DNA from: Candidatus Poribacteria bacterium
Lineage (GTDB): Bacteria > Poribacteria > WGA-4E > WGA-3G
Direction: 5' to 3'
Assembly: GCA_964291315.2 (NCBI GenBank)
Contig: OZ219750.1
Location: 64,001 to 128,000 of the forward strand
DNA length: 64,000 nucleotides
The translations under genes were made by a program, and so were the position numbers. Below are positions 1 through 64,000 of the stretch, piece by piece (the first letter of the stretch is position 1; each line of letters opens with the position of its first letter). Under the pieces are notes generated by a model. It did not search any database and had not been told where the DNA came from. It worked only from the letters and a program-made list of their open reading frames with translations.

Positions 1-3000
1 ATTTCTTTCCTCAGTATTCCCTATGCTACACCTAATCCCTAATTTTGGGTTAGCCATCAGTGAACTCCATGTATCTAAACTATTACCACCGGCTAAGTTT
101 GTAAAGAAACCGATTGTAAGGTATTTGTCCTGATATAGTTCTTCAATTTGGCGTATGATCTCGTATTGCTGATCAACCTTGTCTAACATTGGTCGAAATC
201 TTTCTTTGTCATCGATTTCTGAAGAATCGTCTAGTTTAACTGTTTCCATACCTTCGTCCGTTGGGAACAGATGTTCGTATTTACGCAAACTCTCTTGATA
301 GGCATAAGAGAATTTACTTTTGATACCAAGGATTTCTACAGTCTTTTTCCCTATTCTTACTACGACATTCTTCTGTTTTTTGAGTAATTTTTGAACGAGA
401 GGGTCCTTCATATCGCGTTCATTACGTGTGATATCTGCATCATCACGTTCTTCAATGATATACCAGTCTTGATCGGAGATGTTGATTTGGACAGCTGTGT
501 CTTTTTCTACTTGAGTAGGGTTTAGTATCTCACGGATTTCCTTTTCGACCGAATGGAAAACGGAGATATATTTAAGATGGGCATCAGGTTCATTGTAACG
601 CATTCTACGCACTTCATACATGATTTTGAGTGCTTTTTGCGGTTTACTCTTTTGATGTAATAAGGCTAATTGGAAGGATCCTTCTAAAGGAAGCTCCTTA
701 AGGAACGAAAAATTCTTGGAATCAGGGAGACTTTCCAACACATTATCAACTTCAGCCATTTTATTAGAACGAAAAAGGACCATTCCGAGGCGGATTTGCA
801 TATCATAATCGGTTGGGAATTTGTTTAGATACTCTTTACATACCGTTTCGGCTTGTTTCATATCGCCAATTTCTTCATAAATCACGACTTCCATTACGGA
901 AACGTTTTCAAGTGGTCCATATTTCTCGCGAAGTTTCTGACATATCCTAAGGGCTTTCGCAATTTCGCCGGAATTATAATAACTTTGCACTAACCATTGT
1001 GTCAATTGGGAGTTCTGATTTGTGTCGGCAATTTTTTCGTAGAGCGTTGCGGCTTCTTTAAATTGTTCGTGAATAAAAAGTTCTGCAGCTAATTCCACTA
1101 TTTCTAAGAAATCCTTGCTGTCTAACGTATAATTATATGCTTCTATAAGATGGGAAATAGCTTCGTCATTTTTCTTCTTCTTACTAGAAATTAAGGCAGC
1201 ATTAATAAGATTTAATACGCTTGTTGGAGAAGATTTTAGCATGGGGGTTAGTATTAGTTCGGCCTCTTTAATGCGTTCTGCGGCAATATGAACACGAACG
1301 AGCCAGCATTTTGCCTTGTCCTGTAATTCAGAAGAGGGGTTCGTCTTTAATAATGCATCAAGCTTTGTTATTGCTTCATCATAGCGTTTATCTGCGAAAA
1401 GAATATTGGCAACCAGTATCTGAGCCTCATAGATTTCTGGTTGGGATTGAATCTTTTCCAGAAAATCAATTGCCCTTTTTCGATCGCCTTGCTCAAATGC
1501 CAACAATGATCTATTTCTTAATAGCATAGAGTGGGCAGGTTCAATTTCTATAGCTGTGTCAAGGTCTTTAATTGCTGCTTCCGTCCTACCAAGAAGTTGT
1601 AATGCGGTACTCCTATTAATGATCCAGTCTGCCCGAGCAGTCCGTAACTCAGTGTCAGCGACACAATCCCATGCTGCCGATAGAAGTTCAACCGCTCGGT
1701 CTAATTGTTCCTCTTGCGAAGCGTCAATCTGCTGAGTGCACATATTAACATGATCCGCTAGTACCTGTTCAATCAAGATTGTAGCTAAGGAGGCTTTAAA
1801 AACGGGGGGATCTCCTTTTTCTACCGTGGTTTTCCCCCATTTTTTCGCCTCTTCAAAATTCCTACGTTGTTTTGCTAGGTTGCTGATGGCGGAGGCAATT
1901 TGTGGGCTATCTCGTAGATAGTCAGGCACTTTAGCAATTACTTCTGCAAGTGGTTCTTTCTCGGCAGAAATTCCCACAAGAATAGCGTAGGCATGTGTAT
2001 TTGCAGGATTTTTTTCTAGTGTCTGTTTTGCGTATTTTTCTGCATTTTCGGGATCTCCAAGTAATAGATGTGCCAAAGCCCGATTAGAAAGTGCACTTTC
2101 GTCCTCAGGATTATATTGAAATGCCTTAAGTAGCAATTTTGCTGATTCTTGTTCGTTATTAAGAGCGAGCTGAGCTGCTGCCATATTTGTTAAAATGCTA
2201 AACTTAAGACCCTCCGAAGCTCTTGCTCCGATACGTTTGTTTAGAATTTTTAATAATTCAAAAGCAGTCGTAGGTTTATGACTCTTAATTAATTCTTGTG
2301 CATTGCCTATTTCTGTTTGGTGTTCTTTTGCAACTTCGATTTCTACTAAATTGGAGATATTTACATCGAATTGAGATTTAACTTTGCTGACTAGATCTAA
2401 AGTGGCTTGTGTCTTTTGCTTAATCTCAACAGTATCATCCTTAATTTTTTCGGTGTCGCTTTTGATGGCTTGGATGTCTTGAGTTAAACGTTCATTAACT
2501 TCTAACTGCACTTGTTCAATTTTTTGCCAAAAGTCCTTTAGTCTGGAATTTAGGTTTGCTTGCTCAGTCGTCGTGTCTTGAATAAGCTCAAGTACAACTT
2601 GATTAAATGCTTCTTGTTTAAGCGAAAGTTGTTTATAAAAGTCAATAATTGCTCTTTCAATAATAGGGCGAATTCTTCGTTCAAAATCTGTTTTCGTTAA
2701 TGAATGATTAGGGACGATAAGACAATAGTGAAAGAGCGTTGTGATTTTCGCTATTTTTTCACTTTCATTTAATTGTGTGAATTGAACTTCATCAACATCC
2801 TTAAGTGAAGCAATAATTTTGTCAAGCTCGGCAGTATCTACATCAACCTTTTTTGGATCTGTCAGATCTGCGAAGTCAGATGCGTGTTGGTTCACTGCTT
2901 CAACAAAAGACTTTTTGAAAAGCTTTTCTGCCGTAGTTTTGTGGGAACGTTTGAGAGCAAAATTAATACCATCAACGATAGAAAATCCGGTCCCTATGAT

Positions 3001-3036
3001 ATTGTAAACCGAGAATGCTAAATTGAGTATTTCCAT
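1..3036 (-). CDS. Large TPR-repeat protein with a probable GreA/GreB-C-like domain (TPR-GreAB-C-PIN-like); C-terminus runs off the window start
   Basis: Not in the ORF track because it has no stop inside the window. Manual translation from ATG 3036 (AGGAG ~10 nt upstream) stays open to base 1: MEILNLAFSVYNIIG...; TPR-like units such as AFQYNPEDESALSNRALAHLLLGDPENAEKYAKQTLEKNP; late segment WYIIEE...DMKDPLVQKLLKKQKN...IKSKFSYAYQES. Visibly AT-rich. Confidence 0.8.
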   Translation of the reverse strand, partial: MEILNLAFSVYNIIGTGFSIVDGINFALKRSHKTTAEKLFKKSFVEAVNQHASDFADLTDPKKVDVDTAELDKIIASLKDVDEVQFTQLNESEKIAKITTLFHYCLIVPNHSLTKTDFERRIRPIIERAIIDFYKQLSLKQEAFNQVVLELIQDTTTEQANLNSRLKDFWQKIEQVQLEVNERLTQDIQAIKSDTEKIKDDTVEIKQKTQATLDLVSKVKSQFDVNISNLVEIEVAKEHQTEIGNAQELIKSHKPTTAFELLKILNKRIGARASEGLKFSILTNMAAAQLALNNEQESAKLLLKAFQYNPEDESALSNRALAHLLLGDPENAEKYAKQTLEKNPANTHAYAILVGISAEKEPLAEVIAKVPDYLRDSPQIASAISNLAKQRRNFEEAKKWGKTTVEKGDPPVFKASLATILIEQVLADHVNMCTQQIDASQEEQLDRAVELLSAAWDCVADTELRTARADWIINRSTALQLLGRTEAAIKDLDTAIEIEPAHSMLLRNRSLLAFEQGDRKRAIDFLEKIQSQPEIYEAQILVANILFADKRYDEAITKLDALLKTNPSSELQDKAKCWLVRVHIAAERIKEAELILTPMLKSSPTSVLNLINAALISSKKKKNDEAISHLIEAYNYTLDSKDFLEIVELAAELFIHEQFKEAATLYEKIADTNQNSQLTQWLVQSYYNSGEIAKALRICQKLREKYGPLENVSVMEVVIYEEIGDMKQAETVCKEYLNKFPTDYDMQIRLGMVLFRSNKMAEVDNVLESLPDSKNFSFLKELPLEGSFQLALLHQKSKPQKALKIMYEVRRMRYNEPDAHLKYISVFHSVEKEIREILNPTQVEKDTAVQINISDQDWYIIEERDDADITRNERDMKDPLVQKLLKKQKNVVVRIGKKTVEILGIKSKFSYAYQESLRKYEHLFPTDEGMETVKLDDSSEIDDKERFRPMLDKVDQQYEIIRQIEELYQDKYLTIGFFTNLAGGNSLDTWSSLMANPKLGIRCSIGNTEERN

Positions 3037-3168
3037 CGATCTTCATCTCCTATCAGGGTTCTGTTTGATGTATGTTCACCCAATGATGTGCTTTTGTTAT
3101 TATAGTATATTTACGCGATTAGGTCAAGGCTTAGGAACCCGCACACGGAGGCATTTTATTTCTCTATT

Positions 3169-3193
3169 ACAAATTTTTAGTAGTTTGTGCTAC
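3169..3193 (-). repeat. Degenerate GTAG-type REP-like palindrome
   Basis: Minus strand reads GTAGCACAAAC-TACTAAAA-ATTTGT, matching the GTAGCA head of the other copies. Confidence 0.35.
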
Positions 3194-3212
3194 AAAAGTC
3201 TGCCTCAAGTTA

Positions 3213-4835
3213 CTAGAGTCCGAGTTGTGTTAATATTTCTTCTAAAGTTTTATCTGCCTGTTTACGGGCGTTGCGTGCTTCTGTTAAGTCTGCCAGAATT
3301 TCATTCACGGGTCGGTGTTCTATCTTGTCGCCTACATCTACGGATTGTGAAGGACTCAGGTTGTAATCATTTTTTTTTGCATCTTCTAGTGTGATAATGT
3401 TGCTCAACTTTTCGCGGATTTCCCACGCTTGGTAGACTTCTGTTGCAACGTTGATACCATCATCGGTCAGGATATTTTTCGGGTCGCCTTTCACAAAATG
3501 TTTGGAGAGGTTGATGAGCAGGATCTGGTTTTGGCGTTCCGGGGGTTTGCTGTGTTTCAGGAGCAAGACAATGCCGGGTGCGCTGGTATTATAAAACAGG
3601 TTCTCGGGTAGGAGGATTACGGCTTCGATGAGGTCTTCCTCAACAAATTTTTTACGAAGGTCGCGCTCCCGATGGGTCTGTTGACTCCCGGATCCGCGGG
3701 AAACTGCCCCGGTATCTAAGACAATTGCGGCGTGCCCGTCTTCTTTGAGAGAGGCGTGGATATGTTGCACCCATGCCCAGTCTGCGGATGAAGTTGGGGC
3801 AGCTCCGTACGTGAAACGTTTATAGGGGTCATTTGTGTAAAAAGAATTGTCGTACCCATCTTGATTCCACATAGGATTGGCAACGACATAGTCAAAACGT
3901 TGTAGCGTTGCGTTGTTTGTGAGAAAATGTGGATTACGGAAGGTATCACCGATACGGAATTCTGCGCCGATGAAATCGTGCAGGAAGGCGTTCATCTTTG
4001 CCATGGCGTAGGTTGTTGGTGTGAGCTCTTGCCCATAGATTTGTGGTGCCTGTCCTTTTTTATCGGGGTGATTCTGCTCAAAGAGGAGGCGTGGTTTGAT
4101 GAGCAAGCCTCCTGAGCCGCATGCTGGGTCATAGATAGTAGTGTACGGTTTGGGATTAAGGATGCGGGCCATGAGCCATCCGACCTCTTTAGGTGTATAG
4201 AATTCGCCTGCGCTCTGTCCTTGTCCTTCAGCGAATTTTCGAAGTAGGTATTCATAGGCGCGTCCGAGAATATCAGGTTCTGTGTCTTGCAATCCGAGTC
4301 GGTGTTGACTTATGACCTCAATGAGTTTTTCGAGTCGGTCGTCGTCAAGGATGCGCTGCCCGCTTTGCCGTTCGTTGAAATCCTCTACATCAAGGACACC
4401 TTGGAGTCTTGGGTTGAAATGTGTGGCTTGCCGCATGGCATCTGTAACAAATTCGCCTAAGTGACCATCTGCGGGATGGTTTCGGAGTGCTTCCCAACGG
4501 TATTGCTGCGGAATGTAAAAACGGACGATGGGCGAACGGTTATTCTTTAGCGCGTCCTTGTGATCGGCTTTGATAATGTCGTGTGTGAGTGCTTCGTCTC
4601 CTAATTCTTCAACCTGTTTTGCGAATTCGTCATCGAAAACATCGGAGAGACGTTTATAGAAGATGAGCGGCAGAATGAAGTCCTTGAATTTCGGTGCATC
4701 GGTTGTGCCACGAATGACACAAGCAGCATCCCATAACCAGTTTTCGAGAGTGGATATATCCAAGTGTTCTTTGTTCTTAGGTAGGTGCGGGGATGGGGTT
4801 TGGCTTGTGTCTGGTATAGGGTTCTTTTTTGGCAA
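3213..4835 (-). CDS. hsdM: Type I restriction-modification methyltransferase subunit M
   Basis: N-terminal LENWLWDAACVIRG, GEFYTP, motif I DPACGSGG, motif IV ANPMW, LPENLFYNT. Confidence 0.92.
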   Translation of the reverse strand: MPKKNPIPDTSQTPSPHLPKNKEHLDISTLENWLWDAACVIRGTTDAPKFKDFILPLIFYKRLSDVFDDEFAKQVEELGDEALTHDIIKADHKDALKNNRSPIVRFYIPQQYRWEALRNHPADGHLGEFVTDAMRQATHFNPRLQGVLDVEDFNERQSGQRILDDDRLEKLIEVISQHRLGLQDTEPDILGRAYEYLLRKFAEGQGQSAGEFYTPKEVGWLMARILNPKPYTTIYDPACGSGGLLIKPRLLFEQNHPDKKGQAPQIYGQELTPTTYAMAKMNAFLHDFIGAEFRIGDTFRNPHFLTNNATLQRFDYVVANPMWNQDGYDNSFYTNDPYKRFTYGAAPTSSADWAWVQHIHASLKEDGHAAIVLDTGAVSRGSGSQQTHRERDLRKKFVEEDLIEAVILLPENLFYNTSAPGIVLLLKHSKPPERQNQILLINLSKHFVKGDPKNILTDDGINVATEVYQAWEIREKLSNIITLEDAKKNDYNLSPSQSVDVGDKIEHRPVNEILADLTEARNARKQADKTLEEILTQLGL

Positions 4836-5014
4836 TTGGGGGTTCCTTTATGAAATCGGATTTGTGTTACTTTATCATAAATTGGTTTGTGTTTCAAGTG
4901 TTTTTGGATCTATTTTGGGGGACCCCGCCTTCTATATTCCCCTTTTCAATGAAAGAAGTGAGCTTCGGCTCGCGGCTTGCTCATGAAATATGAGATCTGG
5001 ATCGAGTGATTAAC

Positions 5015-5051
5015 TTGACGTGTATCATACCACATGTTAGGATAGTGGCAA
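5015..5051. promoter_or_regulatory. Overlapping divergent sigma70-type promoters (acyl-CoA ligase / hsdM)
   Basis: Plus strand: TTGACG-17-TAGGAT with extended TG. Minus strand: TTGCCA-16-TATGAT with extended TG. Confidence 0.55.
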
Positions 5052-5073
5052 AGTAGGAAGAGGAGACGGCAAT

Positions 5074-6849
5074 ATGACACTGATATCTATGTTAGAGCAT
5101 TCGATCCATCACTACGGCAGTAAACCGGCGTTGGCGCACAAACCTAAAGGTGGCACTTATCAAGATATTTCTTACGCGAAATTCGGTGAATGGGTGAGTG
5201 CCTTTGGCAGCGGGTTGAAGACTTTAGGGGTGCAAAAGGGTGATCGGGTGGCGCTCTTGTCCGAGAACCGCCCTGAGTGGGCAATTACCGACTTCGGCAG
5301 TCTGAAAGTGGGGGCGGTAACTGTACCAATGTTCTCAACGCTGACTTCGGCACAGGTCGGCTACATTCTAAATGACTCTGGGGCAAAAGTCTTATGTGTT
5401 TCTACGGAATCCCAATTGGACAAGGCGCTTTCAATCCGAGATGAGATGCCGGCTCTTGAACACGTAATTGTTTTTGATCCGATTGAAGGTCAGGCCCCGG
5501 AAAGTGTTATCCAATTTGAGGAAATCTGTAGTCGTGATGAAGGAGCGGTTGCTAGCGAGGAAATCAGGTTAAAAGAAGATGACATCGCAACGATTATCTA
5601 CACGTCTGGTACAACGGGCAATCCGAAGGGCGTTATGCTGACGCATGCGAATTTTATTTCAAACCTACAAGCGTGTAAATCGCTTATTGAGGTGTGTGAC
5701 ACGGATGTGTTGTTATCGTTTCTTCCATTATCGCATGTTTTTGAACGGCTCGGTGGACATTACGTACCCCTGTTTTCTGGTGCACAGGTGGCTTATGCGG
5801 AAAGTACTTTTACAGTCGCACGAAACATGCAGGAAGTTTCTCCAACAGTGATGTTGAGTGTGCCGCGTCTCTATGAGACGATGCACGACAGGGTGCTAAG
5901 TGCTGTGCAGGCAGGTTCACCCCTGAGACAGAAAATTTTCCGTTGGGGTGTCTCTGTCGGCTCAGCGGTGAGTTCAGCGATTCAGCAGGGCAAAAAACCG
6001 TCCGCAATCTTACGCTTGCAACAGGGCATTGCGGATAAGCTTGTCTTTGCGAAGTTGAAGGCAGCGACGGGCGGCAGACTCCGGTTTTTCGTTTCAGGTG
6101 GTGCAGCGTTGCCGCAAGCGATTGCTGAATTTTTCCATGCAGCGGGTATCTTAATTCTGGAGGGTTACGGCTTAACGGAAACCTCACCTGTTATTAGCCT
6201 GAACCACCCGGCGAAATGGAAGTTCGGCACTGTCGGTGTGCCGGTGCCAGGTGTGGAAGTGAAGATCGCTAAAGATGGCGAGATTTTAACACGGGGTCCA
6301 CATGTCATGAAAGGGTATTTCAACAACGAGGCTGCGACAGCAGAGGTCATCGATTCAGATGGATGGTTTCACACGGGAGACATCGGTTTGATTGACAGAG
6401 ATGGCTTCATTAAAATTACCGATAGAAAGAAGAATATTATTGTACTTTCAAACGGGAAGAATGTGGCCCCGCAACCGATAGAGAGTGAGCTGGTGCAAAG
6501 CCGTTTTATCAGTCAGATTATGTTGATAGGCAATGAGCGTAAAAATCTTGCAGCGCTGATTGTTCCGAATTTTGATGCACTCAAGGCGTGGGCATCTGAA
6601 AATGATGTTGAAAGGACAGACCCTTCAGAAATGCTCAAGACGAGGGACATCCAACAGCTTATTCAACGAGAGATTCGGAGTCGCTTGACGAATTTTTCAG
6701 ACTTTGAACAGGTCCGACGGTTTACACTACTTGAAAAGGAATTTTCGCAGGAAGCAGATGAGATGACACCTACCCTGAAGTTGAAGCGGAACGTCATTAT
6801 GAAAAAGTATAGGGACGTGATAGAGGCGATGTATCAGGAGGATGCTTAA
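5074..6849 (+). CDS. Long-chain fatty acid-CoA ligase (AMP-binding family)
   Basis: IIYTSGTTGNPKG, YGLTET, GWFHTGDIG, MTPTLKLKR. Confidence 0.92.
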   Translation: MTLISMLEHSIHHYGSKPALAHKPKGGTYQDISYAKFGEWVSAFGSGLKTLGVQKGDRVALLSENRPEWAITDFGSLKVGAVTVPMFSTLTSAQVGYILNDSGAKVLCVSTESQLDKALSIRDEMPALEHVIVFDPIEGQAPESVIQFEEICSRDEGAVASEEIRLKEDDIATIIYTSGTTGNPKGVMLTHANFISNLQACKSLIEVCDTDVLLSFLPLSHVFERLGGHYVPLFSGAQVAYAESTFTVARNMQEVSPTVMLSVPRLYETMHDRVLSAVQAGSPLRQKIFRWGVSVGSAVSSAIQQGKKPSAILRLQQGIADKLVFAKLKAATGGRLRFFVSGGAALPQAIAEFFHAAGILILEGYGLTETSPVISLNHPAKWKFGTVGVPVPGVEVKIAKDGEILTRGPHVMKGYFNNEAATAEVIDSDGWFHTGDIGLIDRDGFIKITDRKKNIIVLSNGKNVAPQPIESELVQSRFISQIMLIGNERKNLAALIVPNFDALKAWASENDVERTDPSEMLKTRDIQQLIQREIRSRLTNFSDFEQVRRFTLLEKEFSQEADEMTPTLKLKRNVIMKKYRDVIEAMYQEDA

Positions 6850-6931
6850 GCAAGTTTTGATCATGTGTTTTTAACATAGAGAACAGACACGAAGCTTGGA
6901 AGTTGAGTAGCTGGTGCAAGTGCTATCGGAG

Positions 6932-7930
6932 TTACAGACCTCTCTCACGGGGGGCCATCACGATGAGTCCATCTTTGATTGTTTCAATTGTGACCGGTGT
7001 TTCGCACATGGGTTCGCCGTCAGCATAGAGCAGTAGCGGTGTCTCCGATTCAATTGTTAAAGTCGGAGATCTGTGTATAGAGACGGCAGGGTGTGAAACG
7101 TGTCCGCCCCAGAAGAGCGTTACTAAGAGCCGCAACACCGTCAGCGAGGAAACGGGACGGATAATGCAGACATCGAAAAGTCCGTCGTTGATTTGTGCGT
7201 TCGGGACGATCTGAAATCCGCCGCCATATCGGCTTGTGATGCCGGTAGCGGTAAGAAGGATTTCTCCGTTGTGAGTACCGAATTCACCTTCGAGACGCAC
7301 AACCGGGGGTTCGTAGTAAAATAGGGTTTCTACAGCAGCATAAGCATAGGATGTTGCGCCTGCAAACACGGGAGTTCCCTTTGAAGCGCGGCGACTCACT
7401 TCAGCGTCATAACCACAGGTGGCAATTGTGGTGAAATAGCATCCTGTAGGCTCTGCCTGATAGCTGGTAACCGGCGGGTGATTGCGGGTATTCTGATAGC
7501 TGACCGCAGATGGTTGACTGCTATGTTCTTGGGGGCTGATTGCTGCCTGATAGCAGCGTCCGAGATCTACGTGGATAGGGGTGTGGGATAAAAGGGTTTG
7601 GATTGCTGCCTCTGGCTTCAGTGGCACCCCGATAGCAGCTGCGAAGTCATTGCCGCGCCCACATGGTAGGACTCCGAGAATCACGTCTGGCAGGGTCGCT
7701 ATGCCGTTCACCACTTCATGAAGCGTCCCGTCGCCGCCGCAAGCGATTATGAATCTCACGCCATCGCAGGCGGCTTCGTGTGCTAAACGTTTGGCATCGC
7801 CAGAGTCTGAAGTGAATACCAATTGCCCGTGCTGTCCGGATTCAGTGAGCGCGGTGTATGCTTGTTCAGCAATGGTTTTTGATCTGCCTTTACCAGAGAT
7901 TGGGTTTGCGATCAAGATGAAGTCATTCAT
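6932..7930 (-). CDS. Diacylglycerol kinase family lipid kinase (YegS/DgkB-like) with an internal insertion
   Basis: NPISG, GGDGTLHEVVNG, PCGRGNDFA, DGLFD, ADGE. Confidence 0.88.
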   Translation of the reverse strand: MNDFILIANPISGKGRSKTIAEQAYTALTESGQHGQLVFTSDSGDAKRLAHEAACDGVRFIIACGGDGTLHEVVNGIATLPDVILGVLPCGRGNDFAAAIGVPLKPEAAIQTLLSHTPIHVDLGRCYQAAISPQEHSSQPSAVSYQNTRNHPPVTSYQAEPTGCYFTTIATCGYDAEVSRRASKGTPVFAGATSYAYAAVETLFYYEPPVVRLEGEFGTHNGEILLTATGITSRYGGGFQIVPNAQINDGLFDVCIIRPVSSLTVLRLLVTLFWGGHVSHPAVSIHRSPTLTIESETPLLLYADGEPMCETPVTIETIKDGLIVMAPRERGL

Positions 7931-7967
7931 AGGTGTTAATTGTTGTTGGTTTTGAGCGAACGCAAAA

Positions 7968-10900
7968 CTATTTGATCACAGCGATTTTCCCGACCTTTTT
8001 TAGCGTATCAAATTCCAGGACGTAGATATAGATGCCGCTTGAGACATCTGCGGTACTGTTGCTTGTGAGCCACCATTCTTTCCGGTTGTAATCCTGTTCG
8101 GTTACATTCAATGTCTCAAGCAATACCCCGTTGGTATCGAAGAGTTGGATACGGGTACCGATGGGCAGTTTGTCGAAAGTAATTGCGCCTTTGTCAACAG
8201 TGTTCGGGCGCACTGGATTTGGATAGACCCGTGCCTGTTTGAGATCAGAGACTGTGTCTGTAACAGTAAAAGGTATTTCAAGGGGGCGCGTGGCGGCACG
8301 GATAGGGTTATCATCAAGATCGGTTACATTAGAAACGGTAATCTCATACGCGTCTGTTTTAGCGGTCAAGGGTTGCCTGAAGTGTGTCAGGAATTTGCGT
8401 GCGTCAAACGTTAATAAGGCTCGTGTGCCCTCTCGATCGCGGATGGCGGACACCGGGGTTACACCGTCAATCCGCTTTGCGACGCGGAGGACATAACGGT
8501 TTTCGTTGCCGATTCCAAAGTTCATTGGTCGATCAAATGTAAGCATCACCCAGATATTTTCCTGTAGGGGGTCAGCGTGAATGTCAACTTGAGGTTCGGC
8601 TTGTAGGGTCGGTATCTTTTCTCCCGGGGAGAGATAAAGGGCCCGAATTAACTGCGGTGGTTTCCGCGGTGTTGCAGAAACAGGAGCAGTGTGCTGCGTT
8701 TCAGTATCGGCATCGAGCTGTGCAGTGAGCGTGTACCAGTAGGTATTGTCTTTTGTTACACGCCGATCAATGAACCGTGGGGTAGTGAGGTTTTCGGCGA
8801 TTTTCTGAAATTCGCTATAAGGCGGTGCTTTTTCCTTTCTACCTTGTGCGCGATAGACAGTGAAACGGAGGGATGTCTCAAGCTGCTCTGGGCTGTTTGT
8901 GTCGTCTAGCTGAGCGTTCCATGTAACCTGTACTGCCTTTTCTGTTAAAGGTCGGGCTTCAATGTGCCAGGGCTTGATCACATCAAGCGAATCAGGCTGT
9001 GTTGCAAAGATAGATTCACATCGATAAATTCCATTTTCAAGGTTAACATAGAATTCGTTAAAGCCGTTCTGATTGAGTTCAGCTGTTAGAAGTGCTGGGG
9101 TCTGTTCTATCCTTCGGTGCCAGACGGGCAGCAACATTGTGCCGTTCCATCTCATAACATAGAGGTTCGGATATGTTGCAACGATGAGTTCATTATCGCC
9201 GTCTTGATTGAAATCTGCGATTGTGAGGCTATTTCCACTCCGGTGGTGCAGTGCGACAGCGGCAGCGGCATCTCGTGTCTCGTCTGATAGTGCTGCGTAT
9301 CCGTTTGGTGTGTGCGTAAAAACAAAAAACTTCCAGAGAAGTGGGCCGGATGAAGAGCGTGTGTGTAGTGCGAGGCTCCCGCCGATCACGAACTCAGGTT
9401 TGCCATCTCCAGTGAGATCCCCTGAAGCGAATTGCGTGATGTTTTTGAGTGGGAGCTGTGTTTGCCATTCCATGCGGAAGGTGTTGCGGGTAGAGGTAGA
9501 CTCATAAAGGAATATCTCGCCTTCGCTGTCGCCTGTTACTAGTTCTGTGCGTCCATCGGCATCGAAATCGGCAATAGCAAAGGTTTTAGCAAAGACATTA
9601 GCGCCGCGGGTTTCGTTAAGTAGTGCAGCTTTCTCGACGTGGGTATTTGTGGTTGGATCGTATTCAAAAACGAGGAGTCGGTCGTTGTTGTTGTCTGCGC
9701 CGATAATTTCTTTTTGTCCATCACGATCTAAGTCTCCAATCGTAGCGCAGGAGAGAAAAGGTGATTCCCAGATAATCTGATTTGGATATCCGCGTGGTGC
9801 TGTGCTCTCGATGAGAAAGGTCCGCTCATCGTCGGTAGCAAGGACTTCGAGGAGGGCATCACCGTCTGTGTCATCTACGGTCCATGTGATGAACTTTTCC
9901 AAATTAGAGAGGCCATCTAGACTTTCAAAAGCGTGTGCCAATTCATATTTACCGGTGGGGAGTTGTTCGTAGATTGCAAAGATAGCAGCTTGTAATTCTG
10001 TGTGGGGTTCTGTTTCTGAGTTGAGGGGGCTGCCAATGATTTCCAATAGACCGTCAGCATCAAAGTCGGATGTGACACTTGCGATGCGGAGTGGTGGTAT
10101 GTCCAGCGGTATCACAGCGAACCCGTTCGGTGAGATATATCCCCCGGTGACATCAATATTGTAAAAGTCCCCGTTGTTGTCCGCTTTTCCTTTGAGGTTT
10201 GTCGTGTTGACAGCCTCAACGAAAAATTGGTAAGTTCCGGTTTCCAAGCCTAAAGCGAGGAAGTGTTCTACTCCGAGGTCAGTAATCGGAACAGATGCAA
10301 AGGGTGCGCCGGTTCCTTTACGTTTGTAATAGAGGGTATTCTGTGTAACGTCATCCGTTGCCCAAGTGAGTACCGTCAGTCCGCGGTTACCGTAGAGCGT
10401 TTGGGTTGCCGTGAGTGAGCTAATATGTGGCGGAGTGCGGTCTACACTCAGCACAACTTGGTCGTGTGTTTTTTGTCCGTCTGTAGCTGTTGTTGTTAGA
10501 CGGAGGGTGTAGATACCTTCTGGGACGGTTGTAGTATCCCATACGGTCAGGGTCTCACGGATTTTCTGTGTCGTGGAGTCTTGGGTGAAAGGCGTAAATT
10601 TAGTTGGCAGAGTGGATTGCCCGTAACTGAGCTGCCATGAATGGAATTTGTAACCTCCTGCTGTGCCGATGACGGTGATAGAATCTGCACCGCCGCTATT
10701 AGTTTCGGGAGCGAAAATGCGTGCTTGCAATGCGCTGCTGGCGAGGAGCGCGCGGCCGGCGCTGATATTTCCCGCACCGACGAATTTTTCATCCAATTGA
10801 GTGCTATTTGCTCGGTAGATTGGGTGAGCGGTGTTAATGAGTATTTGCCGGACTTCCTCCTGCGTTAGCCCGGGTCGTTTCGCGAGCATTAGTGCTGCAA

Positions 10901-12104
10901 CGCCAGCGACGTGGGGGGCGGCCATCGAGGTTCCAGTGAGCCGGCGATATTGGTTATTAATTTGTGTGCTGAGAATCACATTGCCCGGTGCTCCGATGTC
11001 TATAGAGGCCCCGAAGTTGGATTGGTAGAACCGCTGCTGATTCTGATCGGTAGATGCGACAGCGATGACCTTACGATAGGCAGCGGGGAAGATTGTCTGC
11101 GGTTTTTGGCCGTTGCCTGCAGCAGCCACCAATATCACGCCGCATGCGTAGGCATAATCGATTGCATTTTGAATAACAAAAGAGCGCTGTTCACTTCCCC
11201 AGCTCATGTTGATGACGCTTGCGCCGTTGTCTGCGGCATAAACGATTGCAGCGGCGGAGTCATCGTCCTGCATTCGTGAACTGCCCCCGAGTGAAAGTCC
11301 GGCGCGTATCGCCATAAGTGGACATTTCCAAGCCACGCCTGCAATGCCGATGCCATTGTCGGGCATCGCGCCGGCAATACCAGCAACGTGTGTGCCGTGT
11401 CCGGTTTCATCAATCGGCTCGTTATCACCTCCAATATAATCGCCTTCTGCTTGTAAGTTGGGGGCATCGGTAAAATCCCAGCCGTAGATATCGTCGATGT
11501 AGCCGTTGCCATCGTCGTCGAGTCGGTTTTCTGGAACTTCTCCCGGGTTTATCCACACTTTAGGTGCCAAATCGTCGTGTTTGTAATCGATGCCGGAGTC
11601 TATGATAGCGATGACGACTTTTCGGTTTCCTTTTTCAATTGCCCATGCTTGTGGCAGTTTCATCAGGGGCAGACTCCACTGCTCGGGATATTTGGGATCG
11701 TTTGGAACAACAACGTTCGCTAACGTAGGACGGAGGTAATTATACTCGACAGCCTCAACGAAAGGGCTCTGTTCATAGGCAGCTTTCAAGGCTTCAAGCG
11801 GAGCGTCGGTGGCGAAACGCAACAGATAGATACGTTTCAGGTTAGGATTGAGCGATGGGTGTGCGAGGTAAGGGAACAAAGGGTAAAGCGATTCCACCTT
11901 ATGTTGTACATGCATTGCGGCGATCGGGGCGTTGGCGTGCAACGACTCAACATCGGCTGCTGCGTCTGGTGTCAAACGAATCAAGAGTTCACCGGGGGTG
12001 ATTTGAGCGGTGAGGTTTGTTAACTGCAGATCTTCTGGAGCAGCATCGGTGTTAACGTGACTCAATAGCAGGATGCACAAAGCTAGGATTCTAAGGTATC
12101 TCAT
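7968..12104 (-). CDS. Secreted S8 subtilisin-family protease with an FG-GAP-like propeller, FN3/Ig domains and a T9SS-like C-terminal domain
   Basis: Signal peptide; triad motifs IIDSG, HGTHVAG, GTSMAAPHVAG; seven DxDxDG-type repeats; C-terminal VYPNP...SSGIYIY...KIAVIK. Confidence 0.88.
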   Translation of the reverse strand: MRYLRILALCILLLSHVNTDAAPEDLQLTNLTAQITPGELLIRLTPDAAADVESLHANAPIAAMHVQHKVESLYPLFPYLAHPSLNPNLKRIYLLRFATDAPLEALKAAYEQSPFVEAVEYNYLRPTLANVVVPNDPKYPEQWSLPLMKLPQAWAIEKGNRKVVIAIIDSGIDYKHDDLAPKVWINPGEVPENRLDDDGNGYIDDIYGWDFTDAPNLQAEGDYIGGDNEPIDETGHGTHVAGIAGAMPDNGIGIAGVAWKCPLMAIRAGLSLGGSSRMQDDDSAAAIVYAADNGASVINMSWGSEQRSFVIQNAIDYAYACGVILVAAAGNGQKPQTIFPAAYRKVIAVASTDQNQQRFYQSNFGASIDIGAPGNVILSTQINNQYRRLTGTSMAAPHVAGVAALMLAKRPGLTQEEVRQILINTAHPIYRANSTQLDEKFVGAGNISAGRALLASSALQARIFAPETNSGGADSITVIGTAGGYKFHSWQLSYGQSTLPTKFTPFTQDSTTQKIRETLTVWDTTTVPEGIYTLRLTTTATDGQKTHDQVVLSVDRTPPHISSLTATQTLYGNRGLTVLTWATDDVTQNTLYYKRKGTGAPFASVPITDLGVEHFLALGLETGTYQFFVEAVNTTNLKGKADNNGDFYNIDVTGGYISPNGFAVIPLDIPPLRIASVTSDFDADGLLEIIGSPLNSETEPHTELQAAIFAIYEQLPTGKYELAHAFESLDGLSNLEKFITWTVDDTDGDALLEVLATDDERTFLIESTAPRGYPNQIIWESPFLSCATIGDLDRDGQKEIIGADNNNDRLLVFEYDPTTNTHVEKAALLNETRGANVFAKTFAIADFDADGRTELVTGDSEGEIFLYESTSTRNTFRMEWQTQLPLKNITQFASGDLTGDGKPEFVIGGSLALHTRSSSGPLLWKFFVFTHTPNGYAALSDETRDAAAAVALHHRSGNSLTIADFNQDGDNELIVATYPNLYVMRWNGTMLLPVWHRRIEQTPALLTAELNQNGFNEFYVNLENGIYRCESIFATQPDSLDVIKPWHIEARPLTEKAVQVTWNAQLDDTNSPEQLETSLRFTVYRAQGRKEKAPPYSEFQKIAENLTTPRFIDRRVTKDNTYWYTLTAQLDADTETQHTAPVSATPRKPPQLIRALYLSPGEKIPTLQAEPQVDIHADPLQENIWVMLTFDRPMNFGIGNENRYVLRVAKRIDGVTPVSAIRDREGTRALLTFDARKFLTHFRQPLTAKTDAYEITVSNVTDLDDNPIRAATRPLEIPFTVTDTVSDLKQARVYPNPVRPNTVDKGAITFDKLPIGTRIQLFDTNGVLLETLNVTEQDYNRKEWWLTSNSTADVSSGIYIYVLEFDTLKKVGKIAVIK

Positions 12105-12238
12105 ACAGAAGGTATTTGAGAGAGCAAGGTGCTACTTTTGTATCTTAAGGTCTCCCTGCTTATGTCATCCTACAAGTTCAAAAGTTTCAGAGGCTGGACT
12201 GATGACGAGGTTCCAGCTAGGTCGGTTCCATGATGGCG

Positions 12239-13405
12239 TTATTCGAAGAGCTGAAGCTCGCCGTTTTTGACGATAAGTACAATCGGGTCGTATATTGCTT
12301 CACCGTTGGTGTCGAAAGAGAAATTGCCCAAAATCGTGGGTAAATCTGTCGTTTGTCGCAGAGCATCACGAATGGCGGATGCATCTGTGGATTGTGCGTT
12401 TGCAATTGCGTTGGCGAGAATAGAGAGAGTAGCGTATGATTGTGCTGCCCAAGGTTTAGGTTCAATGCCGTATTTCGCTCGATAATTCTCGACGAATGCT
12501 TGGTTTCCGGGTGTGTTGGACAGCCTCGACCATCCTACAAAAGTTATTGCGCCCTCGGCGGCAGCTCCTACTTTTTGTACTTCGCTTCTTGTCAAATCTG
12601 GAACGATAAGGTGAACGGTATGAGGTATTCCGATGTCTCGTGCTTGAACGATAATCTGCACCATTTCCGGTGTCAGTGCAGAGATAAAGAGTGCTTCGGG
12701 TGCCATATTCATGATATTGGTTAATTGCTGAGAGAAATCAGTATCGCCGGCGTGGAAGGTTTCTGCCGTCAGAATCTCGACGTTGCTTATTCCAAGTGCT
12801 TTTGTTATTTCCTCGTTGCTACTCGTGGCGTAGGTATCAGAGGCATCATATATCGTTGCTACTTTTTGATAGCCTAGTTTTTCTTGTGTTACCATCACGC
12901 CACTGGGATTCAGTAGGTTTGTGGCAAGCCCGGCGCGGAAGATATAGTCTCCGAGTGTGCTCAAACCTGCGGCGGAGGAGAGCGAATCAAAAGCGACCAC
13001 GCTATTCTCTTGGGCAACCGGGAAAACAGCCTCGGAATGCATTGAAATACCAATCCCGACGATGACGGGTAAGCCCTGGTTTACCAATTTCTGGACAGCT
13101 GCGATCCCGCCTTCTAACGTGCTTTGCGTGTCTACGGTGGTGAATATGAGGTTTGCATCGCTGATCATATTAATTTCTTCTAGTGCCAATTCAAAGCCGC
13201 GTTGCATTGGGAGTCCATACGGTTCAGCAAATGGTCCTGTCAAAGGTACCGCCATACCGATGGGCATTTCTTCGGTCATCGTTTGAGGCGCCACCGTTTT
13301 GTCATCCGGCAGCATCGGAGCGATTTTTTCGCAACTGGTAAGTCCTATAACTAAAGCACCAACTGCGACCACAAACGCAAATGTTGCCATTTTCCAAAGG
13401 TACAT
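12239..13405 (-). CDS. Branched-chain amino acid-type ABC substrate-binding lipoprotein
   Basis: Lipobox LTSC; IGMAVPLTG, YIFRA, GDTDFSQQLT, AAQSY; no cognate permease adjacent. Confidence 0.85.
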   Translation of the reverse strand: MYLWKMATFAFVVAVGALVIGLTSCEKIAPMLPDDKTVAPQTMTEEMPIGMAVPLTGPFAEPYGLPMQRGFELALEEINMISDANLIFTTVDTQSTLEGGIAAVQKLVNQGLPVIVGIGISMHSEAVFPVAQENSVVAFDSLSSAAGLSTLGDYIFRAGLATNLLNPSGVMVTQEKLGYQKVATIYDASDTYATSSNEEITKALGISNVEILTAETFHAGDTDFSQQLTNIMNMAPEALFISALTPEMVQIIVQARDIGIPHTVHLIVPDLTRSEVQKVGAAAEGAITFVGWSRLSNTPGNQAFVENYRAKYGIEPKPWAAQSYATLSILANAIANAQSTDASAIRDALRQTTDLPTILGNFSFDTNGEAIYDPIVLIVKNGELQLFE

Positions 13406-13828
13406 GTTGAATCTCCTTTATTGTGAAGTAGTAAGTGTAAGAGAAATATCACTCTTGACCTATTCCGTTGTTGTCAGAGAGAGCGAATTTTGCATCAAAC
13501 CCGTATTGATATTCCAAAACCGTTTTGAAAATTGGATACTGTCAGGTAATCTCCTGATGCAAAGGGGCAATCGTTGTCTATTACATGATACCCACCACGG
13601 ATAAGCTCCGCGTGCTTCTTACGGTCTTTTAGACACCTGACTCGATATGAGCCCCGGAAAGGGTGCGCATTTATCGAGTCTACATAGGTCTCGTTGATAC
13701 AAGACACAAGGGGAATACCGCCGCTCCGACTCTAGGGTTGAATAACCTATCCTGATACCTCTATATTTCTATCTTTCGCTCATAACAAACAGAAACAATG
13801 CTATAATAACGCGAGCTTGATAATATTT

Positions 13829-13854
13829 GGCTTCTCTTTGGATAAAGAGAAGCC
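13829..13854. terminator. Perfect 11-bp hairpin, terminator-like
   Basis: GGCTTCTCTTT-GGAT-AAAGAGAAGCC followed by TTT. Confidence 0.55.
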
Positions 13855-13894
13855 TTTACAGAACCGAACAGGTTGTGCAAGAAGCGTTGAAGGG

Positions 13895-13918
13895 GCAGAG
13901 ACTGACAGTCTATGCTAC
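13895..13918 (-). repeat. GTAG-type REP-like palindrome
   Basis: Minus strand GTAGCATAGACTGTCAGTCTCTGC; near-identical to the copies at 60927 and 61002. Confidence 0.75.
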
Positions 13919-14164
13919 AAGTGCCTTGCAGAGGAACTGAACAAGCTATAGGACAGCTCTAAGTCTTTTTTCAAACCGATGTTATAATAAAGTATAACAC
14001 ATTTTATAGCGTTTCTCACGTTTATTTGACAACCGCCCGAAAGAACAAGGTTCGAGCCAAGCCCAGAATTTAGGATTGTTAAGTAGTTCGGTTCATAGTT
14101 AGAAACTATTGTCAATCGAAAAATCGTTATCGATTATCAGAGAAAGTGTTCCGTCGGAGTTGGG

Positions 14165-15094
14165 TTAAAATACGTGCAATACTTCTGTGGTTTTATCGTT
14201 AACAATTGCGATTGCGATATTTCCTCGGGTGTGATTAGAGAAGGTGATGACCCATGCGAACCCGTGAAAGGTTGAATAGGCGTGGAGGTTGCTTTGACCG
14301 GTTAAGGCTGCTTTGACTCGGGTATCTAATTTTGCTACTTCAAGGACTGTGTCGGATTTTTGCTGCGGAGAAAGGGCTTGAGTTGCAAGCGAATCCGATA
14401 TCTGTGCACCTTTGTCGATCTCTGGCGGCAATATTTGGGGTTTTTGCTGTGCGATCCTTCTAAGCCGGAGTGCCTGTCGGCGATATGCGTCTTGGTGTTT
14501 CTGATAATCCTTAAGTCCGTAGGCAATTGGAATCTTTTCATATTGTGTTGCGCACATCTCTGCCGCATCCGCTTCGAGTTGAAGCATTTTCACATAATCG
14601 CCTTTCTGTTGCGCTAACTCGCGTTGTTTTCTGAAGAAAGTTGGATAGATACCAAATTCGTAAAACCGATTCGGATAGCGAGGTAGCCATGTTGTGATAA
14701 ATTTTTTGATGTTTTCAGATTCGATGTCTAGTTGCAAAAGAATGTCTGGATCACAAAGCGTTCCTACAAGCTTCTGCCGGGCGATTTCGGCGCGTGTGCG
14801 GTGAAATCGATGTTGTGCCTGAATTTCTTGTGCTTCTTTCTTTGCTCGCACCGTCCATTTCTTGTATCCATGTTGGACGTAGTAGTCGTGTGCGATCTTG
14901 TTCATCGGAACGGAGATGCGTTTAAGGCAGTCAGCAGCGGCTTCGTGCCAGAGCGCGAGCTTGGCGTAGTCACCAGACTGTGTATAGCGCGTAATAAAGA
15001 GCTCTGCGGTGGCTGCCCCTTGAAGAACTGCAAGGCATGGTTCCACAAAGCTGAGAGAAATCGGTAGAAGTGATAGAACGAGAACTCTTATCAT
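14165..15094 (-). CDS. Hypothetical secreted helical protein
   Basis: 309-aa ORF with an N-terminal signal-like segment; start overlaps the upstream stop; two similar helical units (GDYAKL...AAD / GDYVKM...AAE). Confidence 0.65.
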   Translation of the reverse strand: MIRVLVLSLLPISLSFVEPCLAVLQGAATAELFITRYTQSGDYAKLALWHEAAADCLKRISVPMNKIAHDYYVQHGYKKWTVRAKKEAQEIQAQHRFHRTRAEIARQKLVGTLCDPDILLQLDIESENIKKFITTWLPRYPNRFYEFGIYPTFFRKQRELAQQKGDYVKMLQLEADAAEMCATQYEKIPIAYGLKDYQKHQDAYRRQALRLRRIAQQKPQILPPEIDKGAQISDSLATQALSPQQKSDTVLEVAKLDTRVKAALTGQSNLHAYSTFHGFAWVITFSNHTRGNIAIAIVNDKTTEVLHVF

Positions 15095-16098
15095 TGCAAC
15101 ATGAATCGGACGTTTCCGGAGAAGGTTTCATCCGGGGCCAGCACAATCACTCCTGCAGGAATCTCCTTTGCTTCTAAATTGATGGCATCGGTTGGACATG
15201 TATAAGGTTCAAAACAGATAGCGTCTCTACCGGGGGGTGTGTAGACAACAAGCTCTCTGAATATTGCCTCTGATTCCATTACTAATGTGTGTCCGGTGTC
15301 TTTATTTTCGATGAGGCATCTACTTACGCCATCAACGAGTTGCACATCTGTAAAGACATGATCTAGTTTTAGTTTTCCGAACGGTTGTCCTTTGCGTAAA
15401 TCGAGCGTTCCAGTGACTGCCTGCTGTCTGCCGGTTGGAATGAGGAGGTCATCTAATTCCCAGTACTGAGCGGCGGGCACGGTAATCAATGCCTCTGCTG
15501 CATTCGCTGTTCCGGTCAAGTTTGTACGAAAATAGGGGTGGATACCGAATCCCATTGGCATATTCTGGTCGCCTATATTTTTGATGGAGATTCCCATCGT
15601 TAGTATAGCGTCTCTGAGGGTGTAGGTAACCTCAATTTTAAAAGGGAAAGGATATTGGCGAATGACATCTGGAAAATCTTGGGAGTTCAGCGAGCATATC
15701 AATGTTGCGCTATTCTCATCAGCGGTGTATTTATCGACATGATAGGGTAAATTTAAGAGTAAACCGTGGATTGTTGTCGGAGATTCGGGTGCCTTGTCAA
15801 ACTGATAGGTTTTTCCTTCAAACCGCCATCTGCCGTTTCGTATTCGGTTGGGGAACGGAAACAGGATTGGGTTGCCGTAAGCAGTGGGACGTTGCTTTAA
15901 GGTAGCGAGGTCTGGCGGTGAGTCTATCAGGTGGATCCACTTTCCGTTATCTGCTACTTTAAAGAGGTAGCAATTATTTCCGAGCTCTGGCAGAATCTCA
16001 GCGAAGGCTTTTCCATTTTGCTGGATGCGGTAGATCTGATATTTTGAGATCGGGGTGTCAATCGTTTCTGTTGTGACTGAATACGTTGTGTTTGTCAT
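15091..16098 (-). CDS. Aldose 1-epimerase (galactose mutarotase-like) family protein
   Basis: LFPFPNRI, IHGL, GIHPYF, LDHVF, ICFEP; start moved to ATG 16098 behind the purine-rich AGAGAGG RBS. Confidence 0.85.
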   Translation of the reverse strand: MTNTTYSVTTETIDTPISKYQIYRIQQNGKAFAEILPELGNNCYLFKVADNGKWIHLIDSPPDLATLKQRPTAYGNPILFPFPNRIRNGRWRFEGKTYQFDKAPESPTTIHGLLLNLPYHVDKYTADENSATLICSLNSQDFPDVIRQYPFPFKIEVTYTLRDAILTMGISIKNIGDQNMPMGFGIHPYFRTNLTGTANAAEALITVPAAQYWELDDLLIPTGRQQAVTGTLDLRKGQPFGKLKLDHVFTDVQLVDGVSRCLIENKDTGHTLVMESEAIFRELVVYTPPGRDAICFEPYTCPTDAINLEAKEIPAGVIVLAPDETFSGNVRFMLQ

Positions 16099-16213
16099 TG
16101 TTTCCTCTCTATCGGCGTCTGCAAGCATGGTTGAAAGCAGGAGAACCACACAAATTATTCGAACGTGGGGTGTGTGTTTCCAAATGCTTCGAGATTGCGG
16201 GAGAAAAAGCGTA

Positions 16214-19200
16214 TTAACCATTGTTTTTACCTTGTAAAGGGACGGGAGTCCCAGAATTTAACGACAATTCCGGCAAGCTTTTAACAATCTCCACCGTTTT
16301 TAGGCTAATAGTGATAACGCGCGCCACTAAATCCACAATATACCGCGGCGCATCCGCACAATTCGGATCGGTAACCAGCCCGCTCCGACTGTGCGTCTTC
16401 ACACAATACTGATCTATCACCCACTCCAAAGCTGAACGAGTGCCTAACCGATACGCAAACGCCTCGGCAGGAATTCCTTCCAACGTCAAGAACTCGTTAT
16501 ATATCAACTGTGTTTTGTCTTTGGACAGCTTCATTTTCTCCACGCGCCAATTGAGCGGCACCTCGGGGTTCTGAATCAATTTGAGATCTTCATATTCGGG
16601 TTGAGATTCGTAGTTAACGTGGAGGTCTGCGAGTTGTGCGCCTGCGGTAGCGAACGCCCAGAAGTCTGCAGCGAAGGGGATGTGCGGCAGATCGCGCTTG
16701 AGGTTCGCCTCGTATCTCTCTCGGTAGTCAGGGTGATGCAGGAGTCCATAGGTATAGTGGAAGATGTCCCACTTGCTGATGGTATCGTCTTTGTAGTGTG
16801 AGCGGAAATGTGCCAATGCCCAATCGGTGATATTTTCGCGGCGATTTGCGCCGTCTTCGTCATAGGTGTAGAACGGGAAACATTGGGTATCGCCTGTGAT
16901 ATGGATATCTGGAATTGCATCAACTATTAGCGTACGGAAAGATGAGTTGGTGCCCGGACAGCTGACACAGATCACCTGATTTTCTGCCTCTGTCTCTAGT
17001 GTTGGGAATATCACATACTGCTGGTAGCGTTCCTCATTCCAGAAATCATCAAAGTAGAGATATTTTTGGCAAAATGGGCGATACAACGCGTTCCGAAAGT
17101 GACTATCCTCGTAGATGCTTAGCTCCAATTTCTTCAGTAACTTCTTCGTTTGGCGACTCCACTTGATACGTGGATCGGTTGTATCAATGAAACGCTCAAC
17201 CGGGGCATTCGGATCATGCCTTCGCTTCCTGTCAACTGCGGTGTTGTATATCTCAATAAATGTGCGGACGCGCTCTTGTAGCACTGTCAGATCAGAGGCG
17301 TATACTAAACTGTCTCTGCTGGTAGAAACACCACAAGAGTAAAGATTAAAAATCGTCGCTCCATCCGTGCTCTTCTTACTTTTTACTGCTTTTGTGCCCA
17401 TGGGAACGAAGGTCTCAAACTCAGGACGGAGCCCTTCCGTGAGCCAGGTATGCCGCGCATCTAACACCGCTTGCTTCAACGGAACATTTGTATAGTCGCT
17501 GAACTCGACCAAAAGATCCTGCTTCTCCCGAGATTTCATATAGTCTTCGACAGCATAGAGCCAAACCTCCGCAGGTGCAGCGGGCAGTCCAGCCTTTTTG
17601 ATGAAGAAACTGATACCGACACCCACCCGGATCTGATCTTCAAAAACATTGCCGCCCTCTTTTCGGCGGCGCTCGCCCGAGGTGCGGGCATCGCCTTTCA
17701 TGTTAATATGATAAATCTTAGTGAAGTCTTGTGCCAAGTGTTTTCGCATTCCATCAAACGCAATCCTGTCCAAGAAGCTGTTGTTTGTCACAAGTGCCAC
17801 GATGCCCTCTGCTCCAATCCGGTCCGAGGCCCAGCGGATCGCCTTCACATACGGATCGTAGAGCTTATTTCGGTTCTGTGCCGCGGAGTCTGTGACATAC
17901 GTCTCCGCAACGCGCGCGTCCATGAGCGGATGCTTCCTATTCTTGTTGTTATCGTTCTCATTCTTCTGCCCGGCGTTGTAGGGCGGATTGCCGATCACTA
18001 CGAACATGTCCGCTGACTTCTGCTGCAGCACCCGCTCCGTGTTTTCACGCGTGAAGAGCTCTCCCTGCTCCTGCTCAAGCAGCTCAAATGTGTCTGCTAG
18101 CACGATACCCTCAAACGGCAGATACGCACCCGTCCGACGGAAGTATTCCTGCTCAATGTTCAGACTGGCGATATAATACGGTAAAAGCATCACCTCATTG
18201 CAGTGGAGTTCGGGCGGAGTGGCGGTGTATTTTCGCTCCAGTGAGATCGGATCGAGTGCCTGCATCAGCCGCACGATGAAGTTGCCGGTGCCGACAAACG
18301 GGTCTATGATATGTACACCGCTATCCGACAGCGAACGATCAAACTCGGTTTTCAAAATGTGTTGCACGCTGTTGACCATGAAATCCACGATCGGCTGCGG
18401 GGTATAGACGATGCCGTGTGTGTCGGCTGTATCTTCGGAGAACCCTTGAAAGAACTGCTCATAGAACGTATTGAGGAAGTGCTGTTTCTGTGAGAAGTCT
18501 TTGCAGAATAGCGCCGCTTGTTCAATAGCGCTGTAGAAACGATCTAAGGGAGCGAGAAACACATCCCGGCTGAACGCTCTATGGATCAGTTTATCCACCA
18601 CGTTTTCAATCTCGCGTGCGATGATGTTCCGGCGCGTGAAATCAGAGTTGTTAAAGACGGTGCGGAAGATGCGTTCGGTGAGGATGTGTTGGATCAGCAT
18701 CTCCTCGACCTCACCGTGTGAGAGCTCTGGATTGATCGCCGTGCGACAGGTCTCATAAAAGCTGGCAAATGCGGCTTGGAACGCTGTATCCGCCGTGTGC
18801 TGCTCGTCTATGAGCTCCTTCAACTTGCCTGCGAGGGCCGGCACGTGTTCTTTGAAGTCGTTGACAACCGACTGCCAATTTTCCAATGCCGGTGGCACAT
18901 AAGCGAACAGACATTCAAGAGCGGAGATCAGTCCTGCAGCGTTGCGGATGTCGCTGTCTAAGGCGACCTGTCCGTTCTGATACAAAATAGCGCGCTGTGG
19001 GTTCTGGAACAGGATGTTGTCTAGCGGATACCCCGCCGCGCGTTTCTCCTCAACGGCTTTAGGGAGATCGTCATCTATATCTTTTGCCTCCCAATAAGCG
19101 ATCGGCAGGCTATATTCATCCAAGATTGCGCCGTCAATCACGATGCGGTTTCCGTTGGGGGCGTGCATCTGATATTGCGGGATGAGTGTCGCTTCCACCT

Positions 19201-19342
19201 GCTTCGCGCAAGTATCGAGCAAGAAGGCGAACGGATTGCTAACGGCACCCTCGTGCGTTGCCTTGTGCTGGTCGTATGCTTGCAGTGTGGCGTAATAGTC
19301 GCGGATCGGCTTGTGGGTAGGTTTGAGTTTGAGTTGTGACAT
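16214..19342 (-). CDS. Single-chain restriction-modification enzyme (PD-(D/E)xK nuclease + N6-adenine methyltransferase + type ISP/LlaBIII-like specificity region), no helicase domain
   Basis: IDG...YWEAKD, GIVYTPQPIVDFM, DPFVGTGNF, GNPPY, YRPF, TQCFPFY, YRERYEANLKRDLPHIP. Confidence 0.85.
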   Translation of the reverse strand: MSQLKLKPTHKPIRDYYATLQAYDQHKATHEGAVSNPFAFLLDTCAKQVEATLIPQYQMHAPNGNRIVIDGAILDEYSLPIAYWEAKDIDDDLPKAVEEKRAAGYPLDNILFQNPQRAILYQNGQVALDSDIRNAAGLISALECLFAYVPPALENWQSVVNDFKEHVPALAGKLKELIDEQHTADTAFQAAFASFYETCRTAINPELSHGEVEEMLIQHILTERIFRTVFNNSDFTRRNIIAREIENVVDKLIHRAFSRDVFLAPLDRFYSAIEQAALFCKDFSQKQHFLNTFYEQFFQGFSEDTADTHGIVYTPQPIVDFMVNSVQHILKTEFDRSLSDSGVHIIDPFVGTGNFIVRLMQALDPISLERKYTATPPELHCNEVMLLPYYIASLNIEQEYFRRTGAYLPFEGIVLADTFELLEQEQGELFTRENTERVLQQKSADMFVVIGNPPYNAGQKNENDNNKNRKHPLMDARVAETYVTDSAAQNRNKLYDPYVKAIRWASDRIGAEGIVALVTNNSFLDRIAFDGMRKHLAQDFTKIYHINMKGDARTSGERRRKEGGNVFEDQIRVGVGISFFIKKAGLPAAPAEVWLYAVEDYMKSREKQDLLVEFSDYTNVPLKQAVLDARHTWLTEGLRPEFETFVPMGTKAVKSKKSTDGATIFNLYSCGVSTSRDSLVYASDLTVLQERVRTFIEIYNTAVDRKRRHDPNAPVERFIDTTDPRIKWSRQTKKLLKKLELSIYEDSHFRNALYRPFCQKYLYFDDFWNEERYQQYVIFPTLETEAENQVICVSCPGTNSSFRTLIVDAIPDIHITGDTQCFPFYTYDEDGANRRENITDWALAHFRSHYKDDTISKWDIFHYTYGLLHHPDYRERYEANLKRDLPHIPFAADFWAFATAGAQLADLHVNYESQPEYEDLKLIQNPEVPLNWRVEKMKLSKDKTQLIYNEFLTLEGIPAEAFAYRLGTRSALEWVIDQYCVKTHSRSGLVTDPNCADAPRYIVDLVARVITISLKTVEIVKSLPELSLNSGTPVPLQGKNNG

Positions 19343-19348
19343 ACGCAT

Positions 19349-19377
19349 ATAATAGCAGGTCTCGGAATAGAACGCAA
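19349..19377 (-). promoter_or_regulatory. Sigma70-type promoter positioned for a leaderless mRNA of the RM gene
   Basis: TTGCGT-17-TATTAT with extended TG; 6 nt separate the -10 box from ATG 19342; no RBS. Confidence 0.6.
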
Positions 19378-19415
19378 CAGGAAAATCAGGGCTCTCACAC
19401 AACCTAAATGAAGAT

Positions 19416-19517
19416 GCACAGGAAACCACCAGCCTATTCTACAAGACAACGAAGAGGTGCAAACTGACAGGTTAGGCTACAAGGGTAGAAGATGCCCGGA
19501 CTGACAGCCTATGCTAC
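19416..19517 (-). repeat. Cluster of three degenerate GTAG-type REP-like units
   Basis: gcacaggaaaccaccagcctattctacaag, gcaaactgacaggttaggctacaag, gcccggactgacagcctatgctac. Confidence 0.65.
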
Positions 19518-19586
19518 CAGCTCGGAGTTGGTGCGCCAGTGCATACCAGGGTGTAGCACCTCTCGAAAGATTAAAGAGATAAGTTC

Positions 19587-20918
19587 TTAGTAGCGCGCCC
19601 ACTGCCATAGCTGTCTTAAGGTGGGGCGTTTGCCATACATGAGAATTCCTATTCGATAGATTTTTCCGCTCATGAGCATGACAAGCACGACAGTGAGGCA
19701 CACCGCTGAGATGTTGAGTAGAATTTCCCATAAAGGTGGCATCAGCACATTGATGCGCATGAACATAAGGATCGGGGAGAAAAAAGGGACATGTGAGAGC
19801 AGTACACTGAGTGTAGAATCTGGGATTCTAAACAATTGGAACATCAGTATAAATGGTACAACGATGAGCATCGCGAGGGGTGCTCCTGTCTGCTGTGCTT
19901 CTTCCTCGCTGCCACAAATCGCGCCGACGACGGCATAGAGCGTGGAGTACATAAAGAAACCGATAATGAAATAGACAAAGAAGTAGGCGAGTACCTCGGT
20001 GCTACTTGCTTTAACGGTATCAATTACTTGGAGGATCTGCGCCGGTAGATTCTCAACGCCAAAGAGGTGCAACAGTGGGTTTATATTCATGATTAACACG
20101 ACTCCGAAGAGCACCCAGATAGCAAACATCGTCAAACAGACGGAACAGACCCCGACGAGTTTGCCAAGTAGGAGTTGATACGGTTTTATAGATGAAACGA
20201 TCACCTCCACAATTCGGGTTGTTTTTTCCTCTAGGACGCTCCGCATAATGGAGTTTGCATAGATGATGACGGACATATAAAGCACGAAAACTAGGAGGTA
20301 TCCGAGTCCGATCCGCGCTCCTGTCTCTATAGGGCTTTCGACTTCTGTGCCGCCTGTGTCTCCTTTGCTGCTTTTAACAGCGTAAGCGTTGAATGTGACG
20401 GAGCGCATGAGTTGTCTGAGTTCTCGTTGGGAGTAACCGCTATCTGCAAATCGCTTGTTGCGGACGCTATCGGAAATAATGTGATGGATTGCTCTTTGCA
20501 TCTCGAAATTCGTTACTGTTCTGGCGTAGAAACGGACCTCGGCGTTTTCAAAAACATCTTTTGGGATTACAAGATAGGCGTAAAGTTGCTTTGTGTTGAC
20601 GCGTTCTCTGAGTCTATCCTCTGATTCCGCCGTAGCCTCAGGCTCCTCAATGAGTTGATAGACGAGTTTGCCCTTATGCTGAAAGGTGGGATGCTGGGCG
20701 ACGGCTGCTTGCATCTGTGCGAAGATTTGACGCGTCTCGTCAATTACTGCAAGTTTCCTGATCTCTGTGGTTTTACTTTCCATGACTGCGAGTAGGCTTG
20801 ATACCAACGCTAGGGTGCACATCAAAACTGGCATGAGAAATAGAGCGATAATAAACCCTTTAGATTTAACGCGCGTCATGTATTCACGTTTGATGACGGT
20901 GACAATTTTATTCGGCAT
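19587..20918 (-). CDS. ABC-2 type permease (NatB-like)
   Basis: IKREYMTRVKSKGF, EEKTTRIVEVIVSS, KIYRIGILMYGK; several transmembrane segments. Confidence 0.9.
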   Translation of the reverse strand: MPNKIVTVIKREYMTRVKSKGFIIALFLMPVLMCTLALVSSLLAVMESKTTEIRKLAVIDETRQIFAQMQAAVAQHPTFQHKGKLVYQLIEEPEATAESEDRLRERVNTKQLYAYLVIPKDVFENAEVRFYARTVTNFEMQRAIHHIISDSVRNKRFADSGYSQRELRQLMRSVTFNAYAVKSSKGDTGGTEVESPIETGARIGLGYLLVFVLYMSVIIYANSIMRSVLEEKTTRIVEVIVSSIKPYQLLLGKLVGVCSVCLTMFAIWVLFGVVLIMNINPLLHLFGVENLPAQILQVIDTVKASSTEVLAYFFVYFIIGFFMYSTLYAVVGAICGSEEEAQQTGAPLAMLIVVPFILMFQLFRIPDSTLSVLLSHVPFFSPILMFMRINVLMPPLWEILLNISAVCLTVVLVMLMSGKIYRIGILMYGKRPTLRQLWQWARY

Positions 20919-21831
20919 CTTGAGTTTTTCCTCCTTGTGCTTCAACACTTCGGACGAAAATTTCGTGTAATGTTGGTTCTACTAATTCGAACCGTGTTAT
21001 ATTGACCCGTTTTTCAATTAGTTCTTGAAGCAGGGGGCGGTAGTCTTCCGGATCCTTCAATTTGAGCTCGGCGTATTGCCCGAAATCGTTGAGTCCGTGA
21101 ATCCAGTTGGAGTTGTGCATGGGTTCAAGGCTACCTATGTATTCAATCTCGACAGAATTTTTGCCGAAGGTGCGTTTCACAGTGCGAAGTTCATCTTCAA
21201 TCAATACCTTGCCTTGATGAATGAGGCAGATACGGTCGCATAGTTTTTCTACCTGCTCCATGACGTGGGTTGAGAAGATAATTGTACTGCCGTCTTCACG
21301 TAGTTCAAGCATCAAATCTTTGAGGAGCGTCATGTTAATCGGGTCTAGCCCTGAAAACGGTTCATCAAGAATGATGAGATCGGGTTTATGAATGACGGTA
21401 GTGATGAATTGGATTTTTTGAGCCATGCCCTTGGAGAGTTCATCAACCCGTTTATTTTCCCACTCCGAGAGTTGCATTTTGGTCAGCCATTTTTCGATGT
21501 CGCGGAGGGCCTGCTTTCTGTGTACCCCTTTCAGTTCAGCGATAAAAAGAATAACATCCCGCACCTTCATTTTGCGGTACAGGCCGCGTTCCTCAGGAAG
21601 GTACCCAATCCGATCCAAGAAATCTCGAACGTGGAGATTCCCGTTGAAGATAATAGTCCCGGTATCTGGGGCGATAATATCCATTATCATTCGAAGTGTT
21701 GTTGTTTTTCCTGCACCGTTGGGTCCTAGAAGCCCGTATATACTTCCTTTCTGAATACTGAAGGAGATATCTGAAACGGCTGTGAAGTCGCCGAATTTCT
21801 TGTGGACATTTTCGATTTGGAGGAGTTGCAT
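20908..21831 (-). CDS. ABC transporter ATP-binding protein (NatA-like)
   Basis: GPNGAGKT, LSKGM, ILDEPFSGLD, EPTLHEIF. Confidence 0.92.
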   Translation of the reverse strand: MQLLQIENVHKKFGDFTAVSDISFSIQKGSIYGLLGPNGAGKTTTLRMIMDIIAPDTGTIIFNGNLHVRDFLDRIGYLPEERGLYRKMKVRDVILFIAELKGVHRKQALRDIEKWLTKMQLSEWENKRVDELSKGMAQKIQFITTVIHKPDLIILDEPFSGLDPINMTLLKDLMLELREDGSTIIFSTHVMEQVEKLCDRICLIHQGKVLIEDELRTVKRTFGKNSVEIEYIGSLEPMHNSNWIHGLNDFGQYAELKLKDPEDYRPLLQELIEKRVNITRFELVEPTLHEIFVRSVEAQGGKTQDAE

Positions 21832-21987
21832 CTTTTTGGCTCCGAAATTTCATAGAGGCGTTGGGTTTCAGACTCGTTCGATCCAAGCGACGCAGCAAAC
21901 TAGAGAAGGGGCTATATCTGAATTTCTAAGTGATAGTATAACGTATTTACAATCTCCGGGGCAACCTATAGAGAATGCCAAACGGGT

Positions 21988-23166
21988 TTAGTCAATAATC
22001 GCCTGATACGTTAACACACGAAATTGGGCGTGGAATGGCGAGTCGCCGATCAGTTGTGTCATCAGCAGGCCGATCAGCTTTTCGACGGGATCAATCCAGA
22101 ATATAGTGCTTGCGAGGCCTCCCCAATTGTAGGTTCCTAAGGAGCCGAGGCTGTTTGTTTCAGCGACATTCGTGACAACGGCGAATCCGAGTCCAAAACC
22201 GCATCCTGTTCTTTCGAGAGGTTGCCAATCTTGGGAAATGTGATTCATTCGGATTAGTTCGACGGTTTTTCTTCCAAGGATTCGCTCGCCGTCGAGTTCG
22301 CCATCGTTAAGCAACATCTGGCAGAACCGGAGATAATCAGCAGCTGTTGATTGGAGTCCAGCGCCGCCGGAGTGGAAAAAACTCAGAGAGCTGCTTGAAA
22401 CAGGGGCTTTTTCAATGACCTGAATGCCCCCGCAGTCTGCTGGTTCGTATAAAGTCATGTATCTATGAGCCTTTTCGTGCGGCACTGAGAAGGCGGTATC
22501 GTTCATCTGTAATGGATTTAAAATACGGGTCTTCAAAAATTCTTCAAACGGCATTCCTGATACAACTTCCACGAGGTGACCGAGTACGTCGGTAGACATC
22601 CCATAGTTCCAAGCGCTCCCCGGGTGACAAAAAAGCGGTATCTGTCCGAGTTCTTGCGCCATGTATGCAAGGTTTCCGCCGTAGAAATTAGCGTTTCGGT
22701 ATCGCTGATGAATGGGATGGTCTCCATCTCCGTCGTAAATAAGCCCGGAGGTGTGTGTGAGCAGGTGCTTTATTGTGATTTCGGTTTCTGCGTCAACGAT
22801 ATCGGTCCCGTTTTCCGTGTAAACCTGCATCTCTTTAAAAGTAGGAATAAATTCGGAGACGGGTGTGGTGAGTTGAAAATGTCCTTTTTCGTAGAGCATC
22901 ATCACAGCGATGCTGGTAATCGGTTTCGTCATTGAGTAAATTCGGAAGATAGTATCAAACTCTATCGGTTTGGTGGCAGCGATATCCTGCATGCCGAATT
23001 TTTCAAAATGGACGAGTCTACCTTCACGGGCTATCATTGTGAGTGCGCCGGGAATTTTTCCGTCGTCAACCCAACGTTGCATGACGGGTGCAATACGCCC
23101 GAGTCGTGCTGTTGAGATGCCGACATTTTCAGGGACTGCTCTCGGTAGTCCTTCATATGATGTCAT
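21988..23166 (-). CDS. Serine hydrolase, beta-lactamase class C-like family (copy 1)
   Basis: FRIYSMTKP (SxxK), LLTHTSG, WNYG, WGG; start set at MTSYEG behind GGAG. Confidence 0.9.
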   Translation of the reverse strand: MTSYEGLPRAVPENVGISTARLGRIAPVMQRWVDDGKIPGALTMIAREGRLVHFEKFGMQDIAATKPIEFDTIFRIYSMTKPITSIAVMMLYEKGHFQLTTPVSEFIPTFKEMQVYTENGTDIVDAETEITIKHLLTHTSGLIYDGDGDHPIHQRYRNANFYGGNLAYMAQELGQIPLFCHPGSAWNYGMSTDVLGHLVEVVSGMPFEEFLKTRILNPLQMNDTAFSVPHEKAHRYMTLYEPADCGGIQVIEKAPVSSSSLSFFHSGGAGLQSTAADYLRFCQMLLNDGELDGERILGRKTVELIRMNHISQDWQPLERTGCGFGLGFAVVTNVAETNSLGSLGTYNWGGLASTIFWIDPVEKLIGLLMTQLIGDSPFHAQFRVLTYQAIID

Positions 23167-23299
23167 TAGGAACTCCTTTTTCTGGCTGTTGGTTCTCGGC
23201 ACTCCGTAAGAGGTTTATGGCGGCAGCGCTTGTGATATCCACTAAGTCTTGCTGTACGCTAAGAGTAGAGTGCAGCTGATGGCTATTCTGCCGATGCAT

Positions 23300-24484
23300 T
23301 TATTCTGTAAGTGCTTGATAGGTTAAAGTCCGAAATTGGGCATGGAATGGACAGTCTGCATTCACCAATTGCGTCATGAGAATAGCAATTAATTCCTCCA
23401 TAGGGTCGATCCAAAACGTGGTGCTTGCCATGCCGCTCCAGCTACAAGTTCCTATAGAACCGAGGCTGTATGTGTCAGCGACATCAGTGATAACGGAAAA
23501 CCCAAGCCCGAAGCCGGTCCCTGTTCTTTCAGGGGCTAACCACTCGGGTGGAACGTGACTCATCTTGATAAGTTCGGTGGTTTTTTTGCCGAGGAGTCGC
23601 GTACCGTCGAGTTCTCCGTTGTTGAGTACCGTTTGACAAAAACGGAGGTAATCGGCGGCGGTAGATTGTAGCCCTCCGCCTCCGGAATGGAAAAAGCTCA
23701 GGGGGCCGGTTGCAGCGTGGACCTTCTCAATTTGCTTAAGACGGCTGCCCTTTCCATATTGATATATCTTTGAATATCGATCTGCATTTTCAACCCGCAC
23801 GGAAAAACCGGTGTCGTGCATGCCCAATGGGTCAAAAATACGGGTTTTCAAAAACGTCTCAAACGGCATCCCAGATACGACCTGTACAAGGTAGCCGAGT
23901 ACGTCGGTAGACATACCGTACTTCCATGCGCTGCCGGGCTGGTGAATGAGAGGAATGCCGCCAAGTTTTTCTATCATGTTCGCGAGGTCACCGCCATAGA
24001 GATCCGCATCTTCATATTGCTGATCGATGGGGTGGTCATCTGTATCACTGCTATAGATAAGTCCGGTGGTATGCGTCAATAGGTGTTTTATTGTCACCTC
24101 GCGTTCTGCATCGACAATATCCGTTCCGTTTTTTGTATAAACCTTCATATCTTTGAAGGCTGGAACGAATTCGGAAACGGGTGTGGTGAGTTGAAAGTGG
24201 CCTTCTTCATAGAGCATCATCACGGCGATGCTGGTAATTGGTTTCGTCATCGAGTAGAGGCGAAAGATGGTGTCAAATTCTATCGATTTGGCGGCGGCGA
24301 TATCCTGCATGCCGAATTTTTCAAAATGGACGAGTTTGCCTGCACGGGCGATCATCGTCAATGCGCATGGGATTTTTCCATTATCAACATAGCCTTGCAT
24401 GATGGGTGCAATACGTTCCAGTCGTGTTGCTGACATGCCTACATCTTCGGGGACTGCTCGCGGTAGTCCTTCATATATTGCCAT
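23300..24484 (-). CDS. Serine hydrolase, beta-lactamase class C-like family (copy 2)
   Basis: FRLYSMTKP, LLTHTTG, WKYG, WSG. Confidence 0.9.
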   Translation of the reverse strand: MAIYEGLPRAVPEDVGMSATRLERIAPIMQGYVDNGKIPCALTMIARAGKLVHFEKFGMQDIAAAKSIEFDTIFRLYSMTKPITSIAVMMLYEEGHFQLTTPVSEFVPAFKDMKVYTKNGTDIVDAEREVTIKHLLTHTTGLIYSSDTDDHPIDQQYEDADLYGGDLANMIEKLGGIPLIHQPGSAWKYGMSTDVLGYLVQVVSGMPFETFLKTRIFDPLGMHDTGFSVRVENADRYSKIYQYGKGSRLKQIEKVHAATGPLSFFHSGGGGLQSTAADYLRFCQTVLNNGELDGTRLLGKKTTELIKMSHVPPEWLAPERTGTGFGLGFSVITDVADTYSLGSIGTCSWSGMASTTFWIDPMEELIAILMTQLVNADCPFHAQFRTLTYQALTE

Positions 24485-24613
24485 TGGAGGCTCCTTTTTA
24501 TCGGTTTTCAGTGTCCTCTAAGAGTTCTGAGTGGTCGGTAGTTTGCAATATCTACGTCCCGTTTTCTGTTCGTTAAGTGTAAGCCTCGATTGACTGCTGG
24601 AAGTCGATAACGA

Positions 24614-25843
24614 CTATTCAATCAATGCCTGATAAGTTAGCTCTTTAAACTGTTGCTGGAAAGGGTAAGGATTGTTGTGAATTTGGGTCATCAGCAGCCC
24701 GATCAATTCGTTTTGGGGATCAATCCAGAAGAGGGTAGCAGCGGCACCGCCCCAACTGAAACTCCCCACGGACTCGGGCGTGTCTTTCTCAGTTTCGTCA
24801 GTTTTGTCATTTGTCTTGTGGGTATCAGTAACGATGGAGAAACCGAGTCCGAACCAGTTGTCGTGATGCGGATACCGCATGAGCTCGACGGTTTCTTCGG
24901 TTAATATCCTGACCCCGTCGAGTTCGCCTCCGTTGAGCAGCATTTGAGAAAAGCGCATAAAATCTGCGGCGGTTGAGACAAGTCCTCCGCCGCCGGAGGG
25001 GAAGTAAGTGAACGTGCCGTCTGCGTCTGCTTTCTGTTCGATTAGTTTGAGTCCTTGCTCTTTTGTAGCACGATATAGAGCTGCAAACCTATTTCGCTTT
25101 TCTGATGGTACCGAGAATGCGGTGTCTACCATGCCGAGGGGTTGAAAAATACGTGTTTGAAGAAATTTCTCGAACGGCATTCCGGATACCACTTCTACAA
25201 GGTAGCCGAGTACATCCGTGGAGACTCCGTATGTCCATTTTTCGCCGGGTTCGTGAACGAGGGGGATGTTGCTGAGTGTTTTTGCCATATCCGCCAAGGT
25301 TGCATGGGCTTCAGACGTTTTCAGCGCCTTATAGCGTTCATCAACCGGTTTATTGCCCCAGCCGTAAGTAAATCCGGCGGTGTGCATGAGGAGGTGCTGG
25401 ATGCTTATCTTTTTTTTAGCATCAAAGATTTCTGTTTGTTCTTTATTATAGACCTTCATGTTTTCAAATTCGGGGAGGAATTTGGAAATCGGTGTGTTAA
25501 GCTGAAAGTGGCCTTCTTCATAGAGCATCATCACGGCGACACTGGTAATCGGTTTTGACATGGAATAGATGCGGAAGATGGTGTCTGCTGCGATGGGCTT
25601 ATTATTTTCGATATCTTGCATGCCGAGGGTTTCAAAATGGGCAATTTTTCCGCGTCTGGCTATGACTGTCAGAAACCCGGGTAGATTTTCCTTGTCAACG
25701 TATTCTTGCATGACAGGTCGGATGCGTTCGAGGCGTTCGGTAGAAAAGCCAATCTGTTCGGGGGGTGCCAGGGGAAGTCCTTGTCCAGATGCGAGTGTCG
25801 TGACAAGGCAAAGTAGTAAGGGTAGGTACAATATTTTTTTCAA
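24614..25843 (-). CDS. Serine hydrolase, beta-lactamase class C-like family (copy 3, with signal peptide)
   Basis: MKKILYLPLLLCLVTTLASG signal; FRIYSMSKP, WTYG, WGG. Confidence 0.9.
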   Translation of the reverse strand: MKKILYLPLLLCLVTTLASGQGLPLAPPEQIGFSTERLERIRPVMQEYVDKENLPGFLTVIARRGKIAHFETLGMQDIENNKPIAADTIFRIYSMSKPITSVAVMMLYEEGHFQLNTPISKFLPEFENMKVYNKEQTEIFDAKKKISIQHLLMHTAGFTYGWGNKPVDERYKALKTSEAHATLADMAKTLSNIPLVHEPGEKWTYGVSTDVLGYLVEVVSGMPFEKFLQTRIFQPLGMVDTAFSVPSEKRNRFAALYRATKEQGLKLIEQKADADGTFTYFPSGGGGLVSTAADFMRFSQMLLNGGELDGVRILTEETVELMRYPHHDNWFGLGFSIVTDTHKTNDKTDETEKDTPESVGSFSWGGAAATLFWIDPQNELIGLLMTQIHNNPYPFQQQFKELTYQALIE

Positions 25844-25945
25844 TCTGTGCTCCTTTTTGTGCGCCGCGAGTCAGTCAATTGGTCCTGGTTAGGACTGCTG
25901 GCAGTCGAATTCACGTTGTTGTAATCGGTTATGTCCCTTTAAAAA

Positions 25946-26761
25946 CTATGGAGTCTGTTTAAGGTATCCCCAGTGCGTCGTGAGTTTGCTGCCGGGTTCG
26001 ACGCTGAGAATGGCAGCCAGACCGGTGTCCATAGCCTCCTGGATTTCGGCCTCGGTTCGTGCGGTATTCGAGATGCGTATCTCTTCAATAATGCCTTTCA
26101 AACCGTTTGGGTTATCGAGATTTGGCACGCCGATTGTGATAGGATCTTGGCTCTGAAAGGTTTGGTCATTGGGTGCCTCGGTTTCCAGTTCTCCATCAAC
26201 ATAGACGCGTCCGATCTTACCGTCATAAGTGAAAGCGAGATGATGCCACTTGTTGTCGGTGATCTCGGTTGTACCAGCGATAGAGAATCCGCATGCTGCA
26301 TTGGCTCCGATTTCTGCATGCATCACGCTTGTATCAAGATGGACCCAGATGCCGTAGTTACGGTTGGTGCAGCCTGCCTGCTGTTTGCAAATTATTCCTT
26401 GCCATTTGCCTGTTGCTTCTTCAATCTTTACCCACGTTTCAATGCTGATCTCTTCTATCTCCAATTTTTTGGTAGAGTCCACGACGATGTAGCCGTCGGT
26501 GTCGCCGGGGAACTCTAGGCCCGTCCCAAATTTTCCTTTAACCCACTTAGGATTTCCTGCAAATTCGCCATCATGGCCGTTGCCGGAGGCATCTTTCACC
26601 ACCTTTCCGGCTCCTTCTTCGAAAAGCCAGACGGCCACAGTGTGTTTATCAACTGCTGCCTCTGTGTGTATACCGGTGTGAATAAGGGTGACAACCGTAA
26701 TCGCAATTAAGAGATGCAAGAGGTTATAGAAAGATTTTGTATCGGTGATATAGAGCGTCAT
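25946..26761 (-). CDS. Secreted LamG-like jellyroll protein with the short C-terminal W-[GA]-x-[LI]-K motif
   Basis: AVWLFEEGAG..KDASGNGHDG, GKFGTGLEF, WHHLAFTYDG, GIIEEIRI; ends LSVEPGSKLTTHWGYLKQTP. Confidence 0.85.
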   Translation of the reverse strand: MTLYITDTKSFYNLLHLLIAITVVTLIHTGIHTEAAVDKHTVAVWLFEEGAGKVVKDASGNGHDGEFAGNPKWVKGKFGTGLEFPGDTDGYIVVDSTKKLEIEEISIETWVKIEEATGKWQGIICKQQAGCTNRNYGIWVHLDTSVMHAEIGANAACGFSIAGTTEITDNKWHHLAFTYDGKIGRVYVDGELETEAPNDQTFQSQDPITIGVPNLDNPNGLKGIIEEIRISNTARTEAEIQEAMDTGLAAILSVEPGSKLTTHWGYLKQTP

Positions 26762-26921
26762 TTTATCCAGTTTCCCCTCCTCTATTTTCTGCTCTATTCT
26801 ATCAGAAAACGATTTTTAAAGTCAAATGTTTTGGCAGAATTATCGGTCTGTAGCGTGGTAGGTGTCTTCTACTGTGCTTTGGGGTGGATCGAGTCAAACG
26901 AGAGGATCGAGGGCAGTTGTG

Positions 26922-27488
26922 CTATATCTGTTTGCGTTTGTTAAATTGGTTCATGGCTGTTAGGATGTCGGTTGTGACAAAGGTTTCGATAGCGTCGACG
27001 GCTCGATGGATAGTCGATTGGATTTCTATTGCCTCGGTTTCCGAAAATTCTGTGAGGACGTAATCTGTCAAATCACCAATGGGTTCACCAATACCGATGC
27101 GTAGGCGTGGGAACTGGTTTGTTCCTAAGTGATGGATGATAGACTTCATCCCTTTCTGGCCGCCGTGGCTGCCCTTCTGGCGTATCCGGAGTCGCCCAAT
27201 CTCTAGATGAATATCATCGTAGATAACACAGAGTTGTGAGAGAGGCACCCCAAATTGCTCGACGAGGGCGGCAACGGCGATACCACTCTTGTTCATATAG
27301 GTCATCGGTTTTGCGAGAATAATTGGTGTGTCGCGCCATGTTGTTTGCAAAACGATCGATTTACAAAGCGATGCTTGTCGATTAGATTGCATCTCTCCAT
27401 GGAGTGCATCGATGACGCGAAAACCGACGTTGTGTTTGGTGTGCTGGTAGCGCAGCCCGGGATTACCGAGCCCGACGATGAGTTTCAT
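26922..27488 (-). CDS. pth: Peptidyl-tRNA hydrolase
   Basis: MKLIVGLGNPG, HNVGF, KPMTYMNKSG, RLRIGIG. Confidence 0.95.
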   Translation of the reverse strand: MKLIVGLGNPGLRYQHTKHNVGFRVIDALHGEMQSNRQASLCKSIVLQTTWRDTPIILAKPMTYMNKSGIAVAALVEQFGVPLSQLCVIYDDIHLEIGRLRIRQKGSHGGQKGMKSIIHHLGTNQFPRLRIGIGEPIGDLTDYVLTEFSETEAIEIQSTIHRAVDAIETFVTTDILTAMNQFNKRKQI

Positions 27489-27535
27489 TTTTATGTGTGG
27501 CTGTTTGCGAGTTGATAACCGATTTGTCGCAAACC

Positions 27536-28171
27536 TCAATCGAAAATATGTAGTGGACGTGAAAGGTTAAGATGCCCCGCAAGGGTCTTGACTTGGTTGC
27601 CATCAATTAGAATTTGAACTTCCTTAATGTCGTTTGGGAATGCATCGAAGACGGTCTTAAGGATCGCCATAACGGTTAACTTCTCGGCGGTGGTGCCCCC
27701 GATATGCCCGTCAGCGAGCTGTCTTGAGAAATCCAAGTAGGCGGTCTGGTGGCTGTCAATGTAGGCTTCGTTGAGGCGTGTGCTGCGTGGAATAGGGTTT
27801 CTGAAATTAGGAGGTGTTTCTTGTATTAGCGCCTTGATCACTTGGTTCAGGCGTTCGGTGGTTTCGACGACAAGCCGTCTTTCGACTTTAACGGGAACAA
27901 GCGTGCTTGCAGTTGGGGGGATAAGGAACAGATTGAGTTGCTGAGGGGGTGGCATCGTGTTCGAAGGATTCGCAGCGACAGGTAACGGAGGTGGTGCAAC
28001 CGAGATTGCGGTCTGTTTCGATTGTTCAATCAGATATAGTGTCAAGGCGAGACAGACAAAGACAACAAAAAAGGTTATTCCCCAAATGACGAAGATTCTC
28101 GAAAAGCCGGCATTGCTGTTATATTTCACTGCTTTGTCCGTGTTATAGCTTATCGGTTTGTCGTAGCTCAA
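27536..28171 (-). CDS. GerMN domain membrane-anchored protein
   Basis: Single N-terminal transmembrane segment; AYLDFS, GGTTAE, VQILIDG...TLAGHL. Confidence 0.8.
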   Translation of the reverse strand: MSYDKPISYNTDKAVKYNSNAGFSRIFVIWGITFFVVFVCLALTLYLIEQSKQTAISVAPPPLPVAANPSNTMPPPQQLNLFLIPPTASTLVPVKVERRLVVETTERLNQVIKALIQETPPNFRNPIPRSTRLNEAYIDSHQTAYLDFSRQLADGHIGGTTAEKLTVMAILKTVFDAFPNDIKEVQILIDGNQVKTLAGHLNLSRPLHIFD

Positions 28172-28179
28172 TAGGTATT

Positions 28180-29400
28180 TTATTGTTCTGATCTTGTTGG
28201 TGGAACGGATTGGTTCACAGAGGAAACGTAATGCTGAATAGCGCGGGTGATGGCTTGCGCGATGCTAGCCGTGTAGTCAGCATTAGAGAGTTTCCTTAAA
28301 TCCTCGGCATTAGAAAGATAACCGATTTCCAGAACGACAGCGGGTGTAAAGATATCAGATAAAGTAGTCAGGGGTAGTTCGGTAATCGGGATAGGTGTCT
28401 CTGTTAGGAAATTGAGTTCTGTCTGCAAGACAGCTGCGAAGTCGCGGCTCTGTTTTAAAAAATTGGCTTGGGCGAGGAATTTCAATCTTTGTCCTGGAGG
28501 TGCCTGCCCGCTGCCCCTCCGGAATCGGAGGTGTCCTTTAGGGTTATTGAGGTAAATCTTGATACCTTTTTCATGGGATGAAAAAGAGGTGTTGCAGTGT
28601 AGACTGAGAAAGAGTCTGCCTTGGTTTCGATTCGCAACTTGAATCCGTTCGAAGTGTGTTTTTTGGGTGTCTGTCTGCCGTGTGAGGTAAACCTGCATTT
28701 CTTGTTGTTTACTGAGCTGTTGTATCCGTTTTGCGAGTGCGAGGACGATGTCTTTTTCGAGGATCCCGGTGTTGCCTTCACATCCGCTGTCATCTGGGCC
28801 GCCGTGTCCGGGGTCGATAATGATTGCCCAATTCTGGGCGCGGACTGCTACCGTGGGGTCCGAATTTTCTTTAGGTCTCATCTGGATCCTACGGAGGCTT
28901 GGATTGTAGATGACTTCCACATTATTGAAAAGTGGCAAGAGTTGGGTGAAGAAAGCGATAGGTAACATCGGCTGCTGTCGAATGATTATCGGAGCCGTTG
29001 AGAGGGTAATTTTGTTGCCCCCTGGGTCGATGTTAATTGTTGGATTGTCCATTTGTACGCGAATCCGCTTGTCTCTGATGGTGAGAGTCAGTCGTTTTCG
29101 CGGGTGGTTATACTGATGCGTCATTGCCGGATCAAGTACGTGTTTCACGGCATCAATGGAAAGGTAGACTTCCCCATCGTTGAGTCGGATAGGCACTTCT
29201 GCAACGGTCTTCCCATCAGCATCAATAAAATGAGCGTAGGGTTCTTGGGCAATACTGTTGAGTGCAAGAGTCCAAGCGAGAAGGCCGAAGAAAAGTGAGT
29301 AAACAGTCGGGCTGGACGCTATATGGAGCAAAGGTCTCCTATTCACGGGTACTGCTTGTCGCTTCTGTGTATGGGCGGTGTTATGTTTACCCTTCGTCAT
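28180..29400 (-). CDS. N-acetylmuramoyl-L-alanine amidase (Amidase_3) with an N-terminal copper-amine-oxidase-N-like domain
   Basis: IIDPGHGG, LEKDI, LSLHCN, VLEIGY; start probably near 29400 rather than the TTG deep inside rplY. Confidence 0.85.
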   Translation of the reverse strand: MTKGKHNTAHTQKRQAVPVNRRPLLHIASSPTVYSLFFGLLAWTLALNSIAQEPYAHFIDADGKTVAEVPIRLNDGEVYLSIDAVKHVLDPAMTHQYNHPRKRLTLTIRDKRIRVQMDNPTINIDPGGNKITLSTAPIIIRQQPMLPIAFFTQLLPLFNNVEVIYNPSLRRIQMRPKENSDPTVAVRAQNWAIIIDPGHGGPDDSGCEGNTGILEKDIVLALAKRIQQLSKQQEMQVYLTRQTDTQKTHFERIQVANRNQGRLFLSLHCNTSFSSHEKGIKIYLNNPKGHLRFRRGSGQAPPGQRLKFLAQANFLKQSRDFAAVLQTELNFLTETPIPITELPLTTLSDIFTPAVVLEIGYLSNAEDLRKLSNADYTASIAQAITRAIQHYVSSVNQSVPPTRSEQ

Positions 29401-30061
29401 TGTCCTGCCTACGGGAAATAACTTCTGGTTCCGTGGGCTCTTCAGTCGTTTCTTCGCCTTCTCCCTCACCCGCTTCACCTTCTGCTTCTTCAGTTTCAAG
29501 TTGGATACGAGGTTGGCTCACTGTGGCAATAGTCCGTTGGAAATCGTCTATAATCTCAACGTCAGGACCGAGGTTTAAATCAGCGACCTGAACAACCTCG
29601 CCTATTTCCAATTCCCTGACATCGATAGAGATCTCAGTGGGAAGTTGCATAGGCAGGCAATGAAGAGTCACTTGTCGGAGCAATAATTCGAGTACGCCTC
29701 CATCTTGGACACCAGCGGGGCTGCCTACCAGAACCACGGGTACAGACGAAGTCACAGGTTCATCCAGTGAAATTCTGATAAAATCGGCATGAACGAGTTC
29801 TTGTTTGTCTACCGGGTCACGTTGGATTTCTTTGATAATGACCGTTTCGGTGTTACTTCCCTCGATTTCCATATTGATGATAACATTTTCGCCGTATGTG
29901 CGTAGGAATTGTTTAAAGGTTCGCGTGCTGAGTCGGATCGGCAATGTCTCTTGTGTGCGTCCGTAGAGGATTGCTGGAAATTCGCCTTCACGTCGAAGGG
30001 CTCGTGAGCTGCTCTTTCCGAAAGTGTTGCGTAGTTGCCCCTCTAATTTTGCTTGTTGCAT
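29387..30061 (-). CDS. rplY: 50S ribosomal protein L25/CTC
   Basis: GKSSSRALRREG..PAILYG, IQRDPV, HADF, GVQDGG, acidic tail. Confidence 0.95.
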   Translation of the reverse strand: MQQAKLEGQLRNTFGKSSSRALRREGEFPAILYGRTQETLPIRLSTRTFKQFLRTYGENVIINMEIEGSNTETVIIKEIQRDPVDKQELVHADFIRISLDEPVTSSVPVVLVGSPAGVQDGGVLELLLRQVTLHCLPMQLPTEISIDVRELEIGEVVQVADLNLGPDVEIIDDFQRTIATVSQPRIQLETEEAEGEAGEGEGEETTEEPTEPEVISRRQDNDEG

Positions 30062-30079
30062 TTTTCTTTTCCATTCAGT

Positions 30080-30199
30080 GGTTATCAGTTATCGGTTAAG
30101 AGATTTCTCTGTGAGAATTCACTACTTTCTGATGTGCTACGTATGTTGGCAGTAATTACTAGTTATTGCAAAAGCGGTTTTGATCTGATAGCCGACAGT
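30080..30199. repeat. Heptamer-based inverted element
   Basis: GTTATCA-GTTATCG at the left end and CTGATAG-CCGACAG at the right end; similar segments at 23184-23298 and 24500-24613. Confidence 0.45.
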
Positions 30200-30213
30200 T
30201 TTAAAAAAGGAGG

Positions 30214-30285
30214 CAGGGCGGGTAGGATTCGAACCTACGCATGCAGGTTCCAAAGACCTGTGCCTTACCGCTTGGCCACCGCCCT
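30214..30285 (-). tRNA. tRNA-Gln (anticodon UUG); CCA not encoded
   Basis: Cloverleaf: acceptor AGGGCGG/CCGCCCT, D arm GCC..GGC, anticodon arm CAGGT-CTTTGGA-ACCTG, T arm GTAGG-TTCGAAT-CCTAC; G73 followed by CCT; usual position after ispE. Confidence 0.95.
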
Positions 30286-30293
30286 TTACGTTA

Positions 30294-31172
30294 TTAATAT
30301 ACATACACACCGACTGGGCTGGTTATCGTGGATGTGCAAAAACTGGCTGCAGGTTTGAAGTATGATTCGCTCCGCTGTGCGGTATCCGCATCATGCATGA
30401 GAGCGAACAGGGTAGCCCCGCTTCCTGACATCAATGCTCCATAACATCCAGGCTGCGTAGAAAGTTCATTTTTTAGCGCGAAAATCTCAGGATGTTGGGA
30501 AAAGGCTGGCACTTCAAGCAGGTTATAAAGATTTTCCCCGGTGCCAACGATATCCCCCTTCTCGATGTGATTCTTTATAATTATACATGTTTTTCCACGC
30601 CTTGTCAAGGGAAAATTTAGATTTCTAAAAACCGTTGCTGTTGAAATTTGAATGCCGGGGTTTAAAAGTAGGATAGATACATTAGAAAGCAGGGGGATCG
30701 GTGTAAGTCGATCGCCGATGCCGAGTCCTAGTGCGGCGCCGCCGTGCAGGCAAAACGGCACATCTGCGCCCAATTTTCCCCCGAGTTGCATGAGGCTCTG
30801 CTGTGTGAGCCCGAGTTCAAAAAGTTGGTTTATGCCGTGTAGAACAGCAGCTGCATTCGCGCTGCCTCCTGCGAGGCCGGCTGCGACAGGTATCCGTTTG
30901 TAGATGTCAATTGTGATGCCTCCGATACCGCCGACTGCGTCGCTAAGTTGCTGTGCTGCACGCGCTGCAAGATTGCGGGAGTCCGTTGGGACGTTTGGAT
31001 GTTCACAGTGAACTGTCACCCGTTTTGATGCCTGTTTGCGAATGATGACATCATCGTGCAATCGGATGGAGTGGAAGATTGTTTCGAGGGTGTGATAGCC
31101 GTCTTGGCGTTTTCCGACTACATCCAAGTAGAGATTGATTTTCGCATGTGAACGCAGGCGTATATCTTGCAT
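30294..31172 (-). CDS. ispE: 4-(cytidine 5'-diphospho)-2-C-methyl-D-erythritol kinase
   Basis: AKINLYL, DGYH, KRIPVAAGLAGGS, LGADVPF, MSGSG. Confidence 0.95.
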   Translation of the reverse strand: MQDIRLRSHAKINLYLDVVGKRQDGYHTLETIFHSIRLHDDVIIRKQASKRVTVHCEHPNVPTDSRNLAARAAQQLSDAVGGIGGITIDIYKRIPVAAGLAGGSANAAAVLHGINQLFELGLTQQSLMQLGGKLGADVPFCLHGGAALGLGIGDRLTPIPLLSNVSILLLNPGIQISTATVFRNLNFPLTRRGKTCIIIKNHIEKGDIVGTGENLYNLLEVPAFSQHPEIFALKNELSTQPGCYGALMSGSGATLFALMHDADTAQRSESYFKPAASFCTSTITSPVGVYVY

Positions 31173-31183
31173 GATTCTATATG

Positions 31184-32122
31184 CTATTGCGCTAGTTCGG
31201 AGAGTGGGATAATATCGATGTCTTCGCCGAGAAAGGGGTCTAGATTGAATTTACTGTCCTTAATTTCGACATTCAGTTGAACTTTGGCAATTTTGACAGC
31301 GACCCGTGTTTGTTCGAGGGGGCGTTCAATTTGGACGTTGTGTGCTCGGAGGATACCGCCTACCTCGCGATAATCGGAGAAGGCGGCGTGCTGTTGTAGG
31401 GTTCCATTTTCATCGTAGATATTCCACGCGGTGACCCGCGGTTCGTTGTCGCGGATAAGGATAGTAAGAGTCTCAACATGTCCTTCTTGAGCGCCGGTGC
31501 GTCTTATGTTAAACTTCGCCCCAGAACTTTCGATAGATATAAATTCATCGGTCCGCCCGTCAAGGAACGGGTTGGCGAAAATAGCGCTTAGTACGTCTGA
31601 TACCCGGAGGTCGATGCCGAAAATCTCTTGCAATGCCCCGTCAGACAGTGGCCCGAGGTAGGCTTTTTGCTCATTCAGCAGGGCAAGCATGAACTGATTT
31701 TCGTCTTGATTGGCGATCGCTACCCCGCGGGGTTCATTAAGGGGTCCTAATGCTTGAATCTGGAGCAATTCCCCACCGTTCTCGGATTTCTTATACCATA
31801 ACAGCTCTCGGATTTCCTCGCTTCGGTTGCGTTCCTCAATTGTTACCATCATCCGCGTTATTTTTAAGGAGCCTGTCAGGTCGTACCTGGCTTGCAGTGT
31901 GTTGAGAATGACATCTAATTCTGCGCGCGTTGCTGGCGAGAGCTCAACGCTTTTCGTACTGCTCCAACAGCCAAAGAGAGCAGTAAAGAGAAGACAGAAA
32001 AGACACATCTTTTTCCGGGCAGTGAGGTGCCGCAAGCCGGCGGGTAGGGTCCGGTTGGATGAAAAGATGGCGGGCCGTCTATTGGTTCTGTGTGTGCAGC
32101 CTCTAGGGGTTCGGTGTGGCAT
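31184..32122 (-). CDS. Lipoprotein, putative LolA/LolB-fold (DUF4292-like)
   Basis: Lipobox LFGC; beta-rich; C-terminal FSDYREVGG...LNVEIKDSKF; occupies the lolB position upstream of ispE; start may be 32008. Confidence 0.55.
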   Translation of the reverse strand: MPHRTPRGCTHRTNRRPAIFSSNRTLPAGLRHLTARKKMCLFCLLFTALFGCWSSTKSVELSPATRAELDVILNTLQARYDLTGSLKITRMMVTIEERNRSEEIRELLWYKKSENGGELLQIQALGPLNEPRGVAIANQDENQFMLALLNEQKAYLGPLSDGALQEIFGIDLRVSDVLSAIFANPFLDGRTDEFISIESSGAKFNIRRTGAQEGHVETLTILIRDNEPRVTAWNIYDENGTLQQHAAFSDYREVGGILRAHNVQIERPLEQTRVAVKIAKVQLNVEIKDSKFNLDPFLGEDIDIIPLSELAQ

Positions 32123-33313
32123 TTAAAGGACTTCCGACATCGATTTCTCAACAATGCCTACAGCTTCCTCAACATGACCTGAGTTGATGTTCAGGGGTGG
32201 TAAGAAACGAAGCACGTAATCGTTGGTGCATATTGTGATCAGTCCGTTTTCTATGCATTTCGCTGCGATCGGTTTGGCATCGATGTCCATGACCAAGCCG
32301 CGGAGCAGGCCTTTACCCCGGATGTGCTTGATTGGATACTTGTCTTTGAGTTCTCTCAGTCCGCCAGCGAGGTAATTCCCCATTTTGATTGCGTTCACGG
32401 TGAGGTTTTCGTCTAAGATGGTTTTGACGGTTGCTGCTGCTGCTGCGGTGACTAACGGGTTTCCGCCGAACGTTGCGGCGTGAGTGCCGGGCACGAGGCT
32501 TTCTGCTATGTGCCGTTTCGCCAACATTGCGCCGATCGGTACTCCGCTGCCGAGTGCCTTTGCGATCGTAATTACATCAGGCACAACCCCGTAGCTTTGA
32601 TACCCGAAGAGGGTTCCTAATCTTCCCATTGCCGTCTGTACTTCGTCGAAGATGAGTAAGAGGTTATGTTGGTTGCAGATTTCACGCAACCCTTGGAGGT
32701 ACCCGTCGCTGGGCGTATTAACGCCGCCCTCGGACTGAATGGGTTCAACTAAAATAGCGCAGGTATTTGAGTTGACAGCGGTTTCGGTCGCCTCAAGATC
32801 GTCGAAGGGAACGTATGTGAATCCTTCAAGCATCGGTTCAAACCCGGTGTGATATTTCGTCTGTGCAGTGGCGGTGATAGTTGCCATTGTCCGGCCATGG
32901 AATGAATTTTCCATGGTGATGATTTCATAGGCATCTGTTCTGCCGGTGTTTTTGGTGTATATCCGTGCGATCTTAATAGCGGCTTCATTCGCTTCGGCCC
33001 CACTATTACAGAAGAAACACTGATCCATGTCGGAGTTGTCGATAAGCAGTTTTGCGAGTTCTGCTTGTGCTTGTATGTAATAGAGGTTAGAGGTGTGCAG
33101 GAGCTTACCTGCTTGTTCGCGGATGGCAGCAACAACCTTGGGGTGGCAATGCCCTAAGCCATTAACGGCGAGACCGCCGAGGAAGTCGAGGTATTTTTTA
33201 CCATCTGCGTCCCACAAGTAGGGTCCCTCGCCTTTAACGAAAGCTAAATTTCTGTCGCCGTAGGTATTGATGATATATTCAGTGGCCATCGCTTTGATTT
33301 CAGCGGTTGTCAT
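32123..33313 (-). CDS. argD: Acetylornithine aminotransferase
   Basis: NSGAEANEAAIK, SFHGRT, FDEVQT, AKALG, TFGGNP. Confidence 0.9.
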   Translation of the reverse strand: MTTAEIKAMATEYIINTYGDRNLAFVKGEGPYLWDADGKKYLDFLGGLAVNGLGHCHPKVVAAIREQAGKLLHTSNLYYIQAQAELAKLLIDNSDMDQCFFCNSGAEANEAAIKIARIYTKNTGRTDAYEIITMENSFHGRTMATITATAQTKYHTGFEPMLEGFTYVPFDDLEATETAVNSNTCAILVEPIQSEGGVNTPSDGYLQGLREICNQHNLLLIFDEVQTAMGRLGTLFGYQSYGVVPDVITIAKALGSGVPIGAMLAKRHIAESLVPGTHAATFGGNPLVTAAAAATVKTILDENLTVNAIKMGNYLAGGLRELKDKYPIKHIRGKGLLRGLVMDIDAKPIAAKCIENGLITICTNDYVLRFLPPLNINSGHVEEAVGIVEKSMSEVL

Positions 33314-33469
33314 TTAATTTTCTCCTTTTCGGTTTACGATTATAGATAAGTAGTCAGCAAGCGACCTATAGATCGGTTACAGACGCTAATTGTTTGTATG
33401 CCACATCCTGAAGTTTACGGTTGCTGAGAGAGCCGATAGTTTCGGGTAGCCGTTCTGCTACTTTTTAGA

Positions 33470-34603
33470 TTACCAGTTAGTATAAGCACCGTCATCGCGT
33501 TGATAACCGTGCGGTGGTTCATATTTTTGTGTTGACACGTTAGTGAGTGCGTCCTCGTTGAACTCGATCCCGAGTCCGGGGCGTTCCGGGGGTAGGAGAT
33601 ACCCGGATTCAAAAGGTACTTGTACGGGGAAAACGTCGGTGAGTGAAGACATCGGGGTGCGCGGTAGTTCTTGCACGCCGACGAGCGGTGAGGCGAGGCA
33701 GAGGTGTAGGCATGCTGCAGCGGATACGGGGCCTAACGGGTTATGTGGTGCAATAGAGATGTAATGTGTTTCACACCAGCTGGTGATCTTACGTGCCTCC
33801 GTCAGTCCACCTGCGATGCACAGATCGACGCGGCAGTAGTCGATAAGGTCCTCCTCGATGACCTGGCGGAAGCTCCATTTGCTATCAAATTGCTCCCCCG
33901 CGGCAATTGGGACGGTGGTCTGCTGGCGGATCCGTCTGAGACTGGTGGGATTTTCACTGCGAAGCGGGTCCTCAATGAAAAACGGGTTGTAAGAGGCGAT
34001 CTTGTTGCAGAAATTGAGGCTATCAGCTGGATCGAGTCGTGTGTGCACGTCGACGAGTATTTCCACATCGTCGCCTAACGCTTTTCGGACAGCTTGCACC
34101 TGCTGGATGCCGTTTTTGATGGCGCGTTTGGGTTCAAATGTACCGGTGTCTGTGCCGTCAGCTAGGCCCCATCGGACGAACTTCCAACCGGCTGCGTGTG
34201 TATTTTTACAATTTTCAACCAGTGCGTCGATTGAGTTGCCGGCGTTATGTGGGTAGCAGACGACTTTATCCCTTGTGCGTCCGCCTAAGAGTTCATAGAC
34301 GGGAACGTTGAGAGCTTTTCCTTTGATGTCCCAGAGCGCGATATCTACGGCGCTGAGTGCTGCGGTTTGAACTACTCCGCCGGGGAAAAAACCGCCTCGG
34401 AACATCATTTGCCACAGATGTTCGATCCGGAACGGGTCTGCCCCGATAAGGAAGGGTTCAAACGAACGAATGACTTCGGCTAATGCAAGAGAACGGCGCC
34501 GGAGCCCGCCTTCGCCGACCCCGTAGATTCCGGTATCGGTTTCGACCTTCACAAAGAAATGGCTGTCGGCTGAAACAAAAGACTTTACATTCGTAATTTT
34601 CAT
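33470..34603 (-). CDS. Mandelate racemase/enolase-superfamily dehydratase (galactonate dehydratase-like)
   Basis: DIALWDIKGK, VDVH, FIEDP, AAGE, APHNP. Confidence 0.88.
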   Translation of the reverse strand: MKITNVKSFVSADSHFFVKVETDTGIYGVGEGGLRRRSLALAEVIRSFEPFLIGADPFRIEHLWQMMFRGGFFPGGVVQTAALSAVDIALWDIKGKALNVPVYELLGGRTRDKVVCYPHNAGNSIDALVENCKNTHAAGWKFVRWGLADGTDTGTFEPKRAIKNGIQQVQAVRKALGDDVEILVDVHTRLDPADSLNFCNKIASYNPFFIEDPLRSENPTSLRRIRQQTTVPIAAGEQFDSKWSFRQVIEEDLIDYCRVDLCIAGGLTEARKITSWCETHYISIAPHNPLGPVSAAACLHLCLASPLVGVQELPRTPMSSLTDVFPVQVPFESGYLLPPERPGLGIEFNEDALTNVSTQKYEPPHGYQRDDGAYTNW

Positions 34604-34642
34604 TTTTTTTGTACCTCACATTTATCTAACGCAAAGGATACG

Positions 34643-35449
34643 CTAAACGGCATCCACTGTTGGTGTATTGTCTTGGCAGTGGACGGGTCGGAAGAGCGTT
34701 TGCCGTTTGAATGGCATCTCTTTGACGTGCTTAGGATGTGGTTGCCACTTGTGCCATTTGTTCCCGATAGTATTGTAGCAGTGGAAAATTGCCACTCGAT
34801 CTAGTGCTTCATTGGTCCATCTTGCGCCGGTATGTGTAATTGCCTCTGTGAAGATAAGCAGCGAGCCTGGTGGACATGTATAATCCTCCCACAGAGGAGA
34901 ATTGCGGTTGGCGGTTGATTTCGGTGCGGGGAATGCGCCTTTGTGGCTGCCAGTAAGAAACATCGTTCCGCCGCCGCCTTTATGAACGGGGTTGAGTTCC
35001 CAGACGACGCGAGTCAAGCCGCTATGTGCCTTGTTGTGGTGTAGATGATAGGTATGTGAATTGCCGGGGAAGTTAAGCATGCCCTGTCCGCCGTGTGGGC
35101 GGAAGTTGTCGTGCCCGTTCGGGCGAATGGTTAAGAACGTACCTTCGAGCCGGAAGCCGTAGCAATTATCGTTGGCATACCCGGATGTTAGAAACTCGTT
35201 CATAAATCCGAGTACGACTGGATGATCGGTCAGTCTCTCCAAGGGTCCGCCGATGGGGGAGCGATGGTGTTCATGGATCGATTCTGGGGCCTGTTTGAGT
35301 TGGTAACAGAATTGGCGCATCTCTTTGGCTTCTACATCGCTGAGTACAGCGGGGAGTAAGAGCCATCCGCGTGTATCAAAGAGAAACCGTTGCTCTTCAG
35401 TGAGCGGGGTTGGCGGTAGATTGTCAGCGTTTGTTGTAGGATTCGGCAT
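34643..35449 (-). CDS. PhyH-like Fe(II)/2-oxoglutarate oxygenase with HxG in place of HxD
   Basis: FDTRGWLLL, GSHK, GSLLIFTEAITH, R-x-A; first ligand motif reads PHGG. Confidence 0.8.
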   Translation of the reverse strand: MPNPTTNADNLPPTPLTEEQRFLFDTRGWLLLPAVLSDVEAKEMRQFCYQLKQAPESIHEHHRSPIGGPLERLTDHPVVLGFMNEFLTSGYANDNCYGFRLEGTFLTIRPNGHDNFRPHGGQGMLNFPGNSHTYHLHHNKAHSGLTRVVWELNPVHKGGGGTMFLTGSHKGAFPAPKSTANRNSPLWEDYTCPPGSLLIFTEAITHTGARWTNEALDRVAIFHCYNTIGNKWHKWQPHPKHVKEMPFKRQTLFRPVHCQDNTPTVDAV

Positions 35450-35483
35450 AGTTTTTCCTCTGTTGGTTTAAAGGCGTTGGGTT

Positions 35484-36647
35484 TCATTGATAGAGGCGTT
35501 TGTTTTCAAGAGCGAGCCAAGTGCCATAATCGCGGGGCATCTGTGCTATCTCGCCTAAGCCGGCTTCCGCCCGCCAATGCAATAGCGGATGCTCCCGATT
35601 TTTCTGCGGCAGATCGACTCGCCTGCCATAAACTGCCGATTCGAAGATAGCCATTAGAATCTCAATGACGTGGCGTCCTGCTTCGCCATTAGACTGGTGG
35701 TCTCGGTTTTCGTCTAGTGCATTCACGTAAGCGTCTACGAAGCAGTAATCGTCAGCGTCTGCTCCTGTCTCGGGGTCAAAATGTGTTGGGTAGATAGCTG
35801 TGAGTGGCTGCCACTGGTCGTTTATTCCATCTGGGACGAAATGCGGTGTGGGGAGCCACCATGCTCCTTTCAATTCCGACCACAGCAGTCTGCCTTCAGT
35901 GCCGTAGAGTTCCATGACATAAGCGTCGGTATCGACTTTTGGGAATCTGTGCTGCAGGAGGGTTCCGGTAACATTTCCTTCGAATTGGAGCGTTGCGGTG
36001 ACGTATTCGCCTGCGACTGTGCCCATGCCTGCGGGTGCAGGAAGCACATCTTCATGGTGGATGCTGCGTCCGCCGGTCGTTGCTTGTGTTATGACACTTC
36101 GGCACTTCTGGCCGAAACGGAGCATATTGTTGATGACATGTGTTCCGATGTTCATTAATCCGTAGCCGGCGTAGTAGCCTTTTCCGCTGGCGTAGATGTA
36201 GCGGAGTTCGCCGATTGTTCCGGCTTCGAAGACTTTCGCAATTGCCTGCATTGATGCCCCGGTGCGTCGTTGATGGTGTACGGCGACGCGAGCGTTCTTC
36301 TCTTTCGCCTTTGCTAGGAGGGCGTCTGCTTGGACGAGGTCGATGCAGAGCGGTTTTTCCACCTCGATGTTCACGCCGTGTTCGAGCACACGCATACAAA
36401 GAGGGTAGTGTGTCTCTGTTGCTGTGGAGATGGCGACAATATCGGGGTTGGTTCGTCGAATCATCTCGTCTAAATCGGTGAAGTGTGCTGAGGCGGGTAC
36501 GTTCAAGATGTCGCCGAGGGTCTTTAACCGGTCTTGAACGAGATCGCAGAGTGCCACGATTTGGGTGCGCGGGTGTGCGTGATACGCCTTTGCGGCAGAA
36601 GTGCCTCGGCTTCGGCATCCTAATATTGCGACGCGATAAGTTTTCAT
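35484..36647 (-). CDS. Gfo/Idh/MocA family oxidoreductase
   Basis: MKTYRVAILGC, EKP, HHQRR, GTH. Confidence 0.88.
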   Translation of the reverse strand: MKTYRVAILGCRSRGTSAAKAYHAHPRTQIVALCDLVQDRLKTLGDILNVPASAHFTDLDEMIRRTNPDIVAISTATETHYPLCMRVLEHGVNIEVEKPLCIDLVQADALLAKAKEKNARVAVHHQRRTGASMQAIAKVFEAGTIGELRYIYASGKGYYAGYGLMNIGTHVINNMLRFGQKCRSVITQATTGGRSIHHEDVLPAPAGMGTVAGEYVTATLQFEGNVTGTLLQHRFPKVDTDAYVMELYGTEGRLLWSELKGAWWLPTPHFVPDGINDQWQPLTAIYPTHFDPETGADADDYCFVDAYVNALDENRDHQSNGEAGRHVIEILMAIFESAVYGRRVDLPQKNREHPLLHWRAEAGLGEIAQMPRDYGTWLALENKRLYQ

Positions 36648-36677
36648 GATGTCTCCTAATCTCGGAAACCTATGGAT

Positions 36678-36734
36678 GCACAATCTAACAGATTATGCTA
36701 CAAGAGCTATTGCACGACCTAACGGGTTATGCTA
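36678..36734 (-). repeat. Two tandem GTAG-type REP-like units
   Basis: gcacaatctaacagattatgctacaag and gcacgacctaacgggttatgcta. Confidence 0.65.
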
Positions 36735-36859
36735 ATAAGGTTGCCGTGCGTAAGTTTTAATCTTAATATATTTAGACTCCGTTGTCAAGTTTTTTCTCGG
36801 ATGGATAGTGCAAGCCGTATCTATAAACATTTCCGCATGTAGGATCGATTGCTCGTCTC

Positions 36860-37237
36860 TTAGGATTTGTCGGGGTTCTTTTTCAGGTTAGTTTTCGGTT
36901 TCCACTCGCGGATAATTTCGGTTTCTAACAAAACCGTTTCGTCAGCGTTTTCTGTAAATTGTACCGAAAATTGAATGATAGGTCGAAACAGCCGAATCTG
37001 TGAACTCAGCTCATCGTTCTGTGCATTTGTGGAGTGTTCTAACAATCGTCTGCGCACACAGGTTGTGGATTCTCCAACATAGAGACACTCGTTCCGGCCT
37101 TCAATCCCAGTTTTCCGCCATAACGCGTACACTCCACTGCGGCGAGTCGGCAGTTGTAGAATCTCCGCTCGTGTGAACGGGCGGAGGTTACGCTTGAGTC
37201 GATACCGCAGGATGTAAGGAGTAAGTGTGTCACACAT
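36860..37237 (-). CDS. Small GIY-YIG nuclease domain protein
   Basis: SGVYAL...LYVGES...VRRRLLEH...LETEII...PKTN; start uncertain (37237 or 37270). Confidence 0.8.
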   Translation of the reverse strand: MCDTLTPYILRYRLKRNLRPFTRAEILQLPTRRSGVYALWRKTGIEGRNECLYVGESTTCVRRRLLEHSTNAQNDELSSQIRLFRPIIQFSVQFTENADETVLLETEIIREWKPKTNLKKNPDKS

Positions 37238-37287
37238 GAAAGCAGCTCTAGATGTGTGCTGGTGCAGCACTTAAAAAAATTCGCCTT

Positions 37288-37311
37288 GCACAACCTAACG
37301 GGTGGTGCTAC
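37288..37311 (-). repeat. GTAG-type REP-like unit whose TAG is the stop codon of the DUF1156 gene
   Basis: gcacaacctaacgggtggtgctac; cta at 37308-37310. Confidence 0.6.
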
Positions 37312-40109
37312 GAACCTGAATTAAAATCCGCCTCTATCTGCTCAGGAGAGCCCATCGCTCGATAGATATACGTCCATTCCGTCACCAAGTAGTTATACTG
37401 CGACGCAGCCTCCGTATCGCCTAACGCCTCATAGTGGTTGTATAATATCAGGGCCAAACGTCTCGCTCCATCATAATCACGCATCAAGCGCGCAACCCGC
37501 GCGCAACCCTGAATACCACCGCTGAACTCACTGTGAGACAGATGCCAGGCCATCCGAAGACACCCCTCCCACGACGACATCTCTCGGCGCTCCTCGCGAT
37601 CCGCGTATTCCTCCGATCTCAACAGACGCACGCTGCCCGGAGACGACAGCAGCAGCGTGTCGTGCATCGCCTCGATATGAACGCCCTTCGCCTTTGAAAG
37701 TGCCTCGGCATCCCCAAAACTGCCCGCCGAGTAGCCGTGTTGCCGCAGCCAGGTCAGACAGAACTGCGTCTCTGGATCGAGTTGTCCCATCACCTTCTCG
37801 TGATAAGCGGTAATTGCGTTGTTGATGTGCAGCAGTGCCTCTCGTATGGAGACGACTTCGCCGCTCATGCGCGTCACGCTGCGATAGCGGGAGTAGATCT
37901 CCATGCCTGGGCCGATGGCGGCTTGTGCCAAGTCGACGGGTCTGATGTTTGCGATGCGGGTGAGCCGTTCGAGAGCAGCGGGCATCTCGTGTTCCAGGGC
38001 GCGTATGAAGGCGTTTCTGTCGCTGCGGGGTGCGTCCTCGGGACGCGGTCTGCACACCAACAAGATAGAGGATGCCAAAGCGTTCGTCACTGTCTTTAGA
38101 CCTGTAGTTCTCTCTGTGCGCAGGGGCCAGGTGGCGACGATCTGAAAGCCGGCGTTGATAGTTGCCTCCAGCATCGTCTCCCATCCGGTGGAGGTTTTTC
38201 CGCCTTGTTCTTTTTCCTGCTGTTTATAGGCGTAGAAAATAGACGCAGGGTATTCGTCTGAACAGTAGCGGCGCATCTGCCGAAACGACTTGCTGAGTAA
38301 GTCTTCAAAATGCTGTTTTGGGTTTTCAAACCGTGGAATGGCGGTTATTTCCTCTGCCTTTGGTGTTGTCATGCCGGCGAACAGTTCTGGATAGGTGTTG
38401 CGCAAGAGCGGTCTGAGCCAGACGTAGAAGAAGTCGGAGAGGTCTGCGAAGCCGATATTATCGTAGTAAGGGGGATCGGTGATGATAACGGGTGCATCTT
38501 GGACGTACTGTGTGGTGCACACATTTGCTTGGGACACCTCGCCGGGGTTTGCAGAGGCGGGCAGCTTCTCTACTACCTTTGCAACCCATTCTACTTGTGC
38601 TGTCCAATTCTGTGTAGATGTGGAAAAGGGATTGGCTTCAACGAAACCCCAAGTCATCGGAATCGCATGCCGTGAGAAGAGGGGTGGAATTGCTTCCGAT
38701 CCGTTTTCCCACCATGTAAAGCTGCACCCACTCTCCGCGGTCCTGCCGATAGCGACTGAGAGATAGGTGGAAACCGCATCGGCATACTGGTTTTCTGCTC
38801 CGTCCTCTCTCATGCGTTTGTGAACCTCTGACAATAGGTCAGAGAAGGTGTTGAGTGCTGTCAACTGCCGTTCTGTGAAAAGTTGGTGCCAGTTGGTGAA
38901 ACCGTAAAGCTGCGGACTTATGCTTATTCCCTGCGTCGGCAGCTTGCCTCTGGGTCTCCAACTCGGTTCAGCCGATTGGGCAACCTGAATATGAGCGGCA
39001 GTAGGAGATAGGAACACTTTTCTGCTGTCCCCCTCAGCGACTATTGCTGTCATTGTCTCTCCGATCTTGCCCGATTTCCCCTGCTCCCGGAGGTAAGGCA
39101 ACTTCGCAGCCGCACCGCAACCGCAACAATACGCACCCGTGCGCATCACCGTGGGGGCAGGCAACCCGGCAGCGTCGGTCTGCACCTGCCACGATATGCT
39201 ATTCGTCTCTCTGTCAACCACCGGCTTAATGTAGTGCTCATGTCCCTTCTTTTTCGACAACTGGAACGTCTTTATCAACGGTATCTGTAGACCGCAAGCG
39301 GGGTTAATACACAGCACCGTGCGCGCCCAGAGCCACGCAACCACAGTAGCTGAAGTGCCGTCGTGCAACTGCACCTTCGGATAGAGATGCCCAATCCGTT
39401 TGTATGCCTGCTCGCGCATCCAGGCACCATAGTAGCGGATGTCCGCTGCTAATCCCGCAGTGCCTCTCCAAGGCGCGCGAACCGTGCTTTTGCTATTGTT
39501 TGTGAACATGTGCATCGGATCCGCCTCTGGGTTGACCGGTTGCTGATCGTGGAACTTCGGTGGCAGTTCAATCATCGCCTTGTTCAGTAGCACCGGGAGC
39601 GGGTTCAGGTCGGAGCCTCGTGCGTTTAGTCCTAAGCGTTGTGCCTCAAGCGGAACCGAGCCGCCGCCACAGAAGGGATCGTAGACAGCGGGGGCATGTT
39701 GGCGCAGATACCGCAAAACCGCCTCTGGATTCTCTTTGTGCCGCTCACGAAACTCGGTGAGGTCTTCTCCGTTGTTGCGGGCAACGGAGAGGGCGATCTC
39801 ATAGCGTGCCTCTGCCAGCAGGTTCTCATTGTTGCTGTTCTGCCAGATGACAAGCCGTTTAATGATGTCGTAGAGTCGGTCGCGTTCGGCTCCCTGTTCA
39901 TCTTCGGTTGGAAATTCGTCCTCACATTCGGCGGGATCGTCGACGAAGCTGGCGAAGACAATGGCGCGGCAGGCGGCGATCGGTCGACGCGCCCAGTAGC
40001 GGTGCAACGTTGAGGGGTGTCCGTGTGTCAGCGCAGCATCCTTTGCAGATTCTATATTGATATCTTGGAGCGGTATATTGACTTCGATGAGTTTTTTGCG
40101 GTGCGTCAT
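37308..40109 (-). CDS. DUF1156-family adenine DNA methyltransferase with a zinc ribbon
   Basis: KKLIEV, LHRYWARRP, DPFCGGGS, CINPAC...CCGCG, TDPPYYDNI, SDFFYVWLR, TWPLRTE. Confidence 0.9.
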   Translation of the reverse strand: MTHRKKLIEVNIPLQDINIESAKDAALTHGHPSTLHRYWARRPIAACRAIVFASFVDDPAECEDEFPTEDEQGAERDRLYDIIKRLVIWQNSNNENLLAEARYEIALSVARNNGEDLTEFRERHKENPEAVLRYLRQHAPAVYDPFCGGGSVPLEAQRLGLNARGSDLNPLPVLLNKAMIELPPKFHDQQPVNPEADPMHMFTNNSKSTVRAPWRGTAGLAADIRYYGAWMREQAYKRIGHLYPKVQLHDGTSATVVAWLWARTVLCINPACGLQIPLIKTFQLSKKKGHEHYIKPVVDRETNSISWQVQTDAAGLPAPTVMRTGAYCCGCGAAAKLPYLREQGKSGKIGETMTAIVAEGDSRKVFLSPTAAHIQVAQSAEPSWRPRGKLPTQGISISPQLYGFTNWHQLFTERQLTALNTFSDLLSEVHKRMREDGAENQYADAVSTYLSVAIGRTAESGCSFTWWENGSEAIPPLFSRHAIPMTWGFVEANPFSTSTQNWTAQVEWVAKVVEKLPASANPGEVSQANVCTTQYVQDAPVIITDPPYYDNIGFADLSDFFYVWLRPLLRNTYPELFAGMTTPKAEEITAIPRFENPKQHFEDLLSKSFRQMRRYCSDEYPASIFYAYKQQEKEQGGKTSTGWETMLEATINAGFQIVATWPLRTERTTGLKTVTNALASSILLVCRPRPEDAPRSDRNAFIRALEHEMPAALERLTRIANIRPVDLAQAAIGPGMEIYSRYRSVTRMSGEVVSIREALLHINNAITAYHEKVMGQLDPETQFCLTWLRQHGYSAGSFGDAEALSKAKGVHIEAMHDTLLLSSPGSVRLLRSEEYADREERREMSSWEGCLRMAWHLSHSEFSGGIQGCARVARLMRDYDGARRLALILYNHYEALGDTEAASQYNYLVTEWTYIYRAMGSPEQIEADFNSGS

Positions 40110-40310
40110 ACAACTTTATGTTTTGTAAGGATGCCCGGGGAACTAACGGGTGCCGGCTCGGAAATAGTGTGAATAATGTCTTAAAACGTTACACCAGTGT
40201 AACATTGCGCGTTGGGTGCTGATGTGCTGTAATCCTACGGACAGTGTGGGTTCTGATGCGTTAAACGTGAGCGTTCGGAAAAACGCGATTTAGCGAAAAG
40301 TGTAACATTT

Positions 40311-40368
40311 GCTCGATCCAACGAGTGATGCTACAACCCCCGGCGCACAGACTGGCAGGTTCTGCTGC
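40311..40368 (-). repeat. Two degenerate GTAG-type REP-like units
   Basis: gctcgatccaacgagtgatgctacaa and gcacagactggcaggttctgctgc. Confidence 0.5.
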
Positions 40369-40383
40369 AAAGGTACAGCGTAT

Positions 40384-40413
40384 ATTATACCACAAAACAT
40401 TTTGATATGTCAA
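40384..40413 (-). promoter_or_regulatory. Consensus sigma70 promoter upstream of the DUF1156 gene
   Basis: TTGACA-18-TATAAT with extended TG. Confidence 0.7.
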
Positions 40414-40651
40414 GTCTTTTTGAAAAAAGAGGGTTGTTTTGTTATTGAATGCGTTTCACATGTAAGTTTAGGTCGCCTGACGAAGTAGGCAATGGATAGC
40501 GAGAAGGAGATCGGATCTAGTGTCTATTTGACCCTGTTGCCGGCATAGAACCCGAGGATCACTTAGATATAGCTGAGGATCTCTACAACCGTTCGGCAGG
40601 ACTCCAAAATCGACTTGCGGAAACTACATAGGGGCGGCGGTTGGAAATGCC

Positions 40652-42034
40652 CTATTCAATCCACTGCATCGTCTCCCGGAGTTTTTCCTTTGCCTTTGCA
40701 TAATCCCGGCGCGTCCGATAATAGATACGTTGAGCCTCTGTAAATTGAGCTTGCGCTTGAAACGCGTCGTTGTAGGTGAGTCCTCGATAGCCGGGGATTT
40801 CGACTGTGACTTCGTCAAGCACCCGTTCTATTGTGCGTAGTTGTTGCTCGAAAATTCTGACACGTTTTTCTTCGATTTCCATTCGTTCTTTCGCGTTCGC
40901 CACTTCACGGTAGGCACGGCGGACCGCTACACGAATTGACTTTGTTTTTTCCAAGTGTACAAGCTGCATTCGTTCCAATTCTGCGAGTTCTCGGGATCTG
41001 ATATTTTCTGTTCGGTTTCCGTCGTATAAGGGAATATTGAAGTTGAAGCGCACTGCCCATCCGTCTTGATTCCGCGGATTCGTCTCAAAGATGCTCGGTA
41101 CATCTCGTTCTCTGTCAAGTATTAGAGGATCATATACGGCTTTTGCGTCCCAGGTTTGGTTTCGCTCTTGTTTTTCTAGGAGTAGGCTGAGGTCTTTGTA
41201 GCGTGCTTCAGCGGAAAGTTCGGGGAATCGACTCCAGATGGTCTCTGCAGCGAGGCGTTCTTGCCGGATTATATCGCCTTGTAAGTCGCGTAGGTCGAGA
41301 CTATTTGCGAGGGCGAGTTCAACGGCAGCCTCAAGCGTCACATCGTCATCGGGAAGCGGTTGTGAAAGGATGACGCGTGCCAATGGATCGAGTCCGATGA
41401 GACTGATGAGTTCAGCGGTATCCACATCGAGCTGTCGCTGGAGCTCGTTGAGTGCGAGTTGTTGTTCTGAGAGTTCAAGTTCGGTGTTGAGTTGGCTAAG
41501 AAAAGGTATTCGTTTTTCTGCCTGCTTAATTTGGGTGCCTTTCAGTTTTTGCTCTAGTTCTGCTGCGATCGCTCCGCGTTCCTCAATTTCTTCTTGTGTA
41601 AGCGTAATATTATGCCAGAGGTTGCGGACATCGTAAACACTGTGTTTCTTTGCGCGTTCATATTCAATCTCGGCTTTCCGCACGTCTTCTTGTGCTGCAT
41701 CAAGCCCTTGGGGAATTTCTCCGAATTGTGCGAAGAGCATGCTGATCTGTGCGCGACTGAGATAGTCGGTATCCTCGATACTGCCCTCTTTTTGGCGTTG
41801 ATATTCGCCTGTCAGTCCTACTTGGGGGAGATATACGGCTTTAGAGATACGGAGGTTTGCCTTGGCGCGTTGGACAACCTTTTCTGCTTTTTTGACGTTT
41901 TCGTTATTTCGTAGAGCGAGTTCTATCGCTCGTGCGGGTTGAAGCGATACAAACCGCTGAGGTGAGACGGCCCCGGCACTGCTGATAGATAAACACACCA
42001 GAAGGGTCATCAATTTTTTGCTTATGTTTCTCAT
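40652..42034 (-). CDS. TolC-family outer membrane protein
   Basis: Signal peptide; two repeats, AIELALRNN...YLPQV and LEAAVELALANS...FPELS; FNIPLYDG. Confidence 0.85.
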   Translation of the reverse strand: MRNISKKLMTLLVCLSISSAGAVSPQRFVSLQPARAIELALRNNENVKKAEKVVQRAKANLRISKAVYLPQVGLTGEYQRQKEGSIEDTDYLSRAQISMLFAQFGEIPQGLDAAQEDVRKAEIEYERAKKHSVYDVRNLWHNITLTQEEIEERGAIAAELEQKLKGTQIKQAEKRIPFLSQLNTELELSEQQLALNELQRQLDVDTAELISLIGLDPLARVILSQPLPDDDVTLEAAVELALANSLDLRDLQGDIIRQERLAAETIWSRFPELSAEARYKDLSLLLEKQERNQTWDAKAVYDPLILDRERDVPSIFETNPRNQDGWAVRFNFNIPLYDGNRTENIRSRELAELERMQLVHLEKTKSIRVAVRRAYREVANAKERMEIEEKRVRIFEQQLRTIERVLDEVTVEIPGYRGLTYNDAFQAQAQFTEAQRIYYRTRRDYAKAKEKLRETMQWIE

Positions 42035-42123
42035 TATTAGTTCTGTTTACGGTTCCCTATGATACTGGCAATAGGATGAATTTGTGTGAGTATCACGAAT
42101 TTAAAAACGCCAGTCGCCCTGCT

Positions 42124-44442
42124 TCAACGGCGGCTAATGCGGATTGTAACGACGACAATCGCAATCATGAGGAGTATCAGTGCCCCGAAAAGCAGCGTGG
42201 TCACCGACAATTGTGCTTGGGATTCAACCTGCACGGTAATGGATCGATCGCGTGCCTGAAATTTCCGGTTATCCACTGTGACTTCTGCGTTCAACTTGGC
42301 TTGATATTCCCCGACCTCAATATCCGTGGGCGGGCTTAACGTTAATTGTATTTCTGTCTCCTCATTTCGCCTGAGTGAATTGATAACTTCTGGGAGAACT
42401 GTGTATCTCCAATCCGTGTTGACATCAATAACCATACGGATATCCACGAGATCGCGGGTTCCTATATTTTTTAGGGTTGGTGTTATGTTGACCTCTTCGC
42501 CCATCTTGATTGTTTGGAAGGCGTTTAGGACGAATACCTCGATCTCTGGCACTCCTTTTGGAATTAGTTCGAACCGTTCGACTCCGCCTTGTATACTTTC
42601 GATTCTACTGGCTGGTAAAACCAGGCGATTGTTGACTCCGCCAAGTTCGTTTGCTTCGATTTCGTCAAGCACAGCGACATAGAACTCAAGCGTACTATCG
42701 AGGTAGGAGGCTTCTAGTTCCTCGGGTAGATAGACAATCAAGGACAATCTGCGTTTTGATTGTTCTTGTGTGAATTTGACCTGTGATTGCCGGGACTTCG
42801 TTTCTGGGTCTTGGAACTCAAAAGAGAGGCGTTCGAGTAGATTAATGATGCGCAGCTGGAAGGTATTTTCTGTTTCGGCCAATCGGTCTAGTGTCAAGTC
42901 GTAGGTGACGCTGCTTCCGAGGTTGCCTTCCTGCGAGAATCGTAATGAACTGACGTTGACGACATCCAAGGCGGATTCTTTTTGTAGATAGATGAGCCGT
43001 ATATCGGGTTCAGGCAGTTCAGGATATTTTAGGGAGACTTTCAAGCTGTCGACATCTTTCTGAAGTTGGAAGGTTAATTCCACTGTTTCGTTGTAGCCGA
43101 GGAGTTTTATCTTGGTTTCATAAGGTTTGACGATGTTTGTGTCATCGGTGACATCGAGCAAGGTGACATAAATTCCTCGGATCTCATTTGCTGCAGCGAT
43201 TTCTTCGGGCGTGGCGTTGCTTGGCATCGCTTCTGTAGTGGAGGTATTCTTCAATTGCAGCGTCACCATCATCTGTCCGCCTGTGTTGCTGGCGACGCGG
43301 AATTTTTTCGCGCTCAGGATAGAGATGTGGCGTGTATCTTCCTCGAGATGTATTCTTTTGGGGTAGGGCTTATCGAGGTATAGGATATAAACGGTAAGGC
43401 TATCGACATTGCGTCGGAGTTCAAAATCGAGAGTTGTTGCCTGTCCGTCTTTGAGCGTTGGAATGCGGTATTCGTATGGGTAGCCGATAATAGCGTCTGT
43501 TTCGTCTCTGATAGAGACGTAGACGTTGTTGATTTCTTGTGCTGTTGCCGCATTTGATTGGTCATCGGGAGTTGTGGGATATGTTTCTTTTCTGGTGTCT
43601 TCTATTGCCCCGTAGGTGAGGACGACTTCCAAGCGTCGTCGGTCTCCCTTCTTGTATCGTCTTGCTGACACGACGGAGATATAGGGGTCTTCCTGTTTTA
43701 GGTGGATATTTTTATTGTCGGTCTCCCCGGAGTATGTCAATTCTACGACGACGTCTCGGACATCCTGTTTTATGAGTTCAAATTCCAAGGTAACGGCTTC
43801 GCCCTCTTTGAGTGTTTTGATGCGTTGCTCGTAGGGTTCGGCGATAATTGCGCCGCTTGCGCCGTAACTTTCCTGTTCTTTAATGGAGACAAAGATGTCA
43901 TCAATCTGTGCGCTGATGATAATTTCGCGTCCTAGCACTTTGGAGCTCTCTACGAGTTTGACAGGCGAAGAGCTATTCCGCAAGGTGATTGAGAATAGCT
44001 CTTTTCCATCAGCGGATTCATATAGGTTTGTTTTTTCGACAGTGATGTGCCATTCGTCTTTGAGGGAGTGAAGTTCGGTTTCTTGGAGCATGAGTTTTGC
44101 TTGTTCGTATTCGGAGACAGCTGTTTCGTAATCTTCTTCCGCTTTATTGACTTCGGAGACGGTGACGATATTATTTGCCTCCCTCATCATGGCTTTGAGA
44201 TTTTCAAGTTCAACGAGTTTTTTTTTCATGAGCTGTTCCTTGAGTTGCATTTCCAGGCGCTTGGTCTCTATCTGGATTTGTCGGCTCTGCTCCTCTTTGG
44301 TCTTTGGTCTATTTTCATCGTCGGGTGGGGGCTCTTCTGCGAACGTAATTTGTGTTTTTATAGGCAGCAGCACTCCGATCGCGGTAAGGAGGATCAGCAT
44401 GCTTGTCAAAGCATGATAGGTCTTCCTTCTATATTCTTCCAT
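42124..44442 (-). CDS. Exported protein: N-terminal helical hairpin, three ~120-aa beta repeats, NEW3-like Ig domain, C-terminal transmembrane anchor
   Basis: Signal-like N-terminus; repeated I..[IV][FY]V[ST]...PYE..I..L......L.F.L..[DN]V; LKNIGTRDL..I...DW...GEY; C-terminal hydrophobic helix followed by RISRR. Confidence 0.75.
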   Translation of the reverse strand: MEEYRRKTYHALTSMLILLTAIGVLLPIKTQITFAEEPPPDDENRPKTKEEQSRQIQIETKRLEMQLKEQLMKKKLVELENLKAMMREANNIVTVSEVNKAEEDYETAVSEYEQAKLMLQETELHSLKDEWHITVEKTNLYESADGKELFSITLRNSSSPVKLVESSKVLGREIIISAQIDDIFVSIKEQESYGASGAIIAEPYEQRIKTLKEGEAVTLEFELIKQDVRDVVVELTYSGETDNKNIHLKQEDPYISVVSARRYKKGDRRRLEVVLTYGAIEDTRKETYPTTPDDQSNAATAQEINNVYVSIRDETDAIIGYPYEYRIPTLKDGQATTLDFELRRNVDSLTVYILYLDKPYPKRIHLEEDTRHISILSAKKFRVASNTGGQMMVTLQLKNTSTTEAMPSNATPEEIAAANEIRGIYVTLLDVTDDTNIVKPYETKIKLLGYNETVELTFQLQKDVDSLKVSLKYPELPEPDIRLIYLQKESALDVVNVSSLRFSQEGNLGSSVTYDLTLDRLAETENTFQLRIINLLERLSFEFQDPETKSRQSQVKFTQEQSKRRLSLIVYLPEELEASYLDSTLEFYVAVLDEIEANELGGVNNRLVLPASRIESIQGGVERFELIPKGVPEIEVFVLNAFQTIKMGEEVNITPTLKNIGTRDLVDIRMVIDVNTDWRYTVLPEVINSLRRNEETEIQLTLSPPTDIEVGEYQAKLNAEVTVDNRKFQARDRSITVQVESQAQLSVTTLLFGALILLMIAIVVVTIRISRR

Positions 44443-44492
44443 AATCTTTGTATCCTTTGCCTTATTGTGTGCGTGGTGGCGTAACCGTGCTT

Positions 44493-45227
44493 CTATGCGG
44501 TAGTTTCTTCTTCAAGTTGGTAGCCGGCGACATAGTGCAGATACAACGCCTCAAGGTCCTCTCTTTGGATCTCTTCGCGTGTGAGTTCCCGTTCAAGGTT
44601 GCCTTGGACAAGGATTCCGATTCGGTCGGCGATTTCCTTGGCGCGGAAGATGTCGTGCGTAGACATAAAGATAGCTTTTCCTTCTTCTCTTAATTGACGG
44701 AGCAGCTTCAAGAAATCAGCGCCTCCCTTGGGGTCGAGGCCAGAGGTTGGTTCATCGAGGAGGACGGCTTGTGCGTTTTTCATAATGGCAATGGCGATTC
44801 CGAGGCGTTGCCGCATTCCTTTCGAGAACGTTTTGACGCGCCGCGTAAACGCCTCCTCGGGTAATCCGACGCGTTCGAGCGTTGTATCTAATTCGGCATT
44901 TGATACTTTCTTGCGTCCGCCGAGTTTTGCGAAAAAGGACAAGTTTTGCCGTGCCGTGAAGTTCCGATAGAGTTCAACGTTTTCTGAGACGTAGGCGAGA
45001 TGCTTCTTCGCGTCTAGCGGAAACTTCGGAATTTCGATATCATCTATGAATGCGGTGCCGCTCGTGGGTTCGATGAAGTTCAAGAGCAGGGAGATAGTTG
45101 TGCTTTTCCCTGCACCGTTCGCCCCGAGGATGACATAGATTTCGCCGTCGTCTACTTTCAGATTGAGTTTATTGATGGCTAAAACGTTTTCATTATAGAT
45201 TTTCGTGAGGTCCCGGGTTACTAACAT
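44493..45227 (-). CDS. ABC transporter ATP-binding protein (ABC-2 type)
   Basis: GANGAGKS, FSKGMRQR, LLDEPTSGLD, STH. Confidence 0.92.
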   Translation of the reverse strand: MLVTRDLTKIYNENVLAINKLNLKVDDGEIYVILGANGAGKSTTISLLLNFIEPTSGTAFIDDIEIPKFPLDAKKHLAYVSENVELYRNFTARQNLSFFAKLGGRKKVSNAELDTTLERVGLPEEAFTRRVKTFSKGMRQRLGIAIAIMKNAQAVLLDEPTSGLDPKGGADFLKLLRQLREEGKAIFMSTHDIFRAKEIADRIGILVQGNLERELTREEIQREDLEALYLHYVAGYQLEEETTA

Positions 45228-45419
45228 CGGTTTCTCCTCTGGTCGATTCAGGTCTAAGAGTACCAGACATGTGATAGGTTTTCAAACGAGAGAGGTTCCA
45301 ATTTTGCCCTTTTATGGTTAAGGAGTATAGCACTTTCTTGCGAAGTAGGCAAACCTTTTTATCAGAAGTGGAAGCCGACACGCCGTCTTCCAAAGCATAG
45401 ACAGCTAATAACAAGGTTT

Positions 45420-45830
45420 TCATGTACCGAACAAATGGGTCTTGTATTCCTCAACAATCGCTTCTAACAGAGATTCAGGAATATCCTTCAACTGTGTCGC
45501 TAATTCCTCTTCGACGCTAATCATCAGGCTGTGGTCAAACGTTTCACGTTCGGCACATGGGTCAAGATATTCTCCGTGTGCTTCCAAGAGGACTGCCAAA
45601 CGTGCTGGGGTCAGCCCATCAGAAGAGCCGTGTAGCCCGCATGCGGTGCCTTGGTGGCCTTTTTCGTAATCGGTACCGAGGTGTTTTCGTAGGATTTCTT
45701 CTCTTTCTGCTCCTTGCGCGCCACTGTTTTCGAGTTCTGCTGCTGCGGCGATTGCTCGTCGATCCAGTTCGATGCGGAACGCCGTTGAGGCATCTGTTGC
45801 TGGGACCGGGTAGATTTTGTAGGTTTCCAT
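45420..45830 (-). CDS. Hypothetical acidic protein
   Basis: 136-aa ORF with a GGAGG RBS; no family recognised. Confidence 0.65.
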   Translation of the reverse strand: METYKIYPVPATDASTAFRIELDRRAIAAAAELENSGAQGAEREEILRKHLGTDYEKGHQGTACGLHGSSDGLTPARLAVLLEAHGEYLDPCAERETFDHSLMISVEEELATQLKDIPESLLEAIVEEYKTHLFGT

Positions 45831-45887
45831 ATTGTCCTCCGTGAGTTGCGAAGAGTAAGCCTGCTTATTCTCTTTAGAAGGCGAGTA

Positions 45888-47465
45888 CTATAGATGGGTT
45901 AGCGAAGCAATGGCTTCCGGGACTGCCTTGAGCACATCGCTTGCTATGAGCCCATGCATCCCCAATTTTTCTGCAGCGATGTTTCCTGCTAGGCCGTGGA
46001 CATAGACTGCGAGTGCGCTTGCGGTTTGAGTCGATGCGCCCTGTGCCATTAGTCCGGCAATTACGCCTGTCAAGACATCACCCATACCCCCTGTTGCCAT
46101 ACCGGGGTTGCCCGTTGAATTAATCCAGACATCTCCGCTTGCGGTTCCGGTAACAGTGGGTGCACCTTTAAGTATAAGGGTTACCTGATGTTCCTTTGCA
46201 AATTGTTGGGTAGTACCAATTCTGTCTTCTTCTAATATTGACATAGTTTTTTTTGTTAGGCGTGCCATTTCGCCGGGATGCGGTGTCAGCACTGTCTCCG
46301 GACCGAGTAATGAAATGAGTTCTGTCGCTTGTGCAAGTGCATTCAGCCCGTCTGCATCGATAACTGTTGGTATGCGGAGTCCTTGTTCTCGGTTTTCACG
46401 GATCAATAGGTGAACGAGAGCTACTGTCTCTGGATTTTGGGAAAGCCCGGGGCCAATGGCAAGTATAGATTTTGTTTTTACTGCGAATTCAAGGAGGGTT
46501 GAGCCTGCTGATATTGCCAAACTTCCGCTATCAGTTTCGGGTAGTGGCAATGTCATTACCTCAGGCAAAAGTCCCTCCAAGATTGGGTTGAGATGTTTCG
46601 GGGTGGCGAGCGTTACTAGTCCTGCGCCGATGCGCAGGGCTGCTTCACTTGCGAGAGCTGCTGCGCCTGTCATGCCGGTTGAGCCTGCAACGACAAGGAC
46701 CCGTCCGTAGGTGCCTTTATGAGAGGCTGATGGGCGCGGTGGCACCCATTGTGCGGCTTCTGCTGGCGTTGTCCAATGGACTTTAATGTTTTGGGCATCT
46801 ATAACCTGTTTGGGGAAACCGATGTCAACGACATCTAGTTTTCCAGCGAGTTCTGCTCCAGGGTGGACTAAGATCCCTCTTTTAGGCAAGCCTATCGTCA
46901 CAGTTCGATCGGCTTGCACACATGTCCCGAGTGGTTCCCCGGTGTCTGCATCGAGGCCGGACGGTAGGTCGACAGAGAGAATAGGTATGGAAAGCTGATT
47001 AATGGCATTAATTATGGTAGCGATTGGCTCGCGCACTTCGCCACGCAGCCCTGTACCGAAAATGGCATCTACAAGGAGTCCGCACCGGGCGATACGGTTT
47101 AAAGCAGCAGTTTTTTGCATTTTGCGTGCTGCGTTAGTTGGAAGTTCCTCAATCTGTATCCGCAGTCTTTTTGCAATTTGGAGGTTGGTGTCCGCTTCTG
47201 CGGTGAAGCTATTTGGTGGGGAAAGTAGGAAAAGATGTACGTTGCGGCCGGCGTGGGAGAGTTGGCGTGCGATGACAATGCCATCGCCGCCGTTATTACC
47301 TTTGCCTGCAAGGATACCGATGCGTTTACATACTGGATAGTGTCGTTCAATAGCGCGGGTGATGGCACTCCCAGCGGTTTCCATAAGGACGATACTGGGG
47401 ATGCCGATTCTTTGGGTGGTATGGAGATCGATTTGGCGCATTTCCGCGGCAGTGACGACTTTCAT
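45888..47465 (-). CDS. nnr: Bifunctional NAD(P)H-hydrate epimerase/dehydratase
   Basis: GKGNNGGDG, DAIFGTG, HKGTYG, DADGLN, TPHPGE, GGMGDVLTG; ATG 47465 overlaps the upstream stop (ATGA). Confidence 0.93.
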   Translation of the reverse strand: MKVVTAAEMRQIDLHTTQRIGIPSIVLMETAGSAITRAIERHYPVCKRIGILAGKGNNGGDGIVIARQLSHAGRNVHLFLLSPPNSFTAEADTNLQIAKRLRIQIEELPTNAARKMQKTAALNRIARCGLLVDAIFGTGLRGEVREPIATIINAINQLSIPILSVDLPSGLDADTGEPLGTCVQADRTVTIGLPKRGILVHPGAELAGKLDVVDIGFPKQVIDAQNIKVHWTTPAEAAQWVPPRPSASHKGTYGRVLVVAGSTGMTGAAALASEAALRIGAGLVTLATPKHLNPILEGLLPEVMTLPLPETDSGSLAISAGSTLLEFAVKTKSILAIGPGLSQNPETVALVHLLIRENREQGLRIPTVIDADGLNALAQATELISLLGPETVLTPHPGEMARLTKKTMSILEEDRIGTTQQFAKEHQVTLILKGAPTVTGTASGDVWINSTGNPGMATGGMGDVLTGVIAGLMAQGASTQTASALAVYVHGLAGNIAAEKLGMHGLIASDVLKAVPEAIASLTHL

Positions 47466-47869
47466 GCGGTATCGCTCTGAAGTTTGTTGGCAATTGCTAA
47501 GAGGTGTGCTTCCATCTGTTGCGCTGCCAGCTCTAAGCACTGCGGTTGTATCTGTAGTTCTTGCATCCGTTTATCTTGGTGAGTCTGGAGGCAGAAGTTT
47601 AAATTTGTGCGGAGATCAAATAGGCTCTGCTGGATGTGGTCATAGAAGGTGCCTTCGGGGTACATCCATCGTCTCCCACGCGTCTGTCGCAAGTTGAAAT
47701 GGCAGTGTCCATTGTCCCCGCCGAAGCAGTCGAAACGCATAACTTCATCGTCGTAGATGTACAAAGAAGCCGCTGGTCCACGTCCACCTGCATCGTTGCG
47801 CCAATATGCCTGTAATAGAACGTTGTCTTGAATAGGGTATTCAACCAGATCGTGCTTTGGGTTCTGCAT
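47462..47869 (-). CDS. Hypothetical protein
   Basis: GGAGG RBS; translationally coupled to nnr; contains EVMRFDCF...GHCHF. Confidence 0.7.
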   Translation of the reverse strand: MQNPKHDLVEYPIQDNVLLQAYWRNDAGGRGPAASLYIYDDEVMRFDCFGGDNGHCHFNLRQTRGRRWMYPEGTFYDHIQQSLFDLRTNLNFCLQTHQDKRMQELQIQPQCLELAAQQMEAHLLAIANKLQSDTA

Positions 47870-47926
47870 CTATGGTCCCTCCGTGGATGTTTCTGCGTGG
47901 TTAAAAAGTGAAGTGCGAAATACAGC

Positions 47927-47981
47927 TTGACAGTCAACCAATTTTGCGGTAAAGTATAGCAAACTCAGGAATAGAAGTCAA
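47927..47981. promoter_or_regulatory. Overlapping divergent sigma70-type promoters
   Basis: Plus strand TTGACA-17-TAAAGT; minus strand TTGACT-17-TATACT with extended TG. Confidence 0.6.
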
Positions 47982-48222
47982 CATCTAACTTAAAATTTTC
48001 TATTATTATGAGAAAAACGAGGCAGCACCTTATATCTCTGCTGATCCGTCAAGAAGAATAGGCGAGAGATAGGGGTGTCAGAGAGGTCCTTGTTTTCGGC
48101 GAACGGGTCTCCCTTCAAGGGGTGGTGCATCTTGTCTGGGGTGCTGATTTAGAGGATGCCCTTGCAATTGAACTCACTTAATGCTGAGTGCGATCTCCGG
48201 ATTGCGCTGAAAGGAAACTTAT

Positions 48223-49236
48223 ATGGAAACCACTTTTAAAGCAGGAATTATCGGTTGCGGTGGGCGCGGCCGCTCACATGCTCGCGGCTATCAGGTGTCC
48301 GCGGATGTTGACATCGTTGCTTGTTCTGATCCGGTTGAGGACGCACGAAACGCTTTCGCCGAGGCGTTTGATGTGCCGCATACCTACGAAAACTATCAGG
48401 AGATGTTGGATGCAGAATCTCTGGATTTCGTGAGTGTTTGCACGTGGATTGGGCTTCATAAGGAGATGGTAGTGGCTGCTGCTAAGAGTGGCATTAGAGC
48501 GATCCATTGTGAGAAGCCGATGGCTCCTACATGGGGGGATGCCAAGGAGCTTTATCAAGCGTGTGTTGATAACGGTGTCGTTATCACTTTTTGTCATCAG
48601 CGTCGTTTTGGTGCGCAGTTCGTGAAAGCGAAACGTTTGGCAAATGAGGGTGCGATCGGTGAGTTGCGCCGCTTGGAAGCTGCTTGCCCAAATTTGCTTG
48701 ACTGGGGGACTCATTGGTTTGATATGTTCTTTTTTTATAACAATGACGAACCTGTTGATTGGGTTATCGGTCAAATAGATGTGGCAGCGGAAAAGACAGT
48801 TTTCGGTGTTCAAGTTGAGACAAGTGGTGTTTCATGGATACGTTGGAAGAACGGTGTAGAGGGTTTGCTTACGACAGGCGGGACCTCTTTAGGCGGTTTC
48901 GCGAATCGTCTCATAGGTACGAAAGGGATCATTGATGTGGGTAGTAGTGGTGCGGCTCCGGTGCGGCTTCTGCGTGAGAATAGTACGGGATGGGAAGAAC
49001 CGGATTTGACAGGGTTAGTCTCCGAGCGTGATGCGACGGTGCTCTCTGTGTTGGATCTCGTCCACGGCATAAAAACGGGACGTGAGCCAGAACTCAGTGG
49101 GCGCAAAGCGCTTCAGGCGACGGAGCTCATTTTTGCGACGTATCAGTCGAGTCGGCAGCGAGCGAAGATTAATTTACCGCTGACAGTAGATGATTCTGCC
49201 CTGTTAACGATGGTTGCTAACGGTGACATCGGTTAA
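48223..49236 (+). CDS. Gfo/Idh/MocA family oxidoreductase
   Basis: GIIGCGGRG, CEKPMA, HQRRF, DWGTH. Confidence 0.9.
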   Translation: METTFKAGIIGCGGRGRSHARGYQVSADVDIVACSDPVEDARNAFAEAFDVPHTYENYQEMLDAESLDFVSVCTWIGLHKEMVVAAAKSGIRAIHCEKPMAPTWGDAKELYQACVDNGVVITFCHQRRFGAQFVKAKRLANEGAIGELRRLEAACPNLLDWGTHWFDMFFFYNNDEPVDWVIGQIDVAAEKTVFGVQVETSGVSWIRWKNGVEGLLTTGGTSLGGFANRLIGTKGIIDVGSSGAAPVRLLRENSTGWEEPDLTGLVSERDATVLSVLDLVHGIKTGREPELSGRKALQATELIFATYQSSRQRAKINLPLTVDDSALLTMVANGDIG

Positions 49237-49420
49237 AGAGATGATTTGCATGTTAATGGGCTTTGCGGACATGAGGTGCAATTTTGTTCTGTCGTTTCTG
49301 TGATTTGTCAACTTTTATCAACCTAATTCAGTTTTTTGCGTCTAATGTATATTAATTAAGCAAGGGTCATTATATCTGCTGTCCCTCGAAAGAATATAAA
49401 TCCAAACAGTGTGAAGCAAG

Positions 49421-49453
49421 AAAAAAAACGGGGATGTTACTAGTACATCCCGT
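49421..49453 (-). terminator. Intrinsic terminator oriented on the minus strand
   Basis: Minus strand ACGGGATGT-ACTAGTA-ACATCCCCG followed by a run of 8 T. Confidence 0.55.
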
Positions 49454-49510
49454 GCAACGCGAGTTATCAAGTTAATGGTCGTCTGGCTCGCTACAAGCGG
49501 AGAGAAACGA

Positions 49511-52500
49511 GTGCCAAAGATTAAAAATAAAGAGTTATCGGTTGTCAGCCATAGGCTGTCAGCAGCCCGTCAGATGCCGGTTGTTAAGAACCAGCTGTCG
49601 AGGGTTATTTTTCGAGTTTATGTCTGTCTTGCGGTTCTGATGCTGCCTGCTAATGTCTGGGCAGGTATCACGAGTTTATCACTTGACGCGAACGGTGATA
49701 AGGTTTTCAAGGGTGGGCAGGAGCAGTTAAATATTGTTTTTACGGTTGATCAAAATACTGCCGAGGGTGGAGATACCTATACAGTTACGGCGAATCAACA
49801 TTTGATTAGGCGTGGTACTGTAGCTGCGAACGGGTCAGTGCGTATCCGCTGGAACGGGCGTATTAACAACACGCGGCTCCCGGACGGGAGTTATACCATT
49901 AAGGTTACCCTCAGCAAAGAAGGTGGCACTGGGGAGATATTGGAAAGATCTGAGACGGCTATTTTAGATACAGAACCGCCGCGCATCTCTAGTATATTTG
50001 CTAATGAGAATTCTAGTTTGTTGCTTAGCGATGGTGGCTTTATTAATGTGCCGCTTCGTTCCATAACTGTAGTTCCTGAGGCAGATGTGGGGAGTCCGAT
50101 TGATTTCGCTGCTGCCCGGACGAATGTTGTTTTGAAGAATGATCGTGGTGTTGTGCGCGGTGGTACCCTCAATTACACGACACAACTGAACTTGAATTTG
50201 GGAAATCCTTTAGATATCCGTTCGGAAAATGGGCGTTATACGGTGACCGTCACCGTGGTAGATGAAGCGGGTAACTTCGTTGAAGACACAACGGAATTTA
50301 TTTTCGATAATGTGGCCCCGAGTTTAACGTCTGTGGCTGGCAGCAGTGGTGCAATATCTCCGGGTGCGAGTCTTAACGGGCGTTTGGATTTTGTTGAGGC
50401 GGTGCTTTCGGACAATTTAGAGAACGGTGTGAATCTTTCTAGTTCGACGATCCGTCTGACAGGGCCAGCGGGCGAAGTTTTTGGGAGTCAGACGTTTCTG
50501 GGAAGCGATAAGATTCGGTGGGTATTTCTATCGCCTTTATTAGCGAGAGATGGTCTTCATGATGGTGAGTATACCGTTGAAGTGATTGGAACGGATAAGG
50601 CGGGTAATCAGAGTAGTGCTGTCCGGGTTCCTTTTGTTTATGATAACCTTGTGCCAGAGCTCCTCACTTTAGGTCCGAGCCAAGATGAGGCTTTCAACCG
50701 GATAGGGGATACGATTTACCACAATCAACCGCTTACCCAGATTGTTGCCACCTTTAGCGATGGCGATTCTGGGGTTGGTATCGATTTTGAGAAGAATACT
50801 TGGATTCGGTTTAGCGCTGTTGGAGATGGGAATACGCGTCGGGTGCTTGCGGGCCGGAGCTTTGTAGATAAAAATAACGCGCGAGTTACGCATGTTTTGG
50901 AAGAGCCCTTGGTGAGTCAAGATGGCCGTTATAGGCTTGATGTGCAATTCGCTGATACATTGGGTAATATGGATAACGAAACGTTCCACTTTCTTTATGA
51001 CACTCAACTCCCGACCGTTGTGTCTACCTTTCCTGCAGCCAATCAGACCGTTGCTAATTTATCGCGGGTACAAGTGGTTCTGAATGAAGTGACGAGCGGT
51101 ATTGATTTCACTCAGAGTGTTTTCCGGTTGACGCGGTCTGTGGGGGGCAGCCAAACAGAGGTTTCTGTTAATATCACGAACAATGGAATGGACACTGCGA
51201 CTTTAACGGTGTTAGAGCCTATTGCTCTGGATGGTTCAGACAACGGTACGTATGCGATAGAAGTTACCCCGACTGATCGTGCTGGTAACATTGGTGCGTC
51301 TGCTCGGCGTGAGTTCTATCTCGTCAGTCAGAGCCAAGTTGAGGTGCGATTAACAACGCCTGAAGTCACGACTGTCAGTACTTTGGATAGCGTTGTGGTG
51401 GAGCTTGTGGGTTATATCGGTCCAGGTGTTAATCTTAATGGTTCAACGCTTACAGTCACAAATCCGCGGGGTGTTGTGGTTCCGGCGAGACGGGTTGAGA
51501 CGGATGCGGCGAATAACCTCTTAACGTGGAGTACGGATGCGGTAATTCCGCGCGATGGCACGGCAGATGGTGAATACACTATCGCTGCGACGTTCGTTGA
51601 TTTTGGTGGGAGGCGTTTTGTCCGCGAATTTCAGGTCGTTTTAGACACACAGTTTCCAGCGGTCGCGAGTGTCGAAGTTGCGACTGACCCGGAACGAGTA
51701 CTTTCGAGGGATAGGACTACAGATATCACTGTAGGCTTCTCGCAAATCACAGTGACTTTTGAAGAAGCTTTTCGCACAAATGATATTGACTTTTCGAATA
51801 CAAATGTTACGCTTACCGATCCGGATGGCGAGAGCATTCTTATCAACCGTTTCGATAACGGACGGACTGTTTTAACGTTGAATTTTCGGACTTTGACGCA
51901 GCCGGGTGAATATGTGCTTTCAATTGTGCCGATGGACTTAACAGGCAACCAAAGCACAGCTCCATTTGTCTACCGGTTTCGGATTGAAATTGCGCTGCCT
52001 ATTGTGAGTTCGGTTCTGATTGATGACAAGGCGGGTACGATTGTTTATGTCAACGGTGAGTCTACTGAAATCGTGGTTACTTTCGTGGATACGACGGGCG
52101 TTGGTTTAGATTTAGGTGCTGGCGGTTCAACGATCACTGTGACTAACGAGAGTAATCTTCCTGCTCCGGGGTTCACTACGTCGAGTGAAGAGAATCAATT
52201 GACGTGGGTTCCGATAGTGCTTCCGACTGATGGAAGTGCGGATGGACGTTACACGGTCACTGTTACGCCGAAAGATAAGGATGGTAGGCAAGGCGAGACC
52301 GTATATCGCCAGTTTATTTACGACACACAGGAACCGCGTGTAACTGCTGCGGTTCCGGTTGACTTGTCGCAATTTGTCTCGTATATCGGTGACAGACTGA
52401 CGCGGCTGCAGATATCTGTTGAAGATGTGGGTCCCGCGGGTTTGGTATTAGAAGAACAAAAAGTTACTATCCTTGATGCTGAGGGTGTGCCTGTGGCAGG

Positions 52501-55500
52501 AACGCTCACAACCGATAAGATAAACGAGCAGCTCTATTTCACTTTTGCGTCTCCTTTCCCACGGGATGGGAGCAAGGATGGGGAGTATCTGGTAGCGTTT
52601 TCTCTGATTGATAAATCGGGAAATCAGCTTGATGCCGAGCATAGATTCGTTTATGATTCACAAGTGCCGAAGTTAACGGGTGTCACGTTAAATACAGCTA
52701 TGCCGACTGAACTTCACCCGAACGAGGTTCCCGAGATTTTGGAGCCTATCAGTGGTATCGTGTTTAAATTTGAAGATACGACGCTTGTTGATTTTGCTAA
52801 TACCGTGATTCAGTTGGTTGGTCCTGATGAATCGGAGATTCTGCTTAACTTAGAAGACGATGGGACTTCTGAGGTAGTTGCGGATTTCTTAACGTTGACT
52901 CAGATTGGTTCGTATACCCTGTCTGTGACTCCTCAGGATATTGCGGGGAATGCGGCGTCGGGTGCGATACGTTACGAGTTTGTTTTGGATATATCGCCTC
53001 CCCGCGTCGGCGGTGTGGTTATCGGTGATCAAGAAGAGGGCGTTGCGTATGTAAATGCGAGCAACATGGTTATTGTTGCGCGTCTGCTTGATCCAACAGA
53101 AACCGGATTAGATTTTGGGAGTCAGCGTTCAACCATCCAAGTGCAAACGGCTGAGGGAACAGTGGTTCCGGGGCTTACCAGCAGTAATAGCGTGGATTTG
53201 ATTGGCTGGGAGCCGGCGGCATTCACATCTGACGGAAGCACGGATGGAAAATACAGCGTATATGTTGTGCCTGTTGACAAGGTTGGAAGGCAGGGGACTA
53301 CCGTCTATCGTGAGTTTGTCTACGATACGCAAGAACCACAGATAACTTCTGCGGAGCCTGTTGACTTAAGTCAGCCGGTTTCATATATCAGCGACAATCT
53401 GATGCAGTTTCACTTGAGCATAGAGGATGTTGGGCCTGCGGATCTGGAATTGTCGGATCAGAAAGTGAGCTTGCTTGATGCGGGTGGGACTTCGGTCCCG
53501 GCGCAATTGACTCACGATAGCAGCGGTGAGATATATCTTACGCTTGATGAACCGTTATCTCGCAATGGCAGTATGGACGGTGAGTATACTCTTCGTGTTG
53601 CGTTAGTGGATAAATCTGGGAACACTTTCAGTATTGAACATACTGTTGTTTATGATACACAAGCTCCGACGTTAGTGAGTACTGTGCCTGCTGATGGTGC
53701 TTTGGTTACTGCGGATCGGACGCAGGTGCTTGTAACGCTCAAAGATACTGGAGGTAGCGGTATAGATTGGAATGGAACTACGGTGACCTTAGTTGATCCG
53801 AATGGTTCGGAATTATCGGGTGAACTTGTCAGTGATTCGGTGGGGCAGTTAACGTTGAATACGAACCAGCTCATTGCGGATGGGAGATACATCATTCGTG
53901 TAAGAGCGGTTGATCGTGCTGGGAACGGAAGTGCGACTGTCTTTGAACGTAGTTTTTTACTTTCGAGACGTTTGCCTGTTCTGGTTTCGACTTCCCCGAA
54001 GACGGCCCCTGCAAATGAGGCGTTTAGCAATGCGGAGGTTGATCAGATAGAGGTGCTCATTGAGACAGATGATGAAAATCATCTCTCGACACTGCGACTC
54101 TTGAATGGTTCAGATCAACTGGTTGCCGGGCAGCAGCTGCGCGAATCTGATCGGTTGGTTTATGATCTTGTTCGTCCGCTTGCAGCGGATGGTTCGGATG
54201 ACGGTGTGTATACGATTGAGTTTACACCTATCAGTGCTTCTGGGCGCACGGGAGATGTTCAAAAACGCACCTTTACACACGATACAGAAGTGCCTGAAGT
54301 TGAGCCTGAAGCGATTAGTCTCGTTGTTGCCTCTGCTGATTCTAATAATTCGTTGACAGAGATTCATGTTAGTCCTACAGATGAAGAGTCGGGGATTGAT
54401 TGGGAAAACGTTGATTCGGAGTGGCTGACTCTTGAGCGTGTTTTGCCGAACCCGACTCAAATTGCGGGGCGTGTTGAGGATGACAACCAAGGCGTGCTTC
54501 GTTTTGTATTGACTGTACCTCTTGCGGATAATGGTTCGGCTGATGGTGAATACAAGATTGTTGTTACGCCTAAAGATCTAGCGGGAAACGGTGGTGTGTC
54601 TTATGAACAGGTTTTTACCTACGATACGAAACCGCCGATGATTGACGTGGGAACTCTGCTTCTCAATGATGCTGCCCTCCTTGTTGACATTGATGCGGTG
54701 GCGTATCCGACAGCGGTTTCTACGACGGGTGGGGTGATGATACAAGCGAATATGTTTGATACGGGCTTGGGTGTTAACCTTGCGCAGTCGAGTATCGTCA
54801 TCAGGGGTCCGGATGGTAGTGCGGTTTCGGGCAGTACACAGCAAAACGGTGTTGATACGATTGTCTTCAAATCTGACGGTTTGTCAATGCGAGGGCTTTA
54901 TCAAGTCGAGGTTGTAGGTGTGGGCAATGACTCCGAGTTGTTGGGGTTTGCGCCGTCAGATTCGATTACGACAGAATTTCTGTATGAAACGACTGTGCCG
55001 ACTGCTGCTGTAACAGCTGATGGGGGTGAGACCGAACTCACGGATAAGGCGCTTCCGTTGGAGGGGACAGCTTCGGATCCAAGCGGCACACAAAAGGTGG
55101 GTGAAACGGACATAATAGTGCCTGCATCGGGGGTATGGCTTGTTGAGATAGTAGGGACTGGTCCCGATAAGCAGCCCATTGATCCGGTACCTGCTGTTGA
55201 TGATAGTAGTGCGGAACAGGAACCGTGGAGTTTCTGGTCTCTTGACTTTCTCCCGACCCGTTCGGGTGAATACGACTTGGATGTTCGCGTCACTGATAAT
55301 GCTGGCAACACCGAGGTTTACGACATTGGAAAGTATACGATGTCGGTATCGCTCACGTTCCGGGATCCCACGTTTGGGTGGCCAAATCCGTTGAGAATTT
55401 CCAAAGGTGATGTGGCTTTCTTTTCGTTTGATGTCAATGTTCCGCGTGGAGACACTGTTAAACTTACCTTGAGTATCTATGATTGGAGTGGTGACATGGT

Positions 55501-55681
55501 TCTTTTGCAGACGTATCCGGATGTTGTATCGGGGCAGCGAAATGACCAGTTGGTGAAATGGAATTTAGAGAACCAAGCGGGTAATCGTGTTGCGCGCGGT
55601 CTCTATGTCTTCCGTTTAGAGGCGGTTAATGCGGCGGGGAATAGCGCGAACGCTGTTGGCAAAGTGCTTGTTGTTGACTAA
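49511..55681 (+). CDS. Giant secreted Ig-like repeat protein with a T9SS-like/FlgD-Ig C-terminal domain
   Basis: Signal peptide ending NVWA; about 16 ~110-aa units, each with GxY...D..GN...[FY]D[TN]..P; C-terminal WPNP...IYDWSG...WNLEN..G..VARGLY...KVLVVD; GTG start behind GGAGAG. Confidence 0.85.
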   Translation: MPKIKNKELSVVSHRLSAARQMPVVKNQLSRVIFRVYVCLAVLMLPANVWAGITSLSLDANGDKVFKGGQEQLNIVFTVDQNTAEGGDTYTVTANQHLIRRGTVAANGSVRIRWNGRINNTRLPDGSYTIKVTLSKEGGTGEILERSETAILDTEPPRISSIFANENSSLLLSDGGFINVPLRSITVVPEADVGSPIDFAAARTNVVLKNDRGVVRGGTLNYTTQLNLNLGNPLDIRSENGRYTVTVTVVDEAGNFVEDTTEFIFDNVAPSLTSVAGSSGAISPGASLNGRLDFVEAVLSDNLENGVNLSSSTIRLTGPAGEVFGSQTFLGSDKIRWVFLSPLLARDGLHDGEYTVEVIGTDKAGNQSSAVRVPFVYDNLVPELLTLGPSQDEAFNRIGDTIYHNQPLTQIVATFSDGDSGVGIDFEKNTWIRFSAVGDGNTRRVLAGRSFVDKNNARVTHVLEEPLVSQDGRYRLDVQFADTLGNMDNETFHFLYDTQLPTVVSTFPAANQTVANLSRVQVVLNEVTSGIDFTQSVFRLTRSVGGSQTEVSVNITNNGMDTATLTVLEPIALDGSDNGTYAIEVTPTDRAGNIGASARREFYLVSQSQVEVRLTTPEVTTVSTLDSVVVELVGYIGPGVNLNGSTLTVTNPRGVVVPARRVETDAANNLLTWSTDAVIPRDGTADGEYTIAATFVDFGGRRFVREFQVVLDTQFPAVASVEVATDPERVLSRDRTTDITVGFSQITVTFEEAFRTNDIDFSNTNVTLTDPDGESILINRFDNGRTVLTLNFRTLTQPGEYVLSIVPMDLTGNQSTAPFVYRFRIEIALPIVSSVLIDDKAGTIVYVNGESTEIVVTFVDTTGVGLDLGAGGSTITVTNESNLPAPGFTTSSEENQLTWVPIVLPTDGSADGRYTVTVTPKDKDGRQGETVYRQFIYDTQEPRVTAAVPVDLSQFVSYIGDRLTRLQISVEDVGPAGLVLEEQKVTILDAEGVPVAGTLTTDKINEQLYFTFASPFPRDGSKDGEYLVAFSLIDKSGNQLDAEHRFVYDSQVPKLTGVTLNTAMPTELHPNEVPEILEPISGIVFKFEDTTLVDFANTVIQLVGPDESEILLNLEDDGTSEVVADFLTLTQIGSYTLSVTPQDIAGNAASGAIRYEFVLDISPPRVGGVVIGDQEEGVAYVNASNMVIVARLLDPTETGLDFGSQRSTIQVQTAEGTVVPGLTSSNSVDLIGWEPAAFTSDGSTDGKYSVYVVPVDKVGRQGTTVYREFVYDTQEPQITSAEPVDLSQPVSYISDNLMQFHLSIEDVGPADLELSDQKVSLLDAGGTSVPAQLTHDSSGEIYLTLDEPLSRNGSMDGEYTLRVALVDKSGNTFSIEHTVVYDTQAPTLVSTVPADGALVTADRTQVLVTLKDTGGSGIDWNGTTVTLVDPNGSELSGELVSDSVGQLTLNTNQLIADGRYIIRVRAVDRAGNGSATVFERSFLLSRRLPVLVSTSPKTAPANEAFSNAEVDQIEVLIETDDENHLSTLRLLNGSDQLVAGQQLRESDRLVYDLVRPLAADGSDDGVYTIEFTPISASGRTGDVQKRTFTHDTEVPEVEPEAISLVVASADSNNSLTEIHVSPTDEESGIDWENVDSEWLTLERVLPNPTQIAGRVEDDNQGVLRFVLTVPLADNGSADGEYKIVVTPKDLAGNGGVSYEQVFTYDTKPPMIDVGTLLLNDAALLVDIDAVAYPTAVSTTGGVMIQANMFDTGLGVNLAQSSIVIRGPDGSAVSGSTQQNGVDTIVFKSDGLSMRGLYQVEVVGVGNDSELLGFAPSDSITTEFLYETTVPTAAVTADGGETELTDKALPLEGTASDPSGTQKVGETDIIVPASGVWLVEIVGTGPDKQPIDPVPAVDDSSAEQEPWSFWSLDFLPTRSGEYDLDVRVTDNAGNTEVYDIGKYTMSVSLTFRDPTFGWPNPLRISKGDVAFFSFDVNVPRGDTVKLTLSIYDWSGDMVLLQTYPDVVSGQRNDQLVKWNLENQAGNRVARGLYVFRLEAVNAAGNSANAVGKVLVVD

Positions 55682-55766
55682 GGAACGGCTTTTGGTGGAT
55701 AGCAGGTCGCGAGATGGACAGCGAACCGCGAATAGCCAATGTCAGAATCAGTAAGGAGAATGTATA

Positions 55767-56735
55767 ATGCAGAGAAGGGGAGCCGTTCTCATTTTAATGG
55801 TGTTTCTCATAACAGCTGCAGCTGCGTTGTGTGTCGATGCGGTTGATATCCACGATGGTGCGGGGACTGCAGGTGCTGCTTTCCTGAAAATTGAAGGTGG
55901 GAGTCGTCCTGTGGGGATGGGCGGTGCATTTGCGGGACTTGCCGATGATGTAAATACTATTTTTTGGAATCCTGCGGGTCTAACTGCGGTTGACGATCAG
56001 GAATTAACTGCGATGCAACACTTTTCGTTTGCGGATATTAATAATCAGTCTATCGGTTATGCGCAACGGTTGGATCGGTTTGTGTGGGGTGCAAGTTTCC
56101 TCGGCAGTTTCACAGAAATTGAGCGTCGCCAAGGTCCAACGGAGGATCCGGATAGTACTGTAACTGTCGGTGGGTTTGCAACAGGTTTATCTCTCGCTTA
56201 TCGGATCGGTTCAGCTGTATCTATTGGTGGTACGGCAAAGGTGATTTCAGAGCAACTGGATATTCAGAATGTCTACGGTGCTGCCGCGGATGTGGGTTTG
56301 ATCTTACGTTTGCTTGACGATCACCTCGGTATTGGTTTAGCTGTCCAAAACGCAGGCATCTTAGACGGTGAGGAGAGCTTACCGATGGCTCTCCGCGCGG
56401 GTCTGGCCTATAGAGCTTGGGAGGCGGCGGAGGGATCGATGCTGTCTGAGCGTGAAGTATGGGCGTTTGTGGTGGATGCGCATGTTCCGCTGATCGATAC
56501 ACATCCGAGTTTTCACATTGGTGCAGAACGTTGGTTCTACGAGAGTGTGGCGGCGCGTATCGGCTACCGCCTCGGTTCGAATGAAAATCCGAGTGACGGG
56601 TTGTCACTCGGTGTGGGTGTCCGGCGCAGCGGTGAGGACGTGTTCGAAAATATTGATTTCCAGTTTGACTACGCCTTTGTGCCGGATGCTTATGTGGGTA
56701 ATGCGCATCGTGTCTCTTTTATCACGCGGTTTTAG
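55767..56735 (+). CDS. PorV/PorQ-family (UPF0164-like) outer membrane beta-barrel
   Basis: AFLKIEGGSRPVGMGGAF...IFWNPAGL, D.GL, LP..LRAG, RIGY, FDYAF...G..HRVS, terminal Phe. Confidence 0.82.
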   Translation: MQRRGAVLILMVFLITAAAALCVDAVDIHDGAGTAGAAFLKIEGGSRPVGMGGAFAGLADDVNTIFWNPAGLTAVDDQELTAMQHFSFADINNQSIGYAQRLDRFVWGASFLGSFTEIERRQGPTEDPDSTVTVGGFATGLSLAYRIGSAVSIGGTAKVISEQLDIQNVYGAAADVGLILRLLDDHLGIGLAVQNAGILDGEESLPMALRAGLAYRAWEAAEGSMLSEREVWAFVVDAHVPLIDTHPSFHIGAERWFYESVAARIGYRLGSNENPSDGLSLGVGVRRSGEDVFENIDFQFDYAFVPDAYVGNAHRVSFITRF

Positions 56736-56742
56736 CGGGTAG

Positions 56743-57855
56743 CTAACTGCTTGCTTCAAGCATACGTTCAATTGGTGCGCGGGCTTTGTCGATGATCTCG
56801 GGACTGAGCGTAACCTCATATTCGCTGAGATCATTGCCTTGGTCGATGGCTTCGAGGATATTTTTAATCTTTCCGAGACTCACCTTTGCCATGTGTGAGC
56901 ATCGGATTGAGCATGCTGTCCAGAATTCGACTGCTGGAAATTCTTGTGCCAGATTTGAAGTGAGTTCACACTCCGAGGCGACGAAAGCGCGTTCCAGCTG
57001 CTTGGTTGCGACGCGCTCCGCGATGTCCTTCATAATCTGACTGGTGCTGCCGTAAAAATCTGCTTCTTGTAGGACATTTGGGCGGCATTCCCAGTGTGCG
57101 TATAGTTTCCGGTTCGGGTGTCCTTTTGGAATATCAAATGACTCACGCACGTTGAGAAGGTCTGTGAGAGTAAATTTCTCATGGACTTCACAGACAGCCC
57201 CGCGGGCGGTATTGTTTTTGCCGGGGTAGACGACGTTTTTCTCACCTTTCAACTCTTCCTCTAAGTTTTGTGCAAAGAAGATATCTGGTACAAAGATGAT
57301 TGTATCCCCTGGCAGCGTTTTTGCGATATGTGCTGCGTTTGCGGATGTACAGCAGATATCGGATTCTGCTTTTGCGTCGGCGTAGCTATTGACATAGATC
57401 ATCACTGGTGCTCCGGGGTAGAGGTTTTTCAACTTTCTGACCTCTTGTGCGCCGAAGTTATCGGCGAGGGAGCATCCTGCTGTTTTATCTGCGACTAATA
57501 CCGTCTTGTCAGGACTTAAGATTTTTGCGGTCTCTGCCATAAACGGTACCCCGTTGAATATTAAATAGGGCGTTTCTGCTTTCGCGGCATACATGCTCAG
57601 GCCGAGTGAGTCGCCTTGTTCCTCTTTTTCTGATAAGCCGAAAACGAGCGGTTCCATATAGTTGTGGCCGAGCATGACAACGTCATGCTTCAGCTTGAGG
57701 GTTCGTATTCTGTGGATTGTCTTGGCGTGTGCCTCTATATCGAGGAACGTTAAGCTTGGATGGTGTCGCTTGTATAATTCTTGTTTAACGTCCTCGATAG
57801 TGAGGTCGGTTGTACAATTAGGAGGAGGTTCTCCGTTAGAATGCATAACAGTCAT
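56743..57855 (-). CDS. nadA: Quinolinate synthase
   Basis: GHNYM, GDSLGLS, FMAETAKILSP, AGCSL, YVNS, TSAN, CEVH, HWEC, CSHM. Confidence 0.93.
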   Translation of the reverse strand: MTVMHSNGEPPPNCTTDLTIEDVKQELYKRHHPSLTFLDIEAHAKTIHRIRTLKLKHDVVMLGHNYMEPLVFGLSEKEEQGDSLGLSMYAAKAETPYLIFNGVPFMAETAKILSPDKTVLVADKTAGCSLADNFGAQEVRKLKNLYPGAPVMIYVNSYADAKAESDICCTSANAAHIAKTLPGDTIIFVPDIFFAQNLEEELKGEKNVVYPGKNNTARGAVCEVHEKFTLTDLLNVRESFDIPKGHPNRKLYAHWECRPNVLQEADFYGSTSQIMKDIAERVATKQLERAFVASECELTSNLAQEFPAVEFWTACSIRCSHMAKVSLGKIKNILEAIDQGNDLSEYEVTLSPEIIDKARAPIERMLEASS

Positions 57856-57935
57856 TTTGGCACGCTCCAGGTCATTTTTTATGGTTCCTATTAAGATACC
57901 CGAAAGCTGTCGTTTTTGTCAAGGTTAAGACACAA

Positions 57936-58487
57936 ATGAAAAATTTAAGTCAAATTTTCTGTGTTGAAAGAAAAAAGAGGTGTGTTTTCACACTTGCTCT
58001 ATGTCTCATGTGGGCGTTTGCTCCGGGAGTAGAGGCTATTTCGGTCAAATTGAGAGGGAAAATTGTGTTGGGTGCGGTTCTTTCAGGTTTGGCGTATGGC
58101 ACCCACGCTCTTATTAAACGCGACAGGCGGGCAGCGGAGCAGCTACAATTCCGGCTTGGCCCACCTGAGCGCGTTGTTGAATTTGAACGGGGATTCGATG
58201 TGTGGCGTATCGCCTACTATAGGAACGAGTGTTATCTGTTTCGGAACCACCGGTTCGTCGCGTCTGTGCCTTGTGCTGACGTGCGATCGGGAGGTGGAGA
58301 GAACACTCGTAGGAGTAGGCGGTGGTGTGCATGCAAGTTCACGTCGCCGTTTCTTATTGATACGCCCGTTTTAGCGTTCCCCAGGTGGTCGCGGCTTTGC
58401 CTTTTGCATTTACGGCGAGTCCCTCGATTTGTATTTTCCGGTCGTTATCGTTGGGGAGCCGGACGTTTGCTTGTGCGGGGTCGGTAG
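57936..58487 (+). CDS. Hypothetical exported/membrane protein; 3' end overlaps the convergent gene
   Basis: Signal-like N-terminus and LGPPERV segment; fills an otherwise empty ~400-nt gap. Confidence 0.45.
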   Translation: MKNLSQIFCVERKKRCVFTLALCLMWAFAPGVEAISVKLRGKIVLGAVLSGLAYGTHALIKRDRRAAEQLQFRLGPPERVVEFERGFDVWRIAYYRNECYLFRNHRFVASVPCADVRSGGGENTRRSRRWCACKFTSPFLIDTPVLAFPRWSRLCLLHLRRVPRFVFSGRYRWGAGRLLVRGR

Positions 58488-59028
58488 ATTTGAGATCTGT
58501 TGTCACGAAGATAGCGTCTATCATAGTGGCATCTTCGCGCACTCCGATCCGTAGGAAGGTTTCGCCGGCTGTGTCGAACTCCCATTCTCGGTCGAATGTG
58601 CCGCCGTCTAACCAGTGGTTGATGCGGTCCCAGTGCCAGTCGGCGCCTTGAGCGACGCCCCATCGGAATTCAGTGTTCTGGGTCTGTTGTGCGTCTTCGT
58701 CTGGGTCGGCGGGTTGCCATGTGACCCAGAAGGAGTCGCTGTTGCCGTCCCAGGCGGTGACGTGTCCCCAGAGGGCGTATTCCCCGGGTTCGGGGATGTT
58801 AATGACAAAATCGGCGTGTCCTGAGCCGCCGCCGCCAGTAGCAGCGGCTCCTTCCATCCAGATGAATTTTCCGTCAGAAGCGTTTTTATCCTCTCCGATA
58901 ATCATGGGTTCTACAATTTCTTGTGCGAGCTCTGCCTCGAGTGCGATTTCGACTTCGGCATTCAGCCTTGCGGTTCCATATAGGGTTGCTGTTAAGATCG
59001 TTAGGACCAAAATTATACTATATTTCAT
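58354..59028 (-). CDS. Secreted galactose-binding/CBM-like jellyroll protein with the C-terminal motif (paralog A)
   Basis: Signal peptide; LEAE, ASDGKFI, GEYALW, NSDSFWV, REDAT.ID; ends AVNAKGKAATTWGTLKRAYQ. Confidence 0.78.
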   Translation of the reverse strand: MKYSIILVLTILTATLYGTARLNAEVEIALEAELAQEIVEPMIIGEDKNASDGKFIWMEGAAATGGGGSGHADFVINIPEPGEYALWGHVTAWDGNSDSFWVTWQPADPDEDAQQTQNTEFRWGVAQGADWHWDRINHWLDGGTFDREWEFDTAGETFLRIGVREDATMIDAIFVTTDLKSTDPAQANVRLPNDNDRKIQIEGLAVNAKGKAATTWGTLKRAYQ

Positions 59029-59191
59029 GGTAGCTTTCCTTTCTGGTATAGGTATCAGTGATCATGTATCAGGGCATCGTGTGTAGCGCGACCTAATAAC
59101 GTGAGGCAGAACCTGCTCGGTTTTGCGAGGCTCTCTTTATCCAAAGATGAACCCAGTAATTATTCAAGCTCGCGTTCCTAGCGAGAGAGGT

Positions 59192-59215
59192 TCGGGGCGT
59201 CGTCGAACGCCCCGA
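59192..59215. terminator. GC-rich 9-bp hairpin between the paralogs
   Basis: TCGGGGCGT-CGTCGA-ACGCCCCGA, no U-tract. Confidence 0.4.
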
Positions 59216-59233
59216 TGCCTGATAGTGGGTTAA

Positions 59234-59884
59234 TTATCTACGGGCTTTGAGGTTTGCCCATGTTGTAGCGAGTTTATCCTGTGGTTCTACAGGGACTAAG
59301 GAGTCTGCTGGGATTGGGTCGCGTGGTCCTACTTCCGCTTCGTCCTCGGAGAGATTGTCGGTGATGAAGATGACATCTAGCATCGCGGCATCTTCGCGGA
59401 CGGCAATACGGAGTGTAGTTTCGCCTGCCTCCAATTCCCATTCTCGTTCGAATGTGCCGCCGTCTAACCAGTGGTTGATGCGGTCCCAGTGCCAGTCGCT
59501 GCTTTGGGCGACGCCCCATCGGAATTCAGTGTTTTGGGTCTCTTGAGCATCTTCGTCTGGATCAGCAGGTTGCCATGTGACCCAAAACGAATCACTGTTG
59601 CCATCGGCAGCAATGACTTTTCCCCAGAGAGCATAGGTGCCGGCTTGTGGGATAGGCAGGATATATTCTGCCCAGCCTTCGCCCCCGCCGCCGGTGGCTG
59701 GGGGGCCCTCCATCCATATAAATTGTCCGCCGGAGGCATCTGCGTTGTCGGCGATGACCATGGGAGCTTCGATGGCATCCGCTATTTCAGCCTCAATTGC
59801 CCGTTCATAGCTGTAGCTGGTGCTGCTTGTGATCAGTAGGCTGCACATGCAGAGGATGGCTAATACGAAAGTTGTGAAACGCAT
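59234..59884 (-). CDS. Secreted galactose-binding/CBM-like jellyroll protein with the C-terminal motif (paralog B)
   Basis: Highly similar to 58354-59028; ends VPVEPQDKLATTWANLKARR. Confidence 0.78.
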   Translation of the reverse strand: MRFTTFVLAILCMCSLLITSSTSYSYERAIEAEIADAIEAPMVIADNADASGGQFIWMEGPPATGGGGEGWAEYILPIPQAGTYALWGKVIAADGNSDSFWVTWQPADPDEDAQETQNTEFRWGVAQSSDWHWDRINHWLDGGTFEREWELEAGETTLRIAVREDAAMLDVIFITDNLSEDEAEVGPRDPIPADSLVPVEPQDKLATTWANLKARR

Positions 59885-59938
59885 AAAAGTATCTCCTTTT
59901 CTAGTGATGTACCAGTTGCACTGGTCGTTAGATATAAG

Positions 59939-60898
59939 TTATGGGGATCGGATGTTGCCCCATTGCTGAATCTGTAGCGTTAGTGTGTCTATGGGCAGCA
60001 CCTCTGGCGCTGGATGCCACTTCGGTTGTGCTGCCCAAGCCTCGTTGTTAATCAATTCACGGCGCCTGTCGCCATCGACATGTATGAGATGTATCACCCA
60101 TCTACCGTCTTGCTCAAATTGAAAAGCGATGGTGTTTCCATCGGGTGCCCATGCCGGAACGGCCTCATCTGTTGCCGTGTCGGTAAGTGCTTTTTTGTTC
60201 CCGCCGTCTGCTGCGTCCATGGTGTATAAATCAAAATCGGCAAACGCACCTTTTTGATTCATGGACGCATATACAATCTGTGTACCGTCCGGTGACCACG
60301 CTGGATAGGTATCCATCAACGGCTGATCTGTCAAGCGTTGTTCAACCCGGTTTCGGACATCGACGATATATATATCCCAATTGAGTTCCCGTTTTGAGTG
60401 GAATGCGATGGTGTTTCCGTCGGGTGCCCATGTGGGTGCCTCATCTTGAAACGGGTTGTCTGTAACGTGAGTTATCTCGTTGGTGTCGAGATGAAGCAGG
60501 TAGATGTTGAAATGCCCGTTGCGGTTTGATGTAAAAGCGAGTCGTTTCTCGTTGGGTGCCCATGCTGGTGCTTTGTCCGTTGCGGGATGCTGTGTGAGTC
60601 GTTGTTGCTCGCTGCCATCGGCTTGCATCAGATAAATTTCGTGATTCCCGTCTCGTCTTGAGAAAAACGCCATCTGCGTACCGTCAGGTGCCCAGGCGGG
60701 GTAGTAATCGGCTGCGGGATTCCGCGTCAGATTGACCGGGGGTTTCCCAAGGCTATCTGTCAGATAGATTTCCCAGTTACCGTTCACGTCTGAGGCGAAC
60801 GCGATTTTCGCTAGTGGCTGAAGTTGGCACCAAGCGCTCTGGATTAAAAGCACAAACATCCAGAAAAAACCATAGTGACATACTAACAGGATGCGCAT
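59939..60898 (-). CDS. Secreted TolB-like PD40 beta-propeller protein
   Basis: Repeated P[AT]W[AS]PDG..[IM]AF.S.R.G...IY; ends LPIDTLTLQIQQWGNIRSP. Confidence 0.85.
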   Translation of the reverse strand: MRILLVCHYGFFWMFVLLIQSAWCQLQPLAKIAFASDVNGNWEIYLTDSLGKPPVNLTRNPAADYYPAWAPDGTQMAFFSRRDGNHEIYLMQADGSEQQRLTQHPATDKAPAWAPNEKRLAFTSNRNGHFNIYLLHLDTNEITHVTDNPFQDEAPTWAPDGNTIAFHSKRELNWDIYIVDVRNRVEQRLTDQPLMDTYPAWSPDGTQIVYASMNQKGAFADFDLYTMDAADGGNKKALTDTATDEAVPAWAPDGNTIAFQFEQDGRWVIHLIHVDGDRRRELINNEAWAAQPKWHPAPEVLPIDTLTLQIQQWGNIRSP

Positions 60899-60926
60899 TT
60901 TTTCTCTATACTTTTTTTCTCCTATT

Positions 60927-61029
60927 GCAGAGACTAACGGTCTATGCTACAAGCACACTACAGATGCTGTTGCACAGGAAACCAACAGAATATACTACAA
61001 GACACAGACTAACAGTCTATGCTACAAGG
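60927..61029 (-). repeat. Cluster of three GTAG-type REP-like units (A-B-A)
   Basis: gcagagactaacggtctatgctacaag, gcacaggaaaccaacagaatatactacaag, acacagactaacagtctatgctacaag. Confidence 0.8.
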
Positions 61030-61055
61030 CAGTTGACAAGCTATCGTTCGAGGGG

Positions 61056-61086
61056 GTGCTGGCGACATTTTAAACCTCGCCAGCAC
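61056..61086. terminator. 10-bp inverted repeat downstream of the LamG gene
   Basis: GTGCTGGCGA-11nt-TCGCCAGCAC. Confidence 0.4.
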
Positions 61087-61116
61087 TAATAGCTCTCTTT
61101 TTTGCAATAAGCCGGG

Positions 61117-61902
61117 TTATCTGTTTGACTTAATGTTCGCCCAAGACGTGGTAAGTTTGCCTTGCGGTTCTACGGGGGTCAGAAATGATGCAGCGTCTTG
61201 GTTCATACTGGCTTTTATTTCGTCAGCCGAGAGGGCTCGGTTCCAAAGTCTTGCTTCGTCGACACTGCCTGTCCAAGCTTCACCGCCCCAGGTGCCGATT
61301 GTCACAGCGCTTGTATTTTCAGCAGGAGCGACCGGGTTGCCGGATTCTTCAGAGTGGGTTACCTCGCCGTTCACGTAAATCTCTACTAAGCCGTTGCTAT
61401 CATCTGTGTGGGTATAAGCGAGATAATACCATTTACCGGTTTCCAATTCTGTTGCGTTGTCGTTGATGTCTTTGAATCCGCCGGTTGCGCCGTTGGTCCA
61501 GACTTTAATGCCGTTTGCAGGATTTGTCCCGAATCCGAACCCGATGTGTCGAGTTGCCCCGCTCTGCCGGGTTCCGAAAATAACGGCGTGTGCATTGGGC
61601 AGTTCGTCCAGCTGGACCCATGCTGCTTGTGTAATCGCGCCTTCAATATGGAAGGCGGGATCGTCTTGAATAAGGACGTGGTCTGCGGCAGCTCCGAATT
61701 GGAGGGCTTTGCCGAATTGTCCATCGATCCATTTCGCGTCGCCCATCACTTCACCTTCAAAGCCGTTCTCGGATAAATCTTGCGTTGTGCTCCCGGAACC
61801 TTCGTCGAGAGGCATATATAGAACAAGCCCTTCCATTAAATCGGCGTGAGAGAACGCTGGAGCCAAAAATAGACAGAGCGTGATTATTAAAAAGAGTTTC
61901 AT
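61117..61902 (-). CDS. Secreted LamG-like jellyroll protein with the C-terminal motif
   Basis: GLVLYMPLDEGSG, GQFGKALQF, WYYLAYT, GSVDEARLWNRALS; ends TPVEPQGKLTTSWANIKSNR. Confidence 0.87.
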   Translation of the reverse strand: MKLFLIITLCLFLAPAFSHADLMEGLVLYMPLDEGSGSTTQDLSENGFEGEVMGDAKWIDGQFGKALQFGAAADHVLIQDDPAFHIEGAITQAAWVQLDELPNAHAVIFGTRQSGATRHIGFGFGTNPANGIKVWTNGATGGFKDINDNATELETGKWYYLAYTHTDDSNGLVEIYVNGEVTHSEESGNPVAPAENTSAVTIGTWGGEAWTGSVDEARLWNRALSADEIKASMNQDAASFLTPVEPQGKLTTSWANIKSNR

Positions 61903-62188
61903 GGGGTCTCCTTGACTAAAAAGTCAGAAATCTAAGGTTATGCTAGAATACTTAAGATATAGAGGACAGCAATTGCCCTCTCTTTTTTCGTTGCATTCTA
62001 ACAGGTTTGTATTTTTGTTTCAATAAAAAAATGTAGAAAAACAACAGGTTACATAAAACGTTTGAAAAATGAGTGGCGTTTGTGGTATTTTACACATCAG
62101 GGTTGGAGAAATAAGACTTTTGCTGCAGCCCATCAAGAGACGTTATTTTTTCTATATTTAACTTTAGCAAATAGGAGAACTGAAATAG

Positions 62189-63757
62189 ATGAACAATTTT
62201 TCACGTTTAAGTTTGCTTATACTAATGTGTGCAGGGTGTGGCTTGCTGTTTTTCGTGTTTCCTGCTGATCTACACGCCCAAAACGCTTCCCTAGAGTTTG
62301 TGCGCGACGCAGGAGCAGATAGGGTTTACGAGGTAGGGGATACCGTGGAAATAGTATTTATCGCCACATTGGGAGGTGTGCCTCAAGCTAACGTAGTCCT
62401 CAGAATTACAACTAACGGGATAGGGGATCTCCGTATTAGTAATGGCGGTAGGACGGATCTTTTGGGGCTAGTGAGAGTCACCGGTAAGATATTACTTAGC
62501 GATGCTTTTATTCAAGCTCATTGGATAGAGATAGGCAAGAGTGCCCGTGCTCACTTTATCACTGCGGAGGATAGCGTAAGCCCGGCCCTTATCGTCGTTA
62601 ACTCGCCTGATCCCAAAACCTCGCTAAAAATTGGGGATGCCTTCACACAGACGATTACGATCGAAAATAGGGCATCAAGATTTCCGACGCTGCCTTTATC
62701 GGCATGGCGCATGGACATCGTCTACAACCCAGAGATACTCCAAGTCGTTGAGGTCACAGAAGGCGATTTGCTAAAAAAGAACAAGGTGAATACCTACTAT
62801 GATGAGGGGTTATCGCGCGGTAAAGTCAGTGTCCTTCAGTCTCGCCCTGGCAATGCACGGGCCCCTGCTCCTGAAGGTATTGCTCTGGATCCCGGAGACA
62901 GAGGAACTTTGCTTACGATTGAATTTAAAGTGCTCGCGTTCGCAAAGGAGGCGTTAGGGATCCACAACGTCCAACTCTTGAGTTATTACATGGACAACGG
63001 GGAAAAGAAGCTTGAGCAGATGTCCTTCTCTATTCTGGTGAAAGATGTATTTGTCGCCACGCAGCGTATGCGGTATGCGAAAGAAGACGTTAACCAAGAC
63101 GAAAAGGTAAATGTTATCGATCTAATGGCGGTCGCTAGGAGCATGAGATCCCCCTCTGTCTCTAATGACACTCCGGCAGAAAACGTTGACTCGCGCGCCG
63201 ATGTCAACGGCGACGGTGCGGTGAATCTATTGGATCTCGTCCTAGTCTACACAAGTGATCTTTGGGGGAAAGCTGCCCCTGCGACAGTAGCAGAGTCAAG
63301 AGATGCCAATGAAGCATCCGCCTTTGCCCCTGCCGTGAGTTCTAATGTAGACCCCGCCATAATCCAGAGCTGGATCGACCTGGCACGCGTTCAAGATGAC
63401 GGCTCCGCTGTCTTCGATATCGGCATCGCGAAATTCGAAGCACTGCTCGCGGCCAGAAAGCCAAACGACACGAAGCTGCTGTTGAACTATCCGAATCCGT
63501 TCAATCCAGAAACCTGGATCCCGTATCAGCTGGCAGAAGCGACTAACGTAACAGTGACGATCCATGCGATGAACGGCTCCCTGATTAGAACGCTTGCATT
63601 GGGACATCAAACAGCTGGTGTGTACAAGAGCAAGAGTCGTGCAGCACATTGGGACGGCCACAACGAATTCGGTGAGCAGGTCGCCAGCGGGCTCTACTTC
63701 TATACGTTAACCGCCGGCGACTTCAGTGCGACCGGCAAAATGCTCGTTCGAAAGTAA
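62189..63757 (+). CDS. Secreted cohesin-like + dockerin-like protein with a T9SS-like C-terminal domain
   Basis: Signal peptide; cohesin-like DIVYNPEILQVVEVTEGDLL...GTLLTIEFKV; paired DVNQDEKVNVIDL / DVNGDGAVNLLDL; NYPNPFNPETWIPYQL...ASGLYFY...KMLVRK. Confidence 0.82.
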   Translation: MNNFSRLSLLILMCAGCGLLFFVFPADLHAQNASLEFVRDAGADRVYEVGDTVEIVFIATLGGVPQANVVLRITTNGIGDLRISNGGRTDLLGLVRVTGKILLSDAFIQAHWIEIGKSARAHFITAEDSVSPALIVVNSPDPKTSLKIGDAFTQTITIENRASRFPTLPLSAWRMDIVYNPEILQVVEVTEGDLLKKNKVNTYYDEGLSRGKVSVLQSRPGNARAPAPEGIALDPGDRGTLLTIEFKVLAFAKEALGIHNVQLLSYYMDNGEKKLEQMSFSILVKDVFVATQRMRYAKEDVNQDEKVNVIDLMAVARSMRSPSVSNDTPAENVDSRADVNGDGAVNLLDLVLVYTSDLWGKAAPATVAESRDANEASAFAPAVSSNVDPAIIQSWIDLARVQDDGSAVFDIGIAKFEALLAARKPNDTKLLLNYPNPFNPETWIPYQLAEATNVTVTIHAMNGSLIRTLALGHQTAGVYKSKSRAAHWDGHNEFGEQVASGLYFYTLTAGDFSATGKMLVRK

Positions 63758-63790
63758 GCTAGGTTGCTCAAGACCCGTTTCTATTAACCC

Positions 63791-63845
63791 AAAATCAGAC
63801 AATTGGCGTGTTTCTTAAGGAGATGCACCACTTGTCTGATTTTTT
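63791..63845 (+). terminator. Long imperfect hairpin, probable terminator
   Basis: AAAATCAGACAA...TTGTCTGATTTT outer stem with a G-U-rich inner stem, ending in a T run. Confidence 0.6.
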
Positions 63846-63868
63846 CGTTACCTTTTAGAAAATTTATG

Positions 63869-63897
63869 TTGCCCCAAACAGAAAAATTCTGTATAAT
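63869..63897 (+). promoter_or_regulatory. Sigma70-type promoter
   Basis: TTGCCC-17-TATAAT. Confidence 0.55.
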
Positions 63898-63929
63898 TGT
63901 TTTAGACGCTCAGCCAATAGAGGATTAAG

Positions 63930-64000
63930 ATGCTTAATGAAACCCAACGCAAAGCTAAAGAGGAAGCGAGGATGCTTTTGGGCGGTTTCAATGCCTCCGC
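63930..64000 (+). CDS. 5' end of a gene running off the window (MLNETQRKAKEEARMLLGGFNAS...)
   Basis: GAGG RBS, upstream promoter, frame open to the window end. Confidence 0.55.
   Translation, partial: MLNETQRKAKEEARMLLGGFNAS

Follow-up and report, generated by a model that had tools for sequence, protein, structure and literature searches.

Tagged proteins of the window

The window, a 64,000-nucleotide stretch of a Candidatus Poribacteria contig (OZ219750.1), encodes five proteins, all on the − strand, that each comprise a signal-peptide-like N-terminus, a domain and a shared C-terminal tail, hereafter termed the tag. Two of these, of 271 aa (25946..26761) and 261 aa (61117..61902), contain a Laminin_G_3 (LamG) domain assigned by Pfam, and terminate in a canonical tag and stop codon at 25946..26008 (26.1 bits) and 61117..61179 (30.1 bits; structure predicted, see below), respectively. 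Two CBM-like proteins of 224 aa (58354..59028) and 216 aa (59234..59884) gave no match in a Pfam search. Their canonical tags and stop codons lie at 58354..58419 (25.0 bits, with A replacing L at position −4) and 59234..59296 (32.2 bits). Atlas neighbours of the 59234 protein belong to GH115_C/CBM6-like clusters, which serve as a lead only. The fifth protein, a 319-aa PD40 propeller recognized by Pfam (59939..60898), ends in a divergent tag and stop codon (59939..59998) that keeps the I...W-G-x-I-R spacing. As neither K(−5) nor L(−4) remains in this tail and an HMM built from the genome does not detect it, the PD40 copy is classed as a divergent tag member by pattern alone.

The coordinates given for the five ORFs and their tails in an initial annotation proved correct. 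Its key observation, a tryptophan placed 10 residues after V or I with 2–4 residues beyond the final K/R, holds in all five tails. An N-terminal hydrophobic segment is present in 5/5. When the non-overlapping window ORFs of 150 aa or more (39 in all) were screened, these five alone matched the terminal pattern.

Sequence and conservation of the tag

In the Poribacteria genome under study, 108 ORFs in 31 sequence clusters end in a tail with the consensus x-[APS]-V-[ED]-[PA]-x-x-K-L-[TA]-T-T-W-[GAS]-x-[LIV]-K, followed by 1–9 residues to the C-terminus. The tag logo shows W to be invariant and V near-invariant, with no conservation of the extreme C-terminal residues. Across the 3,030 ORFs of this genome, the pattern matched 98 of 33,330 terminal versus 1 of 1,175,903 internal positions, which answers the concern raised at the outset that the motif might be common internally. 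Shuffled C-termini yielded a mean of 0.18 matches and a maximum of 1 (50 shuffles). Chance origin of the terminal enrichment is excluded.

A DNA or RNA repeat lying across gene ends could mimic a conserved peptide, and the nearly identical tails of the 27-member LTD family would fit such an origin. This is refuted by the synonymous codons at conserved tag positions, which mostly follow genome-typical usage (82 genes), and by the 40 columns 3′ of the stop codon, where the top base accounts for at most 43% in every column (82 genes). We regard a nucleic acid repeat as vanishingly improbable; tail conservation acts at the protein level.

The tail is strictly terminal and domain-independent, as originally proposed, the 31 clusters including unrelated Pfam families. 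In the DUF1080 tag family, 119 of the best 120 of 152 homologues are tagged, with no swap among the matches listed. Two paralogue families account for 61 of the 108 tagged ORFs, which could suggest that the tail is no signal at all and instead represents a structural domain part, a self-association element or a lost-CTD remnant spread by duplication. Proteins in which the motif is fused to a type A CTD (discussed below) lend this some support, through the fixed motif-to-CTD distance and a pLDDT of ~75 reached there by the W-G-x-x-K part. The reading is largely refuted by the diversity of tagged clusters and by low-confidence structure prediction for the tail (see below). It is further opposed by the 99% conservation of V, K, W and K among 120 homologues of one family, and by the presence of the tag in 151/151 Poribacteria genomes. 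We therefore consider a non-signal origin highly unlikely.

Exported cargo and catalogue status

Using our own hydrophobicity heuristic rather than SignalP, a signal-peptide-like N-terminus was called for 102/108 tagged ORFs versus 934/2,928 background ORFs, in agreement with the suggested link between tail and signal peptide. The six tagged ORFs lacking a call look like fragments, frameshifts or miscalled starts. The tail is thus shown to be a terminal tag, conserved as protein and independent of domain type, on exported proteins of the Sec type. Its bearers are probably, for the most part, small lectin-like or single-domain sugar-binding-type proteins.

The belief that the tail was undescribed was upheld at the level of family models. 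None of 47 tails matched any NCBIfam model, CTERM models and TIGR04183 included, and a Pfam search returned nothing relevant. The five window proteins gave no match to type A CTD models, a tail-only Atlas search gave no usable match, and the best hit of the tail profile against PDB sequences had an E-value of 0.33. Searching 1.84 billion representatives returned 681 matches at E≤0.001. Among the best 150 of these, 137 were terminal, 5 had 21–59 further residues and 8 were repeat artefacts, with no tag arrays within one protein. Viral contigs gave two pattern matches, one a real tagged ORF without a PHROG match (L248) and the other not at an ORF end (L247).

Structure and physical properties of the tail

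In the AlphaFold model of the 61117 LamG protein, the tail has a pLDDT of 43–55 versus mostly 85–96 in the LamG domain, supporting the earlier view that it is not part of the domain fold. A short helix is predicted at W-A-N-I-K-S within this low-confidence region, and the front stretch of the tag is disordered in both structure models. Hydropathy of the last 40 aa (85 distinct tails) peaked at a 19-residue Kyte-Doolittle mean of only 1.36, with an average of 0.35, in keeping with the predicted lack of a transmembrane helix. The proposed amphipathic character was not borne out, as the helical moment of the tails (0.32) is close to that of shuffled sequences (0.29). The tag end is basic, with a mean net charge of +2.8.

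Comparison with known C-terminal signals

Tripartite signals (LPXTG/sortase, PEP-CTERM/exosortase, GlyGly-CTERM and MYXO-CTERM) are short, portable and terminal, occur in many copies per genome and have a basic end. They also possess a transmembrane helix and undergo processing at the inner membrane. The tag shares their short, portable, terminal and multi-copy nature and basic end, but differs in having no transmembrane helix.

The type A CTD of type IX secretion (T9SS; TIGR04183/PF18962, FlgD_ig-like in Poribacteria) likewise resembles the tag in being C-terminal, domain-independent and found on signal-peptide proteins. It is, however, a folded beta-sandwich of ~70–90 aa with motifs B, D and E, whereas the tag comprises ~17 aa of low-confidence or helical structure. 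Known CTDs are described as binding PorV via these beta-strand motifs (PMC11969387), none of which is seen in the tag logo. In Prevotella intermedia, short CTDs of 43–55 aa support cleavage and glycosylation, with a consensus site PT/GI and a conserved hydrophobic residue at +2 (PMC11969387). Type IX signals can therefore shrink, a point of similarity to the tag. As described there, these short CTDs nonetheless retain a three-stranded sheet and motifs B, D and E, all of which the tag, at one third of that length, lacks.

The front of the tag was compared with type IX cleavage sites. A or S occupies the position before V in 50% of the tags in this genome, in 79% of those in a distant genome and in 73% of fused copies. 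In 21% of tags P stands there, which is poorly compatible with a cut at that bond. PorU is described as cleaving at X/(GSA)(VLI), for example D/SVEDI and N/GVEDI (PMC4560394), and by sequence the tag front resembles such sites. The motif [GSA][VI][EDN] is no general feature upstream of Poribacteria CTDs, preceding 24/86 versus a background of 16%, and 1/34 in this genome.

Type IX machinery

SprA-like and PorU-like genes were present in 15/15 genomes examined. This genome has a single SprA-like gene and three PorU-like genes, with 15 matches to the PorV family; matches to SprA and PorU fall below curated cut-offs and those to PorV above. No GldM match was found in this 95%-complete genome, nor any GldN match, for which the control was silent too. 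Co-occurrence of SprA and PorU does not single out the tag, since the 34 CTD proteins of this genome explain the machinery equally.

One of the 15 PorV-family matches is a PorV/PorQ-family barrel within the window (55767..56735, + strand), directly preceded by a gene (49475–55681) whose 2,068-aa Ig-repeat product has a CTD-like end. We treat this barrel as context, not specifically linked to the tag. The initial annotation had pointed to its proximity, and four tag genes do lie within 6 kb. They are, however, encoded on the other strand, past nadA, and no genome-wide enrichment exists: 6/108 tag genes lie within 10 kb of a PorV-like gene, versus 181/2,928 background genes and 6/34 CTD genes. 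An uncontrolled co-fold of the 59234 tail with one of the 15 PorV-family matches, the best-conserved barrel (G000:C4:1829422; distinct from 55767), gave no answer, scoring 0.02 and 0.01 versus a mark of 0.32.

Tag versus type A CTD

None of the 34 CTD proteins in this genome carries the tag (0/34). Twenty in-genome homologues lack a canonical tag; 8 of these have a CTD, 2 a lipobox, 3 a divergent tag and 7 none of these. In this genome the type A CTD and lipoboxes are thus shown to be alternatives to the tag. The 59234-type domain also occurs on two CTD-ending proteins elsewhere, and the window itself contains an example of the alternative C-terminal signal, an untagged cohesin-dockerin protein that carries a type A CTD (62189..63757, + strand).

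This genome has no fused copies. In 11 other genomes, sampled regardless of tag, the motif directly precedes a type A CTD in 7/86 CTD regions. A first sample of CTD regions had contained 0/27 fused tags, indicating that the fused form is a minority. In a similarity-biased set, 37/119 proteins were fused, keeping V, P, K, G and K, with a W-to-CTD distance of 11 in 34/37. In these fused copies W gives way to L or F (27%), and L-x-T-T is not retained.

Such fusions could equally mean that tag and CTD do different jobs, and bear on the main rival to a secretion signal: a docking or retention tag that stays on the protein and replaces a lipid anchor by binding a scaffold non-covalently. The scaffold might be a protein of the surface or periplasm, a cohesin-like module or an S-layer, or W and K might contact the membrane interface; in fused proteins the CTD would export and the tag anchor. 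Persistence of the tag before a full CTD is most easily explained by such a division of labour, and the untagged lipoprotein homologues, the basic end and the invariant W within a short predicted helix also fit. In contrast, the relaxed W and lost L-x-T-T of fused copies look as if the CTD partly takes over, and a helical moment no higher than shuffled argues against a membrane anchor. No linked scaffold gene was found either, tag genes being spread over 72 separate 20-kb blocks of this genome. A docking function is possible, though we hold it only tentatively.

The tag might also be recognized by a periplasmic enzyme or chaperone outside type IX secretion, such as a tail-specific protease, a modifying enzyme or a factor loading vesicles or compartments. 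Its strictly near-terminal position, 1–9 residues after K, is compatible with this, and a short, flexible, sequence-specific peptide would resemble linear enzyme substrates. However, the extreme C-terminal residues are not conserved, the fixed CTD fusion and CTD swapping point to a secretion pathway, and no candidate enzyme was found. This possibility appears rather unlikely.

A candidate sorting signal

We infer an export or processing role for the tail. Our favoured reading, with the chances about evenly balanced, is a minimal, portable C-terminal sorting signal that is a candidate for a reduced type IX-like system of Poribacteria. Its ties to type IX secretion are indirect: alternation with the CTD on like domains, fixed-spacing fusions to a CTD in certain other Poribacteria, SprA-like and PorU-like genes in 15/15 genomes, and a front resembling PorU sites. 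The missing motifs B, D and E and the lack of linkage to PorV-like genes count against it. Following Sec export, the tagged protein would fold and its K-L-x-T-T-W-G-x-[LIV]-K part would be read by one PorV-family barrel or PorU-like protein, with the outer membrane crossed via the SprA-like pore. A PorU-like C25 sortase might then cut before the small-residue-V-acid motif and attach the cargo to a surface glycan, a step we consider doubtful. The tag would serve small single-domain proteins of sugar-binding type, and the folded CTD large multidomain ones.

Tagged proteins outnumber those with a CTD threefold in this genome (108 versus 34). With about 100 bearers here and a presence in every tested genome of the phylum, which is known chiefly from microbiomes of sponges, the tag delimits the probable envelope or surface proteome of uncultured Poribacteria. 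If it is a true type IX signal, such a system would need neither a folded CTD nor, perhaps, the GldLM motor, and the peptide would provide a very short surface-display tag. An extended version of this reading, which we advance speculatively, is a Poribacteria type IX system, either lacking its motor or divergent, in which a ~17-residue linear peptide combining recognition and sortase sites replaces a folded domain as the main signal, with a sister peptide acting likewise in other uncultured phyla. If so, we know of no shorter type IX signal.

The sister tail, [ST]-W-G-x-[IV]-K-x-L-[YF]-R, is uncatalogued and terminates diverse exported proteins on high-GC metagenome contigs. It shares W-G-x-[ILV]-K with the tag, a core fixed by the search pattern, and follows a P/V/T-rich linker. 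It differs in lacking the upstream K-L, in its shorter spacing from P-[TVA] and in its conserved L-[YF]-R end. Profile comparison gave a match probability of 86.6% over 11 columns. Searched with the sister-tail profile, the Poribacteria tag emerges only at E 0.29–0.66 (3 matches); scored with the Poribacteria HMM, sister tails have a median of 3.8 bits, and 4/120 reach 8. Homology of the two tails is likely, though this poor cross-detection leaves it short of established. One neighbour of the sister-tail contigs is named Latescibacteria bacterium DG_63.

A terminal tag on exported proteins

The initial annotation had placed a shared tail on five window proteins, namely the LamG proteins 25946 and 61117, the CBM-like proteins 58354 and 59234, and the PD40 protein 59939 (all − strand). 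Checking of the sequences located all five ORFs and their tails as described; of the window's 39 ORFs that reach 150 aa, no others ended in the terminal pattern. PD40 59939 was retained by pattern but gave no match to an HMM built from the tails, and is a divergent member only. When 21,782 six-frame ORFs from the whole 4.4 Mb, 95%-complete assembly were screened with the pattern V/I-x9-W-[GAS]-x-[LIVM]-K, 103 terminal and 3 internal matches resulted. The tail-built HMM (≥12 bits) gave 108 terminal matches; its one non-terminal match lies in a remnant of 83 aa. In a set of 3,030 non-overlapping ORFs, the pattern occurred at 98 of 33,330 terminal versus 1 of 1,175,903 internal positions; shuffled C-terminal ends gave 0.18 matches versus the 98 real ones. 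A 183-aa window ORF without a confident family (57936-58487, + strand) shares 134 bases with the 3' end of tagged gene 58354; it may be spurious or called too long.

Conservation was assessed on 82 non-redundant tails, with a 27-member LTD family entered as one. The tryptophan was invariant (100%), followed by K(+4) (96%), V(-10) (94%), K(-5) (88%) and L(-4) (84%), with one to nine free residues between K(+4) and the stop. The logo from a distant genome showed the identical pattern. Synonymous codons of the tag vary about as the genome does, and no conservation was found in the bases 3' of the stop. Constraint therefore acts on the peptide, which makes a DNA repeat a very improbable origin. 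The end is basic (net charge +2.8) and, as initially proposed, no transmembrane segment was found in it. Its supposed amphipathic character was not borne out, the helical moment being no higher than that of shuffled sequence. An AlphaFold model of 61117 gave pLDDT values mostly of 85-96 for the LamG domain and 43-55 for the tail, in which a six-residue helix begins at the tryptophan. We consider a structural or vestigial peptide improbable.

The 108 tagged proteins form 31 BLAST clusters. A Pfam scan of 29 of them gave matches at E≤1e-4 for 13 and none for 16, the families being CBM9, CBM4/9, NPCBM, DUF1080, PD40, LTD and LamG, with weak peptidase and GH43 matches. The expected association with Sec-type signals was supported by our own heuristic, which scored a signal-peptide-like N-terminus in 102 of 108 tagged proteins versus 934 of 2,928 other ORFs; the six exceptions resemble fragments, frameshifts or a miscalled start. 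Only one of the 108 has a lipobox-like pattern. Median length was 268 aa, versus 796 aa for 34 proteins with a type A C-terminal domain (CTD) of type IX secretion. The LTD family (e.g. L069:14007-16811) has 27 tagged members, all but one of which are 910-1,007 aa long, with lamin-tail domains (one member scanned), frequent tandem pairs, near-identical tails and several remnants. C4:2657775-2658964 is probably a single gene split by a frameshift: its first ORF has a signal peptide, and the second, ankyrin-like and in a different frame, overlaps it from downstream and closes with a variant tag. The same variant tail recurs on a remnant at C4:811609.

None of 47 tails matched NCBIfam, and their Pfam matches were at chance level only. 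No relative was found in the PDB. The tag behaves like a C-terminal sorting signal, yet it belongs to no family catalogued in NCBIfam or Pfam, as the initial annotation had supposed. Titles and abstract openings of the mainly open-access literature on secretion in Poribacteria and candidate phyla held no description of it. The tag is real and phylum-wide and apparently undescribed.

A possible relation to type IX secretion

The genome encodes a type IX-like set comprising a 2,242-aa SprA-like protein, three PorU-like C25 proteins (1,750-2,137 aa) and 15 PorV-family matches, together with 35 type A CTD matches; GldM and GldN were searched for there and not found. SprA-like and PorU-like genes were present in 15/15 chosen genomes, all under curated cut-offs. 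Proximity to a PorV-like gene, initially offered as a link, fails: 6/108 tag genes have one less than 10 kb away, versus 181/2,928 background and 6/34 CTD genes. Several PorV paralogues are kept across classes and often follow a very large CTD protein.

The tag is a terminal, portable, protein-level feature of exported proteins that alternates with the type A CTD and sometimes precedes it. Twenty in-genome homologues without a canonical tag ended in a CTD (8), a divergent tag (3) or none of these (7), or were lipoprotein-like (2). Elsewhere, two CTD proteins carry the 59234 domain. Of 86 CTD regions sampled in 11 other genomes, 7 had the motif directly in front, as did 0/34 in this genome; this fused form is a minority of CTD proteins. 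In a similarity-enriched set, 37/119 proteins, picked by eye, had it as [AS]-V-x-P-x-G-K-x4-[WL]-G-x-[IVL]-K, with a W-to-CTD distance of 11 in 34/37. When one fused end was modelled, the motif front came out disordered, W-G-x-x-K reached ~75 and the CTD >90; Foldseek grouped this CTD with FlgD, PorU, PorZ and SprA-bound substrates.

At its front, the tag looks like the PorU sites of Porphyromonas gingivalis, X/(GSA)(VLI), e.g. D/SVEDI and N/GVEDI (PMC4560394), and the PT/GI site of Prevotella intermedia (PMC11969387). Proline before V in 21% of tags counts against this reading. So does the small-V-acid motif, which preceded 24/86 Poribacteria CTDs versus 16% background, and 1/34 in this genome; it is not general in front of Poribacteria CTDs.

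Exchange with the CTD, fusion to it and likeness to PorU sites suggest a connection of the tag with the type IX pathway. Recognition of the tag by a type IX-like component, with cargo leaving through the SprA-like pore, is an evenly balanced proposition. Cleavage by a sortase before [AS]-V would be a weaker further step, and we regard it as doubtful. The main rival, a retained docking or anchoring peptide, explains fusion to the CTD equally well or better and is a tentative possibility; a target of other enzymes is unlikely.

Besides the tag, a second cassette recurs in front of many Poribacteria CTDs, including that of window 62189-63757. It combines an A-A-P motif with a conserved, W-containing stretch that is two-helix-like. 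Seven proteins of 203-236 aa consist of a signal peptide, low-complexity linker and type A CTD (C4:559170, C4:492549, C4:2045496, C4:2227020, C3:34978, C3:223405 and C4:970351). Six directly precede related secreted genes without a CTD, of which a single one was scanned and matched FGE-sulfatase; between one of the six and the SprA-like gene downstream the distance is two genes. The remaining protein is followed by a truncated LTD-family gene. They are possible export carriers acting in trans.

Range and a sister tail

The tail profile matched 151/151 Poribacteria genomes and 22/22 genera (33-363 first-look candidates per genome, a figure that does not give the copy number). Loci listed for 61117 relatives were named Poribacteria in 57/60 cases and 'uncultured bacterium' in 3/60, which places the organism in that phylum. 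In loci from relatives the tag was terminal in 110/110 cases, and in 42/42 of a second set.

A sister tail, [ST]-W-G-x-[IV]-K-x-L-[YF]-R, was found on mostly high-GC metagenome contigs. The core of its 120 matches was set by the search pattern itself; a looser rule found 24 further tails in the flanks. One neighbouring gene was named Latescibacteria bacterium DG_63, and 47 sister tails had no relevant Pfam match. The two profiles detected each other poorly and aligned over 11 columns with 86.6% probability; the tails are likely related. If they are kin, the tag extends beyond Poribacteria. At L230:1-333, a single C-terminus carries a tandem pair of sister tails. On an IMG/VR contig, where neither the tagged protein nor its 1,643-aa neighbour matched a PHROG, a 355-aa exported-looking protein (L248:374-1441) ends in a canonical Poribacteria-type tag.

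Follow-up and report, generated by a model that had tools for sequence, protein, structure and literature searches.

A candidate C-terminally anchored adaptor encoded between an ABC ATPase and a TolC-family channel in Candidatus Poribacteria

A TolC-family outer-membrane factor (OMF), a protein with an N-terminal helical hairpin and a NEW3 domain, an ABC ATPase and two ABC-2 permeases are linked with conservation, and no classical membrane fusion protein (MFP) is detected with them. The copy studied here comes from a Candidatus Poribacteria bacterium, a sponge symbiont (assembly GCA_964291315.2, contig OZ219750.1, positions 64,001 to 128,000 of the forward strand); this whole stretch of 64,000 nt is called the window. 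We lean, by a little, towards the view that the trio of ATPase, NEW3 protein and OMF is the core of a tripartite ABC-2 pump, in which a new adaptor anchored by its C-terminus takes the place of the MFP. That is to say, the usual connecting protein seems to have been replaced by an undescribed protein that has only the docking hairpin, carried on an antibody-like stalk. To our knowledge, the pumps with a TolC-type channel that have been characterised are all connected to that channel by an adaptor from the MFP family. Searches of the literature outside subscription journals (DUF3526, NEW3 domain with ABC transporter, COG1470) found no description of this system.

Gene layout and domains of the trio

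The trio is formed by three minus-strand ORFs, and since the gaps between them are only 50 and 89 bp, there is no room for an additional gene inside it. The features are as follows (window coordinates, with the evidence in brackets).

44493..45227, minus strand: ABC ATPase, 244 aa, NBD only, ABC-2 (DrrA/CcmA-like) class (ORF, Pfam, NCBIfam)
42124..44442, minus strand: hairpin / Ig-stalk / NEW3 protein, 772 aa, candidate periplasmic adaptor (ORF, Pfam, AF2, homologues)
44338..44442, minus strand: Sec-type signal peptide, residues 1–35, with a basic n-region, hydrophobic residues 11–27 and likely cleavage after ITFA(35) (inspection of the translation)
44053..44298, minus strand: antiparallel alpha-helical hairpin, residues 49–130, helices 49–87 and 95–130, turn 88–94 (AF2, AcrA superposition, family matches)
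44161..44196, minus strand: hairpin tip in the register of the RLS motif, residues 83–94 (K83-x3-R87-x6-T94)
43687..44052, minus strand: beta repeat 1, residues 131–252 (AF2, pairwise alignment)
43333..43686, minus strand: beta repeat 2, residues 253–370, with a disordered loop at 281–301 (AF2, pairwise alignment)
42973..43332, minus strand: beta repeat 3, residues 371–490 (AF2, pairwise alignment)
42508..42972, minus strand: further beta-sandwich domains, residues 491–645 (AF2, pLDDT mostly >90; conservation)
42280..42507, minus strand: NEW3 (NPCBM_assoc) domain, membrane-adjacent, residues 646–721 (PF10633)
42127..42210, minus strand: C-terminal TM helix with basic tail RISRR, residues 745–772 (AF2 helix 745–771)
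40652..42034, minus strand: TolC-family OMF, 460 aa (ORF, PF02321)

The ATPase belongs to the ABC transporter ATPases by its Pfam match (PF00005, ABC_tran, E 3.4e-30, 105.9 bits against a cut-off of 25) and by motifs that are complete on inspection: Walker A GANGAGKST, signature FSKGMRQR, Walker B LLDEPTSGLD and H-loop STHD. Its ABC-2 class is given by NCBIfam, whose top models are DrrA (176 bits), lantibiotic-protection ABC (161) and GldA (141), every one scoring below its cut-off. The channel is a member of the TolC family with two tandem OEP repeats (PF02321, E 5.6e-35, 121.3 bits against a cut-off of 22), both at C1:104823-105935. The genome has three OMF genes, two of which adjoin a classical MFP gene; the window OMF is the sole exception, and the position beside it is occupied by the hairpin protein.

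An earlier note on this DNA, made from the letters alone, had described a tight three-gene run with neither permease nor HlyD/AcrA gene, and the ORFs, gaps and Pfam bear this out. Among the window genes analysed with Pfam, there is no permease gene beside the ATPase and no classical MFP gene near the trio; all HlyD_D23 (MFP) matches of the whole genome are on a contig other than that of the trio. The closest ABC-2 permease within the window (19587-20948) is about 20 kb from the trio and is directly adjoined by an ABC-ATPase-like ORF. No permease-gene remnants were seen in the 192 bp that lie upstream of the ATPase, and tblastn with permease queries matched contig C4 only. On that contig there are seven ABC-2/DUF3526 permease genes at three sites (C4:249652-252566, C4:342737-344155 and C4:3194529-3200694), whose distances to the nearest ABC-ATPase-like sequence are 54.9, 110.6 and 23.6 kb, respectively. 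Their predicted layout is six TM helices with two periplasmic inserts (PF12679 + DUF3526; hydropathy scan), and their closest solved relative is NosY (7o0y_D, E 2.3e-7). As each of the seven is at least 23 kb from an ABC ATPase, the gene arrangement indicates that the permease of the trio is encoded in trans rather than absent; of the two options in the earlier note, "elsewhere" is favoured and "replaced" is not. Without an adjacent permease, the function of the window copy depends on trans-encoded partners.

In Pfam, the 772-aa protein matches NPCBM_assoc/NEW3 only (PF10633, residues 646–721, E 9.3e-8, 32.6 bits over a gathering cut-off of 24.4). The AlphaFold2 (AF2) model has a mean pLDDT of 84.6 and gives helices at residues 3–21 (signal peptide), 49–87 and 95–130 (block-mean pLDDT 84–96) and 745–771, with beta domains between them. 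AF2, Pfam and the repeat alignments thus agree with the order of parts read earlier: signal peptide, helical hairpin, three ~120-aa repeats, Ig-like and NEW3 sequence and a C-terminal helix. Residues 25–41 are disordered in the model, and similar A-x-A sites occur in relatives of the protein, so that cleavage after ITFA(35) is likely. A dual-anchored, GldG-like topology is unlikely, because the N-terminal segments, in the window protein as in its relatives, look like signal peptides that carry A-x-A sites; nor was there any match to the GldG-type family ABC_transp_aux in Pfam, at E<=0.01 or at E<=1.

The three repeats are pairwise 39, 28 and 30% identical (E 7e-16, 4e-9 and 2e-15). Repeat 1, in a fragment model, aligns with Ig/FnIII-like accessory domains of GH3/GH2 enzymes, and repeat 3 is the copy onto which the single repeat of the ~500-aa relatives described below aligns, three repeats being found in Poribacteria against one in those relatives. 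Residues 491–645, together with the membrane-proximal half, are the best-conserved part of the family, and most of the distant matches align from about 410 to 772; among 65 sequences, N659, G661, W678 and P684 of the NEW3 domain are invariant, and R771 and R772 of the tail are conserved to at least 90%. With the full-length model, Foldseek matched only generic chains of Ig/macroglobulin domains (TM <= 0.24).

The anchor of the protein is the C-terminal helix 745–771 with its basic tail, which agrees with the inverted anchoring proposed in the earlier note; the N-terminal anchor of MFPs (TM helix or lipid) is not present. The protein likewise has none of the lipoyl, beta-barrel and membrane-proximal domains that MFPs have, with no Biotin_lipoyl_2 or HlyD-type match in Pfam down to E<=1. 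As only the signal peptide and the disordered linker (25–41) are N-terminal of the hairpin, no N-terminal lipoyl half is possible.

Conservation of the cassette and its distant relatives

Homologues of the 772-aa protein number 531 at E<=0.001, the best 120 of the 531 being 79–100% identical to it, and the family profile finds members in 117 of 176 Poribacteria genomes. The order ATPase-NEW3-OMF is kept in 80/80 related Poribacteria loci wherever the contig permits, which is more than chance. By tblastn, the ATPase was recovered in 79/80 loci (85–93% identical to the window ATPase) and the OMF in 78/80, always in this order; the three missing genes are all at contig ends, and the flanks of the cassette vary. 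ABC-2 permeases (PF12679 + DUF3526, ~470–520 aa) are present at 72/80 loci, and in 66 they are upstream on the same strand, so that ATPase, candidate adaptor, OMF and permease are encoded together there, as also in distant loci, but not in the window. Five loci (L048, L052, L059, L068 and L071) share the YjeF and 136-aa genes upstream of the window trio and have permeases between those genes and the ATPase, where the window has none; nine more loci, each with 6 kb or more of sequence upstream, are also without same-strand upstream permeases. No classical MFP family was matched in Pfam among the Poribacteria neighbours (representatives of 55/196 neighbour gene clusters). The neighbourhood survey proposed in the earlier note therefore gives conserved linkage of the NEW3 gene to both ATPase and TolC genes.

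Distant relatives are about 500 aa long and 24–45% identical, and their named sources are Latescibacterota, Zixibacteria, Bacteroidota and Acidobacteriota. When metagenomes were scanned with a 10-sequence alignment, 19 loci were obtained, 13 of which were long enough for use. In 10/13 the OEP gene is directly upstream of the NEW3 gene(s); two of the remaining three are cut by a contig end, and one reads permease-NEW3-ATPase. ABC ATPase genes are found at six of the metagenome loci and ABC-2 permease genes at six, and one locus (L095) has OEP-NEW3-ATPase-permease-permease on a single strand. No classical MFP family was found by Pfam in the 74 ORFs of the metagenome loci. The situation held in the earlier note to count against an adaptor, namely homologues unlinked to TolC and accompanied by a conventional MFP, was not seen among the neighbours scanned.

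All six complete distant loci with two NEW3 genes have tandem paralogues that carry two distinct, conserved tip sequences, which suggests, by analogy with TriAB, that two kinds of adaptor subunit may share a ring. In one relative (P0161) the hairpin is absent and the beta/NEW3/TM part is present.

The hairpin and its likeness to MFP hairpins

The segment at about 44070–44290, which had been read as a helical hairpin, is predicted as an antiparallel one by two agreeing AF2 models, full-length and fragment (pLDDT 84–98). Its best structural match is the AcrA hairpin (Z 10.1, rmsd 1.2 Å over 75 residues), followed by the adaptor hairpins of HlyD, EmrA, MacA and MexA (Z 8.6–9.9). Moreover, a deletion of ~7 residues is matched in both arms in 38/69 relatives and affects one arm alone in only 1, which also fits an antiparallel hairpin. 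The structural match to adaptors is not specific, since unrelated hairpins tie with them (MORC2 Z 10.0, F-BAR 9.6, tubulin cofactor A 9.4). Foldseek with the fragment, a comparison suggested in the earlier note, matched only Ig/FnIII-like domains and, like the full-length comparison, says nothing about the hairpin.

The comparison of sequences is more specific at the level of the family. When the profile of 69 relatives was run against 177,635 PDB sequences, the top matches were MexJ (E 3.3e-4), TriA-TriB (5.1e-4) and MacA (1.3e-3), with MexA, ZneB and AcrA ranked lower, and adaptor hairpins made up 15/23 matches. Scanned singly against NCBIfam (E<=1), the relatives matched RND_mfp (50/69), CzcB (29), EmrA (19), MdtN (14), HlyD (13) and DevB (8), and the five commonest families are all adaptors. 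The matches to all these MFP models cover the hairpin region only and are far below the curated cut-offs (for RND_mfp 94.9 bits, where P0134 scores 15.3), and neither the window protein nor its relatives score over the curated cut-off of any MFP model. Precomputed labels of PF25893 / PF25876, which may be MFP hairpin families, are found on 10/85 relatives and are not counted as evidence here. As judged from the PDB and NCBIfam comparisons, the hairpin as a family resembles MFP hairpins specifically rather than coiled coils in general.

The window's own hairpin is more diverged. At E<=1 the 772-aa protein has no match among MFP families, nor at E<=10 among the MFP chains of the PDB, and only 2/25 Poribacteria-class proteins have an MFP-model match at E<=1, so that the likeness of the window protein to MFPs comes only through homology to the ~500-aa relatives. 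The MFP-like hairpin of the earlier note thus stands for the family, but not for the window hairpin on its own.

According to PMC3391258, the RLS/RLT motif RxxxLxxxxxx[S/T] is the TolC-binding tip motif of adaptor hairpins. At this spacing the relatives have Leu in 63/69, Ser/Thr in 55/69 and Arg in 30/69; the full motif (Leu or Met in the middle) is present in 25/69, all of them short-hairpin forms, while the motif Arg is found in 0/31 long-hairpin relatives. Among the best 120 of 531 homologues, the tip is [K/R]xxxMxxxxxxT in 113/120 and KxxxLxxxxxxT in 1, and 5 have no anchor match. The window tip is KxxxRxxxxxxT, with Arg87 at the Leu position of the motif, which is unique among these best 120.

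Possible mechanism, rival readings and significance

In the reading that we favour, a dimer of the 244-aa ATPase would drive ABC-2/DUF3526 permeases, here trans-encoded on contig C4, and the 772-aa protein would stand in for the MFP. After removal of its signal peptide, the C-terminal helix would hold it in the inner membrane, where the NEW3 domain would be next to the permeases, and the chain of Ig-like domains would be a stalk; the N-terminal hairpin would point towards the OMF and make a tip-to-tip contact with the periplasmic end of the TolC-like trimer encoded beside it, as the hairpins of MacA/AcrA do. The 772-aa protein would presumably be oligomeric, its NEW3/TM end would contact the permeases as its hairpin would the OMF, and the direction of transport would be export. 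By our estimate, five or six Ig-like domains and a hairpin of ~5.5 nm may be too long for the space that separates the TolC tip from the inner membrane.

Known systems share parts of this arrangement. In MacAB-TolC an ABC motor, a periplasmic adaptor and a TolC-family channel are also encoded together, and a dimeric ABC transporter is likewise to be matched with a trimeric channel. MacA has a hairpin of similar length (family-profile PDB match E 1.3e-3 to 2.2e-3; structure 5nik_D, Z 8.9) and an RLS-type tip motif, the full form of which is present in 25/69 relatives of the window protein. The 772-aa protein differs from MacA in lacking the lipoyl, beta-barrel and membrane-proximal domains, in its C-terminal anchor and in an N-terminal hairpin placed on 5–6 Ig-like domains, and the permease here, predicted to have six TM helices and two periplasmic inserts, is an ABC-2 protein. 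MacB is of the four-helix type, and MacA is a hexameric adaptor. TriABC-OpmH combines an RND transporter, TriC, with two different classical MFPs, TriA and TriB; against the PDB, the family profile ranks the TriA-TriB fusion (6vej) second, in two stretches, and the two distinct tips of the tandem NEW3 paralogues recall this pair, whereas Poribacteria have one NEW3 gene per cassette. E. coli YbhGFSR consists of the ABC-2 permeases YbhS/YbhR, the ATPase YbhF and the HlyD-family MFP YbhG, without an OMF gene in the operon; it likewise unites two ABC-2 permeases, an ATPase and an adaptor-type periplasmic protein in a single operon, but here the adaptor slot is held by a NEW3/Ig protein with an OMF gene adjoining.

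NosDFY and GldA-GldF-GldG lead to another interpretation, which is possible though doubtful: the 772-aa protein would be an accessory subunit of the ABC-2 transporter (GldG/NosD-like, for substrate capture, scaffold or force), its hairpin serving self-association or permease contact, and the OMF would be reached otherwise. Both systems have an ABC-2 transporter with a large periplasmic partner, membrane-anchored in GldG; GldA is among the best ATPase matches (140.6 bits, cut-off 402.6), and NosY, nearest in sequence to the permease core, operates with a periplasmic partner and, as far as is known, without an OMF. The membrane-proximal half (NEW3, TM helix and C-terminal RR) being the best conserved in the family, the hairpin-less P0161 and the lack of an MFP match to the window hairpin alone agree with such a role. 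It leaves unexplained, however, why an OMF gene adjoins the NEW3 gene in 78/80 Poribacteria and 10/13 distant loci, why no MFP is detected at the cassette loci, and why the hairpin is more like MFP hairpins than general coiled coils. NosD is a beta-helix protein without a hairpin, GldG is not known to have either a hairpin or a linked OMF, and the 772-aa protein has no match to ABC_transp_aux.

A role of the 772-aa protein outside the pump, as a structural protein of the surface or S-layer type with a membrane anchor or as a cargo of the ABC/TolC pair, is improbable. Proteins that combine NEW3/CARDB-type domains with a C-terminal anchor are typically found on cell surfaces, Foldseek with the full-length model matches strings of Ig/macroglobulin domains, and PACE-CTERM, a putative S-layer protein model, is matched weakly (E 0.0057, 15.4 bits where the cut-off is 110); but in a diderm, a protein whose C-terminal TM helix ends in a basic cytoplasmic tail is fixed in the inner membrane, type I secretion cargo has neither a Sec signal peptide nor a TM anchor, and in different phyla the gene keeps a strict stoichiometry, one-to-one or paired, with those for ATPase, permeases and OMF, which better fits a subunit. 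About as improbable is that the trio of this genome is a decaying leftover, defunct after loss of its adjacent permeases, as the five syntenic loci with permeases and the unusual Arg87 might suggest. The three ORFs are intact and 82–92% identical to their nearest orthologues, the catalytic motifs of the ATPase are complete, the nine further loci mean that this layout persists across species, and the seven ATPase-less permease genes require such an ATPase.

As for the wider pump reading, we are evenly divided on whether the family is a second, independent class of adaptor for TolC-type channels. Such a class would be a C-anchored Ig stalk sharing only the docking hairpin with MFPs, present in Poribacteria, Latescibacterota, Zixibacteria, Bacteroidota and Acidobacteriota, always serving ABC-2/DUF3526 transporters, in many lineages as a ring in which two paralogues with unlike tips are mixed, its stalk length tuned by domain duplication.

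NEW3/DUF3526 proteins of this kind occur in poorly known phyla, dominant sponge symbionts included.

If the pump reading is true, an adaptor with the docking hairpin only would point to the part that is indispensable for opening and holding the channel, and ABC-2 transporters, so far mostly viewed as inner-membrane machines, would have a route across the whole envelope. Widespread proteins whose sole annotation is "NEW3 domain-containing" or DUF3526 would gain a role, and in this genome the permease-less ATPase would be paired with the seven ATPase-less permease genes.

The gene trio and its surroundings

The window (G000:C1:64001-128000) belongs to a Candidatus Poribacteria genome. The trio consists of three closely spaced ORFs with intergenic gaps of 50 and 89 bp, arranged as follows:

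44493-45227, minus strand: ABC ATPase, 244 aa (Pfam ABC_tran, E 3.4e-30)
42124-44442, minus strand: hairpin/Ig/NEW3 protein, 772 aa (sole Pfam domain NEW3, residues 646-721)
40652-42034, minus strand: two-repeat OEP/TolC-family protein, 460 aa (Pfam E 5.6e-35), the outer-membrane factor (OMF)

The ATPase has the full set of catalytic motifs, as read from its translation, and its top NCBIfam matches are the ABC-2-class ATPases DrrA, lantibiotic-protection ABC and GldA, each of them under cut-off. In the AlphaFold2 model of the 772-aa protein (mean pLDDT 84.6), a signal-peptide helix and a disordered linker are followed by two long helices (49-87 and 95-130), after which come three beta repeats, additional beta-sandwich domains and, at the C-terminus, a predicted transmembrane helix (745-771) with the tail RISRR. 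Pairwise identity between the three repeats is 28-39% (E 7e-16 to 4e-9). That is to say, the ORFs, Pfam, the model and the repeat identities fully bear out the earlier note, which had described this protein element by element, and every element is present where it had been placed. The absence of a permease or membrane fusion protein (MFP) gene near the trio, claimed in the same note, was also confirmed: the nearest ABC-2 permease is 20 kb off, directly beside an ABC-ATPase-like ORF, and the MFP-type matches of this genome are all on contig C4. An MFP gene adjoins each of the genome's two other OMF genes; in the window, the hairpin protein occupies that slot.

Next to the OMF gene, on its downstream side, is a gene for a 933-aa DUF1156 DNA methylase (37308-40109, minus strand); the methylase, which may be a solitary one, is similar nearly end to end to HmaB of the Hma defence system (PADLOC E 9.9e-275). 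A gene for a small GIY-YIG nuclease-domain protein (36860-37270, minus strand) comes after it, and the subsequent ORF on the same strand (35484-36683) is, by eye, a Gfo/Idh/MocA-type oxidoreductase. The plus-strand gene at 49475-55681 encodes a 2068-aa secreted protein with many similar units of about 100 aa of the '...DGxYTxxVTxxDxAGN...' type, which appears to be a giant repeat protein of the adhesin-like kind.

The cassette and its permeases in Poribacteria

Scanning of the genome collection gave 80 Poribacteria loci, 74-89% identical, in which tblastn found the ATPase in 79 and the OMF in 78; the order ATPase-NEW3-OMF is kept without exception, and all three misses are at contig ends. When the flanking ORFs were grouped by clustering, the commonest cluster was an ABC-2 permease of about 470-520 aa (PF12679 and DUF3526; 211 genes in 72 of the 80 loci), for which the hydropathy scan indicates six hydrophobic segments along with two long loops. 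In 66 loci the cassette has one or more of these genes on its upstream side, in the same orientation; the remaining 14 comprise five with little upstream sequence and nine that are permease-less like the window. In the syntenic loci L048, L052, L059, L068 and L071, which have common upstream YjeF and 136-aa genes, the permease genes are located between those genes and the ATPase, so that the window arrangement looks like loss or relocation.

The window's own genome has seven ABC-2/DUF3526 permease genes in total, at three sites on contig C4 (G000:C4:249652-252566, 342737-344155 and 3194529-3200694; L092-L094); measured from these sites in turn, the distance to the closest ABC-ATPase-like sequence is 54.9, 110.6 and 23.6 kb. 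Two of the orphan permease genes are at L094 10205-11629 and 11636-13129. The simplest explanation for an ATPase that lacks a permease and seven permeases that lack an ATPase is a single system whose genes are dispersed. The four-gene permease group is preceded by six ORFs without a Pfam match (L094 2319-7606), one of which resembles a 253-aa secreted protein found after permease genes in other Poribacteria loci.

Several closed Poribacteria chromosomes have two cassette copies at distant sites (L010/L012, L011/L056, L014/L025 and others), and in at least one such pair the upstream permease gene is found at one copy (L010) and not at the other (L012). The locus L063 (CBDCWS010000001.1) is labelled Nitrosopumilus sp., yet its cassette is 82% identical to the Poribacteria version, and the contig is probably mis-binned. 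At L055 8001-11271, similarity to the 772-aa protein breaks off at about residue 668 and an opposite-strand ORF separates it from the OMF gene, so an insertion may have disrupted the NEW3 gene there. Genes for ECF sigma factors are repeatedly found as neighbours of the cassette: in 24 of the 80 loci one of 209 aa is encoded on the downstream side of the OMF gene, and 16 loci have sigma-BNR fusions of about 995 aa, which hints at envelope-stress control. In 26 loci the first gene of the operon encodes a membrane protein of 502 aa that contains an AhpC/TSA domain.

The wider family and the hairpin

An exhaustive search over 1.84 billion cluster representatives (E<=0.001) gave 404 matches, the majority of them proteins of about 500 aa that align to residues ~410-772 of the 772-aa protein; members with a name come from Latescibacterota, Zixibacteria, Bacteroidota and Acidobacteriota. 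According to the alignment, these relatives have a signal peptide, the hairpin, a single beta repeat, the NEW3 domain and a C-terminal helix ending in RR, whereas the Poribacteria form has two additional repeat copies. One relative, P0161 (658 aa), has beta repeats, NEW3 and the C-terminal helix without the N-terminal hairpin. Gene order was read at thirteen metagenome loci of readable length: in 10 the NEW3 gene(s) have an OEP gene as immediate upstream neighbour, two of the other three are truncated at the contig end, and the last reads permease-NEW3-ATPase. ABC ATPases occur in six of the thirteen and ABC-2 permeases in six, and at L095 a single strand reads OEP-NEW3-ATPase-permease-permease. 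No classical MFP family was found among the 74 ORFs scanned in these distant loci, nor among the representatives of the 55 scanned Poribacteria neighbour clusters out of 196.

Tandem duplication of the hairpin-NEW3 gene is frequent outside Poribacteria, with complete pairs at L096, L097, L098, L101, L103 and L105 and partial ones at L099, L100 and L102. In the six complete pairs the paralogues differ in their tips, each of which is conserved (GFVxLQT-type and IETVExLN-type), and this recalls the adaptor pair TriA and TriB. In seven distant loci (L096-L099, L101, L104 and L105) the next gene after the NEW3 gene(s) encodes a protein of about 265 aa whose C-terminal part has a UvrB/UvrC (UVR) motif; this protein may be an additional conserved member of the module.

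As to shape, the fragment model of residues 42-255 (pLDDT 87.4) superposes on the AcrA hairpin with an rmsd of 1.2 A over 75 residues (Z 10.1) and also fits HlyD, EmrA, MacA and MexA (Z 8.6-9.9), but unrelated hairpins score equally, so the fit speaks to shape alone. Independently of any model, about seven residues are missing from both arms in 38 of the 69 aligned relatives and from a single arm in just one, as is expected of an antiparallel hairpin. The predicted geometry is thus adaptor-like.

As to sequence, a search of the complete set of PDB sequences with a profile of the 69 relatives gave as best matches the hairpins of MexJ (E 3.3e-4), TriA-TriB (5.1e-4) and MacA (1.3e-3), with MexA, ZneB and AcrA next in rank; adaptors account for 15 of the 23 matches, and the remainder fall mostly on the NEW3 region. 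When the relatives were compared one by one with NCBIfam (E<=1), RND_mfp was matched by 50 of 69, CzcB by 29, EmrA by 19, MdtN by 14 and HlyD by 13, all far under the cut-offs and covering the hairpin alone. It has been reported that MacA, AcrA and HlyD bind the tip of TolC through the hairpin-tip motif RxxxLxxxxxx[S/T] (PMC3391258), and the relatives' tips match this spacing with Leu in 63, Ser/Thr in 55 and Arg in 30 of 69. For the family as a whole, these sequence matches indicate an adaptor-like hairpin. The Poribacteria hairpin is more diverged: an MFP model is matched by just 2 of the 25 proteins of this kind that were compared, and by the window protein none. The tip reads [K/R]xxxMxxxxxxT in 113 of 120 orthologues, and residue 87 (window 44182-44184) is Met in 113, Leu in one and Arg in the window alone. 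This unique Arg87 coincides with a locus whose adjacent permease genes are gone.

Alternative readings and proposed mechanism

Among solved structures NosY is closest to the permeases, which favours regarding the 772-aa protein as a GldG- or NosD-like accessory subunit without OMF contact; gene linkage, together with how specific the hairpin matches are, makes this unlikely, and the same two lines of evidence leave a very small probability for an anchored surface protein or cargo. That the trio in this genome is a decaying remnant is the least probable reading, since the ORFs are intact, the permease-less arrangement recurs in other loci and orphan permeases are present in the genome.

The 772-aa protein is not an MFP, because it is without the lipoyl, beta-barrel and membrane-proximal domains, has the opposite anchor and is matched by no model above cut-off; it plausibly works like one. 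No description of such a system was found in the literature on DUF3526, NEW3 with ABC transporter, or COG1470. In the exporter reading, an ATPase dimer would power the ABC-2/DUF3526 permeases, beside which the C-terminally anchored 772-aa protein would sit with its stalk of Ig-like domains reaching out. We infer contact with the OMF, the oligomeric state, cleavage of the signal peptide and the direction of transport. With the N-terminal hairpins presented to the tip of the TolC-like trimer, the 772-aa protein would take the place of the MFP.
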